Positions 1 through 64,000 of a stretch of DNA of 64,000 nt are shown piece by piece. This stretch comes from Bilabrum cf. latius. Lineage: Eukaryota. Each line of letters starts with the position of its first letter. Positions within the stretch are counted from its first letter, which is position 1. Under the pieces are notes generated by a model. That model made no database searches. It was given only the letters and a program-made list of their open reading frames with translations, and was not told the origin of the DNA. A program made the translations under genes and the position numbers. The stretch lies in assembly GCA_965178125.1 (NCBI GenBank), contig OZ237768.1, positions 620,001 to 684,000 of the forward strand, in the 5' to 3' direction.

Positions 1-3000
1 AGTGCCGATCCATGTTGCTTGCACCGGACCGGCTGCCAAGCCTATCTGAGGCCGCAGCTGTATGCTCATGGTACGCAGCTGGGATGTGCAGGTACTGGCG
101 AGATCTACAGCTGCCATGATAGTAGCAGTCAGCATTCTGACGGATGGTCGCATGACGCTTGAGGTGCCACCCGACAATCGTCCATCTTCCGGACGGACAC
201 CCATAGCTCCCCTGGGCAACCGAGTTGGCTATTGGCGAAACCATGCAAGCTTGAACGTTCCAGCGCTACCCTTGATCCTTACCGCTCTATACTTGGCGCA
301 TACTGCATCCACCACGGCCCCAATCCTGCGGTGCAGGCCAATCCCGGCGATGGGCCCGGCGAAGTCAGCGATCTTGTCGTAGCCGTGCAGGATGAGTGTG
401 AGCACGATCGAGTTGCCGAGGTCGACTGCAGCCGCTGACCGCGCCAGTGATTCCGTCGATCTTGCTACTTCAGATGGCAGTTCGTTTGGCAGCAAAAGTC
501 CAAGCTGACTGAGTGCGTCCCGACTTAACGAATCGCTACTGGCTGACCGTGTCGGTGTCGTTGCGTCCAGCTACCTCTAGTGGATGACTGCTGCAGGCAT
601 GATGGCTGCTGCTGCAGACTTGAGCTACTGCTTGCTGGCCTGAACAAGCTCGCTGTACGCAACCAGGGTGCTCCTGATGCGGAGCACTTGCTCCTGGAGC
701 GTCTGGGTGTCAACGATACGACGCGACAGTATCATTACCATGTACAGAGCTCCCGTGAAGATCGCCACGATACCCCCAAGCGACACGTCAGCGGGGTCAC
801 TATCTGATCCCAGCACTAGGGAGCACTTATCGAGTCTGGTGTTCTAAGAAAGGCCAACTGCCTCTCGGATCCACACGTACAATCCGACGGGAGTGCTGAG
901 TGCGACCAACACTCCGACAGTCAAGATCACGGGCCAGTTCCCATCGCATACGTGGAGCACGCCCACCAGCAGCTGGATTGCAACCAGTACCTGAGGCGCT
1001 TGATTCGACTGGCCCAGAATTCCTGCACACGACCCTCTAAAGGCCTAGAAGAGGAAGAGAAACTGGTACAGCACGTGCGAAATGTGAGCAGCTCCGTATG
1101 TATATAACGCACAGGCAGCACTGACCCTTTCCTACCGCATGGTCCACACAGCTCCAGCAACGCTCATGGAAAGGCCGCATGCGAGCAGCGGCAAAAATTT
1201 CAAAAGTATCAACAAACATGCTTGTGATTCATCCCAGGACGCTAGTCCAGATGCAACCTCGAGATTGAAAGCCTTCGCCCATTCAGTCATTCCGTTCTGC
1301 AGAAGTGCCACGCCCGAGAGCAGCAAGAGAAGACTCGAGCCAGCCGTGGTGCCTACAATTCCTCTGGCGTCGTCTTTGCGATCTAGGCTAGGTAGAACAT
1401 GCGCAGCGACTGACCCGCATCCCTCCGTCTCAGCTACACTAAGCTATTCCGCTTGCGGATAGCAGTGCCCTGCAAACGCCCCCATGTTCAGCGTGCCTGC
1501 ACCAATGTGGGCTTTACCAAGCACTCGTTGGAGCCACTTCGGCATGTCCTTTCCCGCCGTATCCCTAAATTTGCTTGGCGTAGGATAGACAGATTCATGA
1601 AGGTTGCTTACCACGGTGGCGGACGGCAGCAACGTGTCGTCAGGGCCCCCAGATAGATGCTGACCAGACGCGATCGCAGCAATTAGCACGTCGACTGCAC
1701 GCTCAATGGACAAGGCCAGCGGCTCTTTCGCTGTGAGAGTGATATCGTCATCGCATCGTAGAGGAAGAAACACGACCCTGCCAGCTGCTGCCTGAGCATC
1801 GTCACCTGTAGTGTGCGTACTAGAGTCGCTGACTTTGCCCGAGTCGGATGCGGTCCCACGCTCCAGCGGCCTGTCTCCGGTGGTCTGTAACAGATAAGGC
1901 ATATTGGGATCGTCGCTGGAGCTTTTTTTGGCGCGGCTGCTTTGAGGATAAGGGTGCCGGGCGGCACTGGATCTACCTGCATCCACAAGGCGGCCAGTTG
2001 CCTTCACAGCCACCGAAGTACGTTCGGCCTATGCGCTCTGCAGCGGTTCTCGCATCCATTTAATGAGTACAGAAAGCGACCTCAATACCTGCTGCAGGCC
2101 TGCCAAGGTCCGTCGAGATTCCGTGCTAGCTGTACTTGGCTTGCTCGAGCCACTAGATCCAATCCCCCGGCTGGAAGCGCGCGTTGGATTCCTAGAACCA
2201 GAACCAGCTGAGGAGGCGATGGAGCTGGCTCCCATTCCCGCAGCAAGTTCCCACGAAATACCGGCGTTAACACCAGCCTCTATCGCTTCCAATTGCCGCA
2301 ACAATCGGAGAACGGTGTCTTTGTCAGCTGCGAGCGAATGCTCAGCGTCTCCATGCGTAGGACTGCTGTCTCCCAAGATGTGCCTACGTGCGGGAGAGGC
2401 CATGCGATGACTGGAAGAAAGTCGCACCGCATGCGACACGCCCCCGCCGAACACGGCCCACTCCTGGGGCTGTTGCTGCAAGCCTAACAGCCCAGCCACC
2501 ATGGCAGTCTGCGACGAAGACGGGTACGACAAGCCGCCGTGAAGCGACACTCCCCGGTCTGAGGCTCGATTGGCTCCGGCTGCAAATCTACCGATGGCTG
2601 CAATGCACGCAAACAGATTGCACGTTCTAGTGAGTTTGGCGGTCGAAGGCGGCAGATTCATTGCCGGCGTGCGCATGCCAACCGCAGCTGTCCACACCGA
2701 TGTGCCCCCGCTTCCAGCTCCCAGCCTAGACGCGTCCAGCTTGTCAATCCGAACCTGCTTGCTCACAGCGGACCAGTTCGTGCTGGCCAAGTCGTACAGC
2801 GCTGATCTCTGGCTTTTGGTGAGCACTCCCACAGCCGCAGCACCGTCGGAGCGATCCGTTGAGCTGCTCAAAGCAGTCACATAGCTCTGGGATAGAGCCG
2901 GTAGGATGCCACGAGAGATAGCTAGAGCCGATTTGTACTCCCTGCGCAGGTGATGCGAGCCATGGGCGGGCGGTGCATCCATGGCCTCGCACAGCACAGT

Positions 3001-3158
3001 CAGCGCACGTCTGGAGGAGATCTTCCGCCGCCAACTCCGGCTCTAGGTCTGAATCCCAACTGCAGCCGAACTGGCCGGATCGGCTTCTTCCGGCTGTGTG
3101 CCAAGGATACCAGTTTGAACTTCCTCGCAAGCGCTGCCTGAGCCCTACTCAGCAACTT

Positions 3159-3192
<34 letters not shown>

Positions 3193-5787
3193 GGCAGAGG
3201 CAGCAGAGGCAGCAGCAGAGGCAGCGGCAGAGGCAGCGGCAGCCGCCACAGTATTAGCAGCAATAGCACGTTGTGAAGCTAGTACAACCTTGCTTAGAAC
3301 CGGGGGCGGCATGCTGACGTACAATTCGTCTCTTTCGCACATATGGTCTGCAGACACGGTGATTGCATGCATGTCGGTGAAAGTGCTCTGCACTGCATCG
3401 CTGGGCTTGCCTTCCCTGCTCGTCGAGCTGCTACCAGCGCGGGAGGTGCTGGAGCCAGTGCGCGTCGCTCCAGCTCCCCCGTGCGATAACGCGTGGCGGT
3501 TGGGAGACCGTCGGCTCGACTGGGCCTCTGAACGGCCCCGATCTGCAACACGTCTGGCGGACGAGGCGGGTACGCTTCCATGCGCGGACAGGGCCTGGCC
3601 TCCATCGGGCGCTGGCCCCGAAGCTGATGCTGACGCTGACTCTGATTCTGCCGCAGATGCAGACGACGCAGATCCATACCTCGGGCCCCCCATCTATCTC
3701 AACTTGGACGACTTGGAGCACGACACTGCCAGTATGACCGGCCTGGTCTCGAACGCGGTCACTCCAGCCTCCATGCACTCCCTGGCGAAAGGGGGCACCT
3801 GGTCCACCACCGAGTCGATGATCGTGCACTGCTGGACCATGGCATCTTGCTGTGCCCTCAGGAGCTCTTGTTCCCTGGATGACGCGATCCATCGGAGAAT
3901 TTCCTGCTCTGACGTCACAATTGCTCCGAACAGGAAGGGCACAGCGAGGGTAAACACCGCCACGTCCAGAACCGTCCCGATCCCGTTCAGCCCAAGAGGC
4001 GAGAAAAAATCGTACCTGTGCACGGGGGGCATGCTATCCAGGTGTGACGTGGCGAAGGGCCAGCCGTCTTGTGCGAGTGCCACACCAACGTGTGTGACGA
4101 GTGTCCACGCCAGGTAGGCCCAGTGGAGCCCCATCCACTGCCAGCAGATCCGGTCGAAATCGAACGGGACCAGGATCGGCCAGGAGATCCAAACGGGTAC
4201 GAGCAGAGTCACACCGCGCCCCGGGCTGACGACGAGATCGAGCACCGCTGCAAGGACTGTGAATAGCATCAGACTGAAGACTGGAAGCACCTGGCGCGCT
4301 GCCACGCGCATGGCAATCGATGACAGGTGCGCTAGCTCGATGATTCCATGCTTGGTAGCTCTAGAATTTAGTGCGGGGTCACTGCTCAGTGCATTCACGT
4401 TTCTCTCCCTGCTCGCACGAGCCTGGCAGGGGGATGAACGTAATTGTCGTTGCTTGGCGGTTGAAGCCCCGCTGCCTGCAGCAGCTTCGACCTGATGCCC
4501 AGCAGACAGAATCCCAGATCTATCGTTTGGAAGCGAACAATCATCGCTGTCTGAACTATCGCTGGAGCCGGAAAGGCTGAGGCTGTTCGAGTGCTGCGTT
4601 GAGGTGCGATCGCTTCGAGTCGTCGAGTTGCGACCATCGAGTGCGACCTGACCAGCGCTAGCTTGACGAGAGGTTGACGATTCGGAAGCGATGATCGCAT
4701 TCGCAGAGGCAAATCCTCCTGCAGTATTTGCACGTTGATGCGGTACGCTTCCGTATTCTTCCCCTTGTCCGCCACTGTCGGCAATAGCGACCCGATTTCG
4801 AGCCGAGGCAAACGCCGGTGCTCGTCCTTCGCAGCACGTGCAACAGTACCTTCTGATACACAAACGGCTACCGAATATGTTGTTGATGATACCAAATTGG
4901 TCATACCAGCCCTTCAGTGCATTCAGAACCAAAGCAGGGGAGTGCACGTAGCTAATGCTGGCTCGTCTACTTGTTACCGGGCGGTTCCCCACCATAAGGA
5001 CGTTTTCTGCTGTGTTCGTACTACTGGAAAGCGGTTTCGGCCGAGCAAATGAGTTGTTTGATTCTAGACGACCCTATGTAGCGACACTTCGCTTATTTGA
5101 AACGGACTTCTTTGAAGCGCAGCTCCCCACATGCTGCACACCGTGTCCCGATTGGCGGCACGAATCGCTTTGATTAAAGACAAACGACCATAATTGGAGC
5201 AATATTCTACTTATCACAAAGAAGAACCCCCATAAACACGCCATTCTCAACTGTAGCTGGGACATTGCTACCTTATCGCGCAGCGATTGCGGCGTTGTAG
5301 GCGTTCGTGCGACACGGCCCGCGTTCCCTGAACGGCCACAAGGGCGATCACTGCCGCCAAAATGCTTCTTTTTATACGTCTGGCTCTCACGCACATCTAT
5401 TGAATTCGAAGACACATTTTCCACCCGATGCAAGTCGCTCGAAATCCACAAAGCAGTTCGCTCCATCTCGATTGCAAGAATCAGAAGCAAAACAAAACAG
5501 CATATGCCAACGATCGGCAACATGATTGATGCATCCGACTGGTCCACTTCTAAATTTGGAGAAAAACCAGCTGTTGATGGTACAGGAGCTAACGCATACG
5601 AGCAGATTGCGGCACAAAACAGACACGTCAGGCATACATTGCTAAGGAAGAGGCCCGTATCGCCAGGATTGCAATTGATACACGGTAATAATGCTGATAT
5701 CATGATTATTGTGGCGTTCAGCTCGGTCGTCGTGTGGTGAATGGCGAATCGCAGGTTCTTGATCATCTCATCATCTTGCCGCCGCAT
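1..5787 (-). CDS. Multi-pass membrane protein with degenerate class III adenylyl/guanylyl cyclase-like domains (3' end runs off window; TAG=Gln)
   Basis: ORFs 5074-5787, 3694-4995, 3145-3693, 2029-2997, 1444-2013, 1132-1326, 625-816 and 229-495 are all in one frame, separated only by TAG (about 13). Two hydrophobic TM clusters. Cyclase-like segments 'LHGGLSY..MVAGLLG..QEWAVFGGGVSHAVRLSS' and 'LLPNELPSEVA..IVLTLILHGYDKIA..GP..VDAVCAKYRAVRIKGSAGTF'. Start codon uncertain. Confidence 0.6.
3161..3246. repeat. (GCA)n/GCAGAG microsatellite encoding an Ala/Ser tract of the minus-strand gene
   Basis: Direct GCAGCAGCA...GAGGCAGCA run. Confidence 0.9.
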
Positions 5788-6842
5788 CGCGTCAGCATCG
5801 TCACATCACCCTCTCCACAAGCATCTAGCATTCTGGTCGTCTGATTGTTACTACACAGAGTGGCGGTGGTTTCCCGCCTCCACCCTTCATCCCATGAGTT
5901 GTGTTGAGTTGGCCCCCTGGTCGGCCCGCCCCGGTTAAGCGCGGCATCATGCTAGCGCTGCTCTTGCCGGGGCTTATGCCGGGCAGGGGGTCGGAGGGTG
6001 CCCCCAGAACTAGAGCAATGGGGGCTTGGATGGTGGGTGGAACAGGATATCTTTGAGAGGTGTTCTGTCTTACTAATACTAACTTTGCTCCTCTGTCATT
6101 AGGTAAGAATGGCACGGGAGTGATCCGGTCCGGTGCGGACGGCTCGGATCAATGTTGCGTGCACTTGCAGCCGCTAGTGCCGTATAGGCCTAACTGGAAG
6201 TGATGTGCAGGCCTGGAGTTACTTGCGCGTAGTCTACCAGCCGCTAGGCGAGGCATACTCATACCATGCACCGCGAGTGCCATCAGTCCTGCCGCACGGT
6301 TGCCTTCGCAGGGCACGGGTGTCAGCGAGAGACCCACTTGCGCCTTGCTACTAGTCTAGTAGCGTCTAGATCAGATCTAACCCAGATCGGGCTTAGATCG
6401 CTATTAGCGGGCAGGGTCAGCTGTTCGCCCTTGAACGTTCGACTGTATCCGGTCTGAGGGTTTCGTCGCAAAACTTTGCCTCGGCGCCGGATGTGCACTG
6501 CACACTACTGAGACATCTGAGATACGTGCTGCACGCACTGTCCACTGTGTACACACTCGTCACATCCATTCCCGTGCTCATCAAGATGCATGTGGATGGA
6601 CCGAGGGTTATAATGCAGTGCACGAGCCAATAGTATGCTTCAAGTTGTCAATTTGCACGACCCCCGAGCTACCAGCCCCCTGCCTCCCTTTGCCCTCCCC
6701 CGATAGCTAACCTAGTGTGCCTGAGTGGATAATGTGGCGCGTAGCATGCGAAAATCGGTACACTTTGGATCAATGACGCTCACACATTTTGCCTCACCTC
6801 GAAGCACATCAATACCGTGAGAAGGCCAAGAGGTCATCCGCC

Positions 6843-9800
6843 TCACATGTACTGCTCTGCCTCATCATGTCTGCCCTACCCCTACAGCACTTGAATAAGG
6901 TCCCGCCTTCGTGAGAAATACACTGGATGGTACGTCCCGTGCTTGATCGCAGTGTACTCAAGCAGCTCTCTCATGGCATCAATGGCCCTGTCATACTTGC
7001 CCACCTATTGGCAGAGGTTTACAACCTTCCCGAGGTTGTCCACGTACCACGGTAGGTGCGTGCAACCGTTCGCCTTCAGGACCCGGTAGCACCGCTCGTG
7101 CAGATCAGCAGCCAAGCCAGGGTTTCCTGTCTTCACGCAGCATTCACAGACCTGGTACAGCATCTGCACGCTTGCCTCAGCCTCAGCCTGGCCTTGGCAC
7201 TCTTGATGCTTGGCATCGTACAGCTGCACAGCAACCATTGCCTGGTCAGCCATACCATGGTCGAGCCGGTCGATCCCGTTCAAATAGTCTGCCTTGCGCT
7301 GGAGCAGGTCAATCAACAGGCCATGGTCCACCTGTACACGACCACTAGAGCCAGAGACAGAGTACCTCGCAGCACTCCCTTCGGCACTCGGGGATTCAGC
7401 ACCACACTTTCCATCGGAGGCTCCTGCCCCGTTGCCCGAATCTCGCCTCGCTGCACTCCATTCATCACGAAGCAGTCTCTGGGCTCCATCAATCGCGGCG
7501 GTAAGGCAGCCATCCAGCAGGCGCAGCGCCTCGTCGTGATTGCCCAGGGCTTTCAGGCTTTGTATCAAGGTGATCAACGTCCCCTTGTACTCGGTATGCA
7601 GTGGACCAAGCCATCTTCCTTCGATATCTAAACACTCTTGCAACAGACTACACGCCTCCGAGTGATTGCTCTGTCTCTGCCGACACTCACCTAGATGATA
7701 GCACGACCGAGCATAGCGCAGTGAACAAGACCTATTTCTGCCTTTACCTTGCATGGATTGCCTGCACTCGCGAAAGGTCTCCGCGGCCGCATCGAGTTTC
7801 AGCATTAGCAAGTAGCACCGCCCAATGTTGAGCTCGCCATCCACGTAGTCTGGGTGCTACTTGCCAATCCTAGCTTTCCGAATGATCTGGCACTTTTGGT
7901 AGCTAGCCATCGCCTCCTCATACTTGCCTTGCTCTCGCAAGCACGATCCGATGTTGTTCAGGCAGCTGGCATACAAGGGGTGTGACGTGCCGACCGAACG
8001 ACTATAGGTCTACATGGCTCGCTAGTAGTACTGCATTGCCGCGTTGAGGTCTCCGTGTGATTCAACTAGGAAGGCACCGGTGTTTGACAGTGCGACACCG
8101 TACTGTGGATGCATCTTCCCGAGCACCAGTTCTGCAATATGAAGCGACTACTGTTGTAGGCGTAGAGCCTGCCTTGCTTCGCCCATACTACGCATGCAAA
8201 TCGCCATGTTTCTCAACGATGTGGCATACTCGTCGTGCTGAGTGCCATATAGAGACTTCCTAAGCTCTAAGCATTCTGAGAACAACTCCTTTGCCTCAAT
8301 GTAGTGTTCGGCTTGCTGCAAGCTTGCAGCAAGATTACTGACTGCGCTAACGTACTCTGTGGTACCCTTGCCGTATGCTCTCTCATTTATCTGCAAGCTC
8401 TTACGATAGTGTTGAATGGCCTCATCGTAGAGTCCCTGCTCCATCAAGCAGGTTGCCATGTTGTTCAGCACCTTGCTGCACTCAGTATCCCACTCACCAA
8501 GATGTTGCGTCAGAATTGCTAGACTACTACGCATTAAATCCATGGCCGGATCATACCTGGCCAGACTAGACAATGCCCCTCCCAACCTATTCTAGGCGGC
8601 TGCGTGCTAAATAGACCCTTTGCCGTGCGCGGTCGTCGCCACCCGCAGAGCTTCTACAAACGTGTCTGCGGCCTCATCCATGTTTCCCAGGGTGAACAGG
8701 CATGTCGCAAGCTTCGTTAACGCGGCCACGTACGGATCAAACGCCTTTTCTCGATCCTGCACCGGTGTTTCTGGTGTAAACTCGATCATGGTTCCCGTGG
8801 AGCGAGACATACGCTCTTGGGCACAGAGTGTGGCGGTGGCGATGCGCAAGGTGCGAAGGCCTGAGGACCGTACCGCAAACGAATCGATAGACCTGATAAT
8901 GGATGCAGCGCCCTGCGACCCGATTCGCTGCATGTGCGCCAGCTCACGGAACAGAGGGGCAGTAGCCTCACGACTCGAGAGACGGTGGACGCCTCCAGAA
9001 GCGGCGATGTCAGTTCCAACGCAGACGGTTGGCCCGTCATCCAGTCCCGCTGATTGGTGCCCCTGGGAAGCTGCAAATGCAGCCATACCTTCCGCTAGCA
9101 CTGATTCGCACAGGTTGTGAACCCCTTTGGAAGCATAGCAGTAGGCAGCGAACAGAACACACGGCGGCGTAGGATTACTCTTCCCTGCTAGTCGGTGGCC
9201 GGCCAGCTGAATTGAATTGTAGGCCAGTGACGTACTTCGAATACCAAACACAAGCGCTTTCTATACTTGAGCTTTGACGCTGGTGGCCGGATCCAACGCG
9301 TCCACAAGCAGTCTTGAATGTCGAAGGCCGAGGCCTACCGAGTGCATTGCTCGCTTGATCGTGTCACGATGCCGCGCAAGATGTACGGCTGGGTCGAAGC
9401 CTTCGTCCATGCACATCTCAATGGCGATTTCATCTCTGTAAGCTTCTACACATCGGCCTCTGGCAGCTGCGTATAGCCGCTTTATCAAGGCAGATGCCTA
9501 TCGTCTTGCTTTACCACCGTCGCTTGCCATCATTATCATGTCAGGGTTCAGCCCCCCTGACTCTGCGTTCGTTGACAATCGCCGCAGATGATCGCTGGCC
9601 TCCGGAGGAAGCAGGCACGCGAGGGTCACCCCTCCGCAGTAGAGCCATTGGGGGCAGGACACAACGGCTACTGCGCCTGTCGTCGCTCCACCGCTTGCAT
9701 TACACCGTGCCACTACACAACCAGCATCTGGGCACACTTGAAGGTCGCTAGAATCGAACCGAATCCGTGCACTGCTGGCAGCGGAACTACCATGAAGTCC

Positions 9801-11993
9801 ACCTACACTTCTACAGCCGTGATCGTCGCACCACCCGTTCAGTGCTGCAGCAAGCGAATCCAAACGGTCAGACTCGGGCAGGAAATAACATCCATCAAAC
9901 ACAGGTAGCTGCCCAGTCTCAACACTGCCATTGATGACCATCCAAACTCGCGGAGCCGCATCCGTCGACTTCATCCAGTCTATCCACACGACGTCTGGGA
10001 TCAGCAGCCGGTGGGTGTCCAGCACCATCCGCTGCCCATTGTCCAGCTGATGGAGCTCCACGTCGAAGGGCAGATGAAACGTGAACTATGCATCCTCTGA
10101 ATCGACGACAGCATGAGTCTTTCGAGGCAACGCCAGCACGGCACGATAGTCTAGGACTGCTCCAGAGGCCCTGATCGAGTCTGCCACCGCCCTATCAAGG
10201 TCAAACTCCTTGTTGGAGAGCTCCTCATTCGAAGCAGAGGCAGCAGATGGACCAGACTACTCCACGAGGTGCCCAGGATCTAGGACCTTTTCCACCTTGC
10301 GTAATGCGGCTGGATCCATCCCCGCAACGCGCATCGAATCGACGATAGATGGAGGCTCCACAGGTGTCGGAGTATCACCCTCCACCTCACCAGAGGATCC
10401 ACGGCAGGCAATAGCAGCCGTATGAGCAGCCGAATCACGGTACAAGTGTTCTATGACATGAGCCCTTCCTATGTACTGGCCTACGAAGAAGTGCTTGGCC
10501 AGTGGCTTGACCACGTCCTCCAGCTGCTCCTCGTCCCAATGAGCCGACCTGCCACCATCCGAAGACCCGACTCGCAGTGTTGTGCTACTCCACGACGTTG
10601 GATCGGAGCGGCAATAGCCCCTGATACGAACCAGAGCAAATACCTGGACACGAATGATGATACTTTGACCACCAGTGAGCCGAATGGGCAAGTCAACGCA
10701 CTGCAGCAAGGGAGTTGATACGTGCACGCTGTCCATCGCATGCACCCACCGACTCGCCGCCGCCTCTCGCTTGGCCGCCTTGGCTGCCATTCGATAGCTT
10801 CCATAAATTTGATGCTTCTCGTTGTCGAAAGGGAACTTCAAGAAGAGCCCAAGCGGCTCATGTATGGCCTTAACTCCGCCCGCGATGCCACCAGCCTCGA
10901 TGAACCTATTCCCCGTGCACTCCTCGATGGCTCGCTTGTCAGCATCGGTGAATCCAACGGGATTCCCACTACTCGCAAACTGCATGGCCACAGCTGGGAA
11001 GCCACTAAGTGCGCTCATCACATCGGCTCCAAACTCAGCACCGGTTTCCTGCAGCTTATCCTTTCGGATTTGCTGCTGGAATGGATACAGGGCGATTTCC
11101 CGCTTGGCTTCCTCAAAGGCTGTCTGCCTGCTGGAGCCTTCACTGTATGCAGCGCCTTCTTCTTCACCGGGCCCATGTGTGGTCACTGGCGGATCGGTAT
11201 GACCCGGCGCCGTGCTTCCGCTCGACGAGTCTTCGCTCCGTGTGGCTCGCGAGGCCATAGGCCTCTGCGACGGTGGCGCGTGGAGATCGTCGGGATACAT
11301 GGAGGTCCCCGCCCCCGATGCTGCAGGTTGGCTTGCAGAGTGGCTGGGTGTTTTACTACCGGCAGGGATAGAGCCGGATGCACATGATGCGCTGCTGTCG
11401 CTGCTGTCGCTGGCTGCACATGTGGTTTTGAGAGAGAGAGGCTTCTCCGGGGCCTGGCCCGCACTTGCCGCTGCCAGCGTCGAGCCGCCACCAGCAGCAC
11501 CATAGGTGCTTTTCACAGAATCTGGTGGCTGTGAAACATGTTTACCAGCTTGGTTCGGTAGGAACAAATTGTCGCATTCTGCCCCATCGATGCCGGCGAA
11601 TCCTGACTGTCCAGCCAGAAGTCGAGCGCCTGATCTAGCCCCTGACCCCGCTGTAGCTGCTCTGCATGTGGCCATAGACTTCTACAAGCATGCCGTTCTA
11701 TCACTCTCGCCATGTGAAGCGGCTTCTACATCTCTTGGTGCATCGCATCCGACGGCTGTAGTGCTACCGAGACAGCTTGCTGGAGCAGCACGCTGGTCCG
11801 AGTCAGATACGCTGCCAGCAGAAGAATTGCACTCAGGCTGACGCTAATTTCCTCTTGCAATCGTATTACATGAGCCGGATTCCATCTGCGGCCTCAAATT
11901 ATCAGTACTGGAGTCTGCAAAACCTGAACTTTCTACTCGAGCAGTCTATTGCGTCTCGCCTGCTGAGATGCGGGCCAAATGCTGCCTCTCCAT
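6843..11993 (-). CDS. CLU (clustered-mitochondria) domain + kinesin-light-chain-type TPR repeat protein, paralog 1 (~1716 aa, TAG=Gln)
   Basis: One frame from ATG 11993 (alternatives 11885, 11675) to TGA 6843-6845, with about 16 TAG and no TAA/TGA. CLU motifs 'GLFLKFPFD..Y..AAKAAKRE..STPLLQCVD..TLRVGSSDGG' and 'FDVELHQLDNGQRMVLDTHRL'. TPRs such as 'LNNMATCLMEQGLYDEAIQHYRKSLQI'. Confidence 0.85.
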
Positions 11994-12307
11994 GATAAAA
12001 CCAATATAATACTGCTATTAATTTTGAAGTTGAGTAGCTCAAGAACAAAATGGGAATGCAGCACGCTTTGTTGACCTTGCTTAGCCAGTGCAACCGTCTA
12101 AATCGATCTCATCGAACCAATCAAGTACACGCGTAATGAAGCAGACATATAAACTTACCTTCTTGCAGTTTATTTCCGGTAGAGTATTTCTCTATGACTG
12201 TAAGTAGATCTAGCGTTCCAGATATCCGATTCCACGAAACAGAAAATAGAAATAAATACAGAAATACAGAAATACATTGTTGGGTAAAGATTCCGTAAGC
12301 ACCCAGA

Positions 12308-13340
12308 CATACCCCGCCAAAGGGGCTGTCAACAAGAGGGTTGTAAACTAGGGTGTCAACAACTATTTAGTCAAATCATGAGCTGTTGTCGACACCCCCC
12401 CCCCTTAAGGCGTGATGGCTTTGGGCACCGGAAATGGCGAATACATATTTGGATTATTCATTAAATGTACATATTAATGTCTTAGTCTAGCTATCAGCTA
12501 CCTTCTTGCATGTAGAGATAAAATTGTAGCGTTATGAGGTGCATGACCAATCTGCATTGCAGAAAGTTGCTCGTCAATTGCGATACGGCTGAGCTCGTCC
12601 TTGTCATCGATCAGCCCCTGCTCCGCTCGCAGCTTCTAGAGCATCAGCATCACCAATCTGGTTCTCATTTGCTCTGGGTACACACCTGGTTCCACCGGTA
12701 AGTCAGCACAACCGGGAAAAAGGAGTTGGAGTTGCTCCATACTGTCCTTGTCAAACACACAGATTTTCGATAGCATCTTCTCCAGAACTGCGATGGACAC
12801 TTCGCGGTCACGTCGGGTAAATTGCCTCATCTAAGCGTTGTTCGGGTGATAGCCCCGTCCTCCTGTCGTCACCGCAAGCCTTCAACACCGGGAAGAGCCG
12901 CTCCACCTCGGCACTTGAGAGCGGCTGCATTAGGACGAACCGAGCCATCTTGATTGTCGTTTGTATATTGCTCGCATTCCGCTTTGATATTCTTCACCCT
13001 ACCTTGCCTGCTACTCGAATTGGCCCTGCTGAAGCAACACTTCTCTGTCGAGATGACGCCGCGATCACTGCCGACACGAGCCGCTCGGCCTCCAGCCACA
13101 TCCCAAATGGGTCATCCTTGAACTTGCCGGCCTACAAATATCCCCAGAAGCGACTAGTATACCGATTTAGATTTCGTCTTTTGGTTTTTCTACTGATTCG
13201 GCGCTGCAGCTGTCAGCCGATGGACCCCCCTTTGGGGAAGGGGGTTATAAACTCCTCGAGCTAGCACCCCCTTTTGTTGACACCCTGTTGACACCCCCCC
13301 CCCCGGCCAAAACCTGTGTGCAACCCCTTGGCGGGGTCTG
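12308..13340. mobile_element. Non-autonomous hAT-like DNA transposon (~1.03 kb)
   Basis: Imperfect TIRs: CATACCCCGCCAAAGGGG (12308-12325) versus the reverse complement of 13324-13340, CAGACCCCGCCAAGGGG. Flanking 8-bp duplication CACCCAGA (12300-12307) / TACCCAGA (13341-13348). Subterminal TGTCAACA/TGTTGACA repeats in inverted orientation. No transposase motif seen. Confidence 0.7.
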
Positions 13341-14261
13341 TACCCAGATGCACCGTCGCCCCCGAGGGGGTTTGGGTGATCACCTAGATCCAGAGGAGCC
13401 CTAAAACAAAGGACTACAAGACTCCCGACCCTTTCAGGCCAAAGGCCCCCCGTTCTCAGCCTATGCCGCCGAGTTCCCATTCTTCGCCATCAGTGTGGTC
13501 CCCCACAGGCCCCCAGCCTGTTGCCTTCACAAGGAGAAAGCATACAGGTGCGGAGCGTGTGCCCGGCACAAGGCGCGGTCCAGTCCCACATCGGGGTCCC
13601 CGGTCGAGACCCACCATTTCCTCCTCCATGACCGTCTCTGCGTCTCACGATCCTTCAGAGAGGCGAGCATGCACGCGCTCATGCCTTTGGCCCATTGCCT
13701 CTCTATATCCTTTAGCAAGCCGTGGGGCTTGAAAATCCGTCGCTGTAGTCGGGCGTTCGCATTGGTTGCCACTATCAGCTCCTGCGTGGCCGTGGCGGCT
13801 AAGGCAGCCGCCGCATCACCACGCATCCACTGCCTGCATGTCAGCTGCTCCTGCTGGCGCAGCTGGTTTCTGAGCACCTGCACCACTCGGTTGGCCAGCA
13901 CCTTGACAGCTGTACGTTCCGAGGACCGTGCAATCGTGCGCTCTAACGATTGTATTCTACTTTATAGTGAGCACTTTTGCGAGATGCCGCGGCGCGTTCC
14001 GGTATTGGATCCTTCTGACTGATCCCTTTCCATCCGGTGCCTAAAGTCAACTGCAGTACTCCAGTGAGCGATACAATGTAGTGTCACTAGGTGTCAGCTT
14101 GCAAATTCTGATGTAGATTCTTGATCAGGCTTCAGTATTTCCCTATTATATTTCGCAGCTGCGGCAACTGTATCGCTTGTCGGACTACTTTGTCAAAGTT
14201 TGTCAGCCTGTTGCCTTCTCGTGCATTCTATTCCAGACTTTCACTCTTTGTAGTGGGTTTA

Positions 14262-17200
14262 ATGTCGGACAATGGCGAGAAATCTGGCAACCAAGCGACC
14301 GATCCTCGTCCTATCAGACGAGTATCGAAGACAGTGTCGATTGATGCGGAATCGCGATCCACAGATATCGATTCAAATATGCATGTGGATGATTCTCAAG
14401 TGGAGCCAGGATCCGGGGCGTACAGAGGCGCTCAAGCATTCGGCAGCGAGCATGCGGCCGTAGCTGCCCACACCGAGCATTCCGCGGCTTACCGCGGTGC
14501 AAGCCTACATCACATTGTTTAGGGCCCAAAGCAGCCAACTAATACATCTCAGACTGCACTCAGTGCATCATCTGGTGAGCCATGTCAAGTTTCTGGGCAT
14601 GGAGAGGATCCGGAACCTGCATCGTCGTAGACTGGCTTGCCCCCACCTGCGTCTGGTGCTGGCAGAGACTCGCCCAGAGCTCCAACAGATCCAGCAGATA
14701 CGGTAGATGAAGATGTTACAAGCACTATGGATGCAGTACCGCCTAGCGCCGACCCAGATACTGCTTCTAGGACTGCTGGCACGACCGAAGGCAGGTAGCC
14801 AGCATTCGAAGCAGCCAAGCGAGTCGTAGCCTTATATCCCTACCAACAGCAGGAGCGAGTAAACAAGCTCGAGGAAGTTGGCGGTCACTTCCTAGGTGAT
14901 GTTTATGAGGCCTTCAAGGGTTTCCCAGAGGTTGACTTGCAGTGGGACCAAGGCTATCCCGTCGCGTTCACGGAAGCAGACGTTAAATCGATCGAAGCCA
15001 GCACAGAGATTGCCTTTGTTGACGTCGGTGGATACGCGGGCGGTATCAAGGCGAGGCATGCAGGCCTAGGTCTCTTTCTTAAGTTCGCATTCGACCACAA
15101 TGGTTTCTACCAGAGCTCGCGCATGGCGGCCAAGGCGGCGAAACGTGAGGCAGCCGCGAGTCGGTGGGTGCATGCGATGGACAGCGTGCACGTATCAACA
15201 CCCTTGCTGGAGTGCGTTGATCTGCCAGTCAATCTTGCGAGTGGTGGTGAGTATGTTGTACGAGTGCAGGTCTTTGCATCTGTCGATGTGCGTGGATACA
15301 GCAATGCCGATCCAAAGTCGTGGAGTAGCACAACAATGCGAGTCGGGTCTTCAGACGGTGCCATGTCCGTCCATGTGGATAAGGAGTAGCTGCAGGACGC
15401 AGTGCTGCCTCTAGCGCGGCACTTCTTCATCCGAAAGTACTCTGACCACGTCGATACAGTGATCGAACACGGATACAATCGCGTTCGTGCGACAACGCAC
15501 GACAGCTCGGAATCGACTGTGTCCGATCCAGCCTAGCCCGACGCTGCAACTGGCAGGTGTGACGGCGATGCAGCTTCAATCGCAGCAGGGGCAGACGTGC
15601 GTGGGTTTGGAGGGTAGGCAGACCCCCTGATTCGCCCCGATGTACTCTTTGAACTCGGGCTAGACGCGCCCAGTCGCGCTGCTATCCAGAGCCTATGTAC
15701 GCCACCTGGTAGCAAGACTGCCAGAGCTGGTCGCGAAGAGAATGATGGCTCCCATAGAGATCTTACATTGAGAGAAAAGGATCTTGCGAAGGCTGTTAAC
15801 GATGCGATCCGTGACAGCGGCGCGGTTCTCGACTACTGCGAGGTCGATGCAGAATGCGTGGATCACGCAGTTCGGGGCTCGGCCGGGTCCTGCTAGTTCT
15901 ATCTGCCCTTCGACGTGGAGCTCCATCAGCTGGACAATGGGCAGCGGATGGTGCTGGACACCCACCGGCTTTTGATACCCGATGTCCCTTGGATTGACTG
16001 GGTCCGCTCGGGGGCCGCGCAGCCTAGGGTCTGGGTGCTCCTGCGTGGGACTACAAGCGTAGTGGATGGCGGCCTTGCCGACGTGCGACCTCTGGGCTGC
16101 GACGGCGAGCTCAATCTTGGCAGTGTGGCTGGCTAGCTAGCGCAGTGGTGGAAGCTAAAATAGCAAGAGGGGTCGCAATTCCCGGCTGCTGAGTTCAAAG
16201 CAAGCAGCCTAGAGCTAGACGCATCGCTGGGCTGCGTCGTCGCTCGAGGAAGAGAGGCCGACGGCAGCCTTGCGGCAATCGCCTGTCTCGCTTGCCCAGA
16301 ATGGTACTACCGAGGTGAACTCAGCGTGACATGTGTCCTCCCGCCGGAGTCAGCGCGCGCCTTGCAAGACTTGACTGGCGGCAGCGATCTCCCGGGCTTA
16401 TGTCCCGATCTGGTGATGGCCGGCGATGCTGCAGCCATGAAGGAGTCCAAAGATGCGATACAGCTGCTGTACTCCAACGCTCGAGATAAGCTCTTGGAGC
16501 GGTATGAGCTGGAGACCATCACGTTGATGTCTACAAACGACGACTACAACCCAGAAACTGATCTCGAGGAGCACCGGAGTGTGTTGAAGCGGACGCTTCA
16601 CGGTGTGGGTATCGGGCTGCGGCACGCGTACTTGCTATTGGAACAGATTGACGATGACGATACCCGGCAGTCCATCATGCGTTCGCTTGCCATTGGAATG
16701 CGGCCGTAGTCTGTGGGGAGTTTTGCTCGAGAAGCATTTGCCTCTCGAATCAAAGAGCAGGCAAGCAAGGCAGGCCCGGCGTGGCAGCACACGCACGATA
16801 GTCTTACGACTCTTGCAGCAGCAGCGCACATGTATGCCTCCAAAGGCCTGCATGGTCTTGATCTTTCCCATTCATTTGAACCATGCCGCACCACTCACGG
16901 CGGCGACGCCAAGCTCATGGTGCCCTTTGATCGAGCTGGCCGGCGCTGCGTAGGCACCGAGCTGGCTTCAGCTGGAGGCATCCGACATCACGATCCAGAG
17001 ACGCACGCGCGATCCCTCATCCATGAGCTGGCACATATTCAAGCGGTAGGTGCTGGCGGCCAGTTTGAAGCGCTGTCCTAGCTGCAGAGCCTGGCGTGGC
17101 TCTCATCTGGCCTAGAGCCACTAAGGCTGTGGTCGGCTGCAACGGCCATGTCTTACGCCATCAGGAAGTCCTAGCTGCGTACGTCAAGGGACGCTACAAA

Positions 17201-18824
17201 GCAGGCTTAGTTGAAGGTTGTGCAGTACGTGCAGAATCTTGCTGGTCTATTGCGGACGAATGGGAAGCCTAAGGAGGCAATTCAGCTCTATGAGGCCTGC
17301 CTTCGGATGCTGAAGAATCTGGGTGAGCCTGCTACTACGAGGCACGCCAGTACCACCTCCGGCATGGCTGACTGCTACACCGCCCTTGGCAGAGTAGACG
17401 AAGCCAAGAAGCTATTCGAAGAGAGCTGTTTCATTCACGAGAACCTAAGTGGGACCCGCAGCTCTGACTACGCACAGGCCAGGCAGGGTGTCGCATCATG
17501 CCTCGAGCAGCTCGGAAAATTCGATGAGTCTGTGGCAATCATGAGGGACTGCATCGATATCCTGTCTTGCACTGTTGGCATCTAGCATCCAAGGTACATC
17601 TGGAGCCTGAAAAGCCTTGCGGGGTTATTGAAGACGAAAGGAAAGTATGCAGAAGCCATGGCGATGCTGGAGGATAATCTAGAGTCTGCCAGGCGCGTAT
17701 TCGGGACGCAGCATGCTATCTACGTGTCGATTAATCGCACCATGGCAACCTGCCTGATTGCGTAGGGCAAGTTTGGTGAGGCGGCCGAATGTCTTCAACG
17801 GAGCCTGGCTACTGAAGAGATTCTCTTTGGGCGGCAGCACCGACGGTTCGCGGGCACTCTGCGCGAAATTGGAGAGTGTTTAAGGCATCTGGGGTAGTAT
17901 GAGGAAGCCATCAAGGTGTTAGAATAGTCACGGGATATCCTCAAGTCAACAGTGGGTCCTCACCACGCTGCCTATGCTAGTACTCTGACAGACCTGGCTG
18001 GCTGCGTTGCCCTAAATGGCGACCATGTAGGCGCGTCCCAAATCATCCAGGAGTGCAGGCAGGTAAATGAGAAGGTGTATGGCTGTAACCACCCCTGGTA
18101 TGCAAACACGCTCAGCAACACTGCCACCCTATTCAACCAACTTGGCAAGTTCAAGGAGGCCCAATCTCTGTTTGAGGAGTGCATTGCCGTGAGGCAAGCA
18201 AGTGGTGGGACAGAGCACCCTGACTTCTCAATCACTCTGGATGCGTAGGCGAGCTGCTATTAGAACCTCGCTCTCTACGACAAAGCAAAGGAAGCCTACG
18301 ATGAATCGCTGCGCATTTGCGAGGCATTCCATGGCAGGGACCACCCCGGCTACATCCACACGGTGGTCAACTATGCTGGACTCTTGCAGCAGCAGGGCAA
18401 GCTGCCAGAGGCGTTGTCAATGTTTGTGTGGTCTAAGGATGCAATGGCGCGCCTGCCAGACCGCAACTGGTCTAACTATGCTACCGTCGTAGGGAATATT
18501 GCTGGTTGTCTGTATCTGCTTGGCAGGCACCTAGAAGCTCTTGAGAGCTACCAGGAGGTTCTGGAAATGCAAAGAGAAGCCCTGGGGGTATTCCACGTCA
18601 GCTTTGAGAGCACGCTGTCAAAGACTCTGTTTGTCTGCCAGTGCTGCAGCAGGGATGGCTAGGCCATCGAATTGCTGTACGGGGTGCTAGACTCCTACGA
18701 GGCAAGCGGCGGCAACAATCACCCCAAGTACAAGAAGCGCCTGGAATAGCTGGTGTTTTTCCTGCGCCGTGCTGGTAGGGAGGACGAAGCGGAGGCGTGG
18801 CAAGAAGTGCTCGCAGCAAATTGA
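14262..18824 (+). CDS. CLU domain + TPR repeat protein, paralog 2 (~1520 aa, TAG=Gln)
   Basis: ATG 14262 to TGA 18822-18824 in one frame with about 21 TAG and no TAA/TGA. Clear homology to paralog 1 (LYPYQQQ, GLFLKFAFD, AAKAAKREAAASRWVHAMDSVHVSTPLL, VELHQLDNGQRMVLDTHRLLIPD), followed by a long TPR array. Confidence 0.87.
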
Positions 18825-18889
18825 GTATCCTTTTAGTGCATTTCTTTGGTGCTGTGTCGTGGACAAGGCACTGGCACAAATTTGAATAC

Positions 18890-21800
18890 CCGGCGCCGTG
18901 AAAGGTCGGATTTGGCCGACCGACCGGTATCGCCGATATCGGTACCTTCAATTCACCTTACCGATTCTCGCGTACCATTCAAGTAATCCTAAAATAATAT
19001 CAAGATATTGAAATTTGTATAAGTTAACTACCGACTGCGAGTGTTACTCATTGATAAACTTGCGATAATAGTATACTTGGTGGTCATGAAACCAAACGCT
19101 CGATTTTCAGGAAGGGCTACTTTGGTACTGCAGAAGTTTGTCCAAGCAGGCATGCTTGCAAAATAAACAAGCTTTTTTGAATTCATTGGTGGTTATATTA
19201 TATATAAGTCTTAGCGCAAAAAAGTTACCGAACGGTTTACAAGATATTGAATCGAATGTGGACCTGCCATGAATTACGTGCTTCGTGACCCGATTCTTGT
19301 GCATCCATCTACTTGGCATTTATATCAACTTAATCTACATCACAGCCAAATTCTGTTTCCAGATGATACAGAGATTCTTTAAAATCCCCACAAATGAACT
19401 TGCAGCAGCGTGAACACACTTTATAGGAAGAAACCGACTAATGATGCTGCCGCTTGCTGCATCTGGAGCCCTTGCACTTGGCGCTGCACCCCACTCCACG
19501 GCTCTTTGATCGTCCGCTACTGAGAACTTTAATCAGTCCTGCTTGGAACTACTCCGTTCCAATCAAATGGAGCGAGCCCAGCAGCGTAGCTACCGCGTGC
19601 TGCTTTCTACATCCAAGGTTCCCGGGGGTCGCCTCCGCACGCATCCCAGCTGAGGTTGCAGCACCGCGAGTTCCTGCACGTGCATGTCGGTAAGGACGCA
19701 TCAATTCGTCATACAACAGCTGCACAAACATACCATGAGCCTGTAGATGCCGCACCATGTGCTAAACCTGTTCCTGAACGGATTTGCTGCTAGCTCCAGC
19801 AGCTTGCCGACGAGTGGGTCCGTGGCGTAGCAGTCGACGTGCCTCCAAGTTGACCCAGATGATGTACGTATTGACGATAACTTGCTCCATTAAACCTTCC
19901 CACACTCTTAAGTATGCCCTAGTCTCTCCCTGGAATGAATTTGTTAGCGAAAGTTGCGTCCGGAACTTGTCAGCTAGATCCACACCCCCCATGTACTTGT
20001 TGTAGAGGACGGACACGAGGGGCGCGTTCACCACACTCAGGTCGCCACCATCTCTCCGTAGCGTCTTTACCAAGCAAACAAAGTACTTCGTAGGAATGTT
20101 AGAAGCCATAAGAAATGGTGCGCGGTCACAGTATCCAAAAACTTGCATCCCAGAAGCTAAATCATCTGGCGAGTCAAAGGCTACTGTCTGGCCAGGGCTC
20201 AACAGGCCCCGACTGCCAAGGTCCTCTTCGGCCAGCAGCGATCCCGCAGGAAGCTCACTCGCATCAAAAACATCACCAGTTGTTACATTACATGAAGATA
20301 CTTTGCTGGACCCAAGAAGAGCGCGCTTCACAGCCTGCCCGCGTTCGCCTGGGGTTCGTCTGTTCAGCTAGCCAATAGCGTGGTACAGCTCACCGCTCAC
20401 TTTGCCTTGGCGAAGCGTGCCAACAACCCAAAGGCCTTTGCTGGTGGCCCAATCACACAGTGGAGCCGATGTAAAGTAGTTGTCCACCGCTAGGAGGCCC
20501 CCGTTCAAGTTTTTGCCCATTGCCATCGACGCAACAGCTGCTGTTTGCAGGTCCATCCGGGTCAGCTACCCGGCAGCGGTGCCGCTGCCGGTTGCTACCT
20601 TATACGAGTACTCAGCCTTCCCCCTGTACTATCGTGTATCATCGGCAACAGATGTTGCTAGATCCAAATGGTACACATACCCGTCTTTTCGTGCAGCTGC
20701 CCATAGCTTAAAGCCATGCGATGTGGGCTTGTTCGGCATGATGACACATGCCCGATTTCGGCCGTACGCCATCACCATCATCTCATCGACGGCGATGCTC
20801 TTTGGGCTCAAAGTAGCCGCACGAAAGTACTTTGAAACTGCATCTAGCATGCCTGGTGGATATTCTATGAGTACCCGCTCGCGAGGACTGCCCACACTCC
20901 CTAGCCTCATTGTGGCGCGCTCCTCCGCCAGCAGGGGTGCCGGAGCCTCCTGCAACCTCCCGGCGAAAGACAAGTTTCGATGGAACCGATTCCAGTCTTG
21001 CACTACGATATCGTCTTTCATGCGCACCAGGAACTACTTTGATTGCAGCAATTCTAAAGGTATCCGGGGTCGAATGAGAGACCGAGTCAATGCCACGGCC
21101 AGGAACATCATCGCAACTGGCATGTCCATTGGTTGGTCGCTGCCGGCTGGCCGGCTGCCTGGCCAGCTACCTCTGCCGCTGCAGTGCCTCGCCACGAAAA
21201 TGCAATATCGAGAGGCACCAGCGAGCACAGAATGCGTATTGGAGATATTGGTTGTTCATGATGGGCCGTCATCCAGCCTTTGACATACTCAGTAGCAGCC
21301 ACATGAGTAGCCGCTGTGCGAGCGATCGGGATCCCATCACCGCCAATCACAACCCGGTCATTCAAGAAGTACCTATATTCAGGCTCATCAACCAACGATG
21401 CAAGTTTGTCCATAGGAAACATACTTTCATATTGCTCTATTCTGCGCCGCTTTGCTTGGTGAGCCTACTGCCTCCTACGATGCTGCACCGGAGGCCGGCT
21501 CAAAGTTGCAGACCGACTGGATACCGGCTCGTCCTCGTCTGAATCGCCGACATAGTCCATATCATCATCGCTGGCCTATGCTTCGCCCAACAAATCACGT
21601 AAATCATCATCTTTTGTCGATTTATTTGCATTGTCCTGTTGCCGTTTACGCTTGGACCCAGCGCGTCGGCTCGAACTGGCCGCATGGGACGGGCTGCTTC
21701 TTGACTACTTGCTAGCAACCGAAACGCTAGATATAGGTTTACAAGATCCCAATGAGAATTTTGGGATTGACTGAGATGCTTCTGCGAAGGCTAAGCACAA

Positions 21801-22785
21801 ATAAGCGATGAAGGCTGATATCAGTGGCCTTGCAGCAACACCGTGCATGGCCAATTCTGCAAAGGACGCAAGCCCGATTGTGGCCCTATTATACCTCTGT
21901 ATAATTATTTAAGCTCGTCCACATCACCATGAAATGATTATTCAACCAACACCTCGTCAAGCATACCACGGATGCATGGATACTGTCAATGAGTGCCACA
22001 TTCGTGGCTTCTGGTGCCTCTGCGGCAGATTGTACGGTACCCCGAAACTAGCCGGCTAGAGCCCATGCAATTCCATCAACCATAACAATACCGTACTCAC
22101 TTTGATCGATGAGCCTGGGTTTGGCGGATTTCTGCTCGTGACGCCGAGACGAGGCACTCCCACCAGGGGCACTTGCACCCCGAGACCCAACTTCGGACGC
22201 GCCGCTGGAGCCACTTTTTCGCCTCTCACTCGTTCTTCTCGCAAACTTAGACGGAATCCTCCACATGATATTGCATTCAATACCCTTGTATCTCAACAGT
22301 AGTGCCAGTGTGTTAAAAGTCTATTGCGCTAAGGTATAAATGCCCTGCAAATTTTGGAACCGTTTGAACCGACGTGTGTTGGAATGGCAGCCAAATTTCG
22401 CTGGATTGCCAATGAATGAGCCTAGCGACCTGATAACATGTTGTCAAATATGTGTTTAACCACTAAATACCAACAGAAACCAAAGAAAAGCTTTTGTGGC
22501 GGCACACGGTGCGTGCATCTGGCACCCCTCGCCAGCGAGTAAAATCTTGGGCTGGGGGTGGTCGCCAAAAATGGTGGTCGCAAGCACGACTCGTTTTCAG
22601 TCTAATGATGCGAATTGCATGGCTCCGTTGGGACTGCATTACATTTAAATGTTATATTAGATATTTTTGCAATGTAAATTTACCCAAGAAATTGGTCCAG
22701 TTCTCAGCAATGGGAGCCTAAAGGCACGATGGTCGCGATTTTGGGACTCGGAATGCCAATAATGGCGGACCTTTCACGGCGCCGG
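18890..22785 (-). mobile_element. piggyBac-like DNA transposon (~3.9 kb) with ATAC target-site duplication
   Basis: Perfect 18-bp TIRs CCGGCGCCGTGAAAGGTC (18890-18907) / GACCTTTCACGGCGCCGG (22768-22785). Flanked by ATAC at 18886-18889 and 22786-22789. Encodes a piggyBac-type DDD transposase. Confidence 0.9.
19330..21848 (-). pseudogene. piggyBac-family transposase (TAG=Gln), interrupted by one frameshift near 21150
   Basis: Motifs AVDEMMVMAYGR, PNKPTSHGFKLW, VDNYFTS, GTLR, YNKYMGGVDLAD (all three catalytic Asp present), an acidic N-terminus and a Cys-rich C-terminus (CSAKC..C..CSRCCKFIC). About 10 in-frame TAG. Ends at TAA 19330-19332. The N-terminal part is in another frame. Confidence 0.82.
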
Positions 22786-22851
22786 ATACTGGACACGAAA
22801 ACCCTTGGATAGTTCTCGATGTTGACTTAGCTAACTTAGATACAATGACGC

Positions 22852-25800
22852 TTACAGTGGATCCAAACGAAATCCAGTCATCGACACCTCTCCCGCCACA
22901 CAGAGGGCCGCAATCGTGAGCACCATACGAGAGGGCAGATCCGGTGGAGGAGCTGCCGCCACGCGCACGATCGCCACCGAAGACCTCCTGTTCCCTGACC
23001 CGCCGCCCATGCCGCTGCTGCGACGGCTCGACACCGCCCCGCGGCCGGAACGTGACTGCGATGCCCCGGCCATTCCCACCCCCACTCCCACGCTGCTGCG
23101 CCGCCTGCCCCTTCTTCCACCTGCACGCGAACCGGACGCACTGCCACCCTCGGCCGTGCCACCGATCTAGCTGGCCTGGCTCGACCGCCTCATGCCTCCA
23201 CTGCCACCCACACCTACACCGCCCGTACCGTCCATCGTCGGATCCACCGGTGGAGCGCAGCCCCAGTCCTGCAGCACCGGCCCAGCCTACCCCCGGAGAT
23301 CCGCTGGCAAGAACGTGGGGCACGCGTTCGAGTCGGCGAGTCTCGCGACCGCCTCCAGAAAATCCGTGAAGGTTAGCGCCGTGTGCACGTACCTCTACGA
23401 GTCCTTGCTACTTCTCCTGAGCTCATCCACCACGGTCATGGATGAAAACACGAACACGAGCCTGCAGTCGCGGTCTGTGAACGGGCCCGTGACCGCGTCT
23501 GCCGCGGCAGCAGGGTCCCAGTCGTCCTCCTTGTTCCCAGACCCATCCCCTCCACCGGTGGACCGCTTGCCCGCGCTGCCCAACCGGCTGCCCCGACCCC
23601 CATTCCCATCCCCAAGCAAAGAAGACAGCTCAGAGGTAGCAGAGCCGCGGCGCCCGCGCCCGGCACGGCTCCCTCCCCCACCCAAGCCAAGGTCGGGGCT
23701 CTCGCGGCCGCCGCTGCCCAGCTCCACCACACGCACACCGCCCGCACCAGAGATTGCACCCCCGGGCCCTGCACGAGATGGGGCCCGCCCGTTGCCTGCT
23801 CCCCGGCGGCCCGTGGAAGCGGCCCGGCGGCGGGTTTTTGCAACAGGACCTGCCCGGCTCCGCCCCCCCCTTTGCATGCCGGGCTGGGACCCCCGCCTCT
23901 CCAGATCCGCTAATCCGGAGCCGGAAACTACGGTACCGGCCCCGTCGGCCAGCGCGTTGATGAGACCCGCCCGATCCACCAGCTGCGTGAACTCCCTGCA
24001 GGTCATGAACCTCTTCGCCTTGTCCTTGTTGCTGTGGCTCTTGCCCGAGTACTTCTAGAAGAGCCTCTGCAAAGGGGCGAGGAACACGCGGAACGTTCTG
24101 TCCACTGCTGGCGCGTACAGCCGCTTCCTCCTGAAGAGGTTGGACCAGGGGTCGTGAAGGGACCGGAGGCCCAGCACGTCCCGCACTGTGGGCAGGATGC
24201 ACGCGTGGAAGAGTTTCTGCACCGATACAGATGGACCGTCGTTGCTATCCGCGGGCGGGAACATGATGAGCGCGAGCCTCAGCACAGCCTCGATGAACTC
24301 GAATCTGCAGAGCGCATGGTCCGGATTGGCTGCATCAGAGACCTCCTCGTAGTTGGACGAGATGAACACCATGTCAAGCTGCACTTCCCTGTCTGCCCTT
24401 TGGATGCTGCACGCGTGTCTGAACATCGTGAACTGGTTCAAAGACATACTGTGGGGATCTGTGACCGAGGAAGAGGCCCAGAACCTGAAGGCCTCCCTGA
24501 GGACAGGGTAGTACTGCCTGAGCCTGCGCTTGACGGACGCCCGCTGCGAATCGTCCCGCACCACCCTGTCCGCCTTTGTCAGCTGCCAATCCGCCTCGAA
24601 GGCACGGGCCAGCAGCGCGGGGGTGTCGAAGAAGCTGCGACCGTCAGACTCCAGCAGTCTGGGCCTGAAGACGCTCCTGCGCAGGCCCCAACCGTGCTTG
24701 CCGTCCTCGTCTTCCCCTTCTCCATCGTGCAGGTGCAGCCGAGCTGCCAGCGCACCCGGGACCCTCGTCTTCTCTGGCCACTCAACCGGGATTGACGCGA
24801 ACACTGTCCTGTGGGCCAGCACCTGGTTGGCCAGCTCCCACAGGGCCTGCACGGCGGACTCACCCACGATCCTAGGCGGACCGTCGCCCGTGTACGCACT
24901 CGTCACACCGGCTGCAGCACCGGGAGGAAACCCGCCTAGGCGAGTCCCAGTCCCAGACCCAGCCCCAGCTGCCCTTGGGCTAGCGCCTGTGCCTCTCTTG
25001 GGGGAAGGGCCTGCCCTGCCAGGCGACTTGCTCTGGTTCCCCTGAATCTGCTTGAGTCTCTCGTTGGCCGACGTACCCGGCCGCACGGCTCCCCACGCCC
25101 CTCCCATAGCCGCGGAGGCATAGGCTGTAGAAACTGGCTTGGCTTCCTTGCCCTTGCCCTTACCCTTGCCTTTGCCTTTCCTTTTCTTCTTTTTAATTTT
25201 CCTGGGCTGCCATGGGTCGTACTTCCGATCTGCGGCTGGGAATGGGTGCTCCTCGGGCCGTTCGCCGCCCCTGCCGCTCACTGCCGTGGGTACCAGCTGC
25301 ATGGACGGAGGCTCCCCGAGCGTGTTCTCGACGGCTAGCTCCGTCAGGCTGGAGTTCCAAGACAATTTTGCCTGGCTGGTTGTTGTTTTGCCAGTGGGAT
25401 GCGTGCTTCCCAACGCAGCGATGAGTGATTTCGTGGCTTCGAACCCCAGGGGATTGAACCCCAGCCGCAGGGCCAGCAGGTGGCGGTTTCGGCGGAGGGC
25501 CGCAGCGAACGCCATCGCGGCAGGTGCCCCAATCTGGTTGCTGGACATGTCTAGCTCCCTCAAGGGGGACAGCAGGCCGGCGGGCTGGTCAGGTTTGCCA
25601 CCTCCACTCACGGACGACGGCGGGCCTCCGCGGGTGTGACGAGTGCCACCCGCGCCGAGGTCGTCCTTCCAGCCGGCCTGGGCCTCTAGGACTGCCGCCC
25701 ACGCGCTCGCCCCCCGGGTCCCAACCCCGTTGAAGGCCAAATGAAGCGACCGAATGGACTACGGCGCCGCAACCAGGGCTGTGGCCTTGATGGTGTGACG

Positions 25801-27720
25801 AGTGACATGGTGGAACCCGTGGCGGCCGCCGTGCCGCAGCCCACCAGCCCCATCAATGCCCCGCGCTACCCCTCCCCCGCCCGACCCCCTTGCGGGGTCC
25901 TCCTCCACCACTTTGCGCGGGGGGGGGAGAGGAGACAACTGCGCAGCGGCCGCGTGCGGCTGCATGGCAACGCAGGCGAGGGCCACGGCGCCTTCGTCCC
26001 CAATGTCGTTCCAGGAGAGGTCCAGCGTGCGCACGGGGCCGGACACCATCATTCTCATCAGCGGGGCAAGGGAACGCGGAGACAGGCCGCAGCGGGCCAG
26101 GTCCAGCACCTGCAGCCGAGCCGATCCGTGCCTTGCCACGTCATAGTGAGTCACTTCCCGCCGCCAATCCACCGATGGAGCGCCACCCGTCCCTCCCAAG
26201 CTGCTCTGACTGGCCGTTCCAGGCGCGCTCGTCACACCTGCACCGTGCGCAGGGTCTTCTATTTCGGTTGGTACGCGGGCGGATTCGGAGGCGTGCGACC
26301 TCGCGTGAATGCCAGCCGACTGTAGGCCGATGGTCGCATCTGCCCTGGCCCGCAGCTCCTCGGGAGCCTAGGGCTTCACCTGGGGACCCCTGGGCTGGAA
26401 CCCCCTTTTCTTCGGCTTGCGTGGGGGCTTGAACTTGGCCATGCGCATCCTCGGGGATCGGACCCCCGCAGCAGCCGCGAAGAACGAGGAGGACACGGTG
26501 GCGGTGGGCTCGCCCGGGGGGATGGCAGCGGAGGATGCAGGGGCCGCTCTTCGGAGCAGTCGCATGGCCTCGTCCCGTTTGTCCACCCCTCCCCTCCTCT
26601 TGGCCGCCTGCGTGGCTCTCATTCTCCTCTGCTTGACCTCCTTGGAGGCGTTGTCCTCGCCGATGATCCTGTTCCCCCGGGGATTGAGCCCGCACTCTTT
26701 CAGCAGCCCATCCACGAGGACAGGCACCTCCGGCGGCAGTCGAGGCTCCCGACCCTGCGCACTCGTCACACTGGAAGGGTCCCCGTCGCCGCAGACGGCC
26801 TCGGCGAGTGCCGCCAGCCCCGGGCCATCGAGGAAGCTGCACCCGCTGAGCGACAGCAGCTGCAGCCTGCGAGCCGCCAGCCCTATGGCGCCTGCGCACC
26901 CGCACGTGAGCGCCGGATTGTCCCCCAGCTCAAGGGCTTTGAGCCTTGGTGCCACGCCATGCACGAGGGCCCGGCAGAGCGCCACAGCGTCTGCGTCCAC
27001 CAGGCTTGTACCCGCCAGGCAAATGCGTCGGATCCGCTGCGCGGACAGTGCCAGCGAGGGCAAGACGCATGGTCGCAGCTGCCTGGCCACCGCTGGGTCC
27101 CCAGGCGCCGCCAGGGCAGTCGCCTCTGCTCCCAGGCCGGCGATCACGCTAGCCGACGGCGAGAACCCGAGCGACTTGCACATAGACTCGTACTTCTGGG
27201 CCGGATCTGCGACGATCGTCAGCGCGCTAGAGCCGTGATGGCCTCTATGCTTGCCTTGCAAATCGTCGAAAAGATCGATGTCGAGCCCGCTGCCGTTTGG
27301 GTGAGCACCACTGCCAGCAAAGTTGATCCTGCGGCTACTCTTCGGGGGAGATCGGTTGCGAGAACCAGTGCGTCTGGATGACATCTTGACATCCATTGGT
27401 GACGTGAGAATGGGAGCACGCTTTGGCCTCGCGGGCTCGAGCTTCGTCTCCTCTGCAGGGTCCTGGGATTCCCAGCCCGACGCCTGCCGTCGTGGTTGCA
27501 TGGTTGCCCGTAGTCCATCGAACCGCGACGAAAGGCTTCCTGATGCAATAATGCCACTTGTTATCTTCTTCAGGGTCGATCGCGCAGAGAAAGATCCTGT
27601 GGCGGGCTGTGAGGGGCCGCTCGAGACGCCGAGCTTTGACAAGTCGATGGTCCGCATTTTGCCTCCTCTCCTGTAGCGCTTCTCGATGTCTGCTGCAAGG
27701 GACGAATCAGTTCGGTCCAT
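22852..27720 (-). CDS. Leucine-rich repeat (RNI-like) protein with C-terminal EF-hand-like helical region (~1622 aa, TAG=Gln)
   Basis: ORFs 26368-27720, 25759-26235, 24055-25740, 23395-24006 and 22852-23091 share a frame, joined by 6 TAG. LRRs 'LKALELGDNP', 'VRTLDLSWNDIGDEGA', 'LRELDMSSNQIG', 'LRLGFNPLG'. Repeated 'FEFIEAVLRLA' / 'FTDFLEAVARLA'. Ends at TAA 22852-22854. Confidence 0.75.
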
Positions 27721-28299
27721 TGCTGTACTGTATACAAAATAAATAAATGACCAAGCTGCCTGGATATCCCCGGGAGCTCGCTTTCTTGCCCCTGGTTTCC
27801 GTTGTGTGCGACCAAGCCGGAAGTCGAGCGGTCGCGTGGATCAAATTTCAATTTGCGTGCGAGCTGATGAAACGAGAGGTCGAGATTGAGTCATTTTCTT
27901 TCGTGCAAGACACCGACCATTCACCGAGGCGAAAGGCCGGTGCACTTGCGCGCACAATCCCGCAATTAATGTTGCAAAGCGGCACAACCGAAACCCCGAG
28001 GGTCCCCGAGCACACACCTCCCGCGCCGGCTCAACATCGTGTGGCAACGCACAACCACGCAAACAAAGCAGCGGCATTGGTACCGAACCCAGGCATCCGT
28101 CGGGCGCTCGCCGCTGCTGAAAAACTAGCAGCGAGGCGAGCAGACGCACAAGGACACCAGGGAGCGGCACCACCGTGCAATGCACGCAGCGGTGCAACCA
28201 GCACGAACACCAAGCGCATGGGGGGGCACAACTCAGGGCACTCTTATCCCCGGCGGTGACGATCCACCGCAATGCACTGCACCCGACAAGCGGCGCTGC

Positions 28300-31200
28300 T
28301 CACAGCTTGTCGTAGTAGTTCTCCAGCGGCGGGGGCTGGGGCTTGTCTCCCTTCCTCACGCGGATCTCGGAGATGATCTCGTTGAGCTGGCTGCCCTCCT
28401 TGAAAGCATCGCCCACCATGGGCTCGTAGTGGCTGAAAGAGCACTGGGGGAATCCCTTTCCGCCCGTGTTGGAGCGCACCTCGCCGGCGAATCCGAATGA
28501 CTCGGCCACGGGCAGGTTGCACTTGAGGATCTTGATGGGGGTACCTTCCTTGTCGATCTCCTCGTTCACCACACCGCGCTTGTTGGCGATCAGGGTGTAG
28601 ATGGGACCCACCAGCATGGAGGGCACGGAGATCTCTGCCAGGTAGATGGGCTCCATGAGCGTGGGGGAGGCCGTGTACATGGCGGCGAAGCACACTCGGC
28701 GGCACGTGGGCATGATCTGGCCCTGGCCACGATGGATGGAATCAGAGTGCAGGGTCGCGTCGTACAGACGGAACACGGCGCCGCGCACTGGCTCCGAGGC
28801 AAGGGGCCCGGCCAAGGTGGCCCACTGGAATCCGGCCATGACGCCGTCCTTGATCTCGTTCAGGTACTGCACGGCCTTGGAGGCGTCGATCATCAGGTTG
28901 GCGCCCCTGTTCTCAGGGCCGAAGCCCCACAGCCTCTTGCCGTCCACCTCCTCTGCGGTGAAGCCGTTCTCGGGGAACTCCTCGCGGATGTACTTGCCGC
29001 GCGCCTTCACGTCGCGGGTGGTGGTCTCCACCTTGCCGTTCTCGATGGCCACGGACAGGTCGTTGGTCATGGGCTTGCACTTCACGTACAGCCTGTTGTG
29101 CTTGTTGGCAGACTTGCTCAGGCACATCATGGAGGACTCCTCGGTGATGGTCTCGCAGTAGGACACGATGGGGTCCTTCTCGATCAAAGGCACGGTCCCG
29201 CCCAGGAAATCGTCGCGCAGATCCTTGATGCAGATCTCCAGGTGCAGCTCACCGGCGCCGGCGATCACGGCCTCGCCCTCCTCCTGCTTGATGACCACGA
29301 GGGGGTCGGACTTGGCCAGGCGCTTGAGGCCCTCCACCAGCTTAGGGAGGTCCGAGGGGTTCTTGGGCACGACTGCCTTGCGCACCACAGGGGACACGGA
29401 GTACTTCATCTGCTTGATGTTGTGCGCGCCCACAAAGGTGGAGATGGTGCCCGACTTGATCAGGTACTGGTCCACGCCCACGAGCCCGCAGGTGTTGCCG
29501 GCGGGGACGTCGGCCACGGCCTCGGTCATGCCGCCCATCATGATGAGGGTCCTCTGGATGCTCTTCTCCCAGAGGTCGTCCTTCTTGCCAGGGGTGTAGT
29601 TGGGGCCCATGATGCGCACCTTCTGGCCGGTGGCGATGCGGCCGGAGAACACGCGACCGAAGGCGTAGAAGCGCCCGCCCTTGTCCGAGGTGGGCACCAT
29701 CTTGGACACGTACATCATCAGGGGACCCTCGGGGTCGCAGTTCCTCATGGCGATGGCGGCCTCGTCGTCGGCGGGGCCCTCGTACAGGTCGGCCACGCGG
29801 TACTTCTGGGCGCGGCGGGGGGAGGGGAGGTGCATCACGATCATCTCCAGCACAGCATCACCGGCGGGCAGCCACTTCTGCATGATGCGCTTGAGGAGCA
29901 CCTTGTCACGGAGGTCCTTCTCGTCGGACTTGAGCTTGACGCCGATGCCCTTGAGCATCTTCTCCACCATGTCGGTCTTGTTGGTCAGCACGGCGTTGGC
30001 CAGCTGGTAGATGGGGTCCAGGATGAACTGCACGAAGGCGCGCTTGGCCTCGCCCTCACGGATCAGCTTGTCGGACTTCTTCCAGGAAGTCTTCTTCTTG
30101 CCGGTCTTGGGGTCCTTGGACTTGACCATGCACCACGAGCCCCACAGGCGCTGGCGCATCTTGTACCGGGTGGTCGAGAACTTGGTCGAGTAGATCTTGG
30201 CGAACTGCTTGAGGGTGAAGCCCCAAGCCTGCAGGCCGGATCCGAAGGCCACGGTGCCGGCCTCCGGCTCCACCATGACGGTGCCCAGAGAGGCCTTGGT
30301 GCGGTCGTCGGCGTACGTGGAGATGACCACGTTCACGTTCTCGATGGCCTGGCGCAGCTTGAGGTAGGCCTCCTCGGGCTCGGTCTTGAGCTCGAGGACC
30401 ATGCGGTCCAGCTTGTTGATCATCAGCACCGGCTTGATGCGCTCCTGGAGGGCCTGCTGCAGCACGGTCTCGGTCTGCACGCACACGCCGGACACGCAAT
30501 CTACCACCACGAGGGCGCCGTCGGTCACGCGCAGGGCAGCGGTCACCTCGGACGAGAAATCAACGTGGCCGGGGGAGTCGATCAGGTTGATCAGGAAAGA
30601 CTTCTCCGAGATCATGACGCCGTCACCGATCTTCTCAACCTCCTCCTCCTCCTCGGCGGCGGCGGCGGCACCGCCCTCGGCGGCCTTCTTCTCCTCCTCG
30701 GTAGGGCCCTTGCCGGCCTTCTCGGCGGCGGCCTTGGCCTCGGCCTCGTCCTCGGCGTCCAGAGAGCGCTCCAGGGCCAGGTCGTACTCGAAGTACATGG
30801 ACACGCCGGTCGACTTGATGGTGATGCAGCGCTCCTGCTCATCCGCGCGGGTGTCGGTGAAGCGGGCCTCGCCGGCCTTGGAGGCGGCGATGATGCCTGC
30901 CTTGGACACGAGGGAATCGGTCAGGGTGGACTTTCCGTGGTCCACGTGGGCAATCACCGACATGTTACGGATGTTGTTGGTGTAGTCCATGATGGACCTG
31001 CGAGACGAATGATAGAGCAGTGCCAGACAAAAACACGGATGCAAAGAGCCAAGAGCAGTGACGGCCCGCGAACCACTTCAGAATGGCTTCGCACTCCGAC
31101 ACTAGCACGGACGAATGACAAGTAACCAGCCCCATGGTGATATAAATACCATACTATAAGAATCCTAGCCTGGTCCTACCCAACCAGGCTCAACATTACA

Positions 31201-31504
31201 ATCCGAAGGCTATTTAGAACGATCAACGCAGCATCACACGCAAGGCAACAAGTAAAGCCGCTAGCACTGCAATTCATCTTACCGCAGCTGGTCTGTCGTG
31301 AAGTTCGGCTGCGATTACAAGCAGAGAGGGGAAAACGGGGCGTGCGCCGTGCAAATCATCGGCCTGGGAGCGGCTCTCGTACAGGGTGCGGGGTACAGCC
31401 TGAACGTATCTTGGTTCATGCTCCATCCAGCTGAACGGAAGCAGTCATTGCATCCATTATCGGAATTTAACACTAGTTTAAATTCTATGTTGCTTGCTTA
31501 CCAT
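28300..31504 (-). CDS. EEF2: Eukaryotic translation elongation factor 2; exons 31502-31504 (ATG only), 31283-31308, 28300-30997 (~908 aa)
   Basis: [54 protein letters not shown], and diphthamide loop [13 protein letters not shown]. Two GT-AG introns restore the N-terminus [17 protein letters not shown] stop, no in-frame TAG. Confidence 0.97.
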
Positions 31505-31789
31505 GGTGAACGGGTTTACCTGCCGAAGAACCCCAGAAAAACGAATGGTTGGTAGTCGCACCACTTCGCGGTCGCGAGGATCGGATCGATTGGTCGCCAT
31601 GGGCGGTTGTAACTGCATAATTTGGTTACAACCGAGAATTGCCCAAGCGTGCGACCAGGCCAAATTGATCGCGACCTCAAGCCTGGTTACTTGTGTGAAC
31701 AATGCGCACCTGAATCGTGCATTTACAGTTCAAGTTGCAGGATACGTTGACACGCACAGTCGGATACTACCCCGTGCTCGGGCCGGGCG

Positions 31790-34700
31790 ATGTCAACGCA
31801 GCACATTTCATCTCGCCTGCGCTACGGCAGGCAGTTAGAACTGGCCGGAGACTCTGGACGAGACGCAGTCAGTCAAATGCGACCCAATGAATCGAATGGA
31901 GCCCCCCACCCTTCGCATACCAGGCACGTATCGCCCAGGCTCACAAGCCCGCGGTTCGAAGTTTCCACTGGAACTATCAGAAGAGCTCGAGCTGGCGCAG
32001 GGCCACTATCAGTGAGCCAACAAATCCGGTAGGAGGCACGCTAGCAGGCACTTGCCGCGGATCGATCGGCGGGATCTTCGTCTGGTCACGCAAAATCGCA
32101 CGATACGCGCCTGTCTGTAGAGCCGACCAGTGTGCTGCCGGCTGCATCACAGTTTCGATCAGGTGTGGGCTCCCACACAGCTACCTCAGACATGCCAACC
32201 ACCCGAAAGCACGGTTCAAGCAGGCGAATCGAATCCGTGTCCTCCCCCAGAGGAGGGAAGCCTCCCGGCAGCGGCTCCGTCAGCGGCAGCGGTGGCAGGG
32301 CTGGTGAGGAGGACGAGTGGCCCGACACGAGCGGGTTCTAGCCATCCTATTCGCCCCGTATCGCATGCTCTAGCAAAGGTACAGGGGCAGGTGCGGGTGC
32401 GGGTGCGGGCTCAGGTGCACCGAACGGTGGCGCTCTAGTCAACGGCAGGCACGTGTTCATGCGCATGCCTAGCCGTGGCAGGTCTTCCCTGTTGGGGTCA
32501 TCGTCACGTGGGCCGCAGAAGGGTGCAGCGCATGGCAGTGCAAAAGAAGGCCCCGGGATTGTGGCTTGGGGCATCATGATGCACAAGGGGAGCGGCGGCA
32601 GCAGCAAGCACCGTGGTGTGGCGAGTACGAGGTAGGATCGGAGTGTGACGAGCGCACTCGGCACTCCTTCTCCTCCCTAGCATGGGCGAGGTGCGCACTC
32701 GTCACACATCAGTTCGGCCTCGCCGCGGTTGAACGTAGCACGCCCCTCTCCCAGGAGCCAGCGCGCTCTACTAGCTGCCAGTGTGACGAGTGCTGCATCC
32801 GCTTCCCCCCTTGGCATGCCCAGCCCGCCCTCCAACGGTGTGACGAACAAGTACAGGAGGCGACCGCTGCGAGACCGGGCCAGTGGGGGTGCAAGTGGTG
32901 TTTGGGGAAGCGGCAGGGGCAGCGGGCGTGCGGGTGATCTGGGTCTCGGCAGCGCGGACAAAGGCATGGGTCTCGGTGTGACGAGTGGTTCCCCGGCTGC
33001 TGAAGTACTGCAGCCGCTCGTGTCACGGGTGGGTGTAGGGGGTGGCACTGGCGCTGCAGCTGCTCTGGAAGGCGGGTTGGCAGGCGGTGTTAGTGCAGGG
33101 GCAGGGCCAGGCGCAGGGATGGGCAGTACTAGACTCGGTGGCGGTGAATCTGCAGATGACTCGGAGGGGGGCCGAGGGGCGGCGGGTGTGTTTGATCCGG
33201 AAGGGGGCCGAGGGGCGGCGGGTGTGTTTGATCCGGAAGGGGGCCGAGGGGCGGCGGGTGTGTTTGATCCGGAAGGGGGCCGAGGGGCGGCGGGTGTGTT
33301 TGATCCGGAAGGGGGCCGAGGGGCGGCGGGTGTGTTTGATCCGGAAGGGGGCCGAGGGGCGGCGGGTGTGTTTGATCCGGAAGGGGGCCGAGGGGCGGCG
33401 GGTGTGTTTGATCCGGAAGGGGGCCGAGGGGCGGCGGGTGTGTTTGATCCGGAAGGGGGCCGAGGGGCGGCGGGTGTGTTTGATCCGGAAGGGGGCCGAG
33501 GGGCGGCGGGTGTGTTTGATCCGGAGGGGGGCCGAGGGGCGGCGGGTGTGTTTGATCCGGAAGGGGGCCGAGGGGCGGCGGGTGTGTTTGATCCGGAAGG
33601 GGGCCGAGGGGCGGCGGGTGTGTTTGATCCGGAAGGGGGCCGAGGGGCGGCGGGTGTGTTTGATCCGGAAGGGGGCCGAGGGGCGGCGGGTGTGTTTGAT
33701 CCGGAAGGGGGCCGAGGGGCGGCGGGTGTGTTTGATCCGGAAGGGGACGATCATCGCATGGTGGTGCACGCGCTGGGCATCGGCAGGGCCCGACCCGCGG
33801 TGCCGAGTGACGGGAATAGCGGTGTGACGAGTGCCCACGGCGTGGACGTGCTGGTGCCCGGGGCAGCTGCCCAGATGCTATCATCCAATGACCCCTCCCC
33901 TTCGTCATCGTCATCTGGGGGGTCCCAGGCGGGCGTGCCGCGGGATGACGAGCACAAGCAGCACCTGGAAACAGCAGCGGCAAAGCCCAACGAACCCACA
34001 GATACGCAGTCCGTGGCCGGCACCGAAACCAGTGTGACGAGTGAGGCGGACGGACAGGAGCTGGAGCTGGAGCTGGCACTTCCAGATGGCGGCGTGAACG
34101 TAGCGGATCTGTGGGGCTCTGCCCACGGCCAGGGAACAAGGGGCGGCGTCGCCGGCCCTGAGCAGCTGAGGCGGCAGGATTCGGAGCAGATGGTACGAGA
34201 TCTGGGCGGGGTGTCTCTGGACATGTTTGGGGCCATGGGAGATGAGGAACAAGACAATGGGGTGGGTGCGAGCGGGGCTGCCGCCGGTGCGGGAGCAGGA
34301 GAGGGCCAAGGAACCACCAGTGCGAAAGAGAACCAATCGCGAGAGGGCACTACCACCACCGGCGCGCACGACTCGGAGCCCAAAAACACCGCTAGTCAGG
34401 GCCAGGGCACAGCGACCATCAGCCGGGGGCTCGGCACTGCGAGCAACGAGACCATGTCTCTGGCGCCCCCGGTGCGGCGCATGAGAACTGCCCCGAGGAG
34501 GCACCGGCCTTCACGAACGTTCGTTGTGGACGAGCCCATGGTGCTGGGAGTCGCGGCGGGCGGGGTGGGGCTGGGAACAGACAGCGAGGGGCGGGCCTCC
34601 AAGGGGTCGAGGGGGGGCAGGGGCAGCGGGCTGGGGCTGGGGCTGGGCGGCGGGATGGCAGCGGGGGCCGTGTCTCCGGGGATCGGATCGAGGATCGGAT

Positions 34701-35776
34701 CGAGGATCGGATCGGGGAGCCTGTAGAGCGGCAGCGCGCAGCCCCCGAGACGTGCCTCCCTCGGGTCCTCTTCTCTGGCAGGCCGTGGTCATGGTGATGG
34801 TGCTGACGATTGCGTGCCCCCCTCTGAGGCGAAGAGCCCGGCAGCAGTGGCAGGTGCGATGCTGGTGGGCGGGCGGGGGATGGTACTGGGCGACCTGGCA
34901 GGAAAAGAAGATGAAGAGAACAACACCGTTGAGGTGACCCTGGGAGGGTTCGGAGATGCAAGGGGTGTGACGAATGCGCGGGGAGTGAGGAGGAACTCCA
35001 CCGGTGGAGCTACTGCTGCCAGGCGCACGGGACTCGGACAGGGCGATGCGGGTGTGACGAGTGCACCAGGTACGAGCAGCGATGGCGCATCCGAGGCGGG
35101 CGCCTCTGTCGGGTCCCACGCCGCATCGATGGATGCCAGCGAGAGCTCCAGCAGCGGCGCGCTCGACCGTGTGACGAGTGGATCGGTGCGCGCCAACAGC
35201 AGCGGCGCGTTTGCCAGTCAGCCGGCCGCGGGAGGGCTCCGGTCCCGGGCTGTCTCGGAGTCTGCTGTGACGAGTGCATCCGCATCCGCCCCGTCCTCGC
35301 CCCTCGCAGCTGTGGCGGCGGGCCGCGATGTCACGGAAACCGCTGGTGCGGGTGTGACGAGTGCGGGCGGTCGGTCCTCGAAGGGCAGCGGGAGCATGGG
35401 CGGGGGTGGGGGCGCCAGGGAACAAGAGCAGGAACAGGGGCCTAGCAGGGCCACCCTGCTGTGGGGCTCCCTACGGCTGCACCGGGGGCAGCTGGTGCGG
35501 CGGATGCGGCTGCGGCCCGAATCTGGCGCGGGCAGCAGCAGCAGCGGTGGGAATGGGAAGGGCGGGGCTGGCGCGGGTGCCAGGGGGGAAGAGGGGCATG
35601 AGGGTGATGGGGGGAGCGAGACGGGGACGAGTCGCGGTAATTCTGGCTCCGGGTCAAGGCTGGGGGTCCGGTCCAGATTGCGCGGCGCTGGCTCCGCCGG
35701 GAGCTTTGGAGGTGAGGACACGGGTGGTGCCAGTGGGCGGTTTGTTTCTGCTGACCTGGAGCCCATTGTGGAGTGA
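31790..35776 (+). CDS. Low-complexity Gly/Ala/Ser-rich hypothetical protein containing a 12-aa tandem repeat (TAG=Gln)
   Basis: ORFs 31790, 32132, 32453, 32729 and 34814 are in one frame, joined by about 7 TAG, ending at TGA 35774-35776. No recognisable domain. Confidence 0.5.
33161..33745 (+). repeat. 36-bp minisatellite, 16 near-perfect copies (PEGGRGAAGVFD)
   Basis: Unit CCGGAAGGGGGCCGAGGGGCGGCGGGTGTGTTTGAT, head-to-tail with no spacers. Confidence 0.95.
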
Positions 35777-35924
35777 TTATTACTTGTTCGGATGAAAAGT
35801 TCAATGGAGCGCAATACACCGATAGCTCCGCAGGCGCACGATATTTCGCGGTTGCGAACGGATTGTGACGAGTGTTCGGACCACGTTGCCAAAGTCATCG
35901 TTATAGCGACAGAGGGGCGCAACC

Positions 35925-37018
35925 ATGAAGTTTGCAGCAGTCCTTTAGGGTAGCCTTATTGGTACACCCTTCACGGAGTGCGTAGCATTGATTTTACTCG
36001 CCGCTGGCACTCTTGGGGTGGTCGTAGGCATCCCAATGGCATCAACGTGGGGCTCAGATGTGGTCATCGACTCTGCCGAAGTGCAGTCCATCGCTTTTCA
36101 AGTCCTAATTGTATATGCTGGCATCCGCCTGGCTATCGTATCACTTGCAACGGCATGTAGGGCCACGGTAGGCTTGAAAATTGAAGGTGGGACACGATCT
36201 ACGAGCATATCTGCCCTACGATGCTTACCCGACCATTACTTCATCAACATCCACAGTGTATCCTCTTTCTCGCAGACATTATCATTGCTTCGCTGGCTAT
36301 AGCATTGTTTTGGTACCTTGAGTAGGGAGGATTCACTGGTCAATCAGCAATCGACTTAGCGAAGCCTGTCGTTGGTTCTGTGGGAGCTCGTCTGTTGAAG
36401 CGCTTGGTGGCATCCTCACTAAAGGAACTGCGCCTCGTCAAGCAAATCGCGGTGATGTGCCTGCATTTTCACCTGGTCGTCCGTCTGGCGTTCGTTGCGT
36501 ACGCCGCGGCTCGATTCGTCGTTGTGCTCACATGCTAGGCGCTGGGTTTCTGCAAGGGTACTCCGCTGTGGGGCCCAGGGGGCTTGGCTGATATATTTCC
36601 AACACTAAGCATTGCAGGGCTGTACTGGCCAGGGGCCAGCAAGGCTAGCAGCAGCGACCGAGCAGCCGAAGCGAGCAGCGGCGGTGTTGTTGATGATAGC
36701 GATCGCAGAGGTGGTGATGATGAGGAGGAGGATGATCTTGGTACCAAGGGCGGCTTTAATAGCGAGCAGCGGGGACTGGCGGGAGGGGCCGAAGGAGAGG
36801 AAGAGGAGGAGGAGGAGGAGGAAGAGGAAGAGGACACTCGAGGGAATGCGGGCGAAGTCGGCGGCCTCAGGCAGCGGCGCAATCAAAGCAAGAGGGGGGA
36901 GGGCAAGAAGGGCAAGGGCAAGAAGCGGCGGGAGGACAGCGAGAGCAGCAGCGATGACGAAGACCCGCTGCCCGTGTACATAACCCAAAAGAGGACGGGG
37001 AGAAACCGCCGGCGATGA
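35925..37018 (+). CDS. Hypothetical membrane protein with acidic/basic C-terminal tail (one probable intron ~36157-36275)
   Basis: ATG 35925, several hydrophobic segments, acceptor TTCTCGCAG at 36275. The downstream frame is open (TAG only) into the 36584-37018 ORF, which ends at TGA. Donor site uncertain. Confidence 0.5.
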
Positions 37019-37186
37019 TTGACAGGTGCATGCACAACTGATATTACACATCTGCCTGATTGCGCTCGTGTTCGCAATGTCACAGCAAGCGGATGAAACA
37101 CGAAGACTTGGTGATTTAGATCCGGATCCGATCGTAGGAATTCGAATTCGCAGCCTCAGCTCTCCTAAGGCATTTATTTGAGCAAC

Positions 37187-39961
37187 ATGCGCATCATTCT
37201 CGTATATGCATCTTTGATTCTATGTAGTGAAGGCATTCGATTGGCAACCGGTTCGCCGGAACGACTGAGTCCGCCAGCCGGAACTGCAACAGGAGAGCTG
37301 CATCCACATTTTTCATGGACCTACCCGCAATACTATTCGCTGAACGCCAGCACGGGCGCAGAATTCGTAATAGAGCTCACTAACGCGCACCAGGGTGCGC
37401 GTACCATCGACGTGGTCCCTGCACTGATTACTCGTTGGGTCCCAGCGTAGCCACTTGAATACGGGAATTATACATGGCGCGTCGGAGCCCGGGAATAGAG
37501 CGGCGGGAACATATCATGGTCCAGTACGTAGGATTTGTACATAGTTGAGCCGGTGCAGACATTTTAGATCGGGCACGATGCGACACTGGAGACGGTACGA
37601 ACAGTAATTGCAGAAGCAGTTGCCGCGTCCATAGTGCACACGCAGGCCCACAGACCGCCAACCCCGGAGTAGGTACAGTCTCGACATTCTAGCAGTCCTC
37701 CATCAATCCCTGTTGTGGAGGTGCTGTTCGCTCCCTCGATCTCGTACGAGTTTGACCTCAGGCCGCCGTTCCCAGTCGGGTGCGGCTGGACCGGCAACGA
37801 AGCTGCCAGTGCGGGCGCTAGTCGGCAGACAGACGAAAACTATTCAAACCAATCATTCATTTCTAATCATAGCCGATTGGGCAATCCTCCGCACTGCTAT
37901 CTTTTCAACCTGACGGGAGCCCAGGGCCTCCGCATCAGGGGCCAGGGGTCCAACTTCACCTTCCGCTCCGGGTACGTCACCTTCCTGGGCACGTACAAAT
38001 CGACCAGGGTGCACGTTGATGGATTCGGAGTCGATTTTGATCCGATCCCCAACACGGCGCTGCTGCCCCTGGGCGGGGCGCAAGGCGGGAAGGGCCCACC
38101 AGCGACTCGGAGCTTTCTCGCCGCCCTGGCCCCGGGGCACCCCCCGCTGGATGACCCCACCGTGGGGACGTGGCTGGTTAAGTACGGGATCGCAGGGATA
38201 CAGGCGAGGCTGGGCCTGCAGGGTGGGGTCCCAGGCCGCGTGCAGAGGGGCTCCAAGGAGGTGGTCCCATACACGGTGAACCTGCCTCCTGTTCCTCTGC
38301 CAGTGGGCGGTGCTGGACGCTTCGGGGCCTCTAAAGGCCAGGGGGGGGCTAGCTATGCACGCGAGCAATCGAGAGCAGATGGTTTGGGGCTGAATGCAGA
38401 ATCAGGTGCTGGGCGGCATGACCGATTCGCGTGGGCCCACACCCGGGATGGAACCCCGGTGTACAACCTGACGATCGAGAGCACCAGCCAAGACATCAAA
38501 GTGGACGAGAAGAGCGCCGTGGTGATCGACCCGAGGATCGCCACTGGCTTCGACATGTACAGATCCGACACCGTGGTGATTTCTGACGTCACAGTGTGGG
38601 CTTGCTCCAACGAGTGCGCCAACTCGGCCTACACCCCCAGGGTCTCAATGATCCGCCTGCAGATCCGCAGGAAGGAGGGGCGGTACTACGCAGCAAACAG
38701 TGAGACGTCCTTTCGATGGTTGGATGATTGTGAACGTGTGACGAGTGTATACCCGCTGAAAGTACCGTCGGACTCGCCGATCCTTGGAGCCGCTCAAACA
38801 CAGCGACCTGTCCACTGCACAGTCCCCTAAACAAGTGCGTTCCAAACTGTTTTTCCAATCGCCATCGCAGACGGAGGCCACAACCACCACAACGCAAGGA
38901 CGGGCGCGTGGTGGGAGGGGGGCATAACGGAGTCGACTGGAGACGACGGCAGCAACTTCAACTGCCTGGAGTCACTCGTCAGCGTGGCTTCCCAGCCGCC
39001 CTCCCCCACCACCGAGCTGCACCTGAAGCCTGGGCAGTACGACCCCGTGGGGAACATGGACGGCGACATCGACTACCGGACGGGTGACCTGGTGCAGATC
39101 TACAACCGCACCGCAGGAGGCATCGTGCTGGAGGCATTCGTCACATCGGTGGAGCAGAGGGGAGTCGAAAATGCGCATCTAGATGGCAGCGACCGCCCCG
39201 GGGGTGCGCTTGGCCGAATCCGCACCTGGCATGACGGTTTCTTGCGACGAAAGGACGAGGAGAGAGCCGCAGAGGCACGGGTCCGGGGAACTAAATTCGA
39301 TTCCGGGTCGTCCATTGCCCCGCACAGTCCCAGTATGGGCAAAATTCCTCGCGCTGCGGCACCCACCACGGTCGTGCGGCTGGATCGCACGATCCCTGTA
39401 GACCTGACCGGCCCACGTGCTGGCTACATCCAGGTCTTCAACTGGAACAGGACCGCCACTCAACTGGCAGTGCGGAACATGTACCTGCGGAACACCAGGC
39501 GGGTGGGCCTGCTCCTGCACGGGAATCGCATGCTCGTGCAGAACGTGCAGTTCGAGGGCCTGGGGGGAGGCGCGGTGGAGGCGTGGCCGGACCCAGCCGC
39601 GGGGCCGGGCCTGCGGTCCGCGCTGGTGGCGAACTGCTCCATCACTGATGTGTGCCAGCTTAACAGGGTGGCTGCACCCGTATGGCTGGCCTCGTTTTCG
39701 AGGAACAACTCCAGGGTACACGGGGATATCGCGGTGAGGGGATGCAGCTTCGACACAGGGCCGGGGAGTGATGCTCTGCTGTGGGACGTGGAGGGCGGTG
39801 CGCTGGAGAACAACAGCGCTGTACGTTGCGAGGCATAGCTGGATCCGACTCCTTGGGTGGGCGTGGAGAACACGGGGGGATCTGTGGTGTGGGAGGGCAG
39901 GGGCAATCGGGTCGCGGCCATCAGCAGGGACCCGAGGCTGTGCGTGAAGCAGCAAAGCTGA
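37187..39961 (+). CDS. Secreted right-handed parallel beta-helix glycoside hydrolase-like protein (GH110/alpha-1,3-galactosidase-like); intron 38700-38870
   Basis: Signal peptide MRIILVYASLILC, Ig/Fn3-like 'GNYTWRVGA..WS', 'GFGVDFDPIP'. Splicing GTGAG..CGCAG gives 'AANNGGHNHHNARTGAWWEGGITESTGDDGSNFN', then 'VRNMYLRNTRRVGLLLHGNRMLVQNVQFEGLGGGAV'. Six TAG; TGA at 39959-39961. Confidence 0.65.
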
Positions 39962-40205
39962 GTGAGGAGTGCAGTACAAGGGAATGAATGATTGCGCAAA
40001 TAGGATCAGGATGGTCCCAAGATTCACAAGAGATGTAGACGGTGCATCCGCCATTATTTATTTGGACCCACCTGCGTGCGAGCGAGCTGCGCCCTGCAAC
40101 TTGAAATGCCGGAAGTGCCCACTGACCGAGGGACGCCGGCGGCCTGATTCGGCTCCAAGGCAGCCCACAGTACAAGCCAGGACAGAAAGTGTTCCATCTG
40201 CAAGC

Positions 40206-43200
40206 ATGGATCATGTTCAGCTGAGGCATAATTTTGAGCGGATCATAGCGCGAGCACGAATCAACAAAAGTGCAGCCGCCGCCATTGTGCAGCTGCAGCC
40301 AAGCCAGATCTCAACGTGGCTTCGCAAACAAGGCCCAGACCATGCATCCAAAGGTGTAAGCCAAATTGTTGTTCCCGTCTGCGGGCCGTCTGCGTGCTTT
40401 GCTACATGGATATCGGCATAAGTCAAGGACGACGGCTCAACATTGCATCGCAGGGAGGCATGACCACCACGGACAGAATACGCGCGTTCGTGGACTGGTT
40501 CTATGGCGGAGGTCGAGGCACTCCAAGCGTGCAGCTGCGTACCGGTAGCCCTGGCAGCAAGGGGGCGCCAGGCCTGTCGCAAGTTGAGCCCGATTCGGAC
40601 GGCAAATATCCGTCCTTTGAGGAGCAGGCCAAGGCGCTGGGCATCGCTGCAGACAGCTCAAATCGCTGGTTTCTTGAGGCAAAACGCTCGCTTGACCTAG
40701 TTGCTCCCGGAGTGGAGTCGTTGTTCGCACAGCATTCGGCCGGACAGTTGAGCGAGCAGGACGACCCCTTCATTCCCGTGGAAAGTCCCGCTGCCCTCGA
40801 ACCAGCGCCAGGAAGCAGCGCAGATTCCAGCAACCAGGCAGGGGAGGCAGACCAAACGAGCACGGGCCGCTCCCGCAGGAGGCGCCGGGCCCCAAAGCAC
40901 CTGGGCGAGGGTGCGGACGAGGACAGCGAGGACGGAGAGGGGGACGAGAGCGGCGAGGAGGGGCAGGGAACGGGATTAGGAGCAGGAGCAGGGCCGGGAA
41001 GGGGTGCGAAATCAACCGGGGGTGCATCTAAGGTGCTCGAGTGGGCCGCACGGAGCGGTTGCTGGAGTGACGAGGAGGATGGCGAGGAGGATGGCAGTGC
41101 TGTAGGGGACGAGGAGGAGGGGGCTGTGCCCCCGCTGCTGCCCGGGGCTAGGCCGTTGCATGATGCGGTGCAGCGGGAGGGCAATCAGGCGAGTGGCCGA
41201 GGCAGGGGCCGTGGCAGGGGCAGGGGCAGGGGCAGAGGCAGGGGGCGAGGACGGGGCGCATCCAACGGCGGCAGCATCAGTGGAGGAGGAGGCCCCAACG
41301 GTGGCAATCAAGGCGGTGGTGGGATGCAGGAGGCACCCGTGGGGTTGCAACCGGCCGAGCCTCCCATGGAGCAGGCCTCCGCACTCATCACACTAGCAGG
41401 ACCCCTGCAGCTGGCCACCTCCGCGGGACCGCGGACAGCGCAGGAGCTGGCTGCGGCGGGCGGCCAGCAGGCGCCGTGGAACGGGCTTGCCTCGGGGAAC
41501 AGCGTCAGGGCACCTCTGGGAGCTGCCTCGGTGACTGTGGACTGGAGAGGGGCTGCGGAGAGAGCCAGGGAACAAGGTTGGTCCAGGGAACAGGACAGAA
41601 GTGCGGGCAAGACACCCCCAAGCCAACAGGATGGTGCAGTGGCTCCACCCATGGCACGCCCCCGACCAGGCGCACACCTGCCCGTGCTGCTGAAAGGCGT
41701 GCCCATCATCGGGGCACACGCGGTGGCTCCCGGGTAGGGTACTGGGGGTGGTGTGACGAGCGGAGATGCCAGCTCCACCGCCTCGTCGTCACCCTCCGCG
41801 CAGTCCCAATCCACCGGTGGATCCACGGCCGTGCCCGTGCCGCCCTACATCCCCGTGTCCGCGATCTCGGCCGCCCGCTGTGCCAGGGAACAAGGAGCCT
41901 CGGAGGAACAGGCTGATGCAGCCGGACGGGCCGGGGCATGCATCCAGAGGCAGGCCTCGAGGGCGGGACTGCCGGTGCCTCTGTTCATCGACGTGACCGC
42001 TGCAGGGCTGCGGGTGCAGGACGTGATGATGGCGGAGGGGGCGGATGCAGGGCAGTGCGGTGCACCCGTGGGGCCGGGCTCCGAGTCGTTGACGCCCGAG
42101 GAACTCGCAGCCAGCTTGTGCTCCGATCTCGGTGTTCCCTCGCAGGTGTTTGAGCCGCTGGTGGCGCTGCAGATCAGGCAGCAGCTGAGCGGGAGGGGGG
42201 CGGGGACACTCCCCGGGGTGAGGGTGGGAGGTGTGACGAGCGATATGGGCGCGCCTGGCGGCAGGAAGAGAGCACGCCTATCCTCCCTGGCCTCTTCCTC
42301 CTCTTCCTCATCGGCTCGTGCCAGTGCCAGCGCGGCTGCATCGACAGATGGCGCAGGCCCAGGACCAGCAGTCGGCGGCAGCGACGAAGATGCAGTGTCC
42401 AAGGCCTGGTCAGACTGGTCGGGCGTGGGTGTGGGCACGGGCGTGGGTGCGCCACCGCCTTCTAGCCCTTCCAGTAGCGGCCGGTCCTCGTCGTCCTCGC
42501 CTGCCCCAACCCCGGGCACCAAACGGAGCAGGGAAGCGGCTGGCCTCGGCGGAGGATCGACTCCGAGTCCTTCAGTCGGTCTGCTTGAGCCCAGGGAACA
42601 CGCCTTCCTGGTGGACGTGCGGGCGGGTGACCTCGTCCTGCAGGACAGGGTGGTGCTGGACCTGTCCCACCCTGACGCAGCCTCCTCCTCCGCCATGGAA
42701 GTGGCTTGTTCCCTGGTGAGGGAGCTGGAGCTACCCCCCGCGTGGGGTCCTCTGGTGGCCGCCTGCCTGCAGGAGCAGGTGCTGGAGGTGATGGCGGCGT
42801 ACGGCAAGGGCAAGGGCGTGTTAGGTGGGGGATAGTCAAAGGGGGGGCAGCAACCCTCGCCCGCCAAGAGGGTGCGCGTGGCGAGGCTGGACACTCCCAC
42901 CGGTGGATTGATCCGATCCCCGGAGGCTCGCCGGGAGCACGGGCCGTCCCTCCGACGGCTCTCCCGGGCGCAGGTCAGGATGGCCACGATGGCCGAGGCG
43001 CGGACAAGGGGCACTGCACTGCAGCGCAGCCTTGAAATCCCCGGGAGCGACCCATCCACCGGGCTGGTGCCCCCGCCCGGCGCCCCTCTGTCCCTCCACA
43101 GGGCGCACCCGGAGCGGCCTTACCGTGTGTCCGTGCAGAGCCTCCCCGCCTCCGGTGCCCCTTCCCTTGTTCCCTCGGTGCGGCACCTGCACCCCTTCAG

Positions 43201-43495
43201 GCACGTGACCGCCCTGGAGCCCACGCACGACCCGCAGGTGCCTCTAGGCCCGCCCCTGGCGCACGTGCAGGATGTGACGAGTGCGAGGGCGGAGCAGATG
43301 CGGTCCTAGGTGGCCGGGGTGCTGGTGGCGGGCATGGCGGGGAGGACGGTGCTGTAGCAGCCGGGGAGGGAAGTGCCAGTGGGGGGCGAGCACGAAGGGA
43401 GGGGCAGGAGCTTGAGTAGGAGGGTGGATTCGGTCGCTGTGGATGCCGTGGCCTTGTCGTCCCAGGTGGCGGAGTTTGGCGCGCTGGACTATTGA
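40206..43495 (+). CDS. SNF5/SMARCB1-repeat domain protein with N-terminal HTH-like segment; intron 40356-40453
   Basis: Two SNF5-type repeats: 'LFIDVTAAGLRVQD..LTPEELAASLCSDLGV..VALQIRQQL' and 'VDVRAGDLVLQDRVVLDLS..VACSLVRELEL..VAACLQEQV'. GTAAG..CGCAG intron keeps the frame. Four TAG; TGA at 43493-43495. Confidence 0.65.
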
Positions 43496-43720
43496 AATAC
43501 TAACCCAATTACAGTTTCAAGTGGCTGCACAAGGGACGGGATGATGTCAGATGAATGGCCGGGTTTTCGTCAAGGTCGCTTCCGGATCACTGCCCGAACA
43601 CTTCAAGGTGCCATGCGACCGCAGGGCTGAACTGTCAAGAAGAAGATTCAAAATCGCGGGGCAATAGGCCCAAAGTCAGGCCTTGAGGCTAGTCTAGCGG
43701 GTATACGCAAGACTAGCCAG

Positions 43721-44143
43721 TTGGGCGGAGTTTGCTCCACGATAAAGATATCATATGCTCATATCCGATCAAGCATAATTATAACTCCGAAAGAGGAGAA
43801 CGATGTGGACATGGGCGTGCATCGCGTACCAGTGCCCCGGAAGGGAAACACTCCCGGACCACTGGCACTGGCACTGGCACTGGCAGAGCCCTTGTCTATA
43901 GAGGGACTAGCAGACTCTCTTGTCGACAACGACGGAGGCAGGTGCCAGGGTGAGGCCGCAGACCTAACCGGGCACACGAGCATGGCCAGCAGTCTTGCCA
44001 GCCAGCTGGGCAGCTCGGAGCTGACCCCCACGAGCGGGAGCATCGCCAGCCTTGAGAGAGAGGTCGACAGGCTCAGGGAGCTGTACGGTGCAGTGGAAGC
44101 GGGAGCGGGAGGGGACCACCAGACGTCTGCAATGGAGCATTAG
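43721..44143 (+). pseudogene. Truncated family copy B1 (starts TTG-GGVCS, internally deleted)
   Basis: LGGVCS start lacks ATG and joins quickly to the conserved C-terminal motif. Confidence 0.45.
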
Positions 44144-44735
44144 GGGGAGGGTCCTTCGGGCTGACATTCGAGGCGGGCCGAGGCCGATGTGGTCTCATGT
44201 TTGATTAGTCGGCCACCTGCGCAATGCTGGCCCAATTACACGCGTTGAACCCACGAATCACGTGCTGGACCTATCGTGGTGGCCGCAATCTTACCGTAGC
44301 AATCAAGTCTGTAAATGCACCATGGTGTGCGTTCTGTCTGGACACTCCCAGAGGCAGGTGCCCCCTTTTTGGAGCACCCATCACCATACCTCCGCCAAAT
44401 AGTTGTGCAGTGGCCATATCCAGCGGTACTCGTGTGACCCATCCGGTCTCTTGGTCTCTCGAACACTGTCCACGACCTATTTTGGGCGCAAATCGCAGCG
44501 CCTCGTTGCCTAGCTCTAGCTCAAGCCCGCACCAGCGATCTGCTTGTAAGCCTCTGGCAAGAATCATTTGACTTCTTTACAATACACAGGTATTTCAGTG
44601 CCTTGAGCCTAGCTAGCGATGCTGCAGACCCCGATTGTGAATCCGTCGTACTGTGGCACTCTTGCGACCAATTGTGCGACCACACATTTTTGATGTCGAA
44701 TTCCAGGACACAATCTCGCGCTGCTCCGTAGCCAT

Positions 44736-46296
44736 ATGGGTGGGGTTTGCTCTTCGCTGAACGTGGCAAACGAAGCCTCAAGCTCAGCTCAAACTCCCAA
44801 GGCTACCCCTGGGGACGCAGGTCTTCGGGCTGATTCAAAGTATAGAGATCCCGCTGGTGAGCAAGCAACGAGACGTGGAGGAAACTACGATTGTTCTGGT
44901 AGCTGTATTGTATTCATCTTCCTTTCCTATGTTTACTGAGTAGTAGATGTTGAAATAAAGCGGCCTGCGGACGATCTCGCGACTGAAATGCCGGAGTTCC
45001 GCCTGGAAGTAAGCTGGAATTTTTTCTGCTGATGAGCACCTTGCCTCAAGCACGCAACCATTGTCCGTCGTGCCACTGCTTCACCTAGGTTTTTCGCAGG
45101 ACATGCCTGGACTGAGTCTTCAACCTGATCATGAGCCGCACCCTACTATTCGCTCGCCGGGTAGGCCGGATGCCGAAAGTCGGCGGGATCGACTGGCCGA
45201 TGTATCGCGCCGACAGCGAAAAGAGCCATCCTAGAAGCGCAAAGCATGGCAGGAACTACGAAAAGAACAGATATCGCTGCAGCTGGAACCGCTTCGCCTC
45301 CCAGAATTCGATGAAGTGCTGGGGCGGCAGGCTACGGACCTTACAGACGATGCTTCGGCTGTTTCGCGCGGGCAAGACGATGGTAGCGGGGCGATCCAGG
45401 CAAGAAAACAGGCGTCATTTGCAAGTATGCTTCTGTCGAAATCATTAGGGACGCGGAGCAACGGGGACTGGGGCGAGTGCGAGCAGTCGGCCGGTGGCAT
45501 GTCGGAGCAAGACACCGGGCTCGAGTCCAGCCCGCAGGAGCAGACTTCCAGGGTACGGGGGGGACTGGGACTGGGCCTTTCGCAGCACGGAGAAGACGAC
45601 ACACCCATCGCGGAGCTCAGCGAAGAATCGCCTTGGAAGGATAAAGATGATGCTGCGCAGGCATGGCCGGAGCCGATGGCGGGGGGCGCACCAACCGCCC
45701 CTGCCCCTGCCCCTGCCCCTGCCCCTGACTCTGGTGTTGACATCGTCAGCAGAGCACCTATCATGCAGCCTTCAAGGTGGGCATGGGTCCACGAGGACAG
45801 CACGATCGTGGATGGGAAAGGCCAAGAGCGGGCCAAGAGCCACGAGGCCGCCAGGCGCGGGGAAGCCCGCCCCCCTTCGGAATCGGGCGCTGCCCTCTCT
45901 GCACCGCAGGGGCCTCGCCCGGGGGGTGCGCTGCATGCCGCTAGGCCGAGCCAATTTGCTCCTGGCTCGGCCGTGAAGCCCCCCGGAGCAGGTGGGCCCG
46001 GTTAGAGCGAGCATGGCCCGATGGCAGGTCGTGGGGGTGCTGCGGGGACTCGGAGGTACTCCCATTCCGGTCCTTCGATGGAAAGCGTCGAGGGATTTGC
46101 AGGGGACCTCGGCAGCTGCTCTCGCCAGATGTCGCTCCCAGGGCAGCCCAGTGTATCCAGCCAGCTGGGCAGCTCGGAGCTGACCCCCACGAGCGGGAGC
46201 ATTGCCAGCTTAGAGAGAGAGGTGGACAGGCTCAGGGACCTGTACGGCGGGGCGGGAGGGCACTATGCTGGACAACCTGCTGATATGACAAGATGA
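44736..46296 (+). CDS. Predicted N-myristoylated/palmitoylated disordered protein, copy A1 (3 exons; introns 44857-44946, 45009-45099)
   Basis: MGGVCS start; GT-AG introns give a continuous frame; two TAG read through; TGA stop. Confidence 0.65.
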
Positions 46297-46493
46297 ATGT
46301 TTACTTGCTTCGATTGAATGCACTGCCTGGCCTGATCATGGTTCGAATGGATAGGTGCTTCATGCAGACATTGACTTCTGCTCCCGTGATTACGGAAGGC
46401 AGTCCCTGAAACCTTCGACATTGGATGTCAGCTTGTTCTTGTGCTCACGGTGTGAAGTAGTAGGCTTATACTCGATTCATTTAGGCAGATCCC

Positions 46494-46784
46494 TTGTCCA
46501 AGCCCGTACCAGTGCCCCGGAAGGGAAACACCCCAGGACCACTGGCACTGGCACTGGCAGAGCCCTTGTCTATAGAGGGGCGAGCAGACTCTCTTGTCGA
46601 CAACGACGGAGGCAGGTGCCAATATGAGGCCACAGACCTAACCGGGCACATGATCATGGCCAGCAGTCTTGCCAGCCAGCTGGGCAGCTCGGAGCTGACC
46701 CCCACGAGCGGGAGCATCGCCAGCCTCGAGAGAGAGGTGGCCAGGCTCAGGGAGCTCTACGGTGCAGTGGGAGCAGGGGCGTGA
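46494..46784 (+). pseudogene. Truncated family copy B2
   Basis: Only the C-terminal motif region is present; no ATG. Confidence 0.45.
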
Positions 46785-47404
46785 GCGGGAGCGGAAAGGG
46801 GGGCCACCCGGCTTCTGCAATGGAGCCTTTCGGAGCGGGTCCTGTGAGCTGAACTTCGAGGCGGGCCGATGTGGTCTCATGTCTGGTTGGTCGGCCATCT
46901 GCGCAATGCTGGCCCAATCACACGCATTGAAGTCCCACGAATCACATGCTGGATCCATCGTGGTGGCCGCAATCTTGCCGTAGCAATCGAGTTTGTGATA
47001 GGTGTGCGTTCTGTCCGGACACTCCCAGAGGCAGGCGCCCCCCTTTTGGAGCACCCACTACCTTAGCTCCCCCAAACAGCCGTGCAGTGGCCTAATCTAG
47101 CGGTATTCGTCTGGTCCATCCGGTCTCTTCGTCTCTTGAACACTGACCACGACCTGTTTGGGGTGCAAGCCACGGTGGCCTCGTTGCCTTGCTCTAGCTT
47201 ACGTTCGCCAGGCGACCTGCCTGTAAGCCCCTGGCACGAAGCATTTGACATCTTTGCAATACACAGGTAATGTAGTGCCTTGAACCTAGCTAGCGATGCT
47301 GCAGACCCCGATTGTGAATCTGTCACCCTCTTGCGACCAAGTGTGCGACCACACATTTTTGATGTCGAATTCCAAGACAAATTCTAGCGCTGCTCAGTAG
47401 TCAC

Positions 47405-48967
47405 ATGGGTGGGGTTTGCTCTTCGCTGAAGGCGGGAGACGATGCCTCAAGCTCAACTCAAACTCCCAAGGCTGCCCCTGGCGACGCAGGTCTTCGGGCT
47501 GATTCAAAGTATAGAGATCCCGCTGGTGAGCAAGCAACGAGCTGAGGAGGAGACTACGAGTGTCATGACAGCGCAACTGTATGTATCTTCCTTCCCGATG
47601 TTTACTAAATTGCAGATGTTGAAACACAGCGGCATGCGGCCGATCTCGTGTCCGGATTGCCGGAGCTCGGCCTGGCAGTGAGCTGAAGTATCCCCGCAAT
47701 TGTGTACCATGCCTTGAGCACACAACCATTGCCCGTCATGCCACTGTTTCTCCTAGGTACTTTGCAGGATATGCCCGGGCTGAGTCTTCAACCTGATCAT
47801 GAGCCGCACCCTATTCGCTCGCCGGGTACGCCAGATGCCGACAGCCGGCGGGATCAATTGGCCGATGTCTCGCGCCGACAGCGTGAAGAGCCATCCTAGA
47901 AGCGCAAAGCATGGCAGGAACTTCGGAAAGAACAGATATCGCTGCAGCTGGAACCGCTTCGCCTCCCAGAATTCGATGAACTGTTGGGGCGGCAAGCTAC
48001 GGACCTTACAGACGATGCTGCGGCTGTTTCGCGCGGGCAAGACGATGGTAGCGGGGCGATCCAGGCAAGAAAACAGGCGTCATCCGCGAGTATGCTTCTG
48101 TCGAAATCATTAGGGACGCGGAGCAACGGGGACTGGGGCGAGTGCGAGCAGTCGGCCGGTGGCATGTCGGAGCAAGACACCGGGCTCGAGTCCAGCCCGC
48201 AGGAGCAGACTTCCAGGGTACGGGGGGGACTGGGACTGGGCCTTTCGCAGCACGGAGAAGACGACACACCCATCGCGGAGCTCAGCGAAGAATCGCCTTG
48301 GAAGGATAAAGATGATGCTGCGCAGGCATGGCCGGAGCCGATGGCGGGGGGCGCACCAACCGCCCCTGCCCCTGCCCCTGCCCCTGCCCCTGCCCCTGAC
48401 TCTGGTGTTGGCATCGTCAGCAGAGCACCTATCATGCAGCCTTCAAGGTGGGCATGGGCCCACGAGGACAGCACGATCGTGGATGGGAAAGGCCAAGAGC
48501 GGGCCAAGAGCCACGAGGCCGCCAGGCGCGGGGAAGCCCGCCCCCCTTCGGAATCGGGCGCTGCCCTCTCTGCACCGCAGGGGCCTCGCCCGGGGGGTGC
48601 GCTGCATGCCGCTAGGCCGAGCCAATTTGCTCCTGGCTCGGCCGTGAAGCCCCCCGGAGCAGGTGGGCCCGGTTAGAGCGAGCATGGCCCGATGGCAGGT
48701 CGTGGGGGTGCTGCGGGGACTCGGAGGTACTCCCATTCCGGTCCTTCGATGGAAAGCGTCGAGGGATTTGCAGGGGACCTCGGCAGCTGCTCTCGCCAGA
48801 TGTCGCTCCCAGGGCAGCCCAGTGTATCCAGCCAGCTGGGCAGCTCGGAGCTGACCCCCACGAGCGGGAGCATTGCCAGCTTAGAGAGAGAGGTGGACAG
48901 GCTCAGGGACCTGTACGGCGGGGCGGGAGGGCACTATGCTGGACAACCTGCTGATATGACAAGATGA
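47405..48967 (+). CDS. MGGVCS family copy A2 (3 exons)
   Basis: Same exon structure as A1 (GCTG|GTGAG, TTGCAG|AT, GCA|GTGAG, TTGCAG|GAT). Confidence 0.65.
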
Positions 48968-49164
48968 ATGTTTACTTGCTTCGATTGAATGCACTGCCTG
49001 GCCTGATCATGGTTCGAATGGATAGGTGCTTCATGCAGACATTGACTTCTGCTCCCGTGATTACGGAAGGCAGTCCCTGAAACCTTCGACATTGGATGTC
49101 AGCTTGTTCTTGTGCTCACGGTGTGAAGTAGTAGGCTTATACTCGATTCATTTAGGCAGATCCC

Positions 49165-49455
49165 TTGTCCAAGCCCGTACCAGTGCCCCGGAAGGGAAAC
49201 ACCCCAGGACCACTGGCACTGGCACTGGCAGAGCCCTTGTCTATAGAGGGGCGAGCAGACTCTCTTGTCGACAACGACGGAGGCAGGTGCCAGGATGAGG
49301 CCACAGACCTAACCGGGCACATGATCATGGCCAGCAGTCTTGCCAGCCAGCTGGGCAGCTCGGAGCTGACCCCCACGAGCGGGAGCATCGCCAGCCTCGA
49401 GAGAGAGGTGGCCAGGCTCAGGGAGCTCTACGGTGCAGTGGGAGCAGGGGCGTGA
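49165..49455 (+). pseudogene. Truncated family copy B3
   Basis: Near-identical to B2. Confidence 0.45.
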
Positions 49456-50075
49456 GCGGGAGCGGAAAGGGGGGCCACCCGGCTTCTGCAATGGAGCCTT
49501 TCGGAGCGGGTCCTGTGAGCTGAACTTCGAGGCGGGCCGATGTGGTCTCATGTCTGGTTGGTCGGCCATCTGCGCAATGCTGGCCCAATCACACGCATTG
49601 AAGTCCCACGAATCACATGCTGGATCCATCGTGGTGGCCGCAATCTTGCCGTAGCAATCGAGTTTGTGATAGGTGTGCGTTCTGTCCGGACACTCCCAGA
49701 GGCAGGCGCCCCCCTTTTGGAGCACCCACTACCTTAGCTCCCCCAAACAGCCGTGCAGTGGCCTAATCTAGCGGTATTCGTCTGGTCCATCCGGTCTCTT
49801 CGTCTCTTGAACACTGACCACGACCTGTTTGGGGTGCAAGCCACGGTGGCCTCGTTGCCTTGCTCTAGCTTACGTTCGCCAGGCGACCTGCCTGTAAGCC
49901 CCTGGCACGAAGCATTTGACATCTTTGCAATACACAGGTAATGTAGTGCCTTGAACCTAGCTAGCGATGCTGCAGACCCCGATTGTGAATCTGTCACCCT
50001 CTTGCGACCAAGTGTGCGACCACACATTTTTGATGTCGAATTCCAAGACAAATTCTAGCGCTGCTCAGTAGTCAC

Positions 50076-51640
50076 ATGGGTGGGGTTTGCTCTTCGCTGA
50101 AGGCGGGAGACGATGCCTCAAGCTCAACTCAAACTCCCAAGGCTGCCCCTGGCGACGCAGGTCTTCGGGCTGATTCAAAGTATAGAGATCCCGCTGGTGA
50201 GCAAGCAACGAGCTGAGGAGGAGACTACGAGTGTCATGACAGCGCAACTGTATGTATCTTCCTTCCCGATGTTTACTAAATTGCAGATGTTGAAACACAG
50301 CGGCATGCGGCCGATCTCGTGTCCGGATTGCCGGAGCTCGGCCTGGCAGTGAGCTGAAGTATCCCCGCAATTGTGTACCATGCCTTGAGCACACAACCAT
50401 TGCCCGTCATATGCCACTGTTTCTCCTAGGTACTTTGCAGGATATGCCCGGGCTGAGTCTTCAACCTGATCATGAGCCGCACCCTATTCGCTCGCCGGGT
50501 ACGCCAGATGCCGACAGCCGGCGGGATCAATTGGCCGATGTCTCGCGCCGACAGCGTGAAGAGCCATCCTAGAAGCGCAAAGCATGGCAGGAACTTCGGA
50601 AAGAACAGATATCGCTGCAGCTGGAACCGCTTCGCCTCCCAGAATTCGATGAACTGTTGGGGCGGCAAGCTACGGACCTTACAGACGATGCTGCGGCTGT
50701 TTCGCGCGGGCAAGACGATGGTAGCGGGGCGATCCAGGCAAGAAAACAGGCGTCATCCGCGAGTATGCTTCTGTCGAAATCATTAGGGACGCGGAGCAAC
50801 GGGGACTGGGGCGAGTGCGAGCAGTCGGCCGGTGGCATGTCGGAGCAAGACACCGGGCTCGAGTCCAGCCCGCAGGAGCAGACTTCCAGGGTACGGGGGG
50901 GACTGGGACTGGGCCTTTCGCAGCACGGAGAAGACGACACACCCATCGCGGAGCTCAGCGAAGAATCGCCTTGGAAGGATAAAGATGATGCTGCGCAGGC
51001 ATGGCCGGAGCCGATGGCGGGGGGCGCACCAACCGCCCCTGCCCCTGCCCCTGCCCCTGCCCCTGCCCCTGACTCTGGTGTTGGCATCGTCAGCAGAGCA
51101 CCTATCATGCAGCCTTCAAGGTGGGCATGGGCCCACGAGGACAGCACGATCGTGGATGGGAAAGGCCAAGAGCGGGCCAAGAGCCACGAGGCCGCCAGGC
51201 GCGGGGAAGCCCGCCCCCCTTCGGAATCGGGCGCTGCCCTCTCTGCACCGCAGGGGCCTCGCCCGGGGGGTGCGCTGCATGCCGCTAGGCCGAGCCAATT
51301 TGCTCCTGGCTCGGCCGTGAAGCCCCCCGGAGCAGGTGGGCCCGGTTAGAGCGAGCATGGCCCGATGGCAGGTCGTGGGGGTGCTGCGGGGACTCGGAGG
51401 TCCTCGCATTCCGGTCCTTCGATGGAAAGCATCGAGGGATTTGCAGGGGACCTCGGCAGCTGCTCTCGCCAGATGTCGCTCCCAGGGCAGCCCAGTGTAT
51501 CCAGCCAGCTGGGCAGCTCGGAGCTGACCCCCACGAGCGGGAGCATCGCCAGCCTGGAGAGAGAGGTGGACAGGCTCAGGGACCTGTACGGCGGGGCGGG
51601 AGGGCACTATGCTGGGCAACCTGCTGATATGACAAGATGA
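50076..51640 (+). CDS. MGGVCS family copy A3 (3 exons)
   Basis: Near-identical to A2, including introns. Confidence 0.65.
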
Positions 51641-51805
51641 ATGTTTACTTGCTTCGATTGAATGCACTGCCTGGCCTGATCATGGTTCGAATGGATAGGT
51701 GCATCACCCAGACATTGCCTGCCTTCAAAAATATGGCGCCTGGATTCGGAGCTTCTGGCGTGGGTCGCCAGAGGCGTTGCACAGTACTACGAGGTCTACA
51801 CAGCC

Positions 51806-53528
51806 ATGGGAGGCGTATGTTTATCGTCAAAGGCTTCTGATATCATAGCTAATGATTAGTGTGGTCGGATTACTCAGCAAAAGGAGCCACATAAAGTACC
51901 GCCGACAGGTTTGGAGTCTGACGAGCACCGCTGCACCGCTGGTAAGGCTTCGCAAGCAAAGCAACCGCTCTGCGTCAGATTTAGTTTTCAGAAGCCTGTA
52001 AACGGTATCAACGCATATTATGCGCCCAAATCGTCCGCAGATACCACAAAGCCAGTCGCTTGTGATGCTGCAGTCGGAGGCATGCCAACGCTCGATGTGG
52101 ACGTAAGGACGAACGCTGCGCTAGCACTCCTTCTAGGGTGTACAATAGTATAACCGCACACTGAGTAGACTTGTCACATTATACTATTTGCAGCAGACGG
52201 TTGGTATGAAACTAGAGCCAGGATACGAGCAAGATGAGGCTTGTGGCGCGCCGCAGGACTCTCAAATCGATCAGGATGAAGACGAGCCGCAGTGCTCTCC
52301 TAAAAGCGAGGATGATAGGTAGAAAAGGCGCACTTTATGGAAGGAGTTGCGAAGAGAATAGATATCGCTCCAACTGGAGCCGTTGCGAATGCCCGAATTC
52401 GATGCAGTGCTTGGCCGTTTGGCGTCCGACTTGACGGACACCACCGAATTGGAGACGGAGGACAGCAATGGAAACCAACCACGCAGGCGAAAGTCGTCCC
52501 GAAAGATTTCATCGGCAAGGACAGAGTCAACTGCTCGCTCCGCAGGTTCACACTTGCACATTGCTTCCTCCGGCTGCCTTTCCACGGGGCTGCCGCCGAA
52601 GCACCTTAGGCTTAGCACTGCATCTGGGCCCGAGGCTAGAAGCGCAGAACCGTTCGAGAGCATGCATGATTTTAAAGAATCCTAGGAAGAACAGGTAGCG
52701 GTGTGGGAAGCGTGGGAAGAGGAGGTGGTTGCGACAACCGGGCCAGAAGGAGATTCGCATGTCATCAATGTCGAATGCGGAGTGCATTCCCCGGAAGAAC
52801 AGACCCCTCGCCAGCCTGAAATGAGTCCTTCTAGATGGAAAGACGATATAACCGCCAGCGCAACTCCACCAGATAGCCTGGTGGGCAAGCAGAGCATTGA
52901 GGAACAAAGAGGGCGGAATGCGGACCGTGCTGGTGCTCGTGCTCCTCCTCCTACGCATGGCTCGAGCCAGGACGCCCGCTCTGCCTCCCCGGTCAAAGAG
53001 CACGCGAAGTCTTGCCACATACCAGCTTCCTAGACCCAGGCAGCAAGCACCGAGCCCACAGCGGACGCGCCCACAGGTGACGGGGATGGGGTCCCTGATG
53101 CAGCCGCAAGCAGCTCCCACCGCGGGATGCAGAAGCGGGTGTCCGAGCTGGAGGCTGCAGGGGGCACTTCTCCGAGTCACGGCAGCTCCAGCGGAAGCAG
53201 AGTGCAGCTCCCCGGCAGCTGCGGCAAGCCCCACGAGTCCCCGCAGGACCGCGTACCCCGCCCCGGGATCCAGGTCCTGTGCGGCAGCCCGGAGCGGGGG
53301 AGCAGCCAGGAGGGCTTGATGATGCTGCCCGGGCACACGAGCATGGCCAGCAGTCTTGCCAGCCAGCTGGGCAGCTCGGAGCTGACCCCCACGAGCGGGA
53401 GCATCGCCAGCCTAGAGAGAGAGGTGGACAGGCTCAGGGACCTGTACGGGAACCAATCGAGCTGCCACAGCCCCGGGCAAGGCAGCACGCCGGCAGAGTC
53501 GAGATTCAGTCGGAGCAAGTACAGCTGA
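51806..53528 (+). CDS. Diverged MGGVC family copy A4 (3 exons)
   Basis: MGGVCLS start with the same GCTG|GT donor. Conserved 'W.ELR.EQISLQLEPLR.PEFD.VLGR.A.DLTD' and C-terminal motif. TGA at 53526-53528. Confidence 0.6.
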
Positions 53529-53820
53529 ATGGTGTGTCGGCTACCCCTGTGGTAGATGCGGCTGGAGTGTCGAGCAGCAGGACCGATCGCCTCGACCCGG
53601 GAGGCTCGCATCGGATGTTTCTGAAAACAGTCCCCGCCATTTACGTGGGATTCAGACCAATACAGTAATTGCTTCCTCTCGAATAGGCCCGGGGCAGCAT
53701 TCAGAAATCCGAATCCAATTTTACAAGCGCTGCGCTGAGGCCAGTCACGACGCCGCTCACTGCAGTACTTCCAACTGTTTATCACAAAGATCGCTTGCTG
53801 GTGTAACGCGCGTGACTTGC

Positions 53821-55524
53821 ATGCACGGATGTCGAATCACTCGGCTATTCCACAAGACGATCATGCGCGGGCGATCCATGCGAACTTGGGCACCAGTGTT
53901 CGCCTCAAGCAGGTACACCGTAGGCCTCCCTGAAAAACACACGTTTCCGATGTAGCGCTATGAACAAGTGCAACACCTCTTGCGAACCCTGCAGCAGTCG
54001 ATGCCTCTTCGAGTTCTCGAGCCTGAAGCTATCGCTGAGGTCGACGTGGCGACTGCACACGACTCAGGCTGGGCCAAACGGTACGTGCAAGGCAATCTAT
54101 CGCACGATGAGCGCAGGGATATTGGCTTTCCGTGGTCGAAGGAGTTCGTGCATCGGACACTAGCGATCACTGGGGCGACTGTGCACGCGCAGGAAGCTAG
54201 CCTGCGGGATGCCGCTCTTGTTGCAGCTTCGGCCGCAGTTCCTGAAGTGAAACAAGCCATACAGCTAGATGCCAGTGACCCGAACCATGGCCCTGGCGTG
54301 TTTGTCGAACGCATCGGTCGCCCCCCTTACCTTCGAGAGCAGCCCGAGCACCTGCTCGACTCGGTTGCTCGCCTCGACGACCCGGAGCAATTCCCCGCCG
54401 GCCTGGGCATGATGGCCTGCAATGCGGCGGGAGGCACGCACCACGCCTTCAGGGACAGGGGGGAAGGGTACTGCATCTTCAACGACATCGCGGTGGCAGT
54501 GGCACTGGGCATGCGCGGCATGGACGCAACGCTGGAGCCAGGCGCCGCGACGAGGTTCCGCATCCGGAGAGGCCGTAGCCTGGAAGAGCAGGGCAGAGCG
54601 TCCGACGTGCTGTGCGAAGTGAACGTTCGCCTGGTTCGCTCGGCGGTGATTGACCTGGACGTGCACCAGGGCAACGGCACGGCCGCCATGCTCTCGCCGG
54701 GGGCACAAGGAGAACAAGGGCACGGCATGCCGGCAGACACGGAGGTGGGACAGGCAGGGCAGTGGGCATAGAACAAGAACAAAGCCGGTAAATCTGGCGT
54801 AGGAAAGAAGAAAGGAGGCGGTGCGTCGGGCGTCACCCCGCGTCCATACGACCTTGAGGCAGGGAGGCACTGGGCGAGAGAAACGTACGGGGACGAAAAT
54901 GGAGGCAGTGGTGCCCCCACCGGGTCTCGGGGGGCTTTCACGGCCTCGCTGCACGGAGACCGGAACTATCCCTGGCGCTCCCGCGTGCTGGGCTCCTTCG
55001 ATCTTGGCCTGCCGGACGATGCGAGCGAGGAACAGTACCTGGACGGTGTGGAGCTGCTGCTGCAGAAAGTGGGGGCCTGGCTGGAGGCCAGCTGGGAGAT
55101 GCAGGCGAGGGAACAACGGGGGGGGATGGGAATGGTCCCTGTGATGCAAGCACGAGGGGGTGCATCGCACGATCGTGCAGGGTACAGCGGGGTCCGGGTC
55201 AGCCGCGCGTCGCCTCCGCAGTCCGGGGGAGGAGCGCCCTGCGTGGACTGCGAGGTCGACTTGGTGCACTACCAGGCGGGGGTCGACCCGTTGAGGCAGG
55301 ATCGGTTGGGGCGGCTCGGTGTGACGAGGACGTGCCTGCACCGCAGGAACGAGATTGTGTTTCGCGCTGTGGAGGGTTGGGGAGTGCCTTGCGTGGTGAG
55401 CATGGGGGGAGGGTACAGCCGGCCGATCGAAGCCTCCGTACGAGCACATGGGGATGTTTTTGCGCAGGCTGGGGTGGCCAACAGGCGCATGGCGGAGGCC
55501 AGGGCACGGACTTTCGGGATCTGA
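53821..55524 (+). CDS. Zn-dependent histone deacetylase-family protein (HDAC11/AcuC-like), possible mitochondrial presequence
   Basis: HTFPM(TAG)RY, GGTHHA, GYCIFNDIAVA, IDLDVHQGNGT, SLHGDRNYPW, YQAGVDPL..DRLGRL and MGGGY in one frame across TAGs at 53953 and 54769. TGA stop. Confidence 0.88.
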
Positions 55525-55645
55525 TCACCAGTCTGGTTTTCGATATCGGTTGCGAGCAATTATTGCAAAACACGTCCTCGATGCAAGTTACTCCCGTAGC
55601 GATCCAACCGCGGATGATCTGCTCGCCTAAAGTCGAGAAATAATC

Positions 55646-57771
55646 ATGTCGTCTAAGAAACGCCTGCTTTCAGAGGATGAAGACTAGGTTGTGCCTCTGC
55701 ACTGGTGAGAATTTTGGCTGCTTCTGCCAGCTACGCGCCGGGCTTCGCATTCGCCATGAGAATCTTTCGGCGTCCGCAAAATATATTGGGTGTTCGGGTA
55801 GTTTATTGTGCCTCGTCCCAGTAATTTGCAGCTCCCAGGGCCATAAATTGAGTTGTATGGTTGCGTTGGACGACAAGCCCCTAGACCATCGTCGCATCCT
55901 CACTGTTTCCTCTCGACTTTTAACGTCGCAGGACTGAGTAGGGGTCGTACAGCGTCGGTCACATCCTGAACGACTTGTGCGCGGCCTGCTGGTTTTCCTA
56001 CCTGCTGATCTATACGTAGAAGGCGGTCGGTCTATCGCCGGTCCAAGCGGGCATCTGCATGTTTTCCGGGCAGATTGCAGACGCGCTGGCCACACCAGCA
56101 GTTGGTGTGCTATCAGACGCAACTAAGGCCTCTGAATCTTGCTTAGCTTTGCGTCTTGGGCGCCGCAAGCTGTGGAACCTTGGTGGAGGCCTCCTCGTGA
56201 TGTTGTGCTACGCTTGCGTGTTCATGGTGCACCTCGGCTGCGACGTGAACTCCGCGCTCAGAACGGCCTACTACGCCATCATGGCCAGCCTCTTCAACGT
56301 GGGCTGGGCCGCCAACCAGGTCTCCCACATGGCCCTGGTCCCCGACCTGGCAGAGGAGAGGGGCATGCAGGTGCGACTCAACTCGATGCGGTACGCAGGC
56401 ACAGTCGCCTCGAACGTGCTCGTGTTCGTCACAGCCACGCTGCTGCTGCGGACCGGAGGCGACGAGGCTGACGAGGACCCTCGGGTGTACAGGCATCTGG
56501 CCATCGTCGTTGAGTGCGTGGGAGTCACGTGCAGTTTGGTGTTCCTGCTGGGCACCCCGGAATGGGGCCACGAGGACGACGACGAGGGCGATCCTGCTTC
56601 AGGGAACAACGGTTTGGCCAAGGCTCTAATGGATGGTAACGAGGGAGCAAGGTACGGCGTGACGGACAGCCCATCGACAGACACGGGGGGAGGCGACACA
56701 GAGAGCGTGGCGGACAGCGTGGTTCCATTCGGGGAGATGAAGGGGTTCCAATCGGGCTCTATAGTCGACAGCGCGGGGGTTGGTGGGGGAGGGGGTTTTG
56801 GGCGCGGGGATGACGAGGAGAAGCACAGGGGCGGTTTCTATTCCGAGTCCTCCTCGGTGGCAGGGTCTGTAAACGCGGGCGACGACGACGACGGGGATCT
56901 CGATATCGAGGAGGGTAAGCGGGACCGGTTTGCGGGTGCACTGCACGATCGCGCACCCGACGCCGTGCTGACGGCGGTGGGCGGGGGCGGCGACGGCCCC
57001 TCTCGGCTGGCGCTGGACTCGTCCAGGGCCGCATCATCCGATGGCAAGGGCACCTCGCTTCGCAGCGCATCGGCAACGTCGGCCAAGAGCGGCAAGAGCA
57101 GCAGCAGCGGCGGGCTCAGGAGGCGGAAGAGCTCCGGGAGGGTCAAGAAGACGTGGAGCTGCTGGTTCAAGGAGCCCACGTTCTACACTGTCGGAGCCAC
57201 GTACATGTGCACGAGGCTGGTGGTGAACACGAGCCAGACGTACATCCCCTTTTACGTGACAGAGACCATGCAGCTGGACGCGGCCTCTATTGCCACAGTG
57301 CCTCTGCTCGTGTACGTGGCTGGCTTTCTCTCCGCTGCCCTCATGCAGTGGGCTAACGCAAAGCTGGGCAGGGGCTGGACCTACAGCCTGTCGGCCGGTC
57401 TATCCGCAGGGGCAGCCACCATGATGCTGGCGCTCCCTGGGCAGCACGCCTGGATCGCGTACGTGCTGGCGCTGCTGCTGGGAGCAGGGAACGCGGGCAT
57501 GATGGTGACGAGCGTATCGCAGGAAGCAGCGCTAGTGGGCGACAATGTGGAATCGGGGGCCTTCGTGTACGGAGCGCTGTCTCTGCTGGACAAGCTCTCG
57601 TGCGGGATCGTGGTGCTGGCGCTGCAGATCCTGCAGCAGCAGCAGAGCGAGGCAGCGCTGCCGCACTTCTTCCGTCTCGCGGTGAGCACGGTGCCTCTGG
57701 CCGCGGCGGTGGTCGGCGTGGTATTCTGCTTCGTGAGCGAGGCGCAGCCGAGGCTGAAGAGGCACGTGTGA
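55646..57771 (+). CDS. MFSD12: MFS transporter, MFSD12-like; exons 55646-55704 and 55932-57771
   Basis: YSVGHILNDLCAACWFSYLL, GQIADA.ATP.VG..SD, FNVGWAA.QVSHMALVP, YMCTRLVVNTSQTYIP, ESGAFVYGALSLLDKLSCG. The first TM helix lies upstream of TAG 56017. GTGAG..CGCAG intron. Confidence 0.85.
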
Positions 57772-58281
57772 GGGCGGTGTGTTGAATGCCTGGTGGTTGG
57801 CTGGTTGGTGTGCAAGCGTGGCTGATGGCTTTGCGAAGGGTTCGGTACGCCGATCCCGCGACACAGCCAGCGGTGCGTTTGTTGTACCAGTCGATCCGGC
57901 CGGTCGGGGGGATGTGTGGTTCGCACACAACTCCATGTGGCGGAGCTAAGCGCAGTACCACACTGACGCCTTTGCTCGCCAAGCCGCCATCCCCGCAAGG
58001 GGGGCAGCGTCTTGTACCTGCCTTCCCTGGGGGTTGCGGCTGCGCGAGCTCATACTTAGTATGGGTATGCCTAGTGTGGTATTTTCGCGGCTTATGGTCA
58101 TACCTGCTACGGATTCTGTTTTGCAATCCATGGATCCATTTCACAGATCTATGGGATAGCTCCTTTTGCCGCAGCTCGACCACCAGGCCATGATTGTACG
58201 GCCGCGCCTGGGAAATATTTATGACTAGATCTAATCAAGCGAGCATTGGCCGGCTGTCGCCGAGCAGTAGTTGCCAAGTAC

Positions 58282-58391
58282 CCGGCGCCGTGAAAGGTCG
58301 GATTTGACCGACCGACCGGTATCGCCGATATCGGTACCATGAGTTCACCTTACCGATTCTCGCGTACCATTCAAGTAATCCTAAAATAATA
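58282..58391 (+). mobile_element. Solo ~110-bp terminal fragment of the piggyBac-like element
   Basis: Near-identical to 18890-~19000, including the TIR; preceded by GTAC (58278-58281). Confidence 0.88.
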
Positions 58392-58392
58392 C

Positions 58393-60693
58393 TCACCGAA
58401 GCATCCGCAATCCTCCTTCAGTGCCTCCGCCTGGCCCAGGACGTGCCCCTCCTGCACCCATCCCTCCCCCATATCCACCTCCAGGTCTCGGGGGTCCTTG
58501 CCCACCTGCCATCGGGACCTACCCATAGGCCGCCCCAGCTCCAGGATGCCCAGCAGGCCCCCTACCAGCCCACCCGGGGCCGCCTTGAGGAGGCCCCCAC
58601 GAGGCAGACGGGCCTGAAGACGATGTAGACGACGCAGCAGTGACCGGCATGCCCATGCCCATGCCCACGGAGCGGAACGACCCGGGGCCGGGAGCCCCAC
58701 GGCTAGGCACACCAGCTGCCGCGGCGGCTGCAGATGCAGGCGGCAGCGAAGGCGCCCCGCCTGCGCCACCAGCCCCGGGCCTACCCCGGATCGTCTCCCC
58801 GCCCAGCCCCTGCAGCACGAAGCCTCCACTCGCCGACCCACCGCTAGCACCACCCGCAGCCGCCCCCGCTCCCATCCCGACCGCTCCGCCCACCATCTCC
58901 GCCGGTTTGGCCATGTCCGCCATCCGGAGCCCCTCAAGGACTGTGGACATCCTCCTGTCGCTGCCCGCGTAATCGTACTGCGACCTCGTCTCGCCGGGGC
59001 GGGGGGGCAGCCACAGCTTGCAGGTGTTGTCGTTGGACCCAGTGGCAAGGACGGACCCAGAGGGGTGCCAGGCCATGGTCCAGATCCCGTTGTCGTGCGC
59101 ATACGGCACAGCTGCGAGGGGGGCTTCCTGCCCGGGGGTCCAGTAGGCCATGGCCCCGTCCATGTGGCCTGTGGCGAGCAGCCGGGGGATGGTGGGGTGC
59201 CACGCCAGGGCCGCAGGGATGGTCCTCTCCATGCGGGCTGTGATCGTGTCCGCGTCCAGCTTGGTGTGACGAGTGATGTGGTCCGGGAGGGGCCGTCGGG
59301 ACCTCGAGATTCCAACGGGCTCTTTGAGTCTCCGGATGTCCGCAAACACGATGGTCCGGTCGTTCGAAGTGGAAGCGATGCTGTACTGGTCCGTGGGGCA
59401 CCAAGCCACTCGGCTGACGTCTTGCGAATGAAAGCTACTGCGCGGGGGCAAGACAGGGGTCGGTGGATAGGCAAGGCAAGCGGAATGGCTTGGGGGCGGG
59501 CCGCCTACAAATGGGAACACAGACGAGAAAACGTTCACACGTGCCAGCAGACCGAGGCATGGCCACAGCGGGCGCTGCCCCGCCCACAAGAGCGAGAGCG
59601 AGAGCGAGCGATAGCCCCGTAACAATGCAAGAAGCACGACGCTCTTTTCTCACGTAATCGCCAGCTGCTTGCTGGTCCTGGGATCCCATAACCGCACGGT
59701 ACAATCGCTGGAGCAGCTCGCCAGCAGCGACATGGTCGGGTGCCACTCGGCGGCGCGGCAGTTGGACCGATGCCCCTCCAGCTGGCTCTCGGGGGCGAAT
59801 TTCCTCAGGTCGACCACCTTGATCATGGCGTCGTCGCTGCACGTGGCAAACTTGTGGCCGCTGGGGCTGAGGCTCACTCCACGGATGGATTCCTTGTGCA
59901 GCTTGGGAAGCGCATTCAGGTACAGGAAACCCGTGGCCTTCCAGAGGCGCACCTCGCCCTGGTCGTCAGCCGTCAGGATAGCGGGATCGCCGGCATCGAA
60001 GGTGGGGTGCACGGCCATGGCACGCACGGAGGCATTGTGCGCGGCCTTGGTCCACTCGTGGTGGAAGGTGCGCCCATTCCAGCGGCACAGCTCGCCGTTC
60101 ATCATGCCGCTGAACAGTCCGCGGCCGTCTGGTGACCAGTGGATGCAGAAAACCTTCGAACGGCTGTGGGAGAGAGCATAGCCAAACATTCGCGTATTTA
60201 TTCTAGACGTGATGTCACAGTGGGGACCTTCTACGCCCGGAGCGCTCATGTGTCGCTTGTACGAAGAGTGCGGGAGGATGGCTCGTTCGTCCGAAGCCGC
60301 TGCTCGGTACGGCGCGTCCTGCTCGCTCGCCAGAACCAAGCAAGTATCATCTTCCCCTCCCCTTCTCTGCGCTGACCGGCCTTGCGCGCCTCCTTGACTT
60401 CCCATGGTACCTTGTCGCGATCCGTATGCTGCACCGGTGCTCGGTCCTCTCGGCCCGCTTTGATAAAATCCTCCCGAAGGTGGTCTAGGTGCACCACCTC
60501 TCATCTGCGCAGGAGAGCCAAACGGTGGGCGGTGCGACCCGCTTGCGCCGTACGAAGCACCAGCCGGTGGTCTGGCGGCAAATTGGGGCGGCCTCCCACC
60601 AGCCGGTCTCGGCCAGCCAGCTCCACCAGGCCTGGGCATGCCCTAGCCATATCCCGAACCATATGAATGGGAAGGGCCTGGGCGGCCTTGCAT
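58393..60693 (-). CDS. WDR33: WD40 pre-mRNA 3'-end processing factor WDR33/Pfs2/FY-like; intron 59438-59653
   Basis: WSPDGRGLFSG..NGELCRWNG.TF, AHNASVRAM, HKESIRGVS.SPSGHKFATCSDD, WHPTMSLLAS, PYAHDNGIWTMAWHPSGSVLATGSNDNTCKLW..PRPGE, and a Gly/Pro-rich tail. TAGs at 60643 and 58519 read through; TGA at 58393-58395. Confidence 0.85.
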
Positions 60694-60881
60694 GTGTTCT
60701 AAATGAGCAACTTTAAGAGATTTGAGGATTGTTTGTGATTCCGAACCCGCCAGCTGCGGCTGGTTCTCATCATGCAACAAAATGCACAATGCCACAATGC
60801 TACAAGCAGCTTGCAGCTGCGTGGCGCGCAAATCAAATAGTTGATTGCAAGACGATGCAGGGCTCCACAAAGCCTTCCGCT

Positions 60882-63449
60882 TCAGGAGCTCCCTTTGCTC
60901 CCATCGCCTCCCTCCCCGCTGCCTCCCGATCCACCATCCCCAGGCCCGCTCCCACTCCCACCGCCCTCGCCGCCCGCCCCATCTGCCTCCATGGGCGCCT
61001 ACCCACCTGCACCACCCTGCGGTGCACCTTCCGACCTGCGCCTGCCCTCCCTCGCCTGCATGGCATCCAGAAAGGCACCCGTCGAGTCGCCCGCAGCCAT
61101 CGCATCCGCGCCGTCGGACGGAGACAGCCCCGCGGCTGCGAACAGAGATGCGGCTCCGGGTCCATCCAGGGCCCGCCCGAGGTTCGAAGCGGCCTGGGCG
61201 GCCTGCGGGGAGGAGAGGGCCCTCCGCAGCTGCTCGGTGTTCCTCAGCTCTGGGGGCAGCAGCGGAAGCAGACTGGCGACCGCCTCGGGGTCGGAGGCCA
61301 GTCGTGCCGCCGCGTCCCCGCTCCACACCATACCCAGGGGGGCCCCCCGGGACTGGGCCTGCGCCTGTGCCTGTGCCTGCATCATGGCCATGAGCTGCTG
61401 CTGCCACGCCGGTGCCATCCCGCCAGCACTCGCCACACCGGAAGCGCCCCCGGTGGAGGACCCGGCCGCCTGGTTGTGCTGCTGCTGGTCCAGGCCTAGG
61501 TCGTCCAGAGCCCCCGCCAAAGCGAGGTCAAGATCTGCGGTGTGGCGAGTGCGGTGGGTCATGGGGGCGATGACAGTAGCGGGGCGGCGGTGGAGAGAGA
61601 CGGGGGGTCCAGCGCGGGGAACGGGCGGTGGGCACGGGTGCACCGGGAGCTGTGGGGTGCTAGCGTGAGTGGCCGTGGGTGAGGGTGAGGGGGAGGGGGA
61701 GGGGGAGGGGGAGGGCTTGAAGAGATTTGAGTGCGCGGTGGAGACTCAACGGTTATGTATTGAGACTCAACGGACACCCTAATCTCCCATCTAGCACAAG
61801 GCCCCCGTCCCATTCCATACCCCGACCAGCCTCAGCCCCAGCCCCTGCCTCTGCCACCACTCCGCACCTGTCCCATCGCACCAAAACATCCTGCCTGCTT
61901 GCCCGCACCACTCGCTGCAAGCAGTTTCGACTCAAGAAGAGCTCTTACCGTCTCCGCCCTCGCCTGCGCTGCCATCGGGATGCTCCTGCTCGTCCTCGTC
62001 GTCATCATCGCCCTCTCCATCCACGTACTAGACTTCGTCCTCGTCCTCCTCCAGCAATGAGGCAGCAATGGCCTGCTGCAGAGCTGCGATGGAACAATAG
62101 GGAAGTTGGAAGTAGAGAGAAACAGGGTGGAAACGGGAACCGGCTAGACCTGGACGAGAGCCACAAAGCGGCCACCTACCCACCCACTGACCCTCCCTCG
62201 AAGAGCAGAGCAGAGCAGAGCAGAGCAGGAAACCGTTCCAATTGCCACGCAAACAAGTCACTATACCAAGGCACGATAAAGACCAACTCGTCACGATCTA
62301 CTCACCATCATCGTCGTACAGCATCTCTTCCGCGCCGTCCCCGCCGCCGTCATTCTCCGCCGACTCCCCACTCGCGCCCCGGTCCCCCCCCGCGTCACCA
62401 GCAGCCCCCGGGGCCGGGGCAGCGGCAGGCGCAGAGGACCCCGGGGCAGAGCTGCCAGCGGGAGCCTAGGAAGACGAGGAAGAAGAAGCCGAGGAGGAGG
62501 ACGGTCCGGAGGTGGAGGTGGACGCAGATGCCCCTGCCCCCGCTGCTGCACCCAGGCCTGTGGCCGCCGCCGCACGAGGGCCAGACGCAGCGCCCGCCCG
62601 ACCGGCCCCGGCGCCCATGCCAGCTCCCGCCCCCGCCCCCGCTGCGCCGCCACCCATCATGCCAAGCACCGCGGGATTGATGCCCAGGCGAGCCAGCTGC
62701 TCCATGCTCACACCGCCGGCGCCACCCATGCCCCCGCCAGCGCCGCCCATGAGCGCCGCCAGCCCGCCCATCCCACCCATGCCTCCCATCCCTGGCATGC
62801 CCCGGGGGGCCGCCATGCCCTCGGGCATGCGGCCGTCCATGAGGCGCTGGAACTGGCGCGCGCTCTCGCGTTCCTGGTCCAGTCGCTCGGGAGTGGACGG
62901 GCCCTGCAGCCAGAAATAGAACTGGCGGTCGCCTTGCGTGGTCTGCACGGTAAGCTCGCATACGCGAGCAGTCGGATCGGGGCAGCGGACGCGACGGAGC
63001 TTGCCGGCGCCCGGCAGGCACTCGAGGTCGATGTCCGGCCGGGACTGCCCTTTCGGCCGCCAGCGCACGCGCGGCGCACTTCCAGGGGACTCGAGAACGA
63101 TCTACAGCTCTCCTCGGGCTTTCTACGGGATTAGGCGCACCGCGCGTCGCCCTTCAGACATGGGGGCGCTTCGAAGCGAAACACGTCCGGCTTGCAGAAC
63201 TACGGCTGCGCCTCGCGACTGCGAATGGGTTCAACGAGCTTAGTATGGCAGAACAACATGATGCCAGGTTATATCAGGCTGATAATCGCTCGGACTATCG
63301 CTCGAATATCTGCGCTAGCACGGCCACGTCGCTCAAAGCTCGCAACCGAGCAAGCACACTCAATTCGAAAGTCCGTATAAACGCATCGCTATTCAACTCA
63401 CCCTTCCCCGCTCTTCCTATTGCGCCTACTGAAACAGATTTGTTGCCAT
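60882..63449 (-). CDS. ADRM1: Proteasomal ubiquitin receptor Rpn13/ADRM1 (about 4 exons)
   Basis: Pru domain (LQAGRV..P(TAG)KARGEL..RWRP..ARVCEL..FYFWLQ) and DEUBAD-like C-terminus (LLPLLPPE..LRRALSSPQ..ASNLGRALD). Exon 1 is 63402-63449 and exon 2 starts at 63218; the later intron boundaries are approximate. TGA at 60882-60884. Confidence 0.75.
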
Positions 63450-63602
63450 CCTTGCAGTATTTCCAAACTATCCTTGTTGGGCGGGCGTTCCTGGTCGATC
63501 TCGCGATGTGGTATTTGATCGGTTTGTAGCGTAACAAAATCACCACACCCCCTCGGCGTGTCTGTAGCTATTTTCTCAGCCTTTTAGTCGTATTCCAGGC
63601 AG

Positions 63603-64000
63603 ATGAATAGAGCTAGACGTTCATTATCAGTGTTTGGAAGCAGGTGTCGCGATATTGCCTCGCAGGTTGAGGCTACCGTGCCGCTGCAAGCCATCGCGTA
63701 TGTGCCTTGCAGGCAGATATGCCAGTGCACACGAACACAGCGGTCAACCAGCGCAATGCATCCCAGCCGCGAAAGCAACATGTCACGGAAGTTGCATTCT
63801 TCCGTGCGGGCTCGTTAGGTAGGTTCGGGGGGACCAGGCAGTGGCGATGATGACGCCGGCAAGGCCCTGTTCGGCCCTGGAGCAGCTGGAGCCGGATCTG
63901 ATGGAATCTCAGACGCAGAATCGGATGATGAGCTAAAGATGTTGCAGGAAGAAGCCCGCTGGGCCCAAGAAAGGGAGCAGATGGCCTCTGGCACGGGGGA
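63603..64000 (+). CDS. 5' part of a hypothetical protein (possible mitochondrial presequence), runs off window
   Basis: ATG 63603 with an Arg/Ser-rich start. After TAG 63816 the frame stays open (acidic segment) to the window edge. Confidence 0.4.

Follow-up and report, generated by a model that had tools for sequence, protein, structure and literature searches.

In-frame UAG very probably encodes glutamine in the nuclear genes of a protist apparently related to bicosoecids

The window, which is the whole 64-kb stretch of DNA analysed, has a GC content of 53-67% and carries genes on both strands. An open frame of 1935 codons (1..5805, minus strand) leaves the window at its left edge; it contains 13 in-frame TAGs and matched no family in the Pfam scan. 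It is followed by TPRa (6843..12017, minus strand; 17 in-frame TAGs, TGA stop), which consists of a CLU-like N-terminal region and a TPR_12/TPR_10 array, and by its paralog TPRb (14112..18824, plus strand; 21 in-frame TAGs, TGA stop), identical to TPRa at 519 of 1510 aligned residues. Beyond the pair lie a piggyBac-like transposase ORF (19330..21255, minus strand; DDE_Tnp_1_7, E 2.9e-12) with seven in-frame TAGs and a TAA stop, an LRR_6 protein ORF (22852..27840, minus strand) with six and a TAA stop, and the gene of eEF2 (28300..31077, minus strand), which has no TAG and ends in a TGA past the conserved C-terminus. On the plus strand, a low-complexity ORF with 16 tandem repeats of 13 residues (31751..35776; six in-frame TAGs, TGA stop) precedes a two-exon gene (37169..39961; six in-frame TAGs), for which the Pfam scan gave no match, and a SNF5-domain ORF (40238..43495; four in-frame TAGs, TGA stop). 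A recurring GVTS peptide was considered as a reflection of the palindrome TGACGTCA, which proved wrong (2 matches against 0.72 expected).

The right part of the window holds a family of tandem paralogs and several recognizable housekeeping genes. Three near-identical copies, fam1-3 (45013..51640, plus strand), each have two in-frame TAGs and a TGA stop, and a diverged fourth copy, fam4 (52194..53528, plus strand), has four in-frame TAGs in its exon. They are followed on the plus strand by a histone-deacetylase-domain ORF (53386..55524; TAGs at 53953 and 54769, TGA stop) and an MFSD12-like MFS_2 transporter (55602..57771; TAGs at 55939 and 56017, TGA stop). On the minus strand lie a WDR33-like WD40 protein (58393..60693; TAGs at 58519 and 60643, TGA stop), with a spliced CDS of 694 residues, and Rpn13/ADRM1 (60882..63449; seven in-frame TAGs, TGA stop), with a spliced CDS of 582 residues. 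Pfam domains were detected in 9 of the 16 scanned proteins, comprising Hist_deacetyl, MFS_2, WD40, Rpn13 Pru, SNF5, TPR_12/TPR_10 with CLU, LRR_6, DDE_Tnp_1_7 and the eEF2 domains. The scan thus bears out the HDAC, WD40, MFS and Rpn13 families named in the initial annotation, in which the more specific names MFSD12 and WDR33 are matched at the level of the family.

In-frame UAG is therefore present in conserved, functional nuclear genes. Ten long ORFs, 12,210 codons in all, contain 79 in-frame TAGs and neither TAA nor TGA, a zero count that is partly circular, as the ten were picked for lacking both codons. The remaining two frames of the same DNA hold on average 99.5 TAG, 44.5 TAA and 222 TGA, so that 266.5 TAA and TGA codons would be expected if the coding frame resembled the other two. 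At that density, a single frame of 1570 codons devoid of TAA and TGA is far beyond chance. Once the smaller ORFs join the ten large ones (fam1-4, the gene at 37169-39961, Rpn13 with seven TAGs and the WDR33-like gene with two), the in-frame TAGs of the window total about 100, a few of which fall within introns or upstream ORF extensions; the more than 80 counted earlier by hand are a fair figure. For instance, three of the seven TAGs of the ORF 52107-53528 lie inside the intron 52103-52193.

When TAG is taken as a sense codon, ORFs merge into frames of 1935 (13 TAGs), 1724 (17), 1662 (6), 1570 (21), 1341 (6) and 1085 residues (4), compared to a longest ORF of 925 residues under the standard code. 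ORF length was nevertheless dropped as the sole test of sense meaning. It cannot single out TAG, because in this GC-rich DNA reading TGA as sense lengthens ORFs as well (longest 1577 residues); the distinction is made by domains, homologs and RNA. The TPR arrays extend across many TAGs. The ten large ORFs use 306 CAG and 117 CAA in addition to the 79 TAG, which gives TAG a share of about 16% of the glutamine codons if it has that meaning. The eEF2 gene uses 25 CAG with neither CAA nor TAG, as expected for a minor synonymous codon in a presumably highly expressed gene.

TAA and TGA keep their role as stops in the window, as stated in the initial annotation. Among 16 gene ends, 14 are TGA and two are TAA, although a TAG stop would escape notice, since the ends were assigned with TAG treated as sense. 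The sole in-frame TAA, at 38828 in the two-exon gene, falls within an intron of 171 nt that is predicted at 38700-38870, with the borders GTGAG..CGCAG. The four C-termini that are backed by homology, those of eEF2, TPRa, TPRb and HDAC, all end in TGA.

The transcripts retain the TAGs. Runs X5, X6 and X7, none of which is recorded as RNA, were taken as RNA from six GT..AG or CT..AC joints that are absent from the DNA run X1; five of the six are common to all three runs and one occurs in X5 alone. Seven more joints without such ends, with sides of 20-24 letters, were taken for repeats or other organisms and left unused. The joints confirm the intron upstream of fam4 (52103-52193), the intron of the MFS_2 gene (55704-55930), that of the WDR33-like gene (59438-59653) and all three introns of Rpn13 (61535-61948, 62084-62305 and 63219-63401). 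These introns measure 91-414 nt and have canonical GT..AG ends. RNA pieces with no differing letters cover at least 13 in-frame TAGs, among them the two TAGs of the HDAC ORF and all four exonic TAGs of fam4, the latter in contigs of three runs. Some lie on contigs that are themselves spliced, such as those carrying TAGs 58519 and 60643, or 55939 and 56017. Among the base differences listed for the RNA runs, none falls at an in-frame TAG of a supported CDS, with the proviso that assembled contigs mask rare edited forms. In the spliced RNA contigs the in-frame TAGs persist unaltered, removed neither by splicing nor by editing, so that UAG is retained in mature mRNA at the level of contigs.

The residue encoded by TAG is best indicated by columns in strongly conserved contexts, which number three only. 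The TAGs quoted in the initial annotation, at 14796, 15387 and 52359, are all present, and the CAG at 45268 shares the context 'GAA xAG ATA TCG' with TAG 52359. In TPRb, TAG 14796 ('GRxPAFEAAKR') stands in a column occupied by glutamine in four of four other family members, and TAG 15387 ('DKExLQD') in one occupied by glutamine in five of five. Control columns without TAG, invariant among at least four other members, agree with the family in 79 of 80 cases for TPRb and 80 of 83 for TPRa (159 of 163 for both proteins). Moreover, TAG 52359 of fam4 aligns with CAG in all three paralogs (45268, 47933 and 50606). For the repeat columns, though not for orthology, we used a representative search of 150 proteins that match the TPR array alone. 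Over 12 such columns glutamine ranks first in log-likelihood (-31.3), but arginine (-31.6), lysine (-32.2) and glutamate (-32.8) are barely separated from it, and leucine follows at -36.5. In solved structures the residues opposite TAG are D in Rpn13, A, N or R in HDAC and T in MelB, all at variable positions and of no help in assigning the residue; the alignment of the piggyBac-like ORF to solved structures gave no match. Judged from the conserved columns, glutamine, the meaning assigned in the initial annotation, is the best-supported reading of TAG.

Altogether, UAG is very probably read as a glutamine sense codon, with UGA, the main stop, and UAA terminating translation, which corresponds to NCBI table 15. 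Four other readings were weighed against it. If the TAGs were untranslated, they would have to reflect pseudogenes, unrecognised introns, RNA editing or assembly errors. Introns exist here and do contain TAGs, yet nothing specific favours this view, while the same frames have none of the roughly 266 TAA and TGA codons expected, unlike in decay. The spliced contigs that keep the TAGs come from two studies and have no joints around them, the DNA run and the three RNA runs agree on the window sequence, and single-copy housekeeping genes are affected; this reading is largely refuted here and its probability is minimal. Another possibility is that TAG is dual, encoding glutamine within genes and also serving as a stop near some 3' ends. 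Context-dependent codons of this kind, used both as stop and as sense, have been reported for some ciliates. Such stop use would go unseen with gene ends defined as above, and in both Rpn13 and the WDR33-like gene one TAG falls some 40 codons upstream of the TGA, within a low-complexity tail. However, in the four genes with homology-backed ends no TAG separates the last conserved residue from the stop, and TPRa reads through two TAGs 10-12 codons before its TGA, within a repeat conserved in TPRb. We regard a dual role as improbable.

Still less probable is that TAG stands for another residue, for instance Leu, Glu, Lys or Arg, or that near-cognate tRNAs read it ambiguously. Leucine dominates two of the 12 TPR columns (71% and 79%), arginine, lysine and glutamate lie within 1.5 log units of glutamine, and nuclear codes with UAG as leucine or serine exist in other lineages (PMC11687900). 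Against this, both TAGs in invariant columns face glutamine (9 of 9 residues) in proteins that otherwise agree with the family at 159 of 163 such columns, a third TAG matches CAG in the paralogs, and leucine lies 5 log units below glutamine. The last reading takes both UAA and UAG as glutamine (NCBI table 6) and puts the scarcity of TAA down to the high GC content of the genome. The two codons are usually reassigned jointly, according to the papers cited below (PMC5304391, PMC11687900). Nevertheless, about 35 in-frame TAAs would be expected at the in-frame to off-frame ratio of TAG, compared to none observed and 44.5 off-frame; TAA ends two ORFs, reading it as sense extends hardly any ORF, and the only TAA in frame sits in the predicted intron. 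A change of both codons thus has barely any probability.

The organism was placed by one gene, eEF2, sampled through its best matches. Among named matches, Bicosoecida sp. CB-2014 (65%) and Cafeteria roenbergensis (63%) rank highest. In a tree of the window eEF2 and 114 matches, the window falls within a 45-row clade (SH-aLRT 96) with Cafeteria and Bicosoecida sp., on a long branch, and the labyrinthulid, ochrophyte and oomycete rows fall elsewhere in the tree. The organism apparently groups with bicosoecid stramenopiles and is neither ciliate nor fornicate. It had been remarked earlier that this intron-bearing protist does not look like the known UAG=Gln lineages and may represent an independent reassignment. 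The GT..AG introns and the eEF2 placement agree with the remark, and since eEF2 goes with bicosoecids and not with a fornicate or ciliate, an independent origin is the simplest reading.

The homologs found in databases are short fragments. With TPRb as the query, a metagenome scan gave solely a distant TPR locus, L001, at 24% identity, and a search for near-length proteins with the N-terminal region of TPRb yielded one distant match, P0271. Two fragments end in a suggestive manner: P0277 terminates where six of six other members carry glutamine, in 'IRVQVF', and an eEF2 fragment with 91% identity, P0038, stops just ahead of a glutamine encoded by CAG in the window. Such ends at conserved glutamine positions may lend indirect support to UAG=Gln. 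Uncultured environmental relatives would then share the code, as the fragmentary state of their database homologs suggests, with two fragments ending at conserved glutamines.

How UAG came to be decoded may be outlined from other UAG=Gln lineages. The nuclear translation system would decode UAG as glutamine, with UGA and UAA still ending proteins. By analogy, a tRNA-Gln with anticodon CUA would decode UAG, and an eRF1 with weakened recognition of G at the third position would no longer compete for it. A tRNA-Gln(CUA) differs from tRNA-Gln(CUG) by one mutation. ARAGORN detected no tRNA genes within the 64-kb window. The eRF1 gene is located outside the window.

Nuclear code changes are rare, and a change of UAG without UAA is rarer still. 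We found no report of a nuclear UAG reassignment in stramenopiles in the literature searched, where subscription journals are thinly covered and an earlier report is possible. In our view the code variant itself is known and the lineage that carries it is new. On balance we lean towards regarding it as the first reassignment of a nuclear stop codon among stramenopiles, i.e. an independent UAG=Gln change in a deep, fast-evolving, GC-rich, bicosoecid-related lineage with TGA as the main stop, shared by uncultured environmental relatives. An additional independent origin, on a different supergroup-level branch, would provide a data point on the co-evolution of tRNA-Gln and eRF1. As the main stop is TGA and not TAA and the genome is GC-rich, the case also informs whether the capture of UAG depends on stop usage and base composition. 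In practice, gene calling with the standard code would shatter the proteins of this organism and its relatives, and the shattered calls bias metagenome and phylogenomic data sets.

Among known systems, the code resembles that described for the fornicate Iotanema spirale, in which UAG alone is reassigned, to glutamine, and UAA and UGA remain stops, as here (Panek et al. 2017, PMC5304391). In both, UAG is a minor glutamine codon, at about 8% in Iotanema according to that account and about 16% here. They differ in the main stop, which is UAA in Iotanema (104 of 119 ends; PMC5304391) and TGA here (14 of 16), and in lineage, Iotanema being a metamonad and the eEF2 of the window stramenopile-like. 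The eRF1 of Iotanema is reported to carry a T32G change (PMC5304391). Among ciliates, Protocruzia tuzeti and two phyllopharyngean lineages are described as having UAG alone as glutamine, with the same codon, the same new meaning and documented independent origins (McGowan et al. 2024, PMC11687900); the window differs in its GT..AG introns of 91-414 nt, its GC content of 53-67% and the grouping of its eEF2 with those of bicosoecids. Codes with UAR as glutamine (table 6), listed for many ciliates, ulvophyte green algae, Hexamita, Streblomastix and an aphelid (PMC11687900), share the change from stop to glutamine, presumably via a mutated tRNA-Gln. However, they also reassign UAA, whereas TAA is absent from coding frames here and ends two ORFs. 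The codes with UAG as leucine in an uncultured rhizarian and as serine in Scotinosphaera (PMC5304391, PMC11687900) likewise uncouple UAG from UAA in the nuclear code, but differ in the residue, which is glutamine in the conserved columns here. The UAG=Gln lineages given by McGowan et al. (PMC11687900) are one fornicate and three ciliate lineages, to which the present organism would add an apparently bicosoecid-related stramenopile.

The window is eukaryotic nuclear DNA with a GC content of 53-67% (4-kb windows) and no N bases. A Pfam scan of 16 window proteins, seven of which had no family match, revealed two large paralogous TPR_12/TPR_10 proteins with a CLU-like region, TPRa (6843-12017, minus strand) and TPRb (14112-18824, plus), in addition to a piggyBac-like transposase (19330-21255, minus), an LRR_6 protein (22852-27840, minus), eEF2 (28300-31077, minus), a SNF5-domain protein (40238-43495, plus), a histone-deacetylase-domain protein (HDAC; 53386-55524, plus), an MFS_2 transporter (55924-57771, plus), a WD40 protein (59650-61527, minus) and Rpn13/ADRM1 (61932-63230, minus).

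No ORF exceeds 925 aa when the standard code is applied; taking TAG as a sense codon opens frames of 1935, 1724, 1662, 1570, 1341 and 1085 aa, containing 13, 17, 6, 21, 6 and 4 TAGs, respectively. ORF length was rejected as the sole test, for in this GC-rich DNA a sense TGA also stretches ORFs (longest 1577 aa); with TAA as sense almost no ORF gains length. The coding frame of ten ORFs (12,210 codons) contains 79 TAG, no TAA and no TGA, against means of 99.5, 44.5 and 222 in the remaining two frames, so that in-frame TAG density is about four-fifths of background and TAA and TGA are wholly excluded where ~266 were expected. The TAG sites quoted in the initial annotation were exact when checked in the sequence, and its figure of more than 80 rises to ~100 once smaller genes are added, a few lying in ORF extensions or introns. 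Among Gln codons of the ten ORFs (306 CAG, 117 CAA, 79 TAG), TAG makes up ~16%, and eEF2 uses CAG alone (25 CAG, no CAA or TAG), the pattern expected of a minor synonymous codon. The piggyBac-like ORF has seven in-frame TAGs and neither TAA nor TGA; this element, or domesticated copy, appears fitted to the code of its host.

The run search yielded DNA runs X1-X4 along with X5, X6 and X7, which come from two other studies and behave as RNA; contigs of X1 and X5-X7 were compared with 52000-64000. Six joints bounded by GT..AG or CT..AC occur in the RNA runs, five of them in all three and one in X5 alone, and X1 has none of the six. They define introns at 52103-52193 and 55704-55930 (plus-strand genes) and at 59438-59653, 61535-61948, 62084-62305 and 63219-63401 (minus-strand genes), which start with GTAAG, GTGAG or GGTGAG and end with CAG or GCA; for 55704-55930, a cut one base rightward fits as well. 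Spliced Rpn13 is an open frame of 582 aa with seven TAGs, and the spliced WD40 (WDR33-like) protein one of 694 aa with two, each with a TGA stop. RNA contig pieces identical to the DNA cover at least 13 in-frame TAGs, and coordinate comparison places two further Rpn13 TAGs inside such pieces. Some of these TAGs are on contigs that are themselves spliced, and those contigs are therefore not stray DNA. The sole listed base difference at a TAG, at 53414 upstream of the HDAC domain, is in X1 alone, on short contigs with 3-4 additional differences each, which we take for paralogous copies. UAG is thus kept in mature mRNA, inasmuch as TAGs stand unchanged in spliced RNA contigs, assembled sequences that could hide a rare edited form. 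UAG is demonstrably a sense codon in expressed genes.

At 58308-58391 and 53384-53449, X1 also has short contigs of high depth that differ at several bases, probably dispersed repeats or paralog copies. The DNA runs bear one organism label (A) and the spliced-transcript runs two others (B and C), yet the latter show no differences from the window; the organism may live in mixed cultures or be filed under other names.

As to the amino acid, TAG 52359 lies opposite CAG in all three tandem gene copies at 45013-51640 (motif ELR[KR]E-Q-ISLQLEPLR), and TPRb TAGs 14796 and 15387 both face Q in TPRa. A search for short proteins, run with the TPRa/TPRb N-terminal alignment, gave 12 fragments, whose best local alignments to TPRb show 38-88% identity. 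When all were aligned together, Q stood opposite TAG 14796 in 4/4 other members and opposite TAG 15387 in 5/5. As a control, where at least four other members are invariant, TPRb carries the family residue at 79 of 80 non-TAG columns and TPRa at 80 of 83; only two TAGs fall in such columns, both opposite invariant Q. The TPR-repeat test (1270 local domain alignments from the best 150 library-wide matches) reached a depth of at least 30 at 12 of the 38 TAG columns of TPRa and TPRb. Column-wise likelihood narrowly placed Q on top (-31.3), followed by R (-31.6), K (-32.2), E (-32.8) and Leu (-36.5), with Leu dominating two of the 12 columns; as a whole the test is weakly compatible with Gln. In alignments to solved structures, TAGs face D, A/N/R and T at variable positions, an uninformative and slightly untidy result. 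Altogether, Gln, the meaning proposed initially, is the best-supported reading of UAG from these alignments.

UAA and UGA are demonstrably stops. Of 16 gene ends, 14 are TGA and two TAA, one further ORF leaving the window; all four homology-backed C-termini (eEF2, TPRa, TPRb and HDAC) end in TGA. The lone in-frame TAA (38828) is inside a predicted 171-nt intron (GTGAG...CGCAG). Moreover, TPRa has two TAGs 10-12 codons ahead of its stop, within a repeat also conserved in TPRb; TAG is therefore read through even close to the 3' end. We propose that a tRNA-Gln(CUA) would decode UAG specifically, and excerpts of PMC5304391 describe such a tRNA in Tetrahymena that reads UAG, not UAA. In addition, eRF1 may have lost affinity for this codon, a loss that the same excerpts propose for Iotanema by way of T32G in the GTS motif.

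Among the listed eEF2 matches that bear names, Bicosoecida sp. CB-2014 (65%) and Cafeteria roenbergensis (63%) rank highest. A quick maximum-likelihood tree was built from the window eEF2 and 114 of 120 listed matches, leaving out six rows outside 820-1000 aa (P0001-P0003, P0055, P0059 and P0090). The window eEF2 and the eEF2 fragment P0038 share a long branch (0.56) within a 45-row clade (SH-aLRT 96) that includes both bicosoecids; Aplanochytrium, ochrophyte, oomycete and Sphaeroforma rows fall apart from it. Our working placement, from one gene and its best listed matches, is a bicosoecid-related stramenopile. As the initial annotation suspected, the organism is clearly neither a fornicate nor a ciliate.

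Relatives add indirect evidence for Gln. Fragment P0277 (110 aa, 15.8-kb contig) ends exactly at a column with Q in 6/6 other members. P0038, 91% identical to the window eEF2, ends just ahead of a CAG-encoded Gln of the window ('...VVIKQEEGE'), a Gln also found in several bicosoecid-clade eEF2s. Such ends would fit relatives with TAG at Gln positions, truncated by standard-code gene calling. Close public homologs of the TPRa/TPRb N-terminal domain are all fragments (81-284 aa, contigs no longer than 15.8 kb), and a near-length protein search with this domain found one distant protein and nothing else, which suggests that use of the standard code has led to mis-annotation in an uncultured clade of relatives (P0272-P0283, P0038).

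The window also contains several repeats. The three near-identical tandem copies, of ~430 codons each at ~2.7 kb spacing, have no Pfam match; a diverged fourth copy (52107-53528) has the N-terminal ELRKEQISLQLEPLR and C-terminal SIASLEREVDRLRDLYG blocks in common with them. The low-complexity protein of ORF 31751-35776 has a 13-residue unit (GGRGAAGVFDPE-type) in 16 perfect tandem copies at ~33100-33750. Counting both strands, the 9-mer GTGACGAGT is found at 20 sites (e.g. 4094, 24898, 25636, 32783, 33824, 35054-35362, 43274 and 59266) against 0.52 expected from shuffles, with 19 of the 20 enclosed in the core TGTGACGAGTG. Coding sequences contain it in both orientations, translated as 'GVTS' or 'TRHT', and two introns have it too, so that it looks like a DNA-level motif, with no role assigned.

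These findings bear on genetic-code evolution and protist genomics. Our literature search, of incomplete coverage, found no report of nuclear stop-codon reassignment in any stramenopile. UAG alone as Gln is a kind of code already known, excerpts of PMC11687900 and PMC5304391 listing Iotanema spirale, Protocruzia tuzeti and two phyllopharyngean ciliate lineages. Compared to these cases, the window differs in lineage and in its GC-rich genome. Moreover, going by the excerpts on Iotanema, its dominant stop is TGA whereas that of Iotanema is mostly UAA, and TAG takes a higher share of Gln codons in the window.

Follow-up and report, generated by a model that had tools for sequence, protein, structure and literature searches.

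UAG as a probable glutamine codon, with UGA as the main stop, in GC-rich DNA of bicosoecid-like stramenopile affinity

In the fornicate Iotanema spirale, UAG encodes glutamine, and UAA and UGA serve as stops (Panek et al. 2017, PMC5304391). A tRNA-Gln(CUA) derived from tRNA-Gln(CUG) and an altered eRF1, with a T32G change in the GTS motif, were inferred for this species (PMC5304391). UAG is also translated as glutamine in the ciliates Hartmannula sinica, Trochilia petrani and Protocruzia tuzeti, which have a GC content of 27–54% and use UAA as the stop in 87–98% of genes; UAG is widely used inside their genes, and a dual meaning is not indicated in that description (McGowan et al. 2024, PMC11687900). 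Leucine is assigned to UAG in the rhizarian exLh and in TARA phyllopharyngean ciliates, and serine in Scotinosphaera (PMC5304391; PMC11687900). UAG-only reassignments as listed by McGowan et al. (2024) comprise Iotanema, a rhizarian, Scotinosphaera, Protocruzia and five phyllopharyngean ciliates, i.e. fewer than a dozen lineages (PMC11687900). The configuration that the initial annotation of the DNA studied here had called rare is indeed rare but not new, being already known from Iotanema and some ciliates (PMC5304391; PMC11687900). Both UAA and UAG (UAR) are read as glutamine in many ciliates, Hexamita, Streblomastix, ulvophytes and Amoeboaphelidium (PMC11687900).

The DNA analysed here is a single stretch of 64 kb, referred to below as the window, with a GC content of 50–67%. 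Its features are as follows.

1..5787, minus strand: long gene that continues beyond the window, without a Pfam match; 13 in-frame TAG.
6843..11993, minus strand: CLU1, a CLU-like + TPR gene of 1716 codons, among them 16 in-frame TAG and neither TAA nor TGA; stop TGA.
14121..18824, plus strand: CLU2, a CLU-like + TPR gene, 1567 codons as listed; 21 in-frame TAG; stop TGA.
19330..21228, minus strand: piggyBac-like transposase ORF (DDE_Tnp_1_7, E 6.6e-12); 7 in-frame TAG; ends at TAA.
22852..27720, minus strand: LRR_6 gene; 6 in-frame TAG; ORF ends at TAA 22852–22854.
28300..31044, minus strand: main exon of EF2; 0 TAG, 0 CAA and 25 CAG; GC3 0.92.
31790..35776, plus strand: lc1, a low-complexity gene; 6 in-frame TAG; stop TGA.
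37178..39961, plus strand: g37, a gene of two exons (37178–38699 and 38871–39961); 6 in-frame TAG; stop TGA.
38700..38870, plus strand: GT..AG intron of 171 nt (a multiple of 3); TAA 38828–38830 in the frame of both exons.
40316..43495, plus strand: SNF5-domain gene with an intron at 40356–40453; 4 in-frame TAG; stop TGA.
45061..53528, plus strand: four paralogs, t1–t4, with 2, 2, 2 and 4 in-frame TAG; all stop at TGA.
53812..57771, plus strand: two genes that stop at TGA, one HDAC-like with 2 TAG and one for an MFS transporter with 1 TAG.

The paralogs t1–t3 are near-identical, and t4 has diverged. The sequence GTGACGTCA was considered as an explanation of a recurring G-V-T-S peptide and rejected, since it is not enriched (2 matches vs 0.41 expected).

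An intron-aware tally of 18 gene frames (15,405 codons, Rpn13 excluded) gave 94 TAG and neither TAA nor TGA, in agreement with the earlier proposal that UAA and UAG are uncoupled in sense use. At least one in-frame TAG is present in 17 of the 18 frames, the exception being EF2. The off-frames of the same genes contain 123 TAG, 39 TAA and 264 TGA (frame 1) and 116 TAG, 63 TAA and 270 TGA (frame 2), that is, 102 TAA and 534 TGA together. Reading TAG as sense increases the summed length of ORFs of at least 300 aa from 11,693 to 29,691 aa (~2.5-fold); with TAA as sense the sum is only 15,110 aa. For the two CLU-TPR genes, the numbers of TAG first given as approximate, about 16 and 21 with no TAA, proved to be exact. 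TAG makes up ~0.6% of codons and ~15% of glutamine codons. It behaves as a non-preferred codon that, like CAA, is missing from the highly biased EF2. Given this avoidance in the most biased gene, it is as if UAG were less well decoded than CAG.

Both CLU1 and CLU2 match the Pfam TPR_12 profile (E 5e-60 and 2e-70, respectively); their matches to Pfam CLU are weak (31.5 and 24.3 bits, cut-off 24). The first ATG of CLU2 is codon 48. A metagenome scan with the CLU1/CLU2 alignment revealed four loci on independent contigs (L001–L004), and the same kind of scan with a single protein as query gave no relative. The family members at these loci carry 19, 9, 2 and 3 in-frame TAG, respectively, and no TAA or TGA; that of L001 has 1752 codons. 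With the CLU part of CLU2 as query, a word-indexed search for homologs gave no match in the range 861–2743 aa. A library of 1.84 billion proteins yielded 108 homologs of the 1,567-aa CLU2, 90 of them shorter than 500 aa. Since the same code is met on independent metagenome contigs, many standard-code database proteins of the group may be truncated at TAG. Short contigs are another possible cause of the short library homologs. ARAGORN detected no tRNA genes in the window or in L001–L004, and the eRF1 gene does not lie within the 64 kb.

Internal TAA, whose count had been suggested as a means of refuting the uncoupling, was found neither in the 15,405 window codons nor in the 1752 of the L001 gene, but the former number is partly circular, because the ORFs were delimited by TAA or TGA. 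Non-circular support for TAA having no sense use comes from CLU1, CLU2 and the L001 gene, which are colinear, without a break, starting at the CLU-like part and extending to the final TPR. Further support of this type is provided by the sole TAA within a verified coding frame, which is spliced out. In a scan for stops embedded in open frame, TAA with at least 80 open codons to either side was encountered 22 times and TGA 81 times; the scan was set aside as not specific because GC-rich sequence yields many spurious open frames, and only the TAA at 38828 among these cases lies within a verified coding frame.

These data bear on a code in which UAA and UAG both encode glutamine, as in NCBI table 6, and TAA is rare through high GC. 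The composition of the window would accommodate such a code, as TAA occurs less often on the given strand (237) than TAG (504) or TGA (845). However, CAA is in regular use, as noted at the outset: 163 CAA were counted vs 410 CAG (15,579 codons), an A-ending fraction of 0.284 that falls within the 12–47% shown by all other NNR pairs counted. At this preference, 94 TAG should be accompanied by ~37 TAA, and the chance of finding none, given a shared meaning, is 0.716^94, or ~2e-14. The 102 TAA in the off-frames of the same genes, the removal by splicing of the lone TAA in a coding frame, and the termination of two window ORFs and one L002 ORF at TAA also speak against it. Thus, a code of the table 6 type is refuted at the scale of the window, and we consider it very improbable altogether. 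UAG as a sense codon, with UAA not appearing as sense, is supported.

TGA is the main stop. It does not occur in frame and forms 17 of the 19 ORF ends in the window, which bears out the initial assignment of TGA to the other complete genes; the remaining two ends are TAA (19330 and 22852). The accompanying statement that TAA still ends genes may hold for the piggyBac-like ORF, in which TAA 19330–19332 soon follows a Cys-rich tail and is not overlapped by a donor-like GT. For the LRR gene it is doubtful: TAA 22852–22854 is located within CTGTAAGCG, a donor-like GTAAGC context resembling two verified introns, and therefore perhaps is not a real stop. Downstream of the LRR gene lie two minus-strand ORFs, 21108–21854 and 21889–22350, neither of which matches a Pfam profile. 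As the PAN3 ORF of L002 also stops at TAA, the use of TAA as a terminator is thinly shown by two of 19 window ends, one of them doubtful, and one ORF elsewhere.

The intron at 38700..38870 is absent from contigs of the spliced runs X5 and X7 but present in the DNA run X1; hence the TAA at 38828, the only one in a verified coding frame, is removed by splicing. Runs X5–X7 were taken as RNA by an automatic guess, with X5 flagged 'probably DNA', and their RNA nature was inferred because eight GT..AG joints in them are missing from X1. The comparison covered positions 33600–53599, with the CLU genes and the TAA ends at 19330 and 22852 outside. Within this region, 17 of the 19 in-frame TAG fall in the listed pieces of spliced-run contigs with no differing letter, including five of six in g37 (X5 contigs) and all four in the SNF5-domain gene. 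Hence, TAG is neither edited nor spliced away there. Two T>C changes, both in a single X5 contig (46203 and 46210), are the only differences, and no listed TAG is affected by them. Runs X8–X24 represent small shares of the stretch only, and a repeat is present at 33167–33525.

An origin of the in-frame TAG in pseudogenes, assembly error or editing of UAG to CAG found no supporting point. The frames are interrupted by TAG only and never by TAA or TGA, the window agrees at the listed TAG with both X1 and the spliced-run contigs, and the independent metagenome contigs have the same pattern, so that the likelihood of an artefact is negligible.

As most TAG occupy poorly conserved sites, assignment of the amino acid rests on a few strong columns. 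An alignment of CLU1, CLU2 and the family members from L001–L003 contains TAG (X) in a conserved context in the columns QXQQQ, QXQQQ, NHQQX and QQX; at TAG codons 226 and 423 of CLU2 the column is Q in all four other members. Of the 41 residues that partner TAG in this alignment, 13 are Q, as compared with a background of 3.9%. Against the library homologs, the best-conserved TAG of CLU2 (query position 199) is matched by Q in 16 of 33 aligned sequences and that at query position 2 by Q in two of two. TAG stands opposite CAG in five of 33 aligned TAG–residue pairs of paralogs, the three best-conserved contexts included; for instance, codon 58 of t4 is TAG opposite CAG in t1, with 12 of 14 flanking residues identical. 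For 15 TAG located in TPR repeats, the profile log-odds are highest for Q (+5.9), ahead of K (+1.5), E (−0.2) and L (−17.9); Q is also first for 20 TAG of the CLU part (Q +2.4 and K −0.3, with Leu outside the best eight). As a control for the CLU part, 200 size-matched sets of true Q positions were drawn, and Q came out on top in 192 of them.

Another residue, such as Glu, Lys or Leu, or ambiguous decoding would be favoured by the uncorrected raw likelihood, which puts E above Q in the TPR set and A above Q in the CLU set, and by the column LLLXL, in which a TAG of L002 faces Leu in the four others; UAG is known as Leu or Ser elsewhere (PMC11687900). True Q positions used as controls are likewise outranked under the raw likelihood. 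The single Leu column is to be set against QXQQQ, found twice, and QQX, and the 16 of 33 homologs with Q at position 199, the CAG partners in the best-conserved paralog contexts and the top log-odds of Q in two independent sets, with −17.9 for Leu in the TPR set, argue the same way. A sense codon for a residue other than glutamine, or an ambiguous one, is thus quite improbable.

Comparison with PDB chains was uninformative as an amino-acid test. The HDAC TAG faces A/N/R, and the three TAG in the aligned part of the L002 PAN3 lie opposite A/S, A or T, and F/Y/S in the solved chains; Q is not among these residues, which counts against glutamine. The solved PAN3 chains are distant, and the piggyBac-like ORF has no PDB match. 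Taken from the alignments, the support for TAG at conserved Gln positions is moderate, and glutamine is the most likely amino acid for UAG.

UAR or UGA can act as stop or sense depending on context in Condylostoma, Parduczia and Blastocrithidia. A code of this kind, in which TAG is Gln within genes and also a terminator near the mRNA 3' end, could escape notice here, since the ORFs were delimited at TAA or TGA from the start and a gene truly ended by TAG would only look longer. The PAN3 ORF of L002 does extend ~180–200 residues beyond the end of the solved PAN3 chains, with the first TAG in the extension ~40–50 residues past that end; low-complexity tails, however, are common among proteins of this organism. 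Homology defines five C-termini, those of EF2 (...YYDKL, then TGA at once), CLU1, CLU2, the L001 CLU gene and HDAC, and TGA follows in all five. In CLU1, TAG is located 10 and 12 codons upstream of the stop, in a TPR repeat that still matches the repeat profile. As regards TAG as a true terminal codon, the observation that the initial annotation had named as contrary to its reading, none of the five termini has it, but they are five only and the L002 PAN3 ORF is ambiguous. Context-dependent termination at TAG is therefore possible but unlikely.

The interpretation we hold with considerable confidence is that nuclear UAG encodes an amino acid, most likely Gln, while UAA and UGA do not encode any, and that UGA is the usual terminator. 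Such a code is most likely of the NCBI table 15 type, i.e. UAG-only stop-to-Gln reassignment. Because of established knowledge on such codes, UAG would be expected to be decoded by a tRNA-Gln with the anticodon CUA, which cannot pair with UAA, and eRF1 would have a weakened recognition of UAG.

EF2 groups, by its sequence, with those of bicosoecid-like stramenopiles, and the genome appears GC-rich and intron-poor. In the literature searched, in which few subscription journals were covered, no stramenopile, bicosoecid or MAST group was reported to have a reassigned nuclear UAG. With a slightly better than even chance, this would be the first change of the nuclear code in stramenopiles, in which bicosoecid-like flagellates captured UAG for Gln in a GC-rich genome with UGA as the main stop. 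AT pressure is the usual setting invoked for the loss of a stop codon, and a GC-rich, UGA-dominant background would, if confirmed, be its opposite. UAG-only codes bear on the mechanistic coupling of UAA and UAG in eukaryotic termination; an independent stramenopile case would give a contrasting background for codon-capture vs ambiguous-intermediate models and would also provide a naturally occurring variant of eRF1, possibly one that tells UAG apart from UAA and UGA. Gene prediction under the standard code would truncate proteins of this organism at each TAG.

Codes of the table 6 type resemble that proposed here in having a stop codon as glutamine; TAA is also Gln there, whereas no in-frame TAA occurs in the 15,405 codons of the window. 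The rhizarian exLh, the TARA phyllopharyngean ciliates and Scotinosphaera share the uncoupling of UAG from UAA but assign UAG to another amino acid, whereas here Leu scores −17.9 in the TPR set and Q columns dominate (PMC5304391; PMC11687900). In Hartmannula, Trochilia and Protocruzia, as here, only UAG is reassigned, and to Gln; these are UAA-dominant ciliates, in contrast to a stramenopile-like, UGA-dominant genome of 50–67% GC (PMC11687900). Iotanema, as characterised by Panek et al. (2017), has the same code table, with UAG alone reassigned, to Gln; it belongs to an unrelated lineage, and UAA is the primary terminator there, as compared with TGA in 17 of the 19 ORFs here (PMC5304391).

Whether UAG has been separated from UAA was examined in the following genes and ORFs.
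6843..11993, minus strand: CLU1, a CLU-like gene with TPR repeats
14121..18824, plus strand: CLU2, a second member of the same family
19330-21228, minus strand: transposase ORF
22852-27720, minus strand: LRR ORF
28300-31044: EF2
31790..35776, plus strand: lc1, a low-complexity gene
37178..39961, plus strand: gene with an apparent internal TAA
45061..53528, plus strand: t1-t4, four paralogous genes

ORFs of at least 300 aa sum to 11,693 aa with the standard code, 29,691 aa with TAG opened and 15,110 aa with TAA opened. The CLU1 and CLU2 ORFs include exactly 16 and 21 in-frame TAG codons, in agreement with the approximate counts of the initial annotation, and both end at TGA. The transposase ORF (7 TAG) stops at TAA 19330 and the LRR ORF (6 TAG) at TAA 22852, also as described there. 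CAA is in use, with 163 CAA versus 410 CAG codons (28% CAA).

Codons were counted in 18 gene frames (15,405 codons) whose limits take introns into account; Rpn13, in which an unmapped intron is probable, was left out. In the coding frame there are 94 TAG, 0 TAA and 0 TGA, and the two off frames include 123 and 116 TAG, 39 and 63 TAA, and 264 and 270 TGA, respectively. Thus, TAG is about equally frequent in and out of frame, and only TAA and TGA are kept out of the coding frame. If TAA had the same meaning as TAG and followed the CAA/CAG preference, ~37 in-frame TAA would be expected; by arithmetic from the CAA share, the chance of finding none among 94 or more is ~2e-14.

Since ORFs are delimited by TAA and TGA by definition, the absence of in-frame TAA needs outside support. 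Scanning metagenomic sequence with the CLU1/CLU2 alignment revealed four loci (L001-L004; 35–51% identity), in which in-frame TAG is present and in-frame TAA and TGA are absent. The CLU gene of L001 has 1752 codons, includes 19 TAG and ends at TGA, and CLU1, CLU2 and L001 are colinear and unbroken from the CLU-like part through the last TPR. At the scale of 64 kb and four outside loci, the uncoupling of UAG from UAA that had been proposed has good support.

A search for TAA codons linking two open stretches in one frame found only one inside a real gene, at 38828, where the ORF 37178-38830 ends and coding-looking sequence continues in the same frame to 39961. In contigs of runs X5 (>255 letters on each side) and X7 (35 letters), 38699 is joined to 38871, skipping a 171-nt segment with GT..AG ends that is kept in the contig of the DNA run X1, unbroken across 36840-41192. 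Hence, TAA 38828 is intronic, and the intron mimicked read-through because its length is a multiple of three. Seven further GT..AG joints of 89–99 nt were found in X5, X6 or X7 and are absent from X1, giving eight introns within 36185-52193. The precision of these eight joints suggests that the joined contigs of X5-X7 derive from spliced RNA, the RNA nature of the runs being itself an automated guess only, with X5 flagged 'probably DNA'. There are few introns, all of them short, and none is seen in several long genes (1,300–1,900 codons). Of the 19 in-frame TAG codons in 33600-53599, 17 are covered by contig pieces of the spliced runs with zero differing letters, which excludes their removal by editing or splicing.

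The genes t1-t3 are near-identical tandem copies (t1 and t2 are identical at 395 of 410 aligned residues) and t4 is a diverged fourth copy; all four have conserved motifs at both termini and a pair of short 5' introns in common, and none has a Pfam match. Within lc1, 33162-33746 holds 16.2 copies of a 36-nt unit (99% identity), which encodes a 12-residue peptide repeat. The word GGTGTGACGAG, usually followed by YG, occurs at 31 window sites at ≤1 mismatch versus 1.64 expected (e.g. 24899, 25633, 32975, 33821, 35051, 35351, 38735, 41750, 42230, 55318 and 59263), a count reached in none of 100 shuffles. Of these, 11 are exact and encode G-V-T-S in one frame. Most copies lie in sense orientation within low-complexity genes (lc1, SNF5, LRR), one is within the 171-nt intron, and L001-L004 contain none.

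In the paralog pairs CLU1/CLU2 and t1/t4, CAG (Gln) is opposite TAG in 5 of 33 cases, including the three best-conserved contexts, the other partners including Ser (4), Thr (4), Glu (3) and Ala (3); Q accounts for 3.7% of codons. Conserved-context TAG columns in the five-sequence alignment of CLU1, CLU2 and relatives read QXQQQ, QXQQQ, NHQQX and QQX, where X is TAG, and Q makes up 13 of 41 partner residues (background 3.9%). One conserved column, LLLXL, is against Q. Among 108 homologs from an exhaustive HMMER search, Q is present in 16 of the 33 aligned at the best-conserved TAG of CLU2 (query position 199) and in both of the two aligned at query position 2.

A TPR-repeat profile (40 states, 1,610 repeats, 120 homologs) was built with the window sequences kept out. 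Over 15 TAG, the summed log-odds were +5.9 for Q, +1.5 for K, -0.1 for R and -0.2 for E, with L (-17.9) and G (-21.8) at the low end. The CLU-part profile (20 TAG) also placed Q first (+2.4), followed by K (-0.3). In log-odds controls with real residues, the true residue was recovered in 192–200 of 200 draws; raw likelihood puts E or A first, but also fails at true Q positions (49/200). Distant PDB alignments are against Q, with A/N/R opposite the HDAC TAG and A/S, A or T, and F/Y/S opposite TAG codons of a PAN3 ORF in L002. The majority of TAG codons are at variable sites, a distribution to be expected if the codon arises by mutation at tolerant positions. Glutamine is thus the likely meaning of TAG and, given that TAG is a sense codon, very probably the correct one.

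TGA ends 17 of 19 examined ORFs, including EF2, where it directly follows ...YYDKL. The other two, transposase and LRR, end at TAA. The transposase TAA closely follows a Cys-rich tail and is not overlapped by any donor-like GT. The LRR TAA is embedded in CTGTAAGCG (22852-22860, minus strand), which includes the splice-donor-like GTAAGC, identical to the donor of verified introns at 40356 and 45009. The LRR gene may therefore continue beyond 22852; read by eye, AG occurs 67 and 138 nt downstream, with which the frame would extend by ~20–27 codons to TGA or another TAA. Outside the window, the L002 PAN3 ORF (3-1520; Pan3_PK, E 9e-34), which adjoins a CLU-family gene, includes 5 in-frame TAG and ends at TAA. 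Since 2 of 19 is near the neutral share (off-frame TAA:TGA 102:534), a terminator role for TAA is plausible, though thinly documented.

The code could also be context-dependent, with TAG terminating some genes. In the small sample of five homology-defined C-termini (EF2, CLU1, CLU2, the L001 CLU gene and HDAC), none needs a TAG stop, and in CLU1 the TAG codons located 10 and 12 codons ahead of the stop lie inside a repeat still matching the TPR profile. The PAN3 ORF runs ~180–200 Gly/Met-rich, low-complexity residues past the end of solved PAN3 chains; this extension may be either a low-complexity tail or the product of reading through a genuine TAG stop.

As a sense codon, TAG decreases in density with rising GC3, from 9–13 per 1000 codons in the CLU genes (GC3 ~0.6) to 0 in EF2 (0.92). 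It behaves as a non-preferred synonymous codon, which would fit a rarer tRNA or residual eRF1 competition. EF2 has extreme codon bias (CAG 25, CAA 0, TAG 0), and its listed ORF lacks the usual N-terminal residues, so that a short upstream first exon is probable. Since UAG is sense and UAA is not, CUA would be the only workable anticodon. Such a tRNA would most simply derive from tRNA-Gln(CUG), and an eRF1 with weakened UAG recognition would be expected; the same argument was made by Panek et al. 2017 (PMC5304391). No tRNA genes were found in the 64-kb window.

The window (GC 50–67%) encodes the eukaryotic proteins EF2, an SNF5-domain protein, a class of HDAC and WD40 proteins, as well as a Rpn13 Pru domain, a piggyBac-type transposase, LRR_6 repeats and two CLU-like proteins with TPR_12. 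The best EF2 matches (61–66% identity) are stramenopile (Cafeteria, Bicosoecida sp., Placilonga) or marine sequences. In a FastTree tree of the window EF2 and 50 of 120 listed matches (all named and the first 38), it falls beside a 91%-identical fragment in a clade with Cafeteria and Bicosoecida sp. that is sister to Placilonga. As a working placement from this single-gene tree, the source would be a bicosoecid-like stramenopile. The stretch 33600-53599 is present, mostly at ≥99% identity, in X1, X5, X6 and X7 under three organism labels from three studies; it could belong to a small flagellate in cultures of other organisms.

UAG-only reassignments were reported first in Iotanema spirale (Gln) and a rhizarian (Leu), where UAA is the primary or dominant stop (PMC5304391). 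McGowan et al. 2024 (PMC11687900) adds Scotinosphaera (Ser), Protocruzia (Gln), Hartmannula and Trochilia (Gln) and three TARA ciliates (Leu), and gives UAA as the stop in 87–98% of genes in five UAG-reassigned phyllopharyngean ciliate genomes. In the full-text literature searched, subscription journals and preprint supplements aside, no altered nuclear code is reported for stramenopiles. The code table of the window is that of Iotanema, but it occurs here in another lineage, at high GC and with UGA as the dominant stop.
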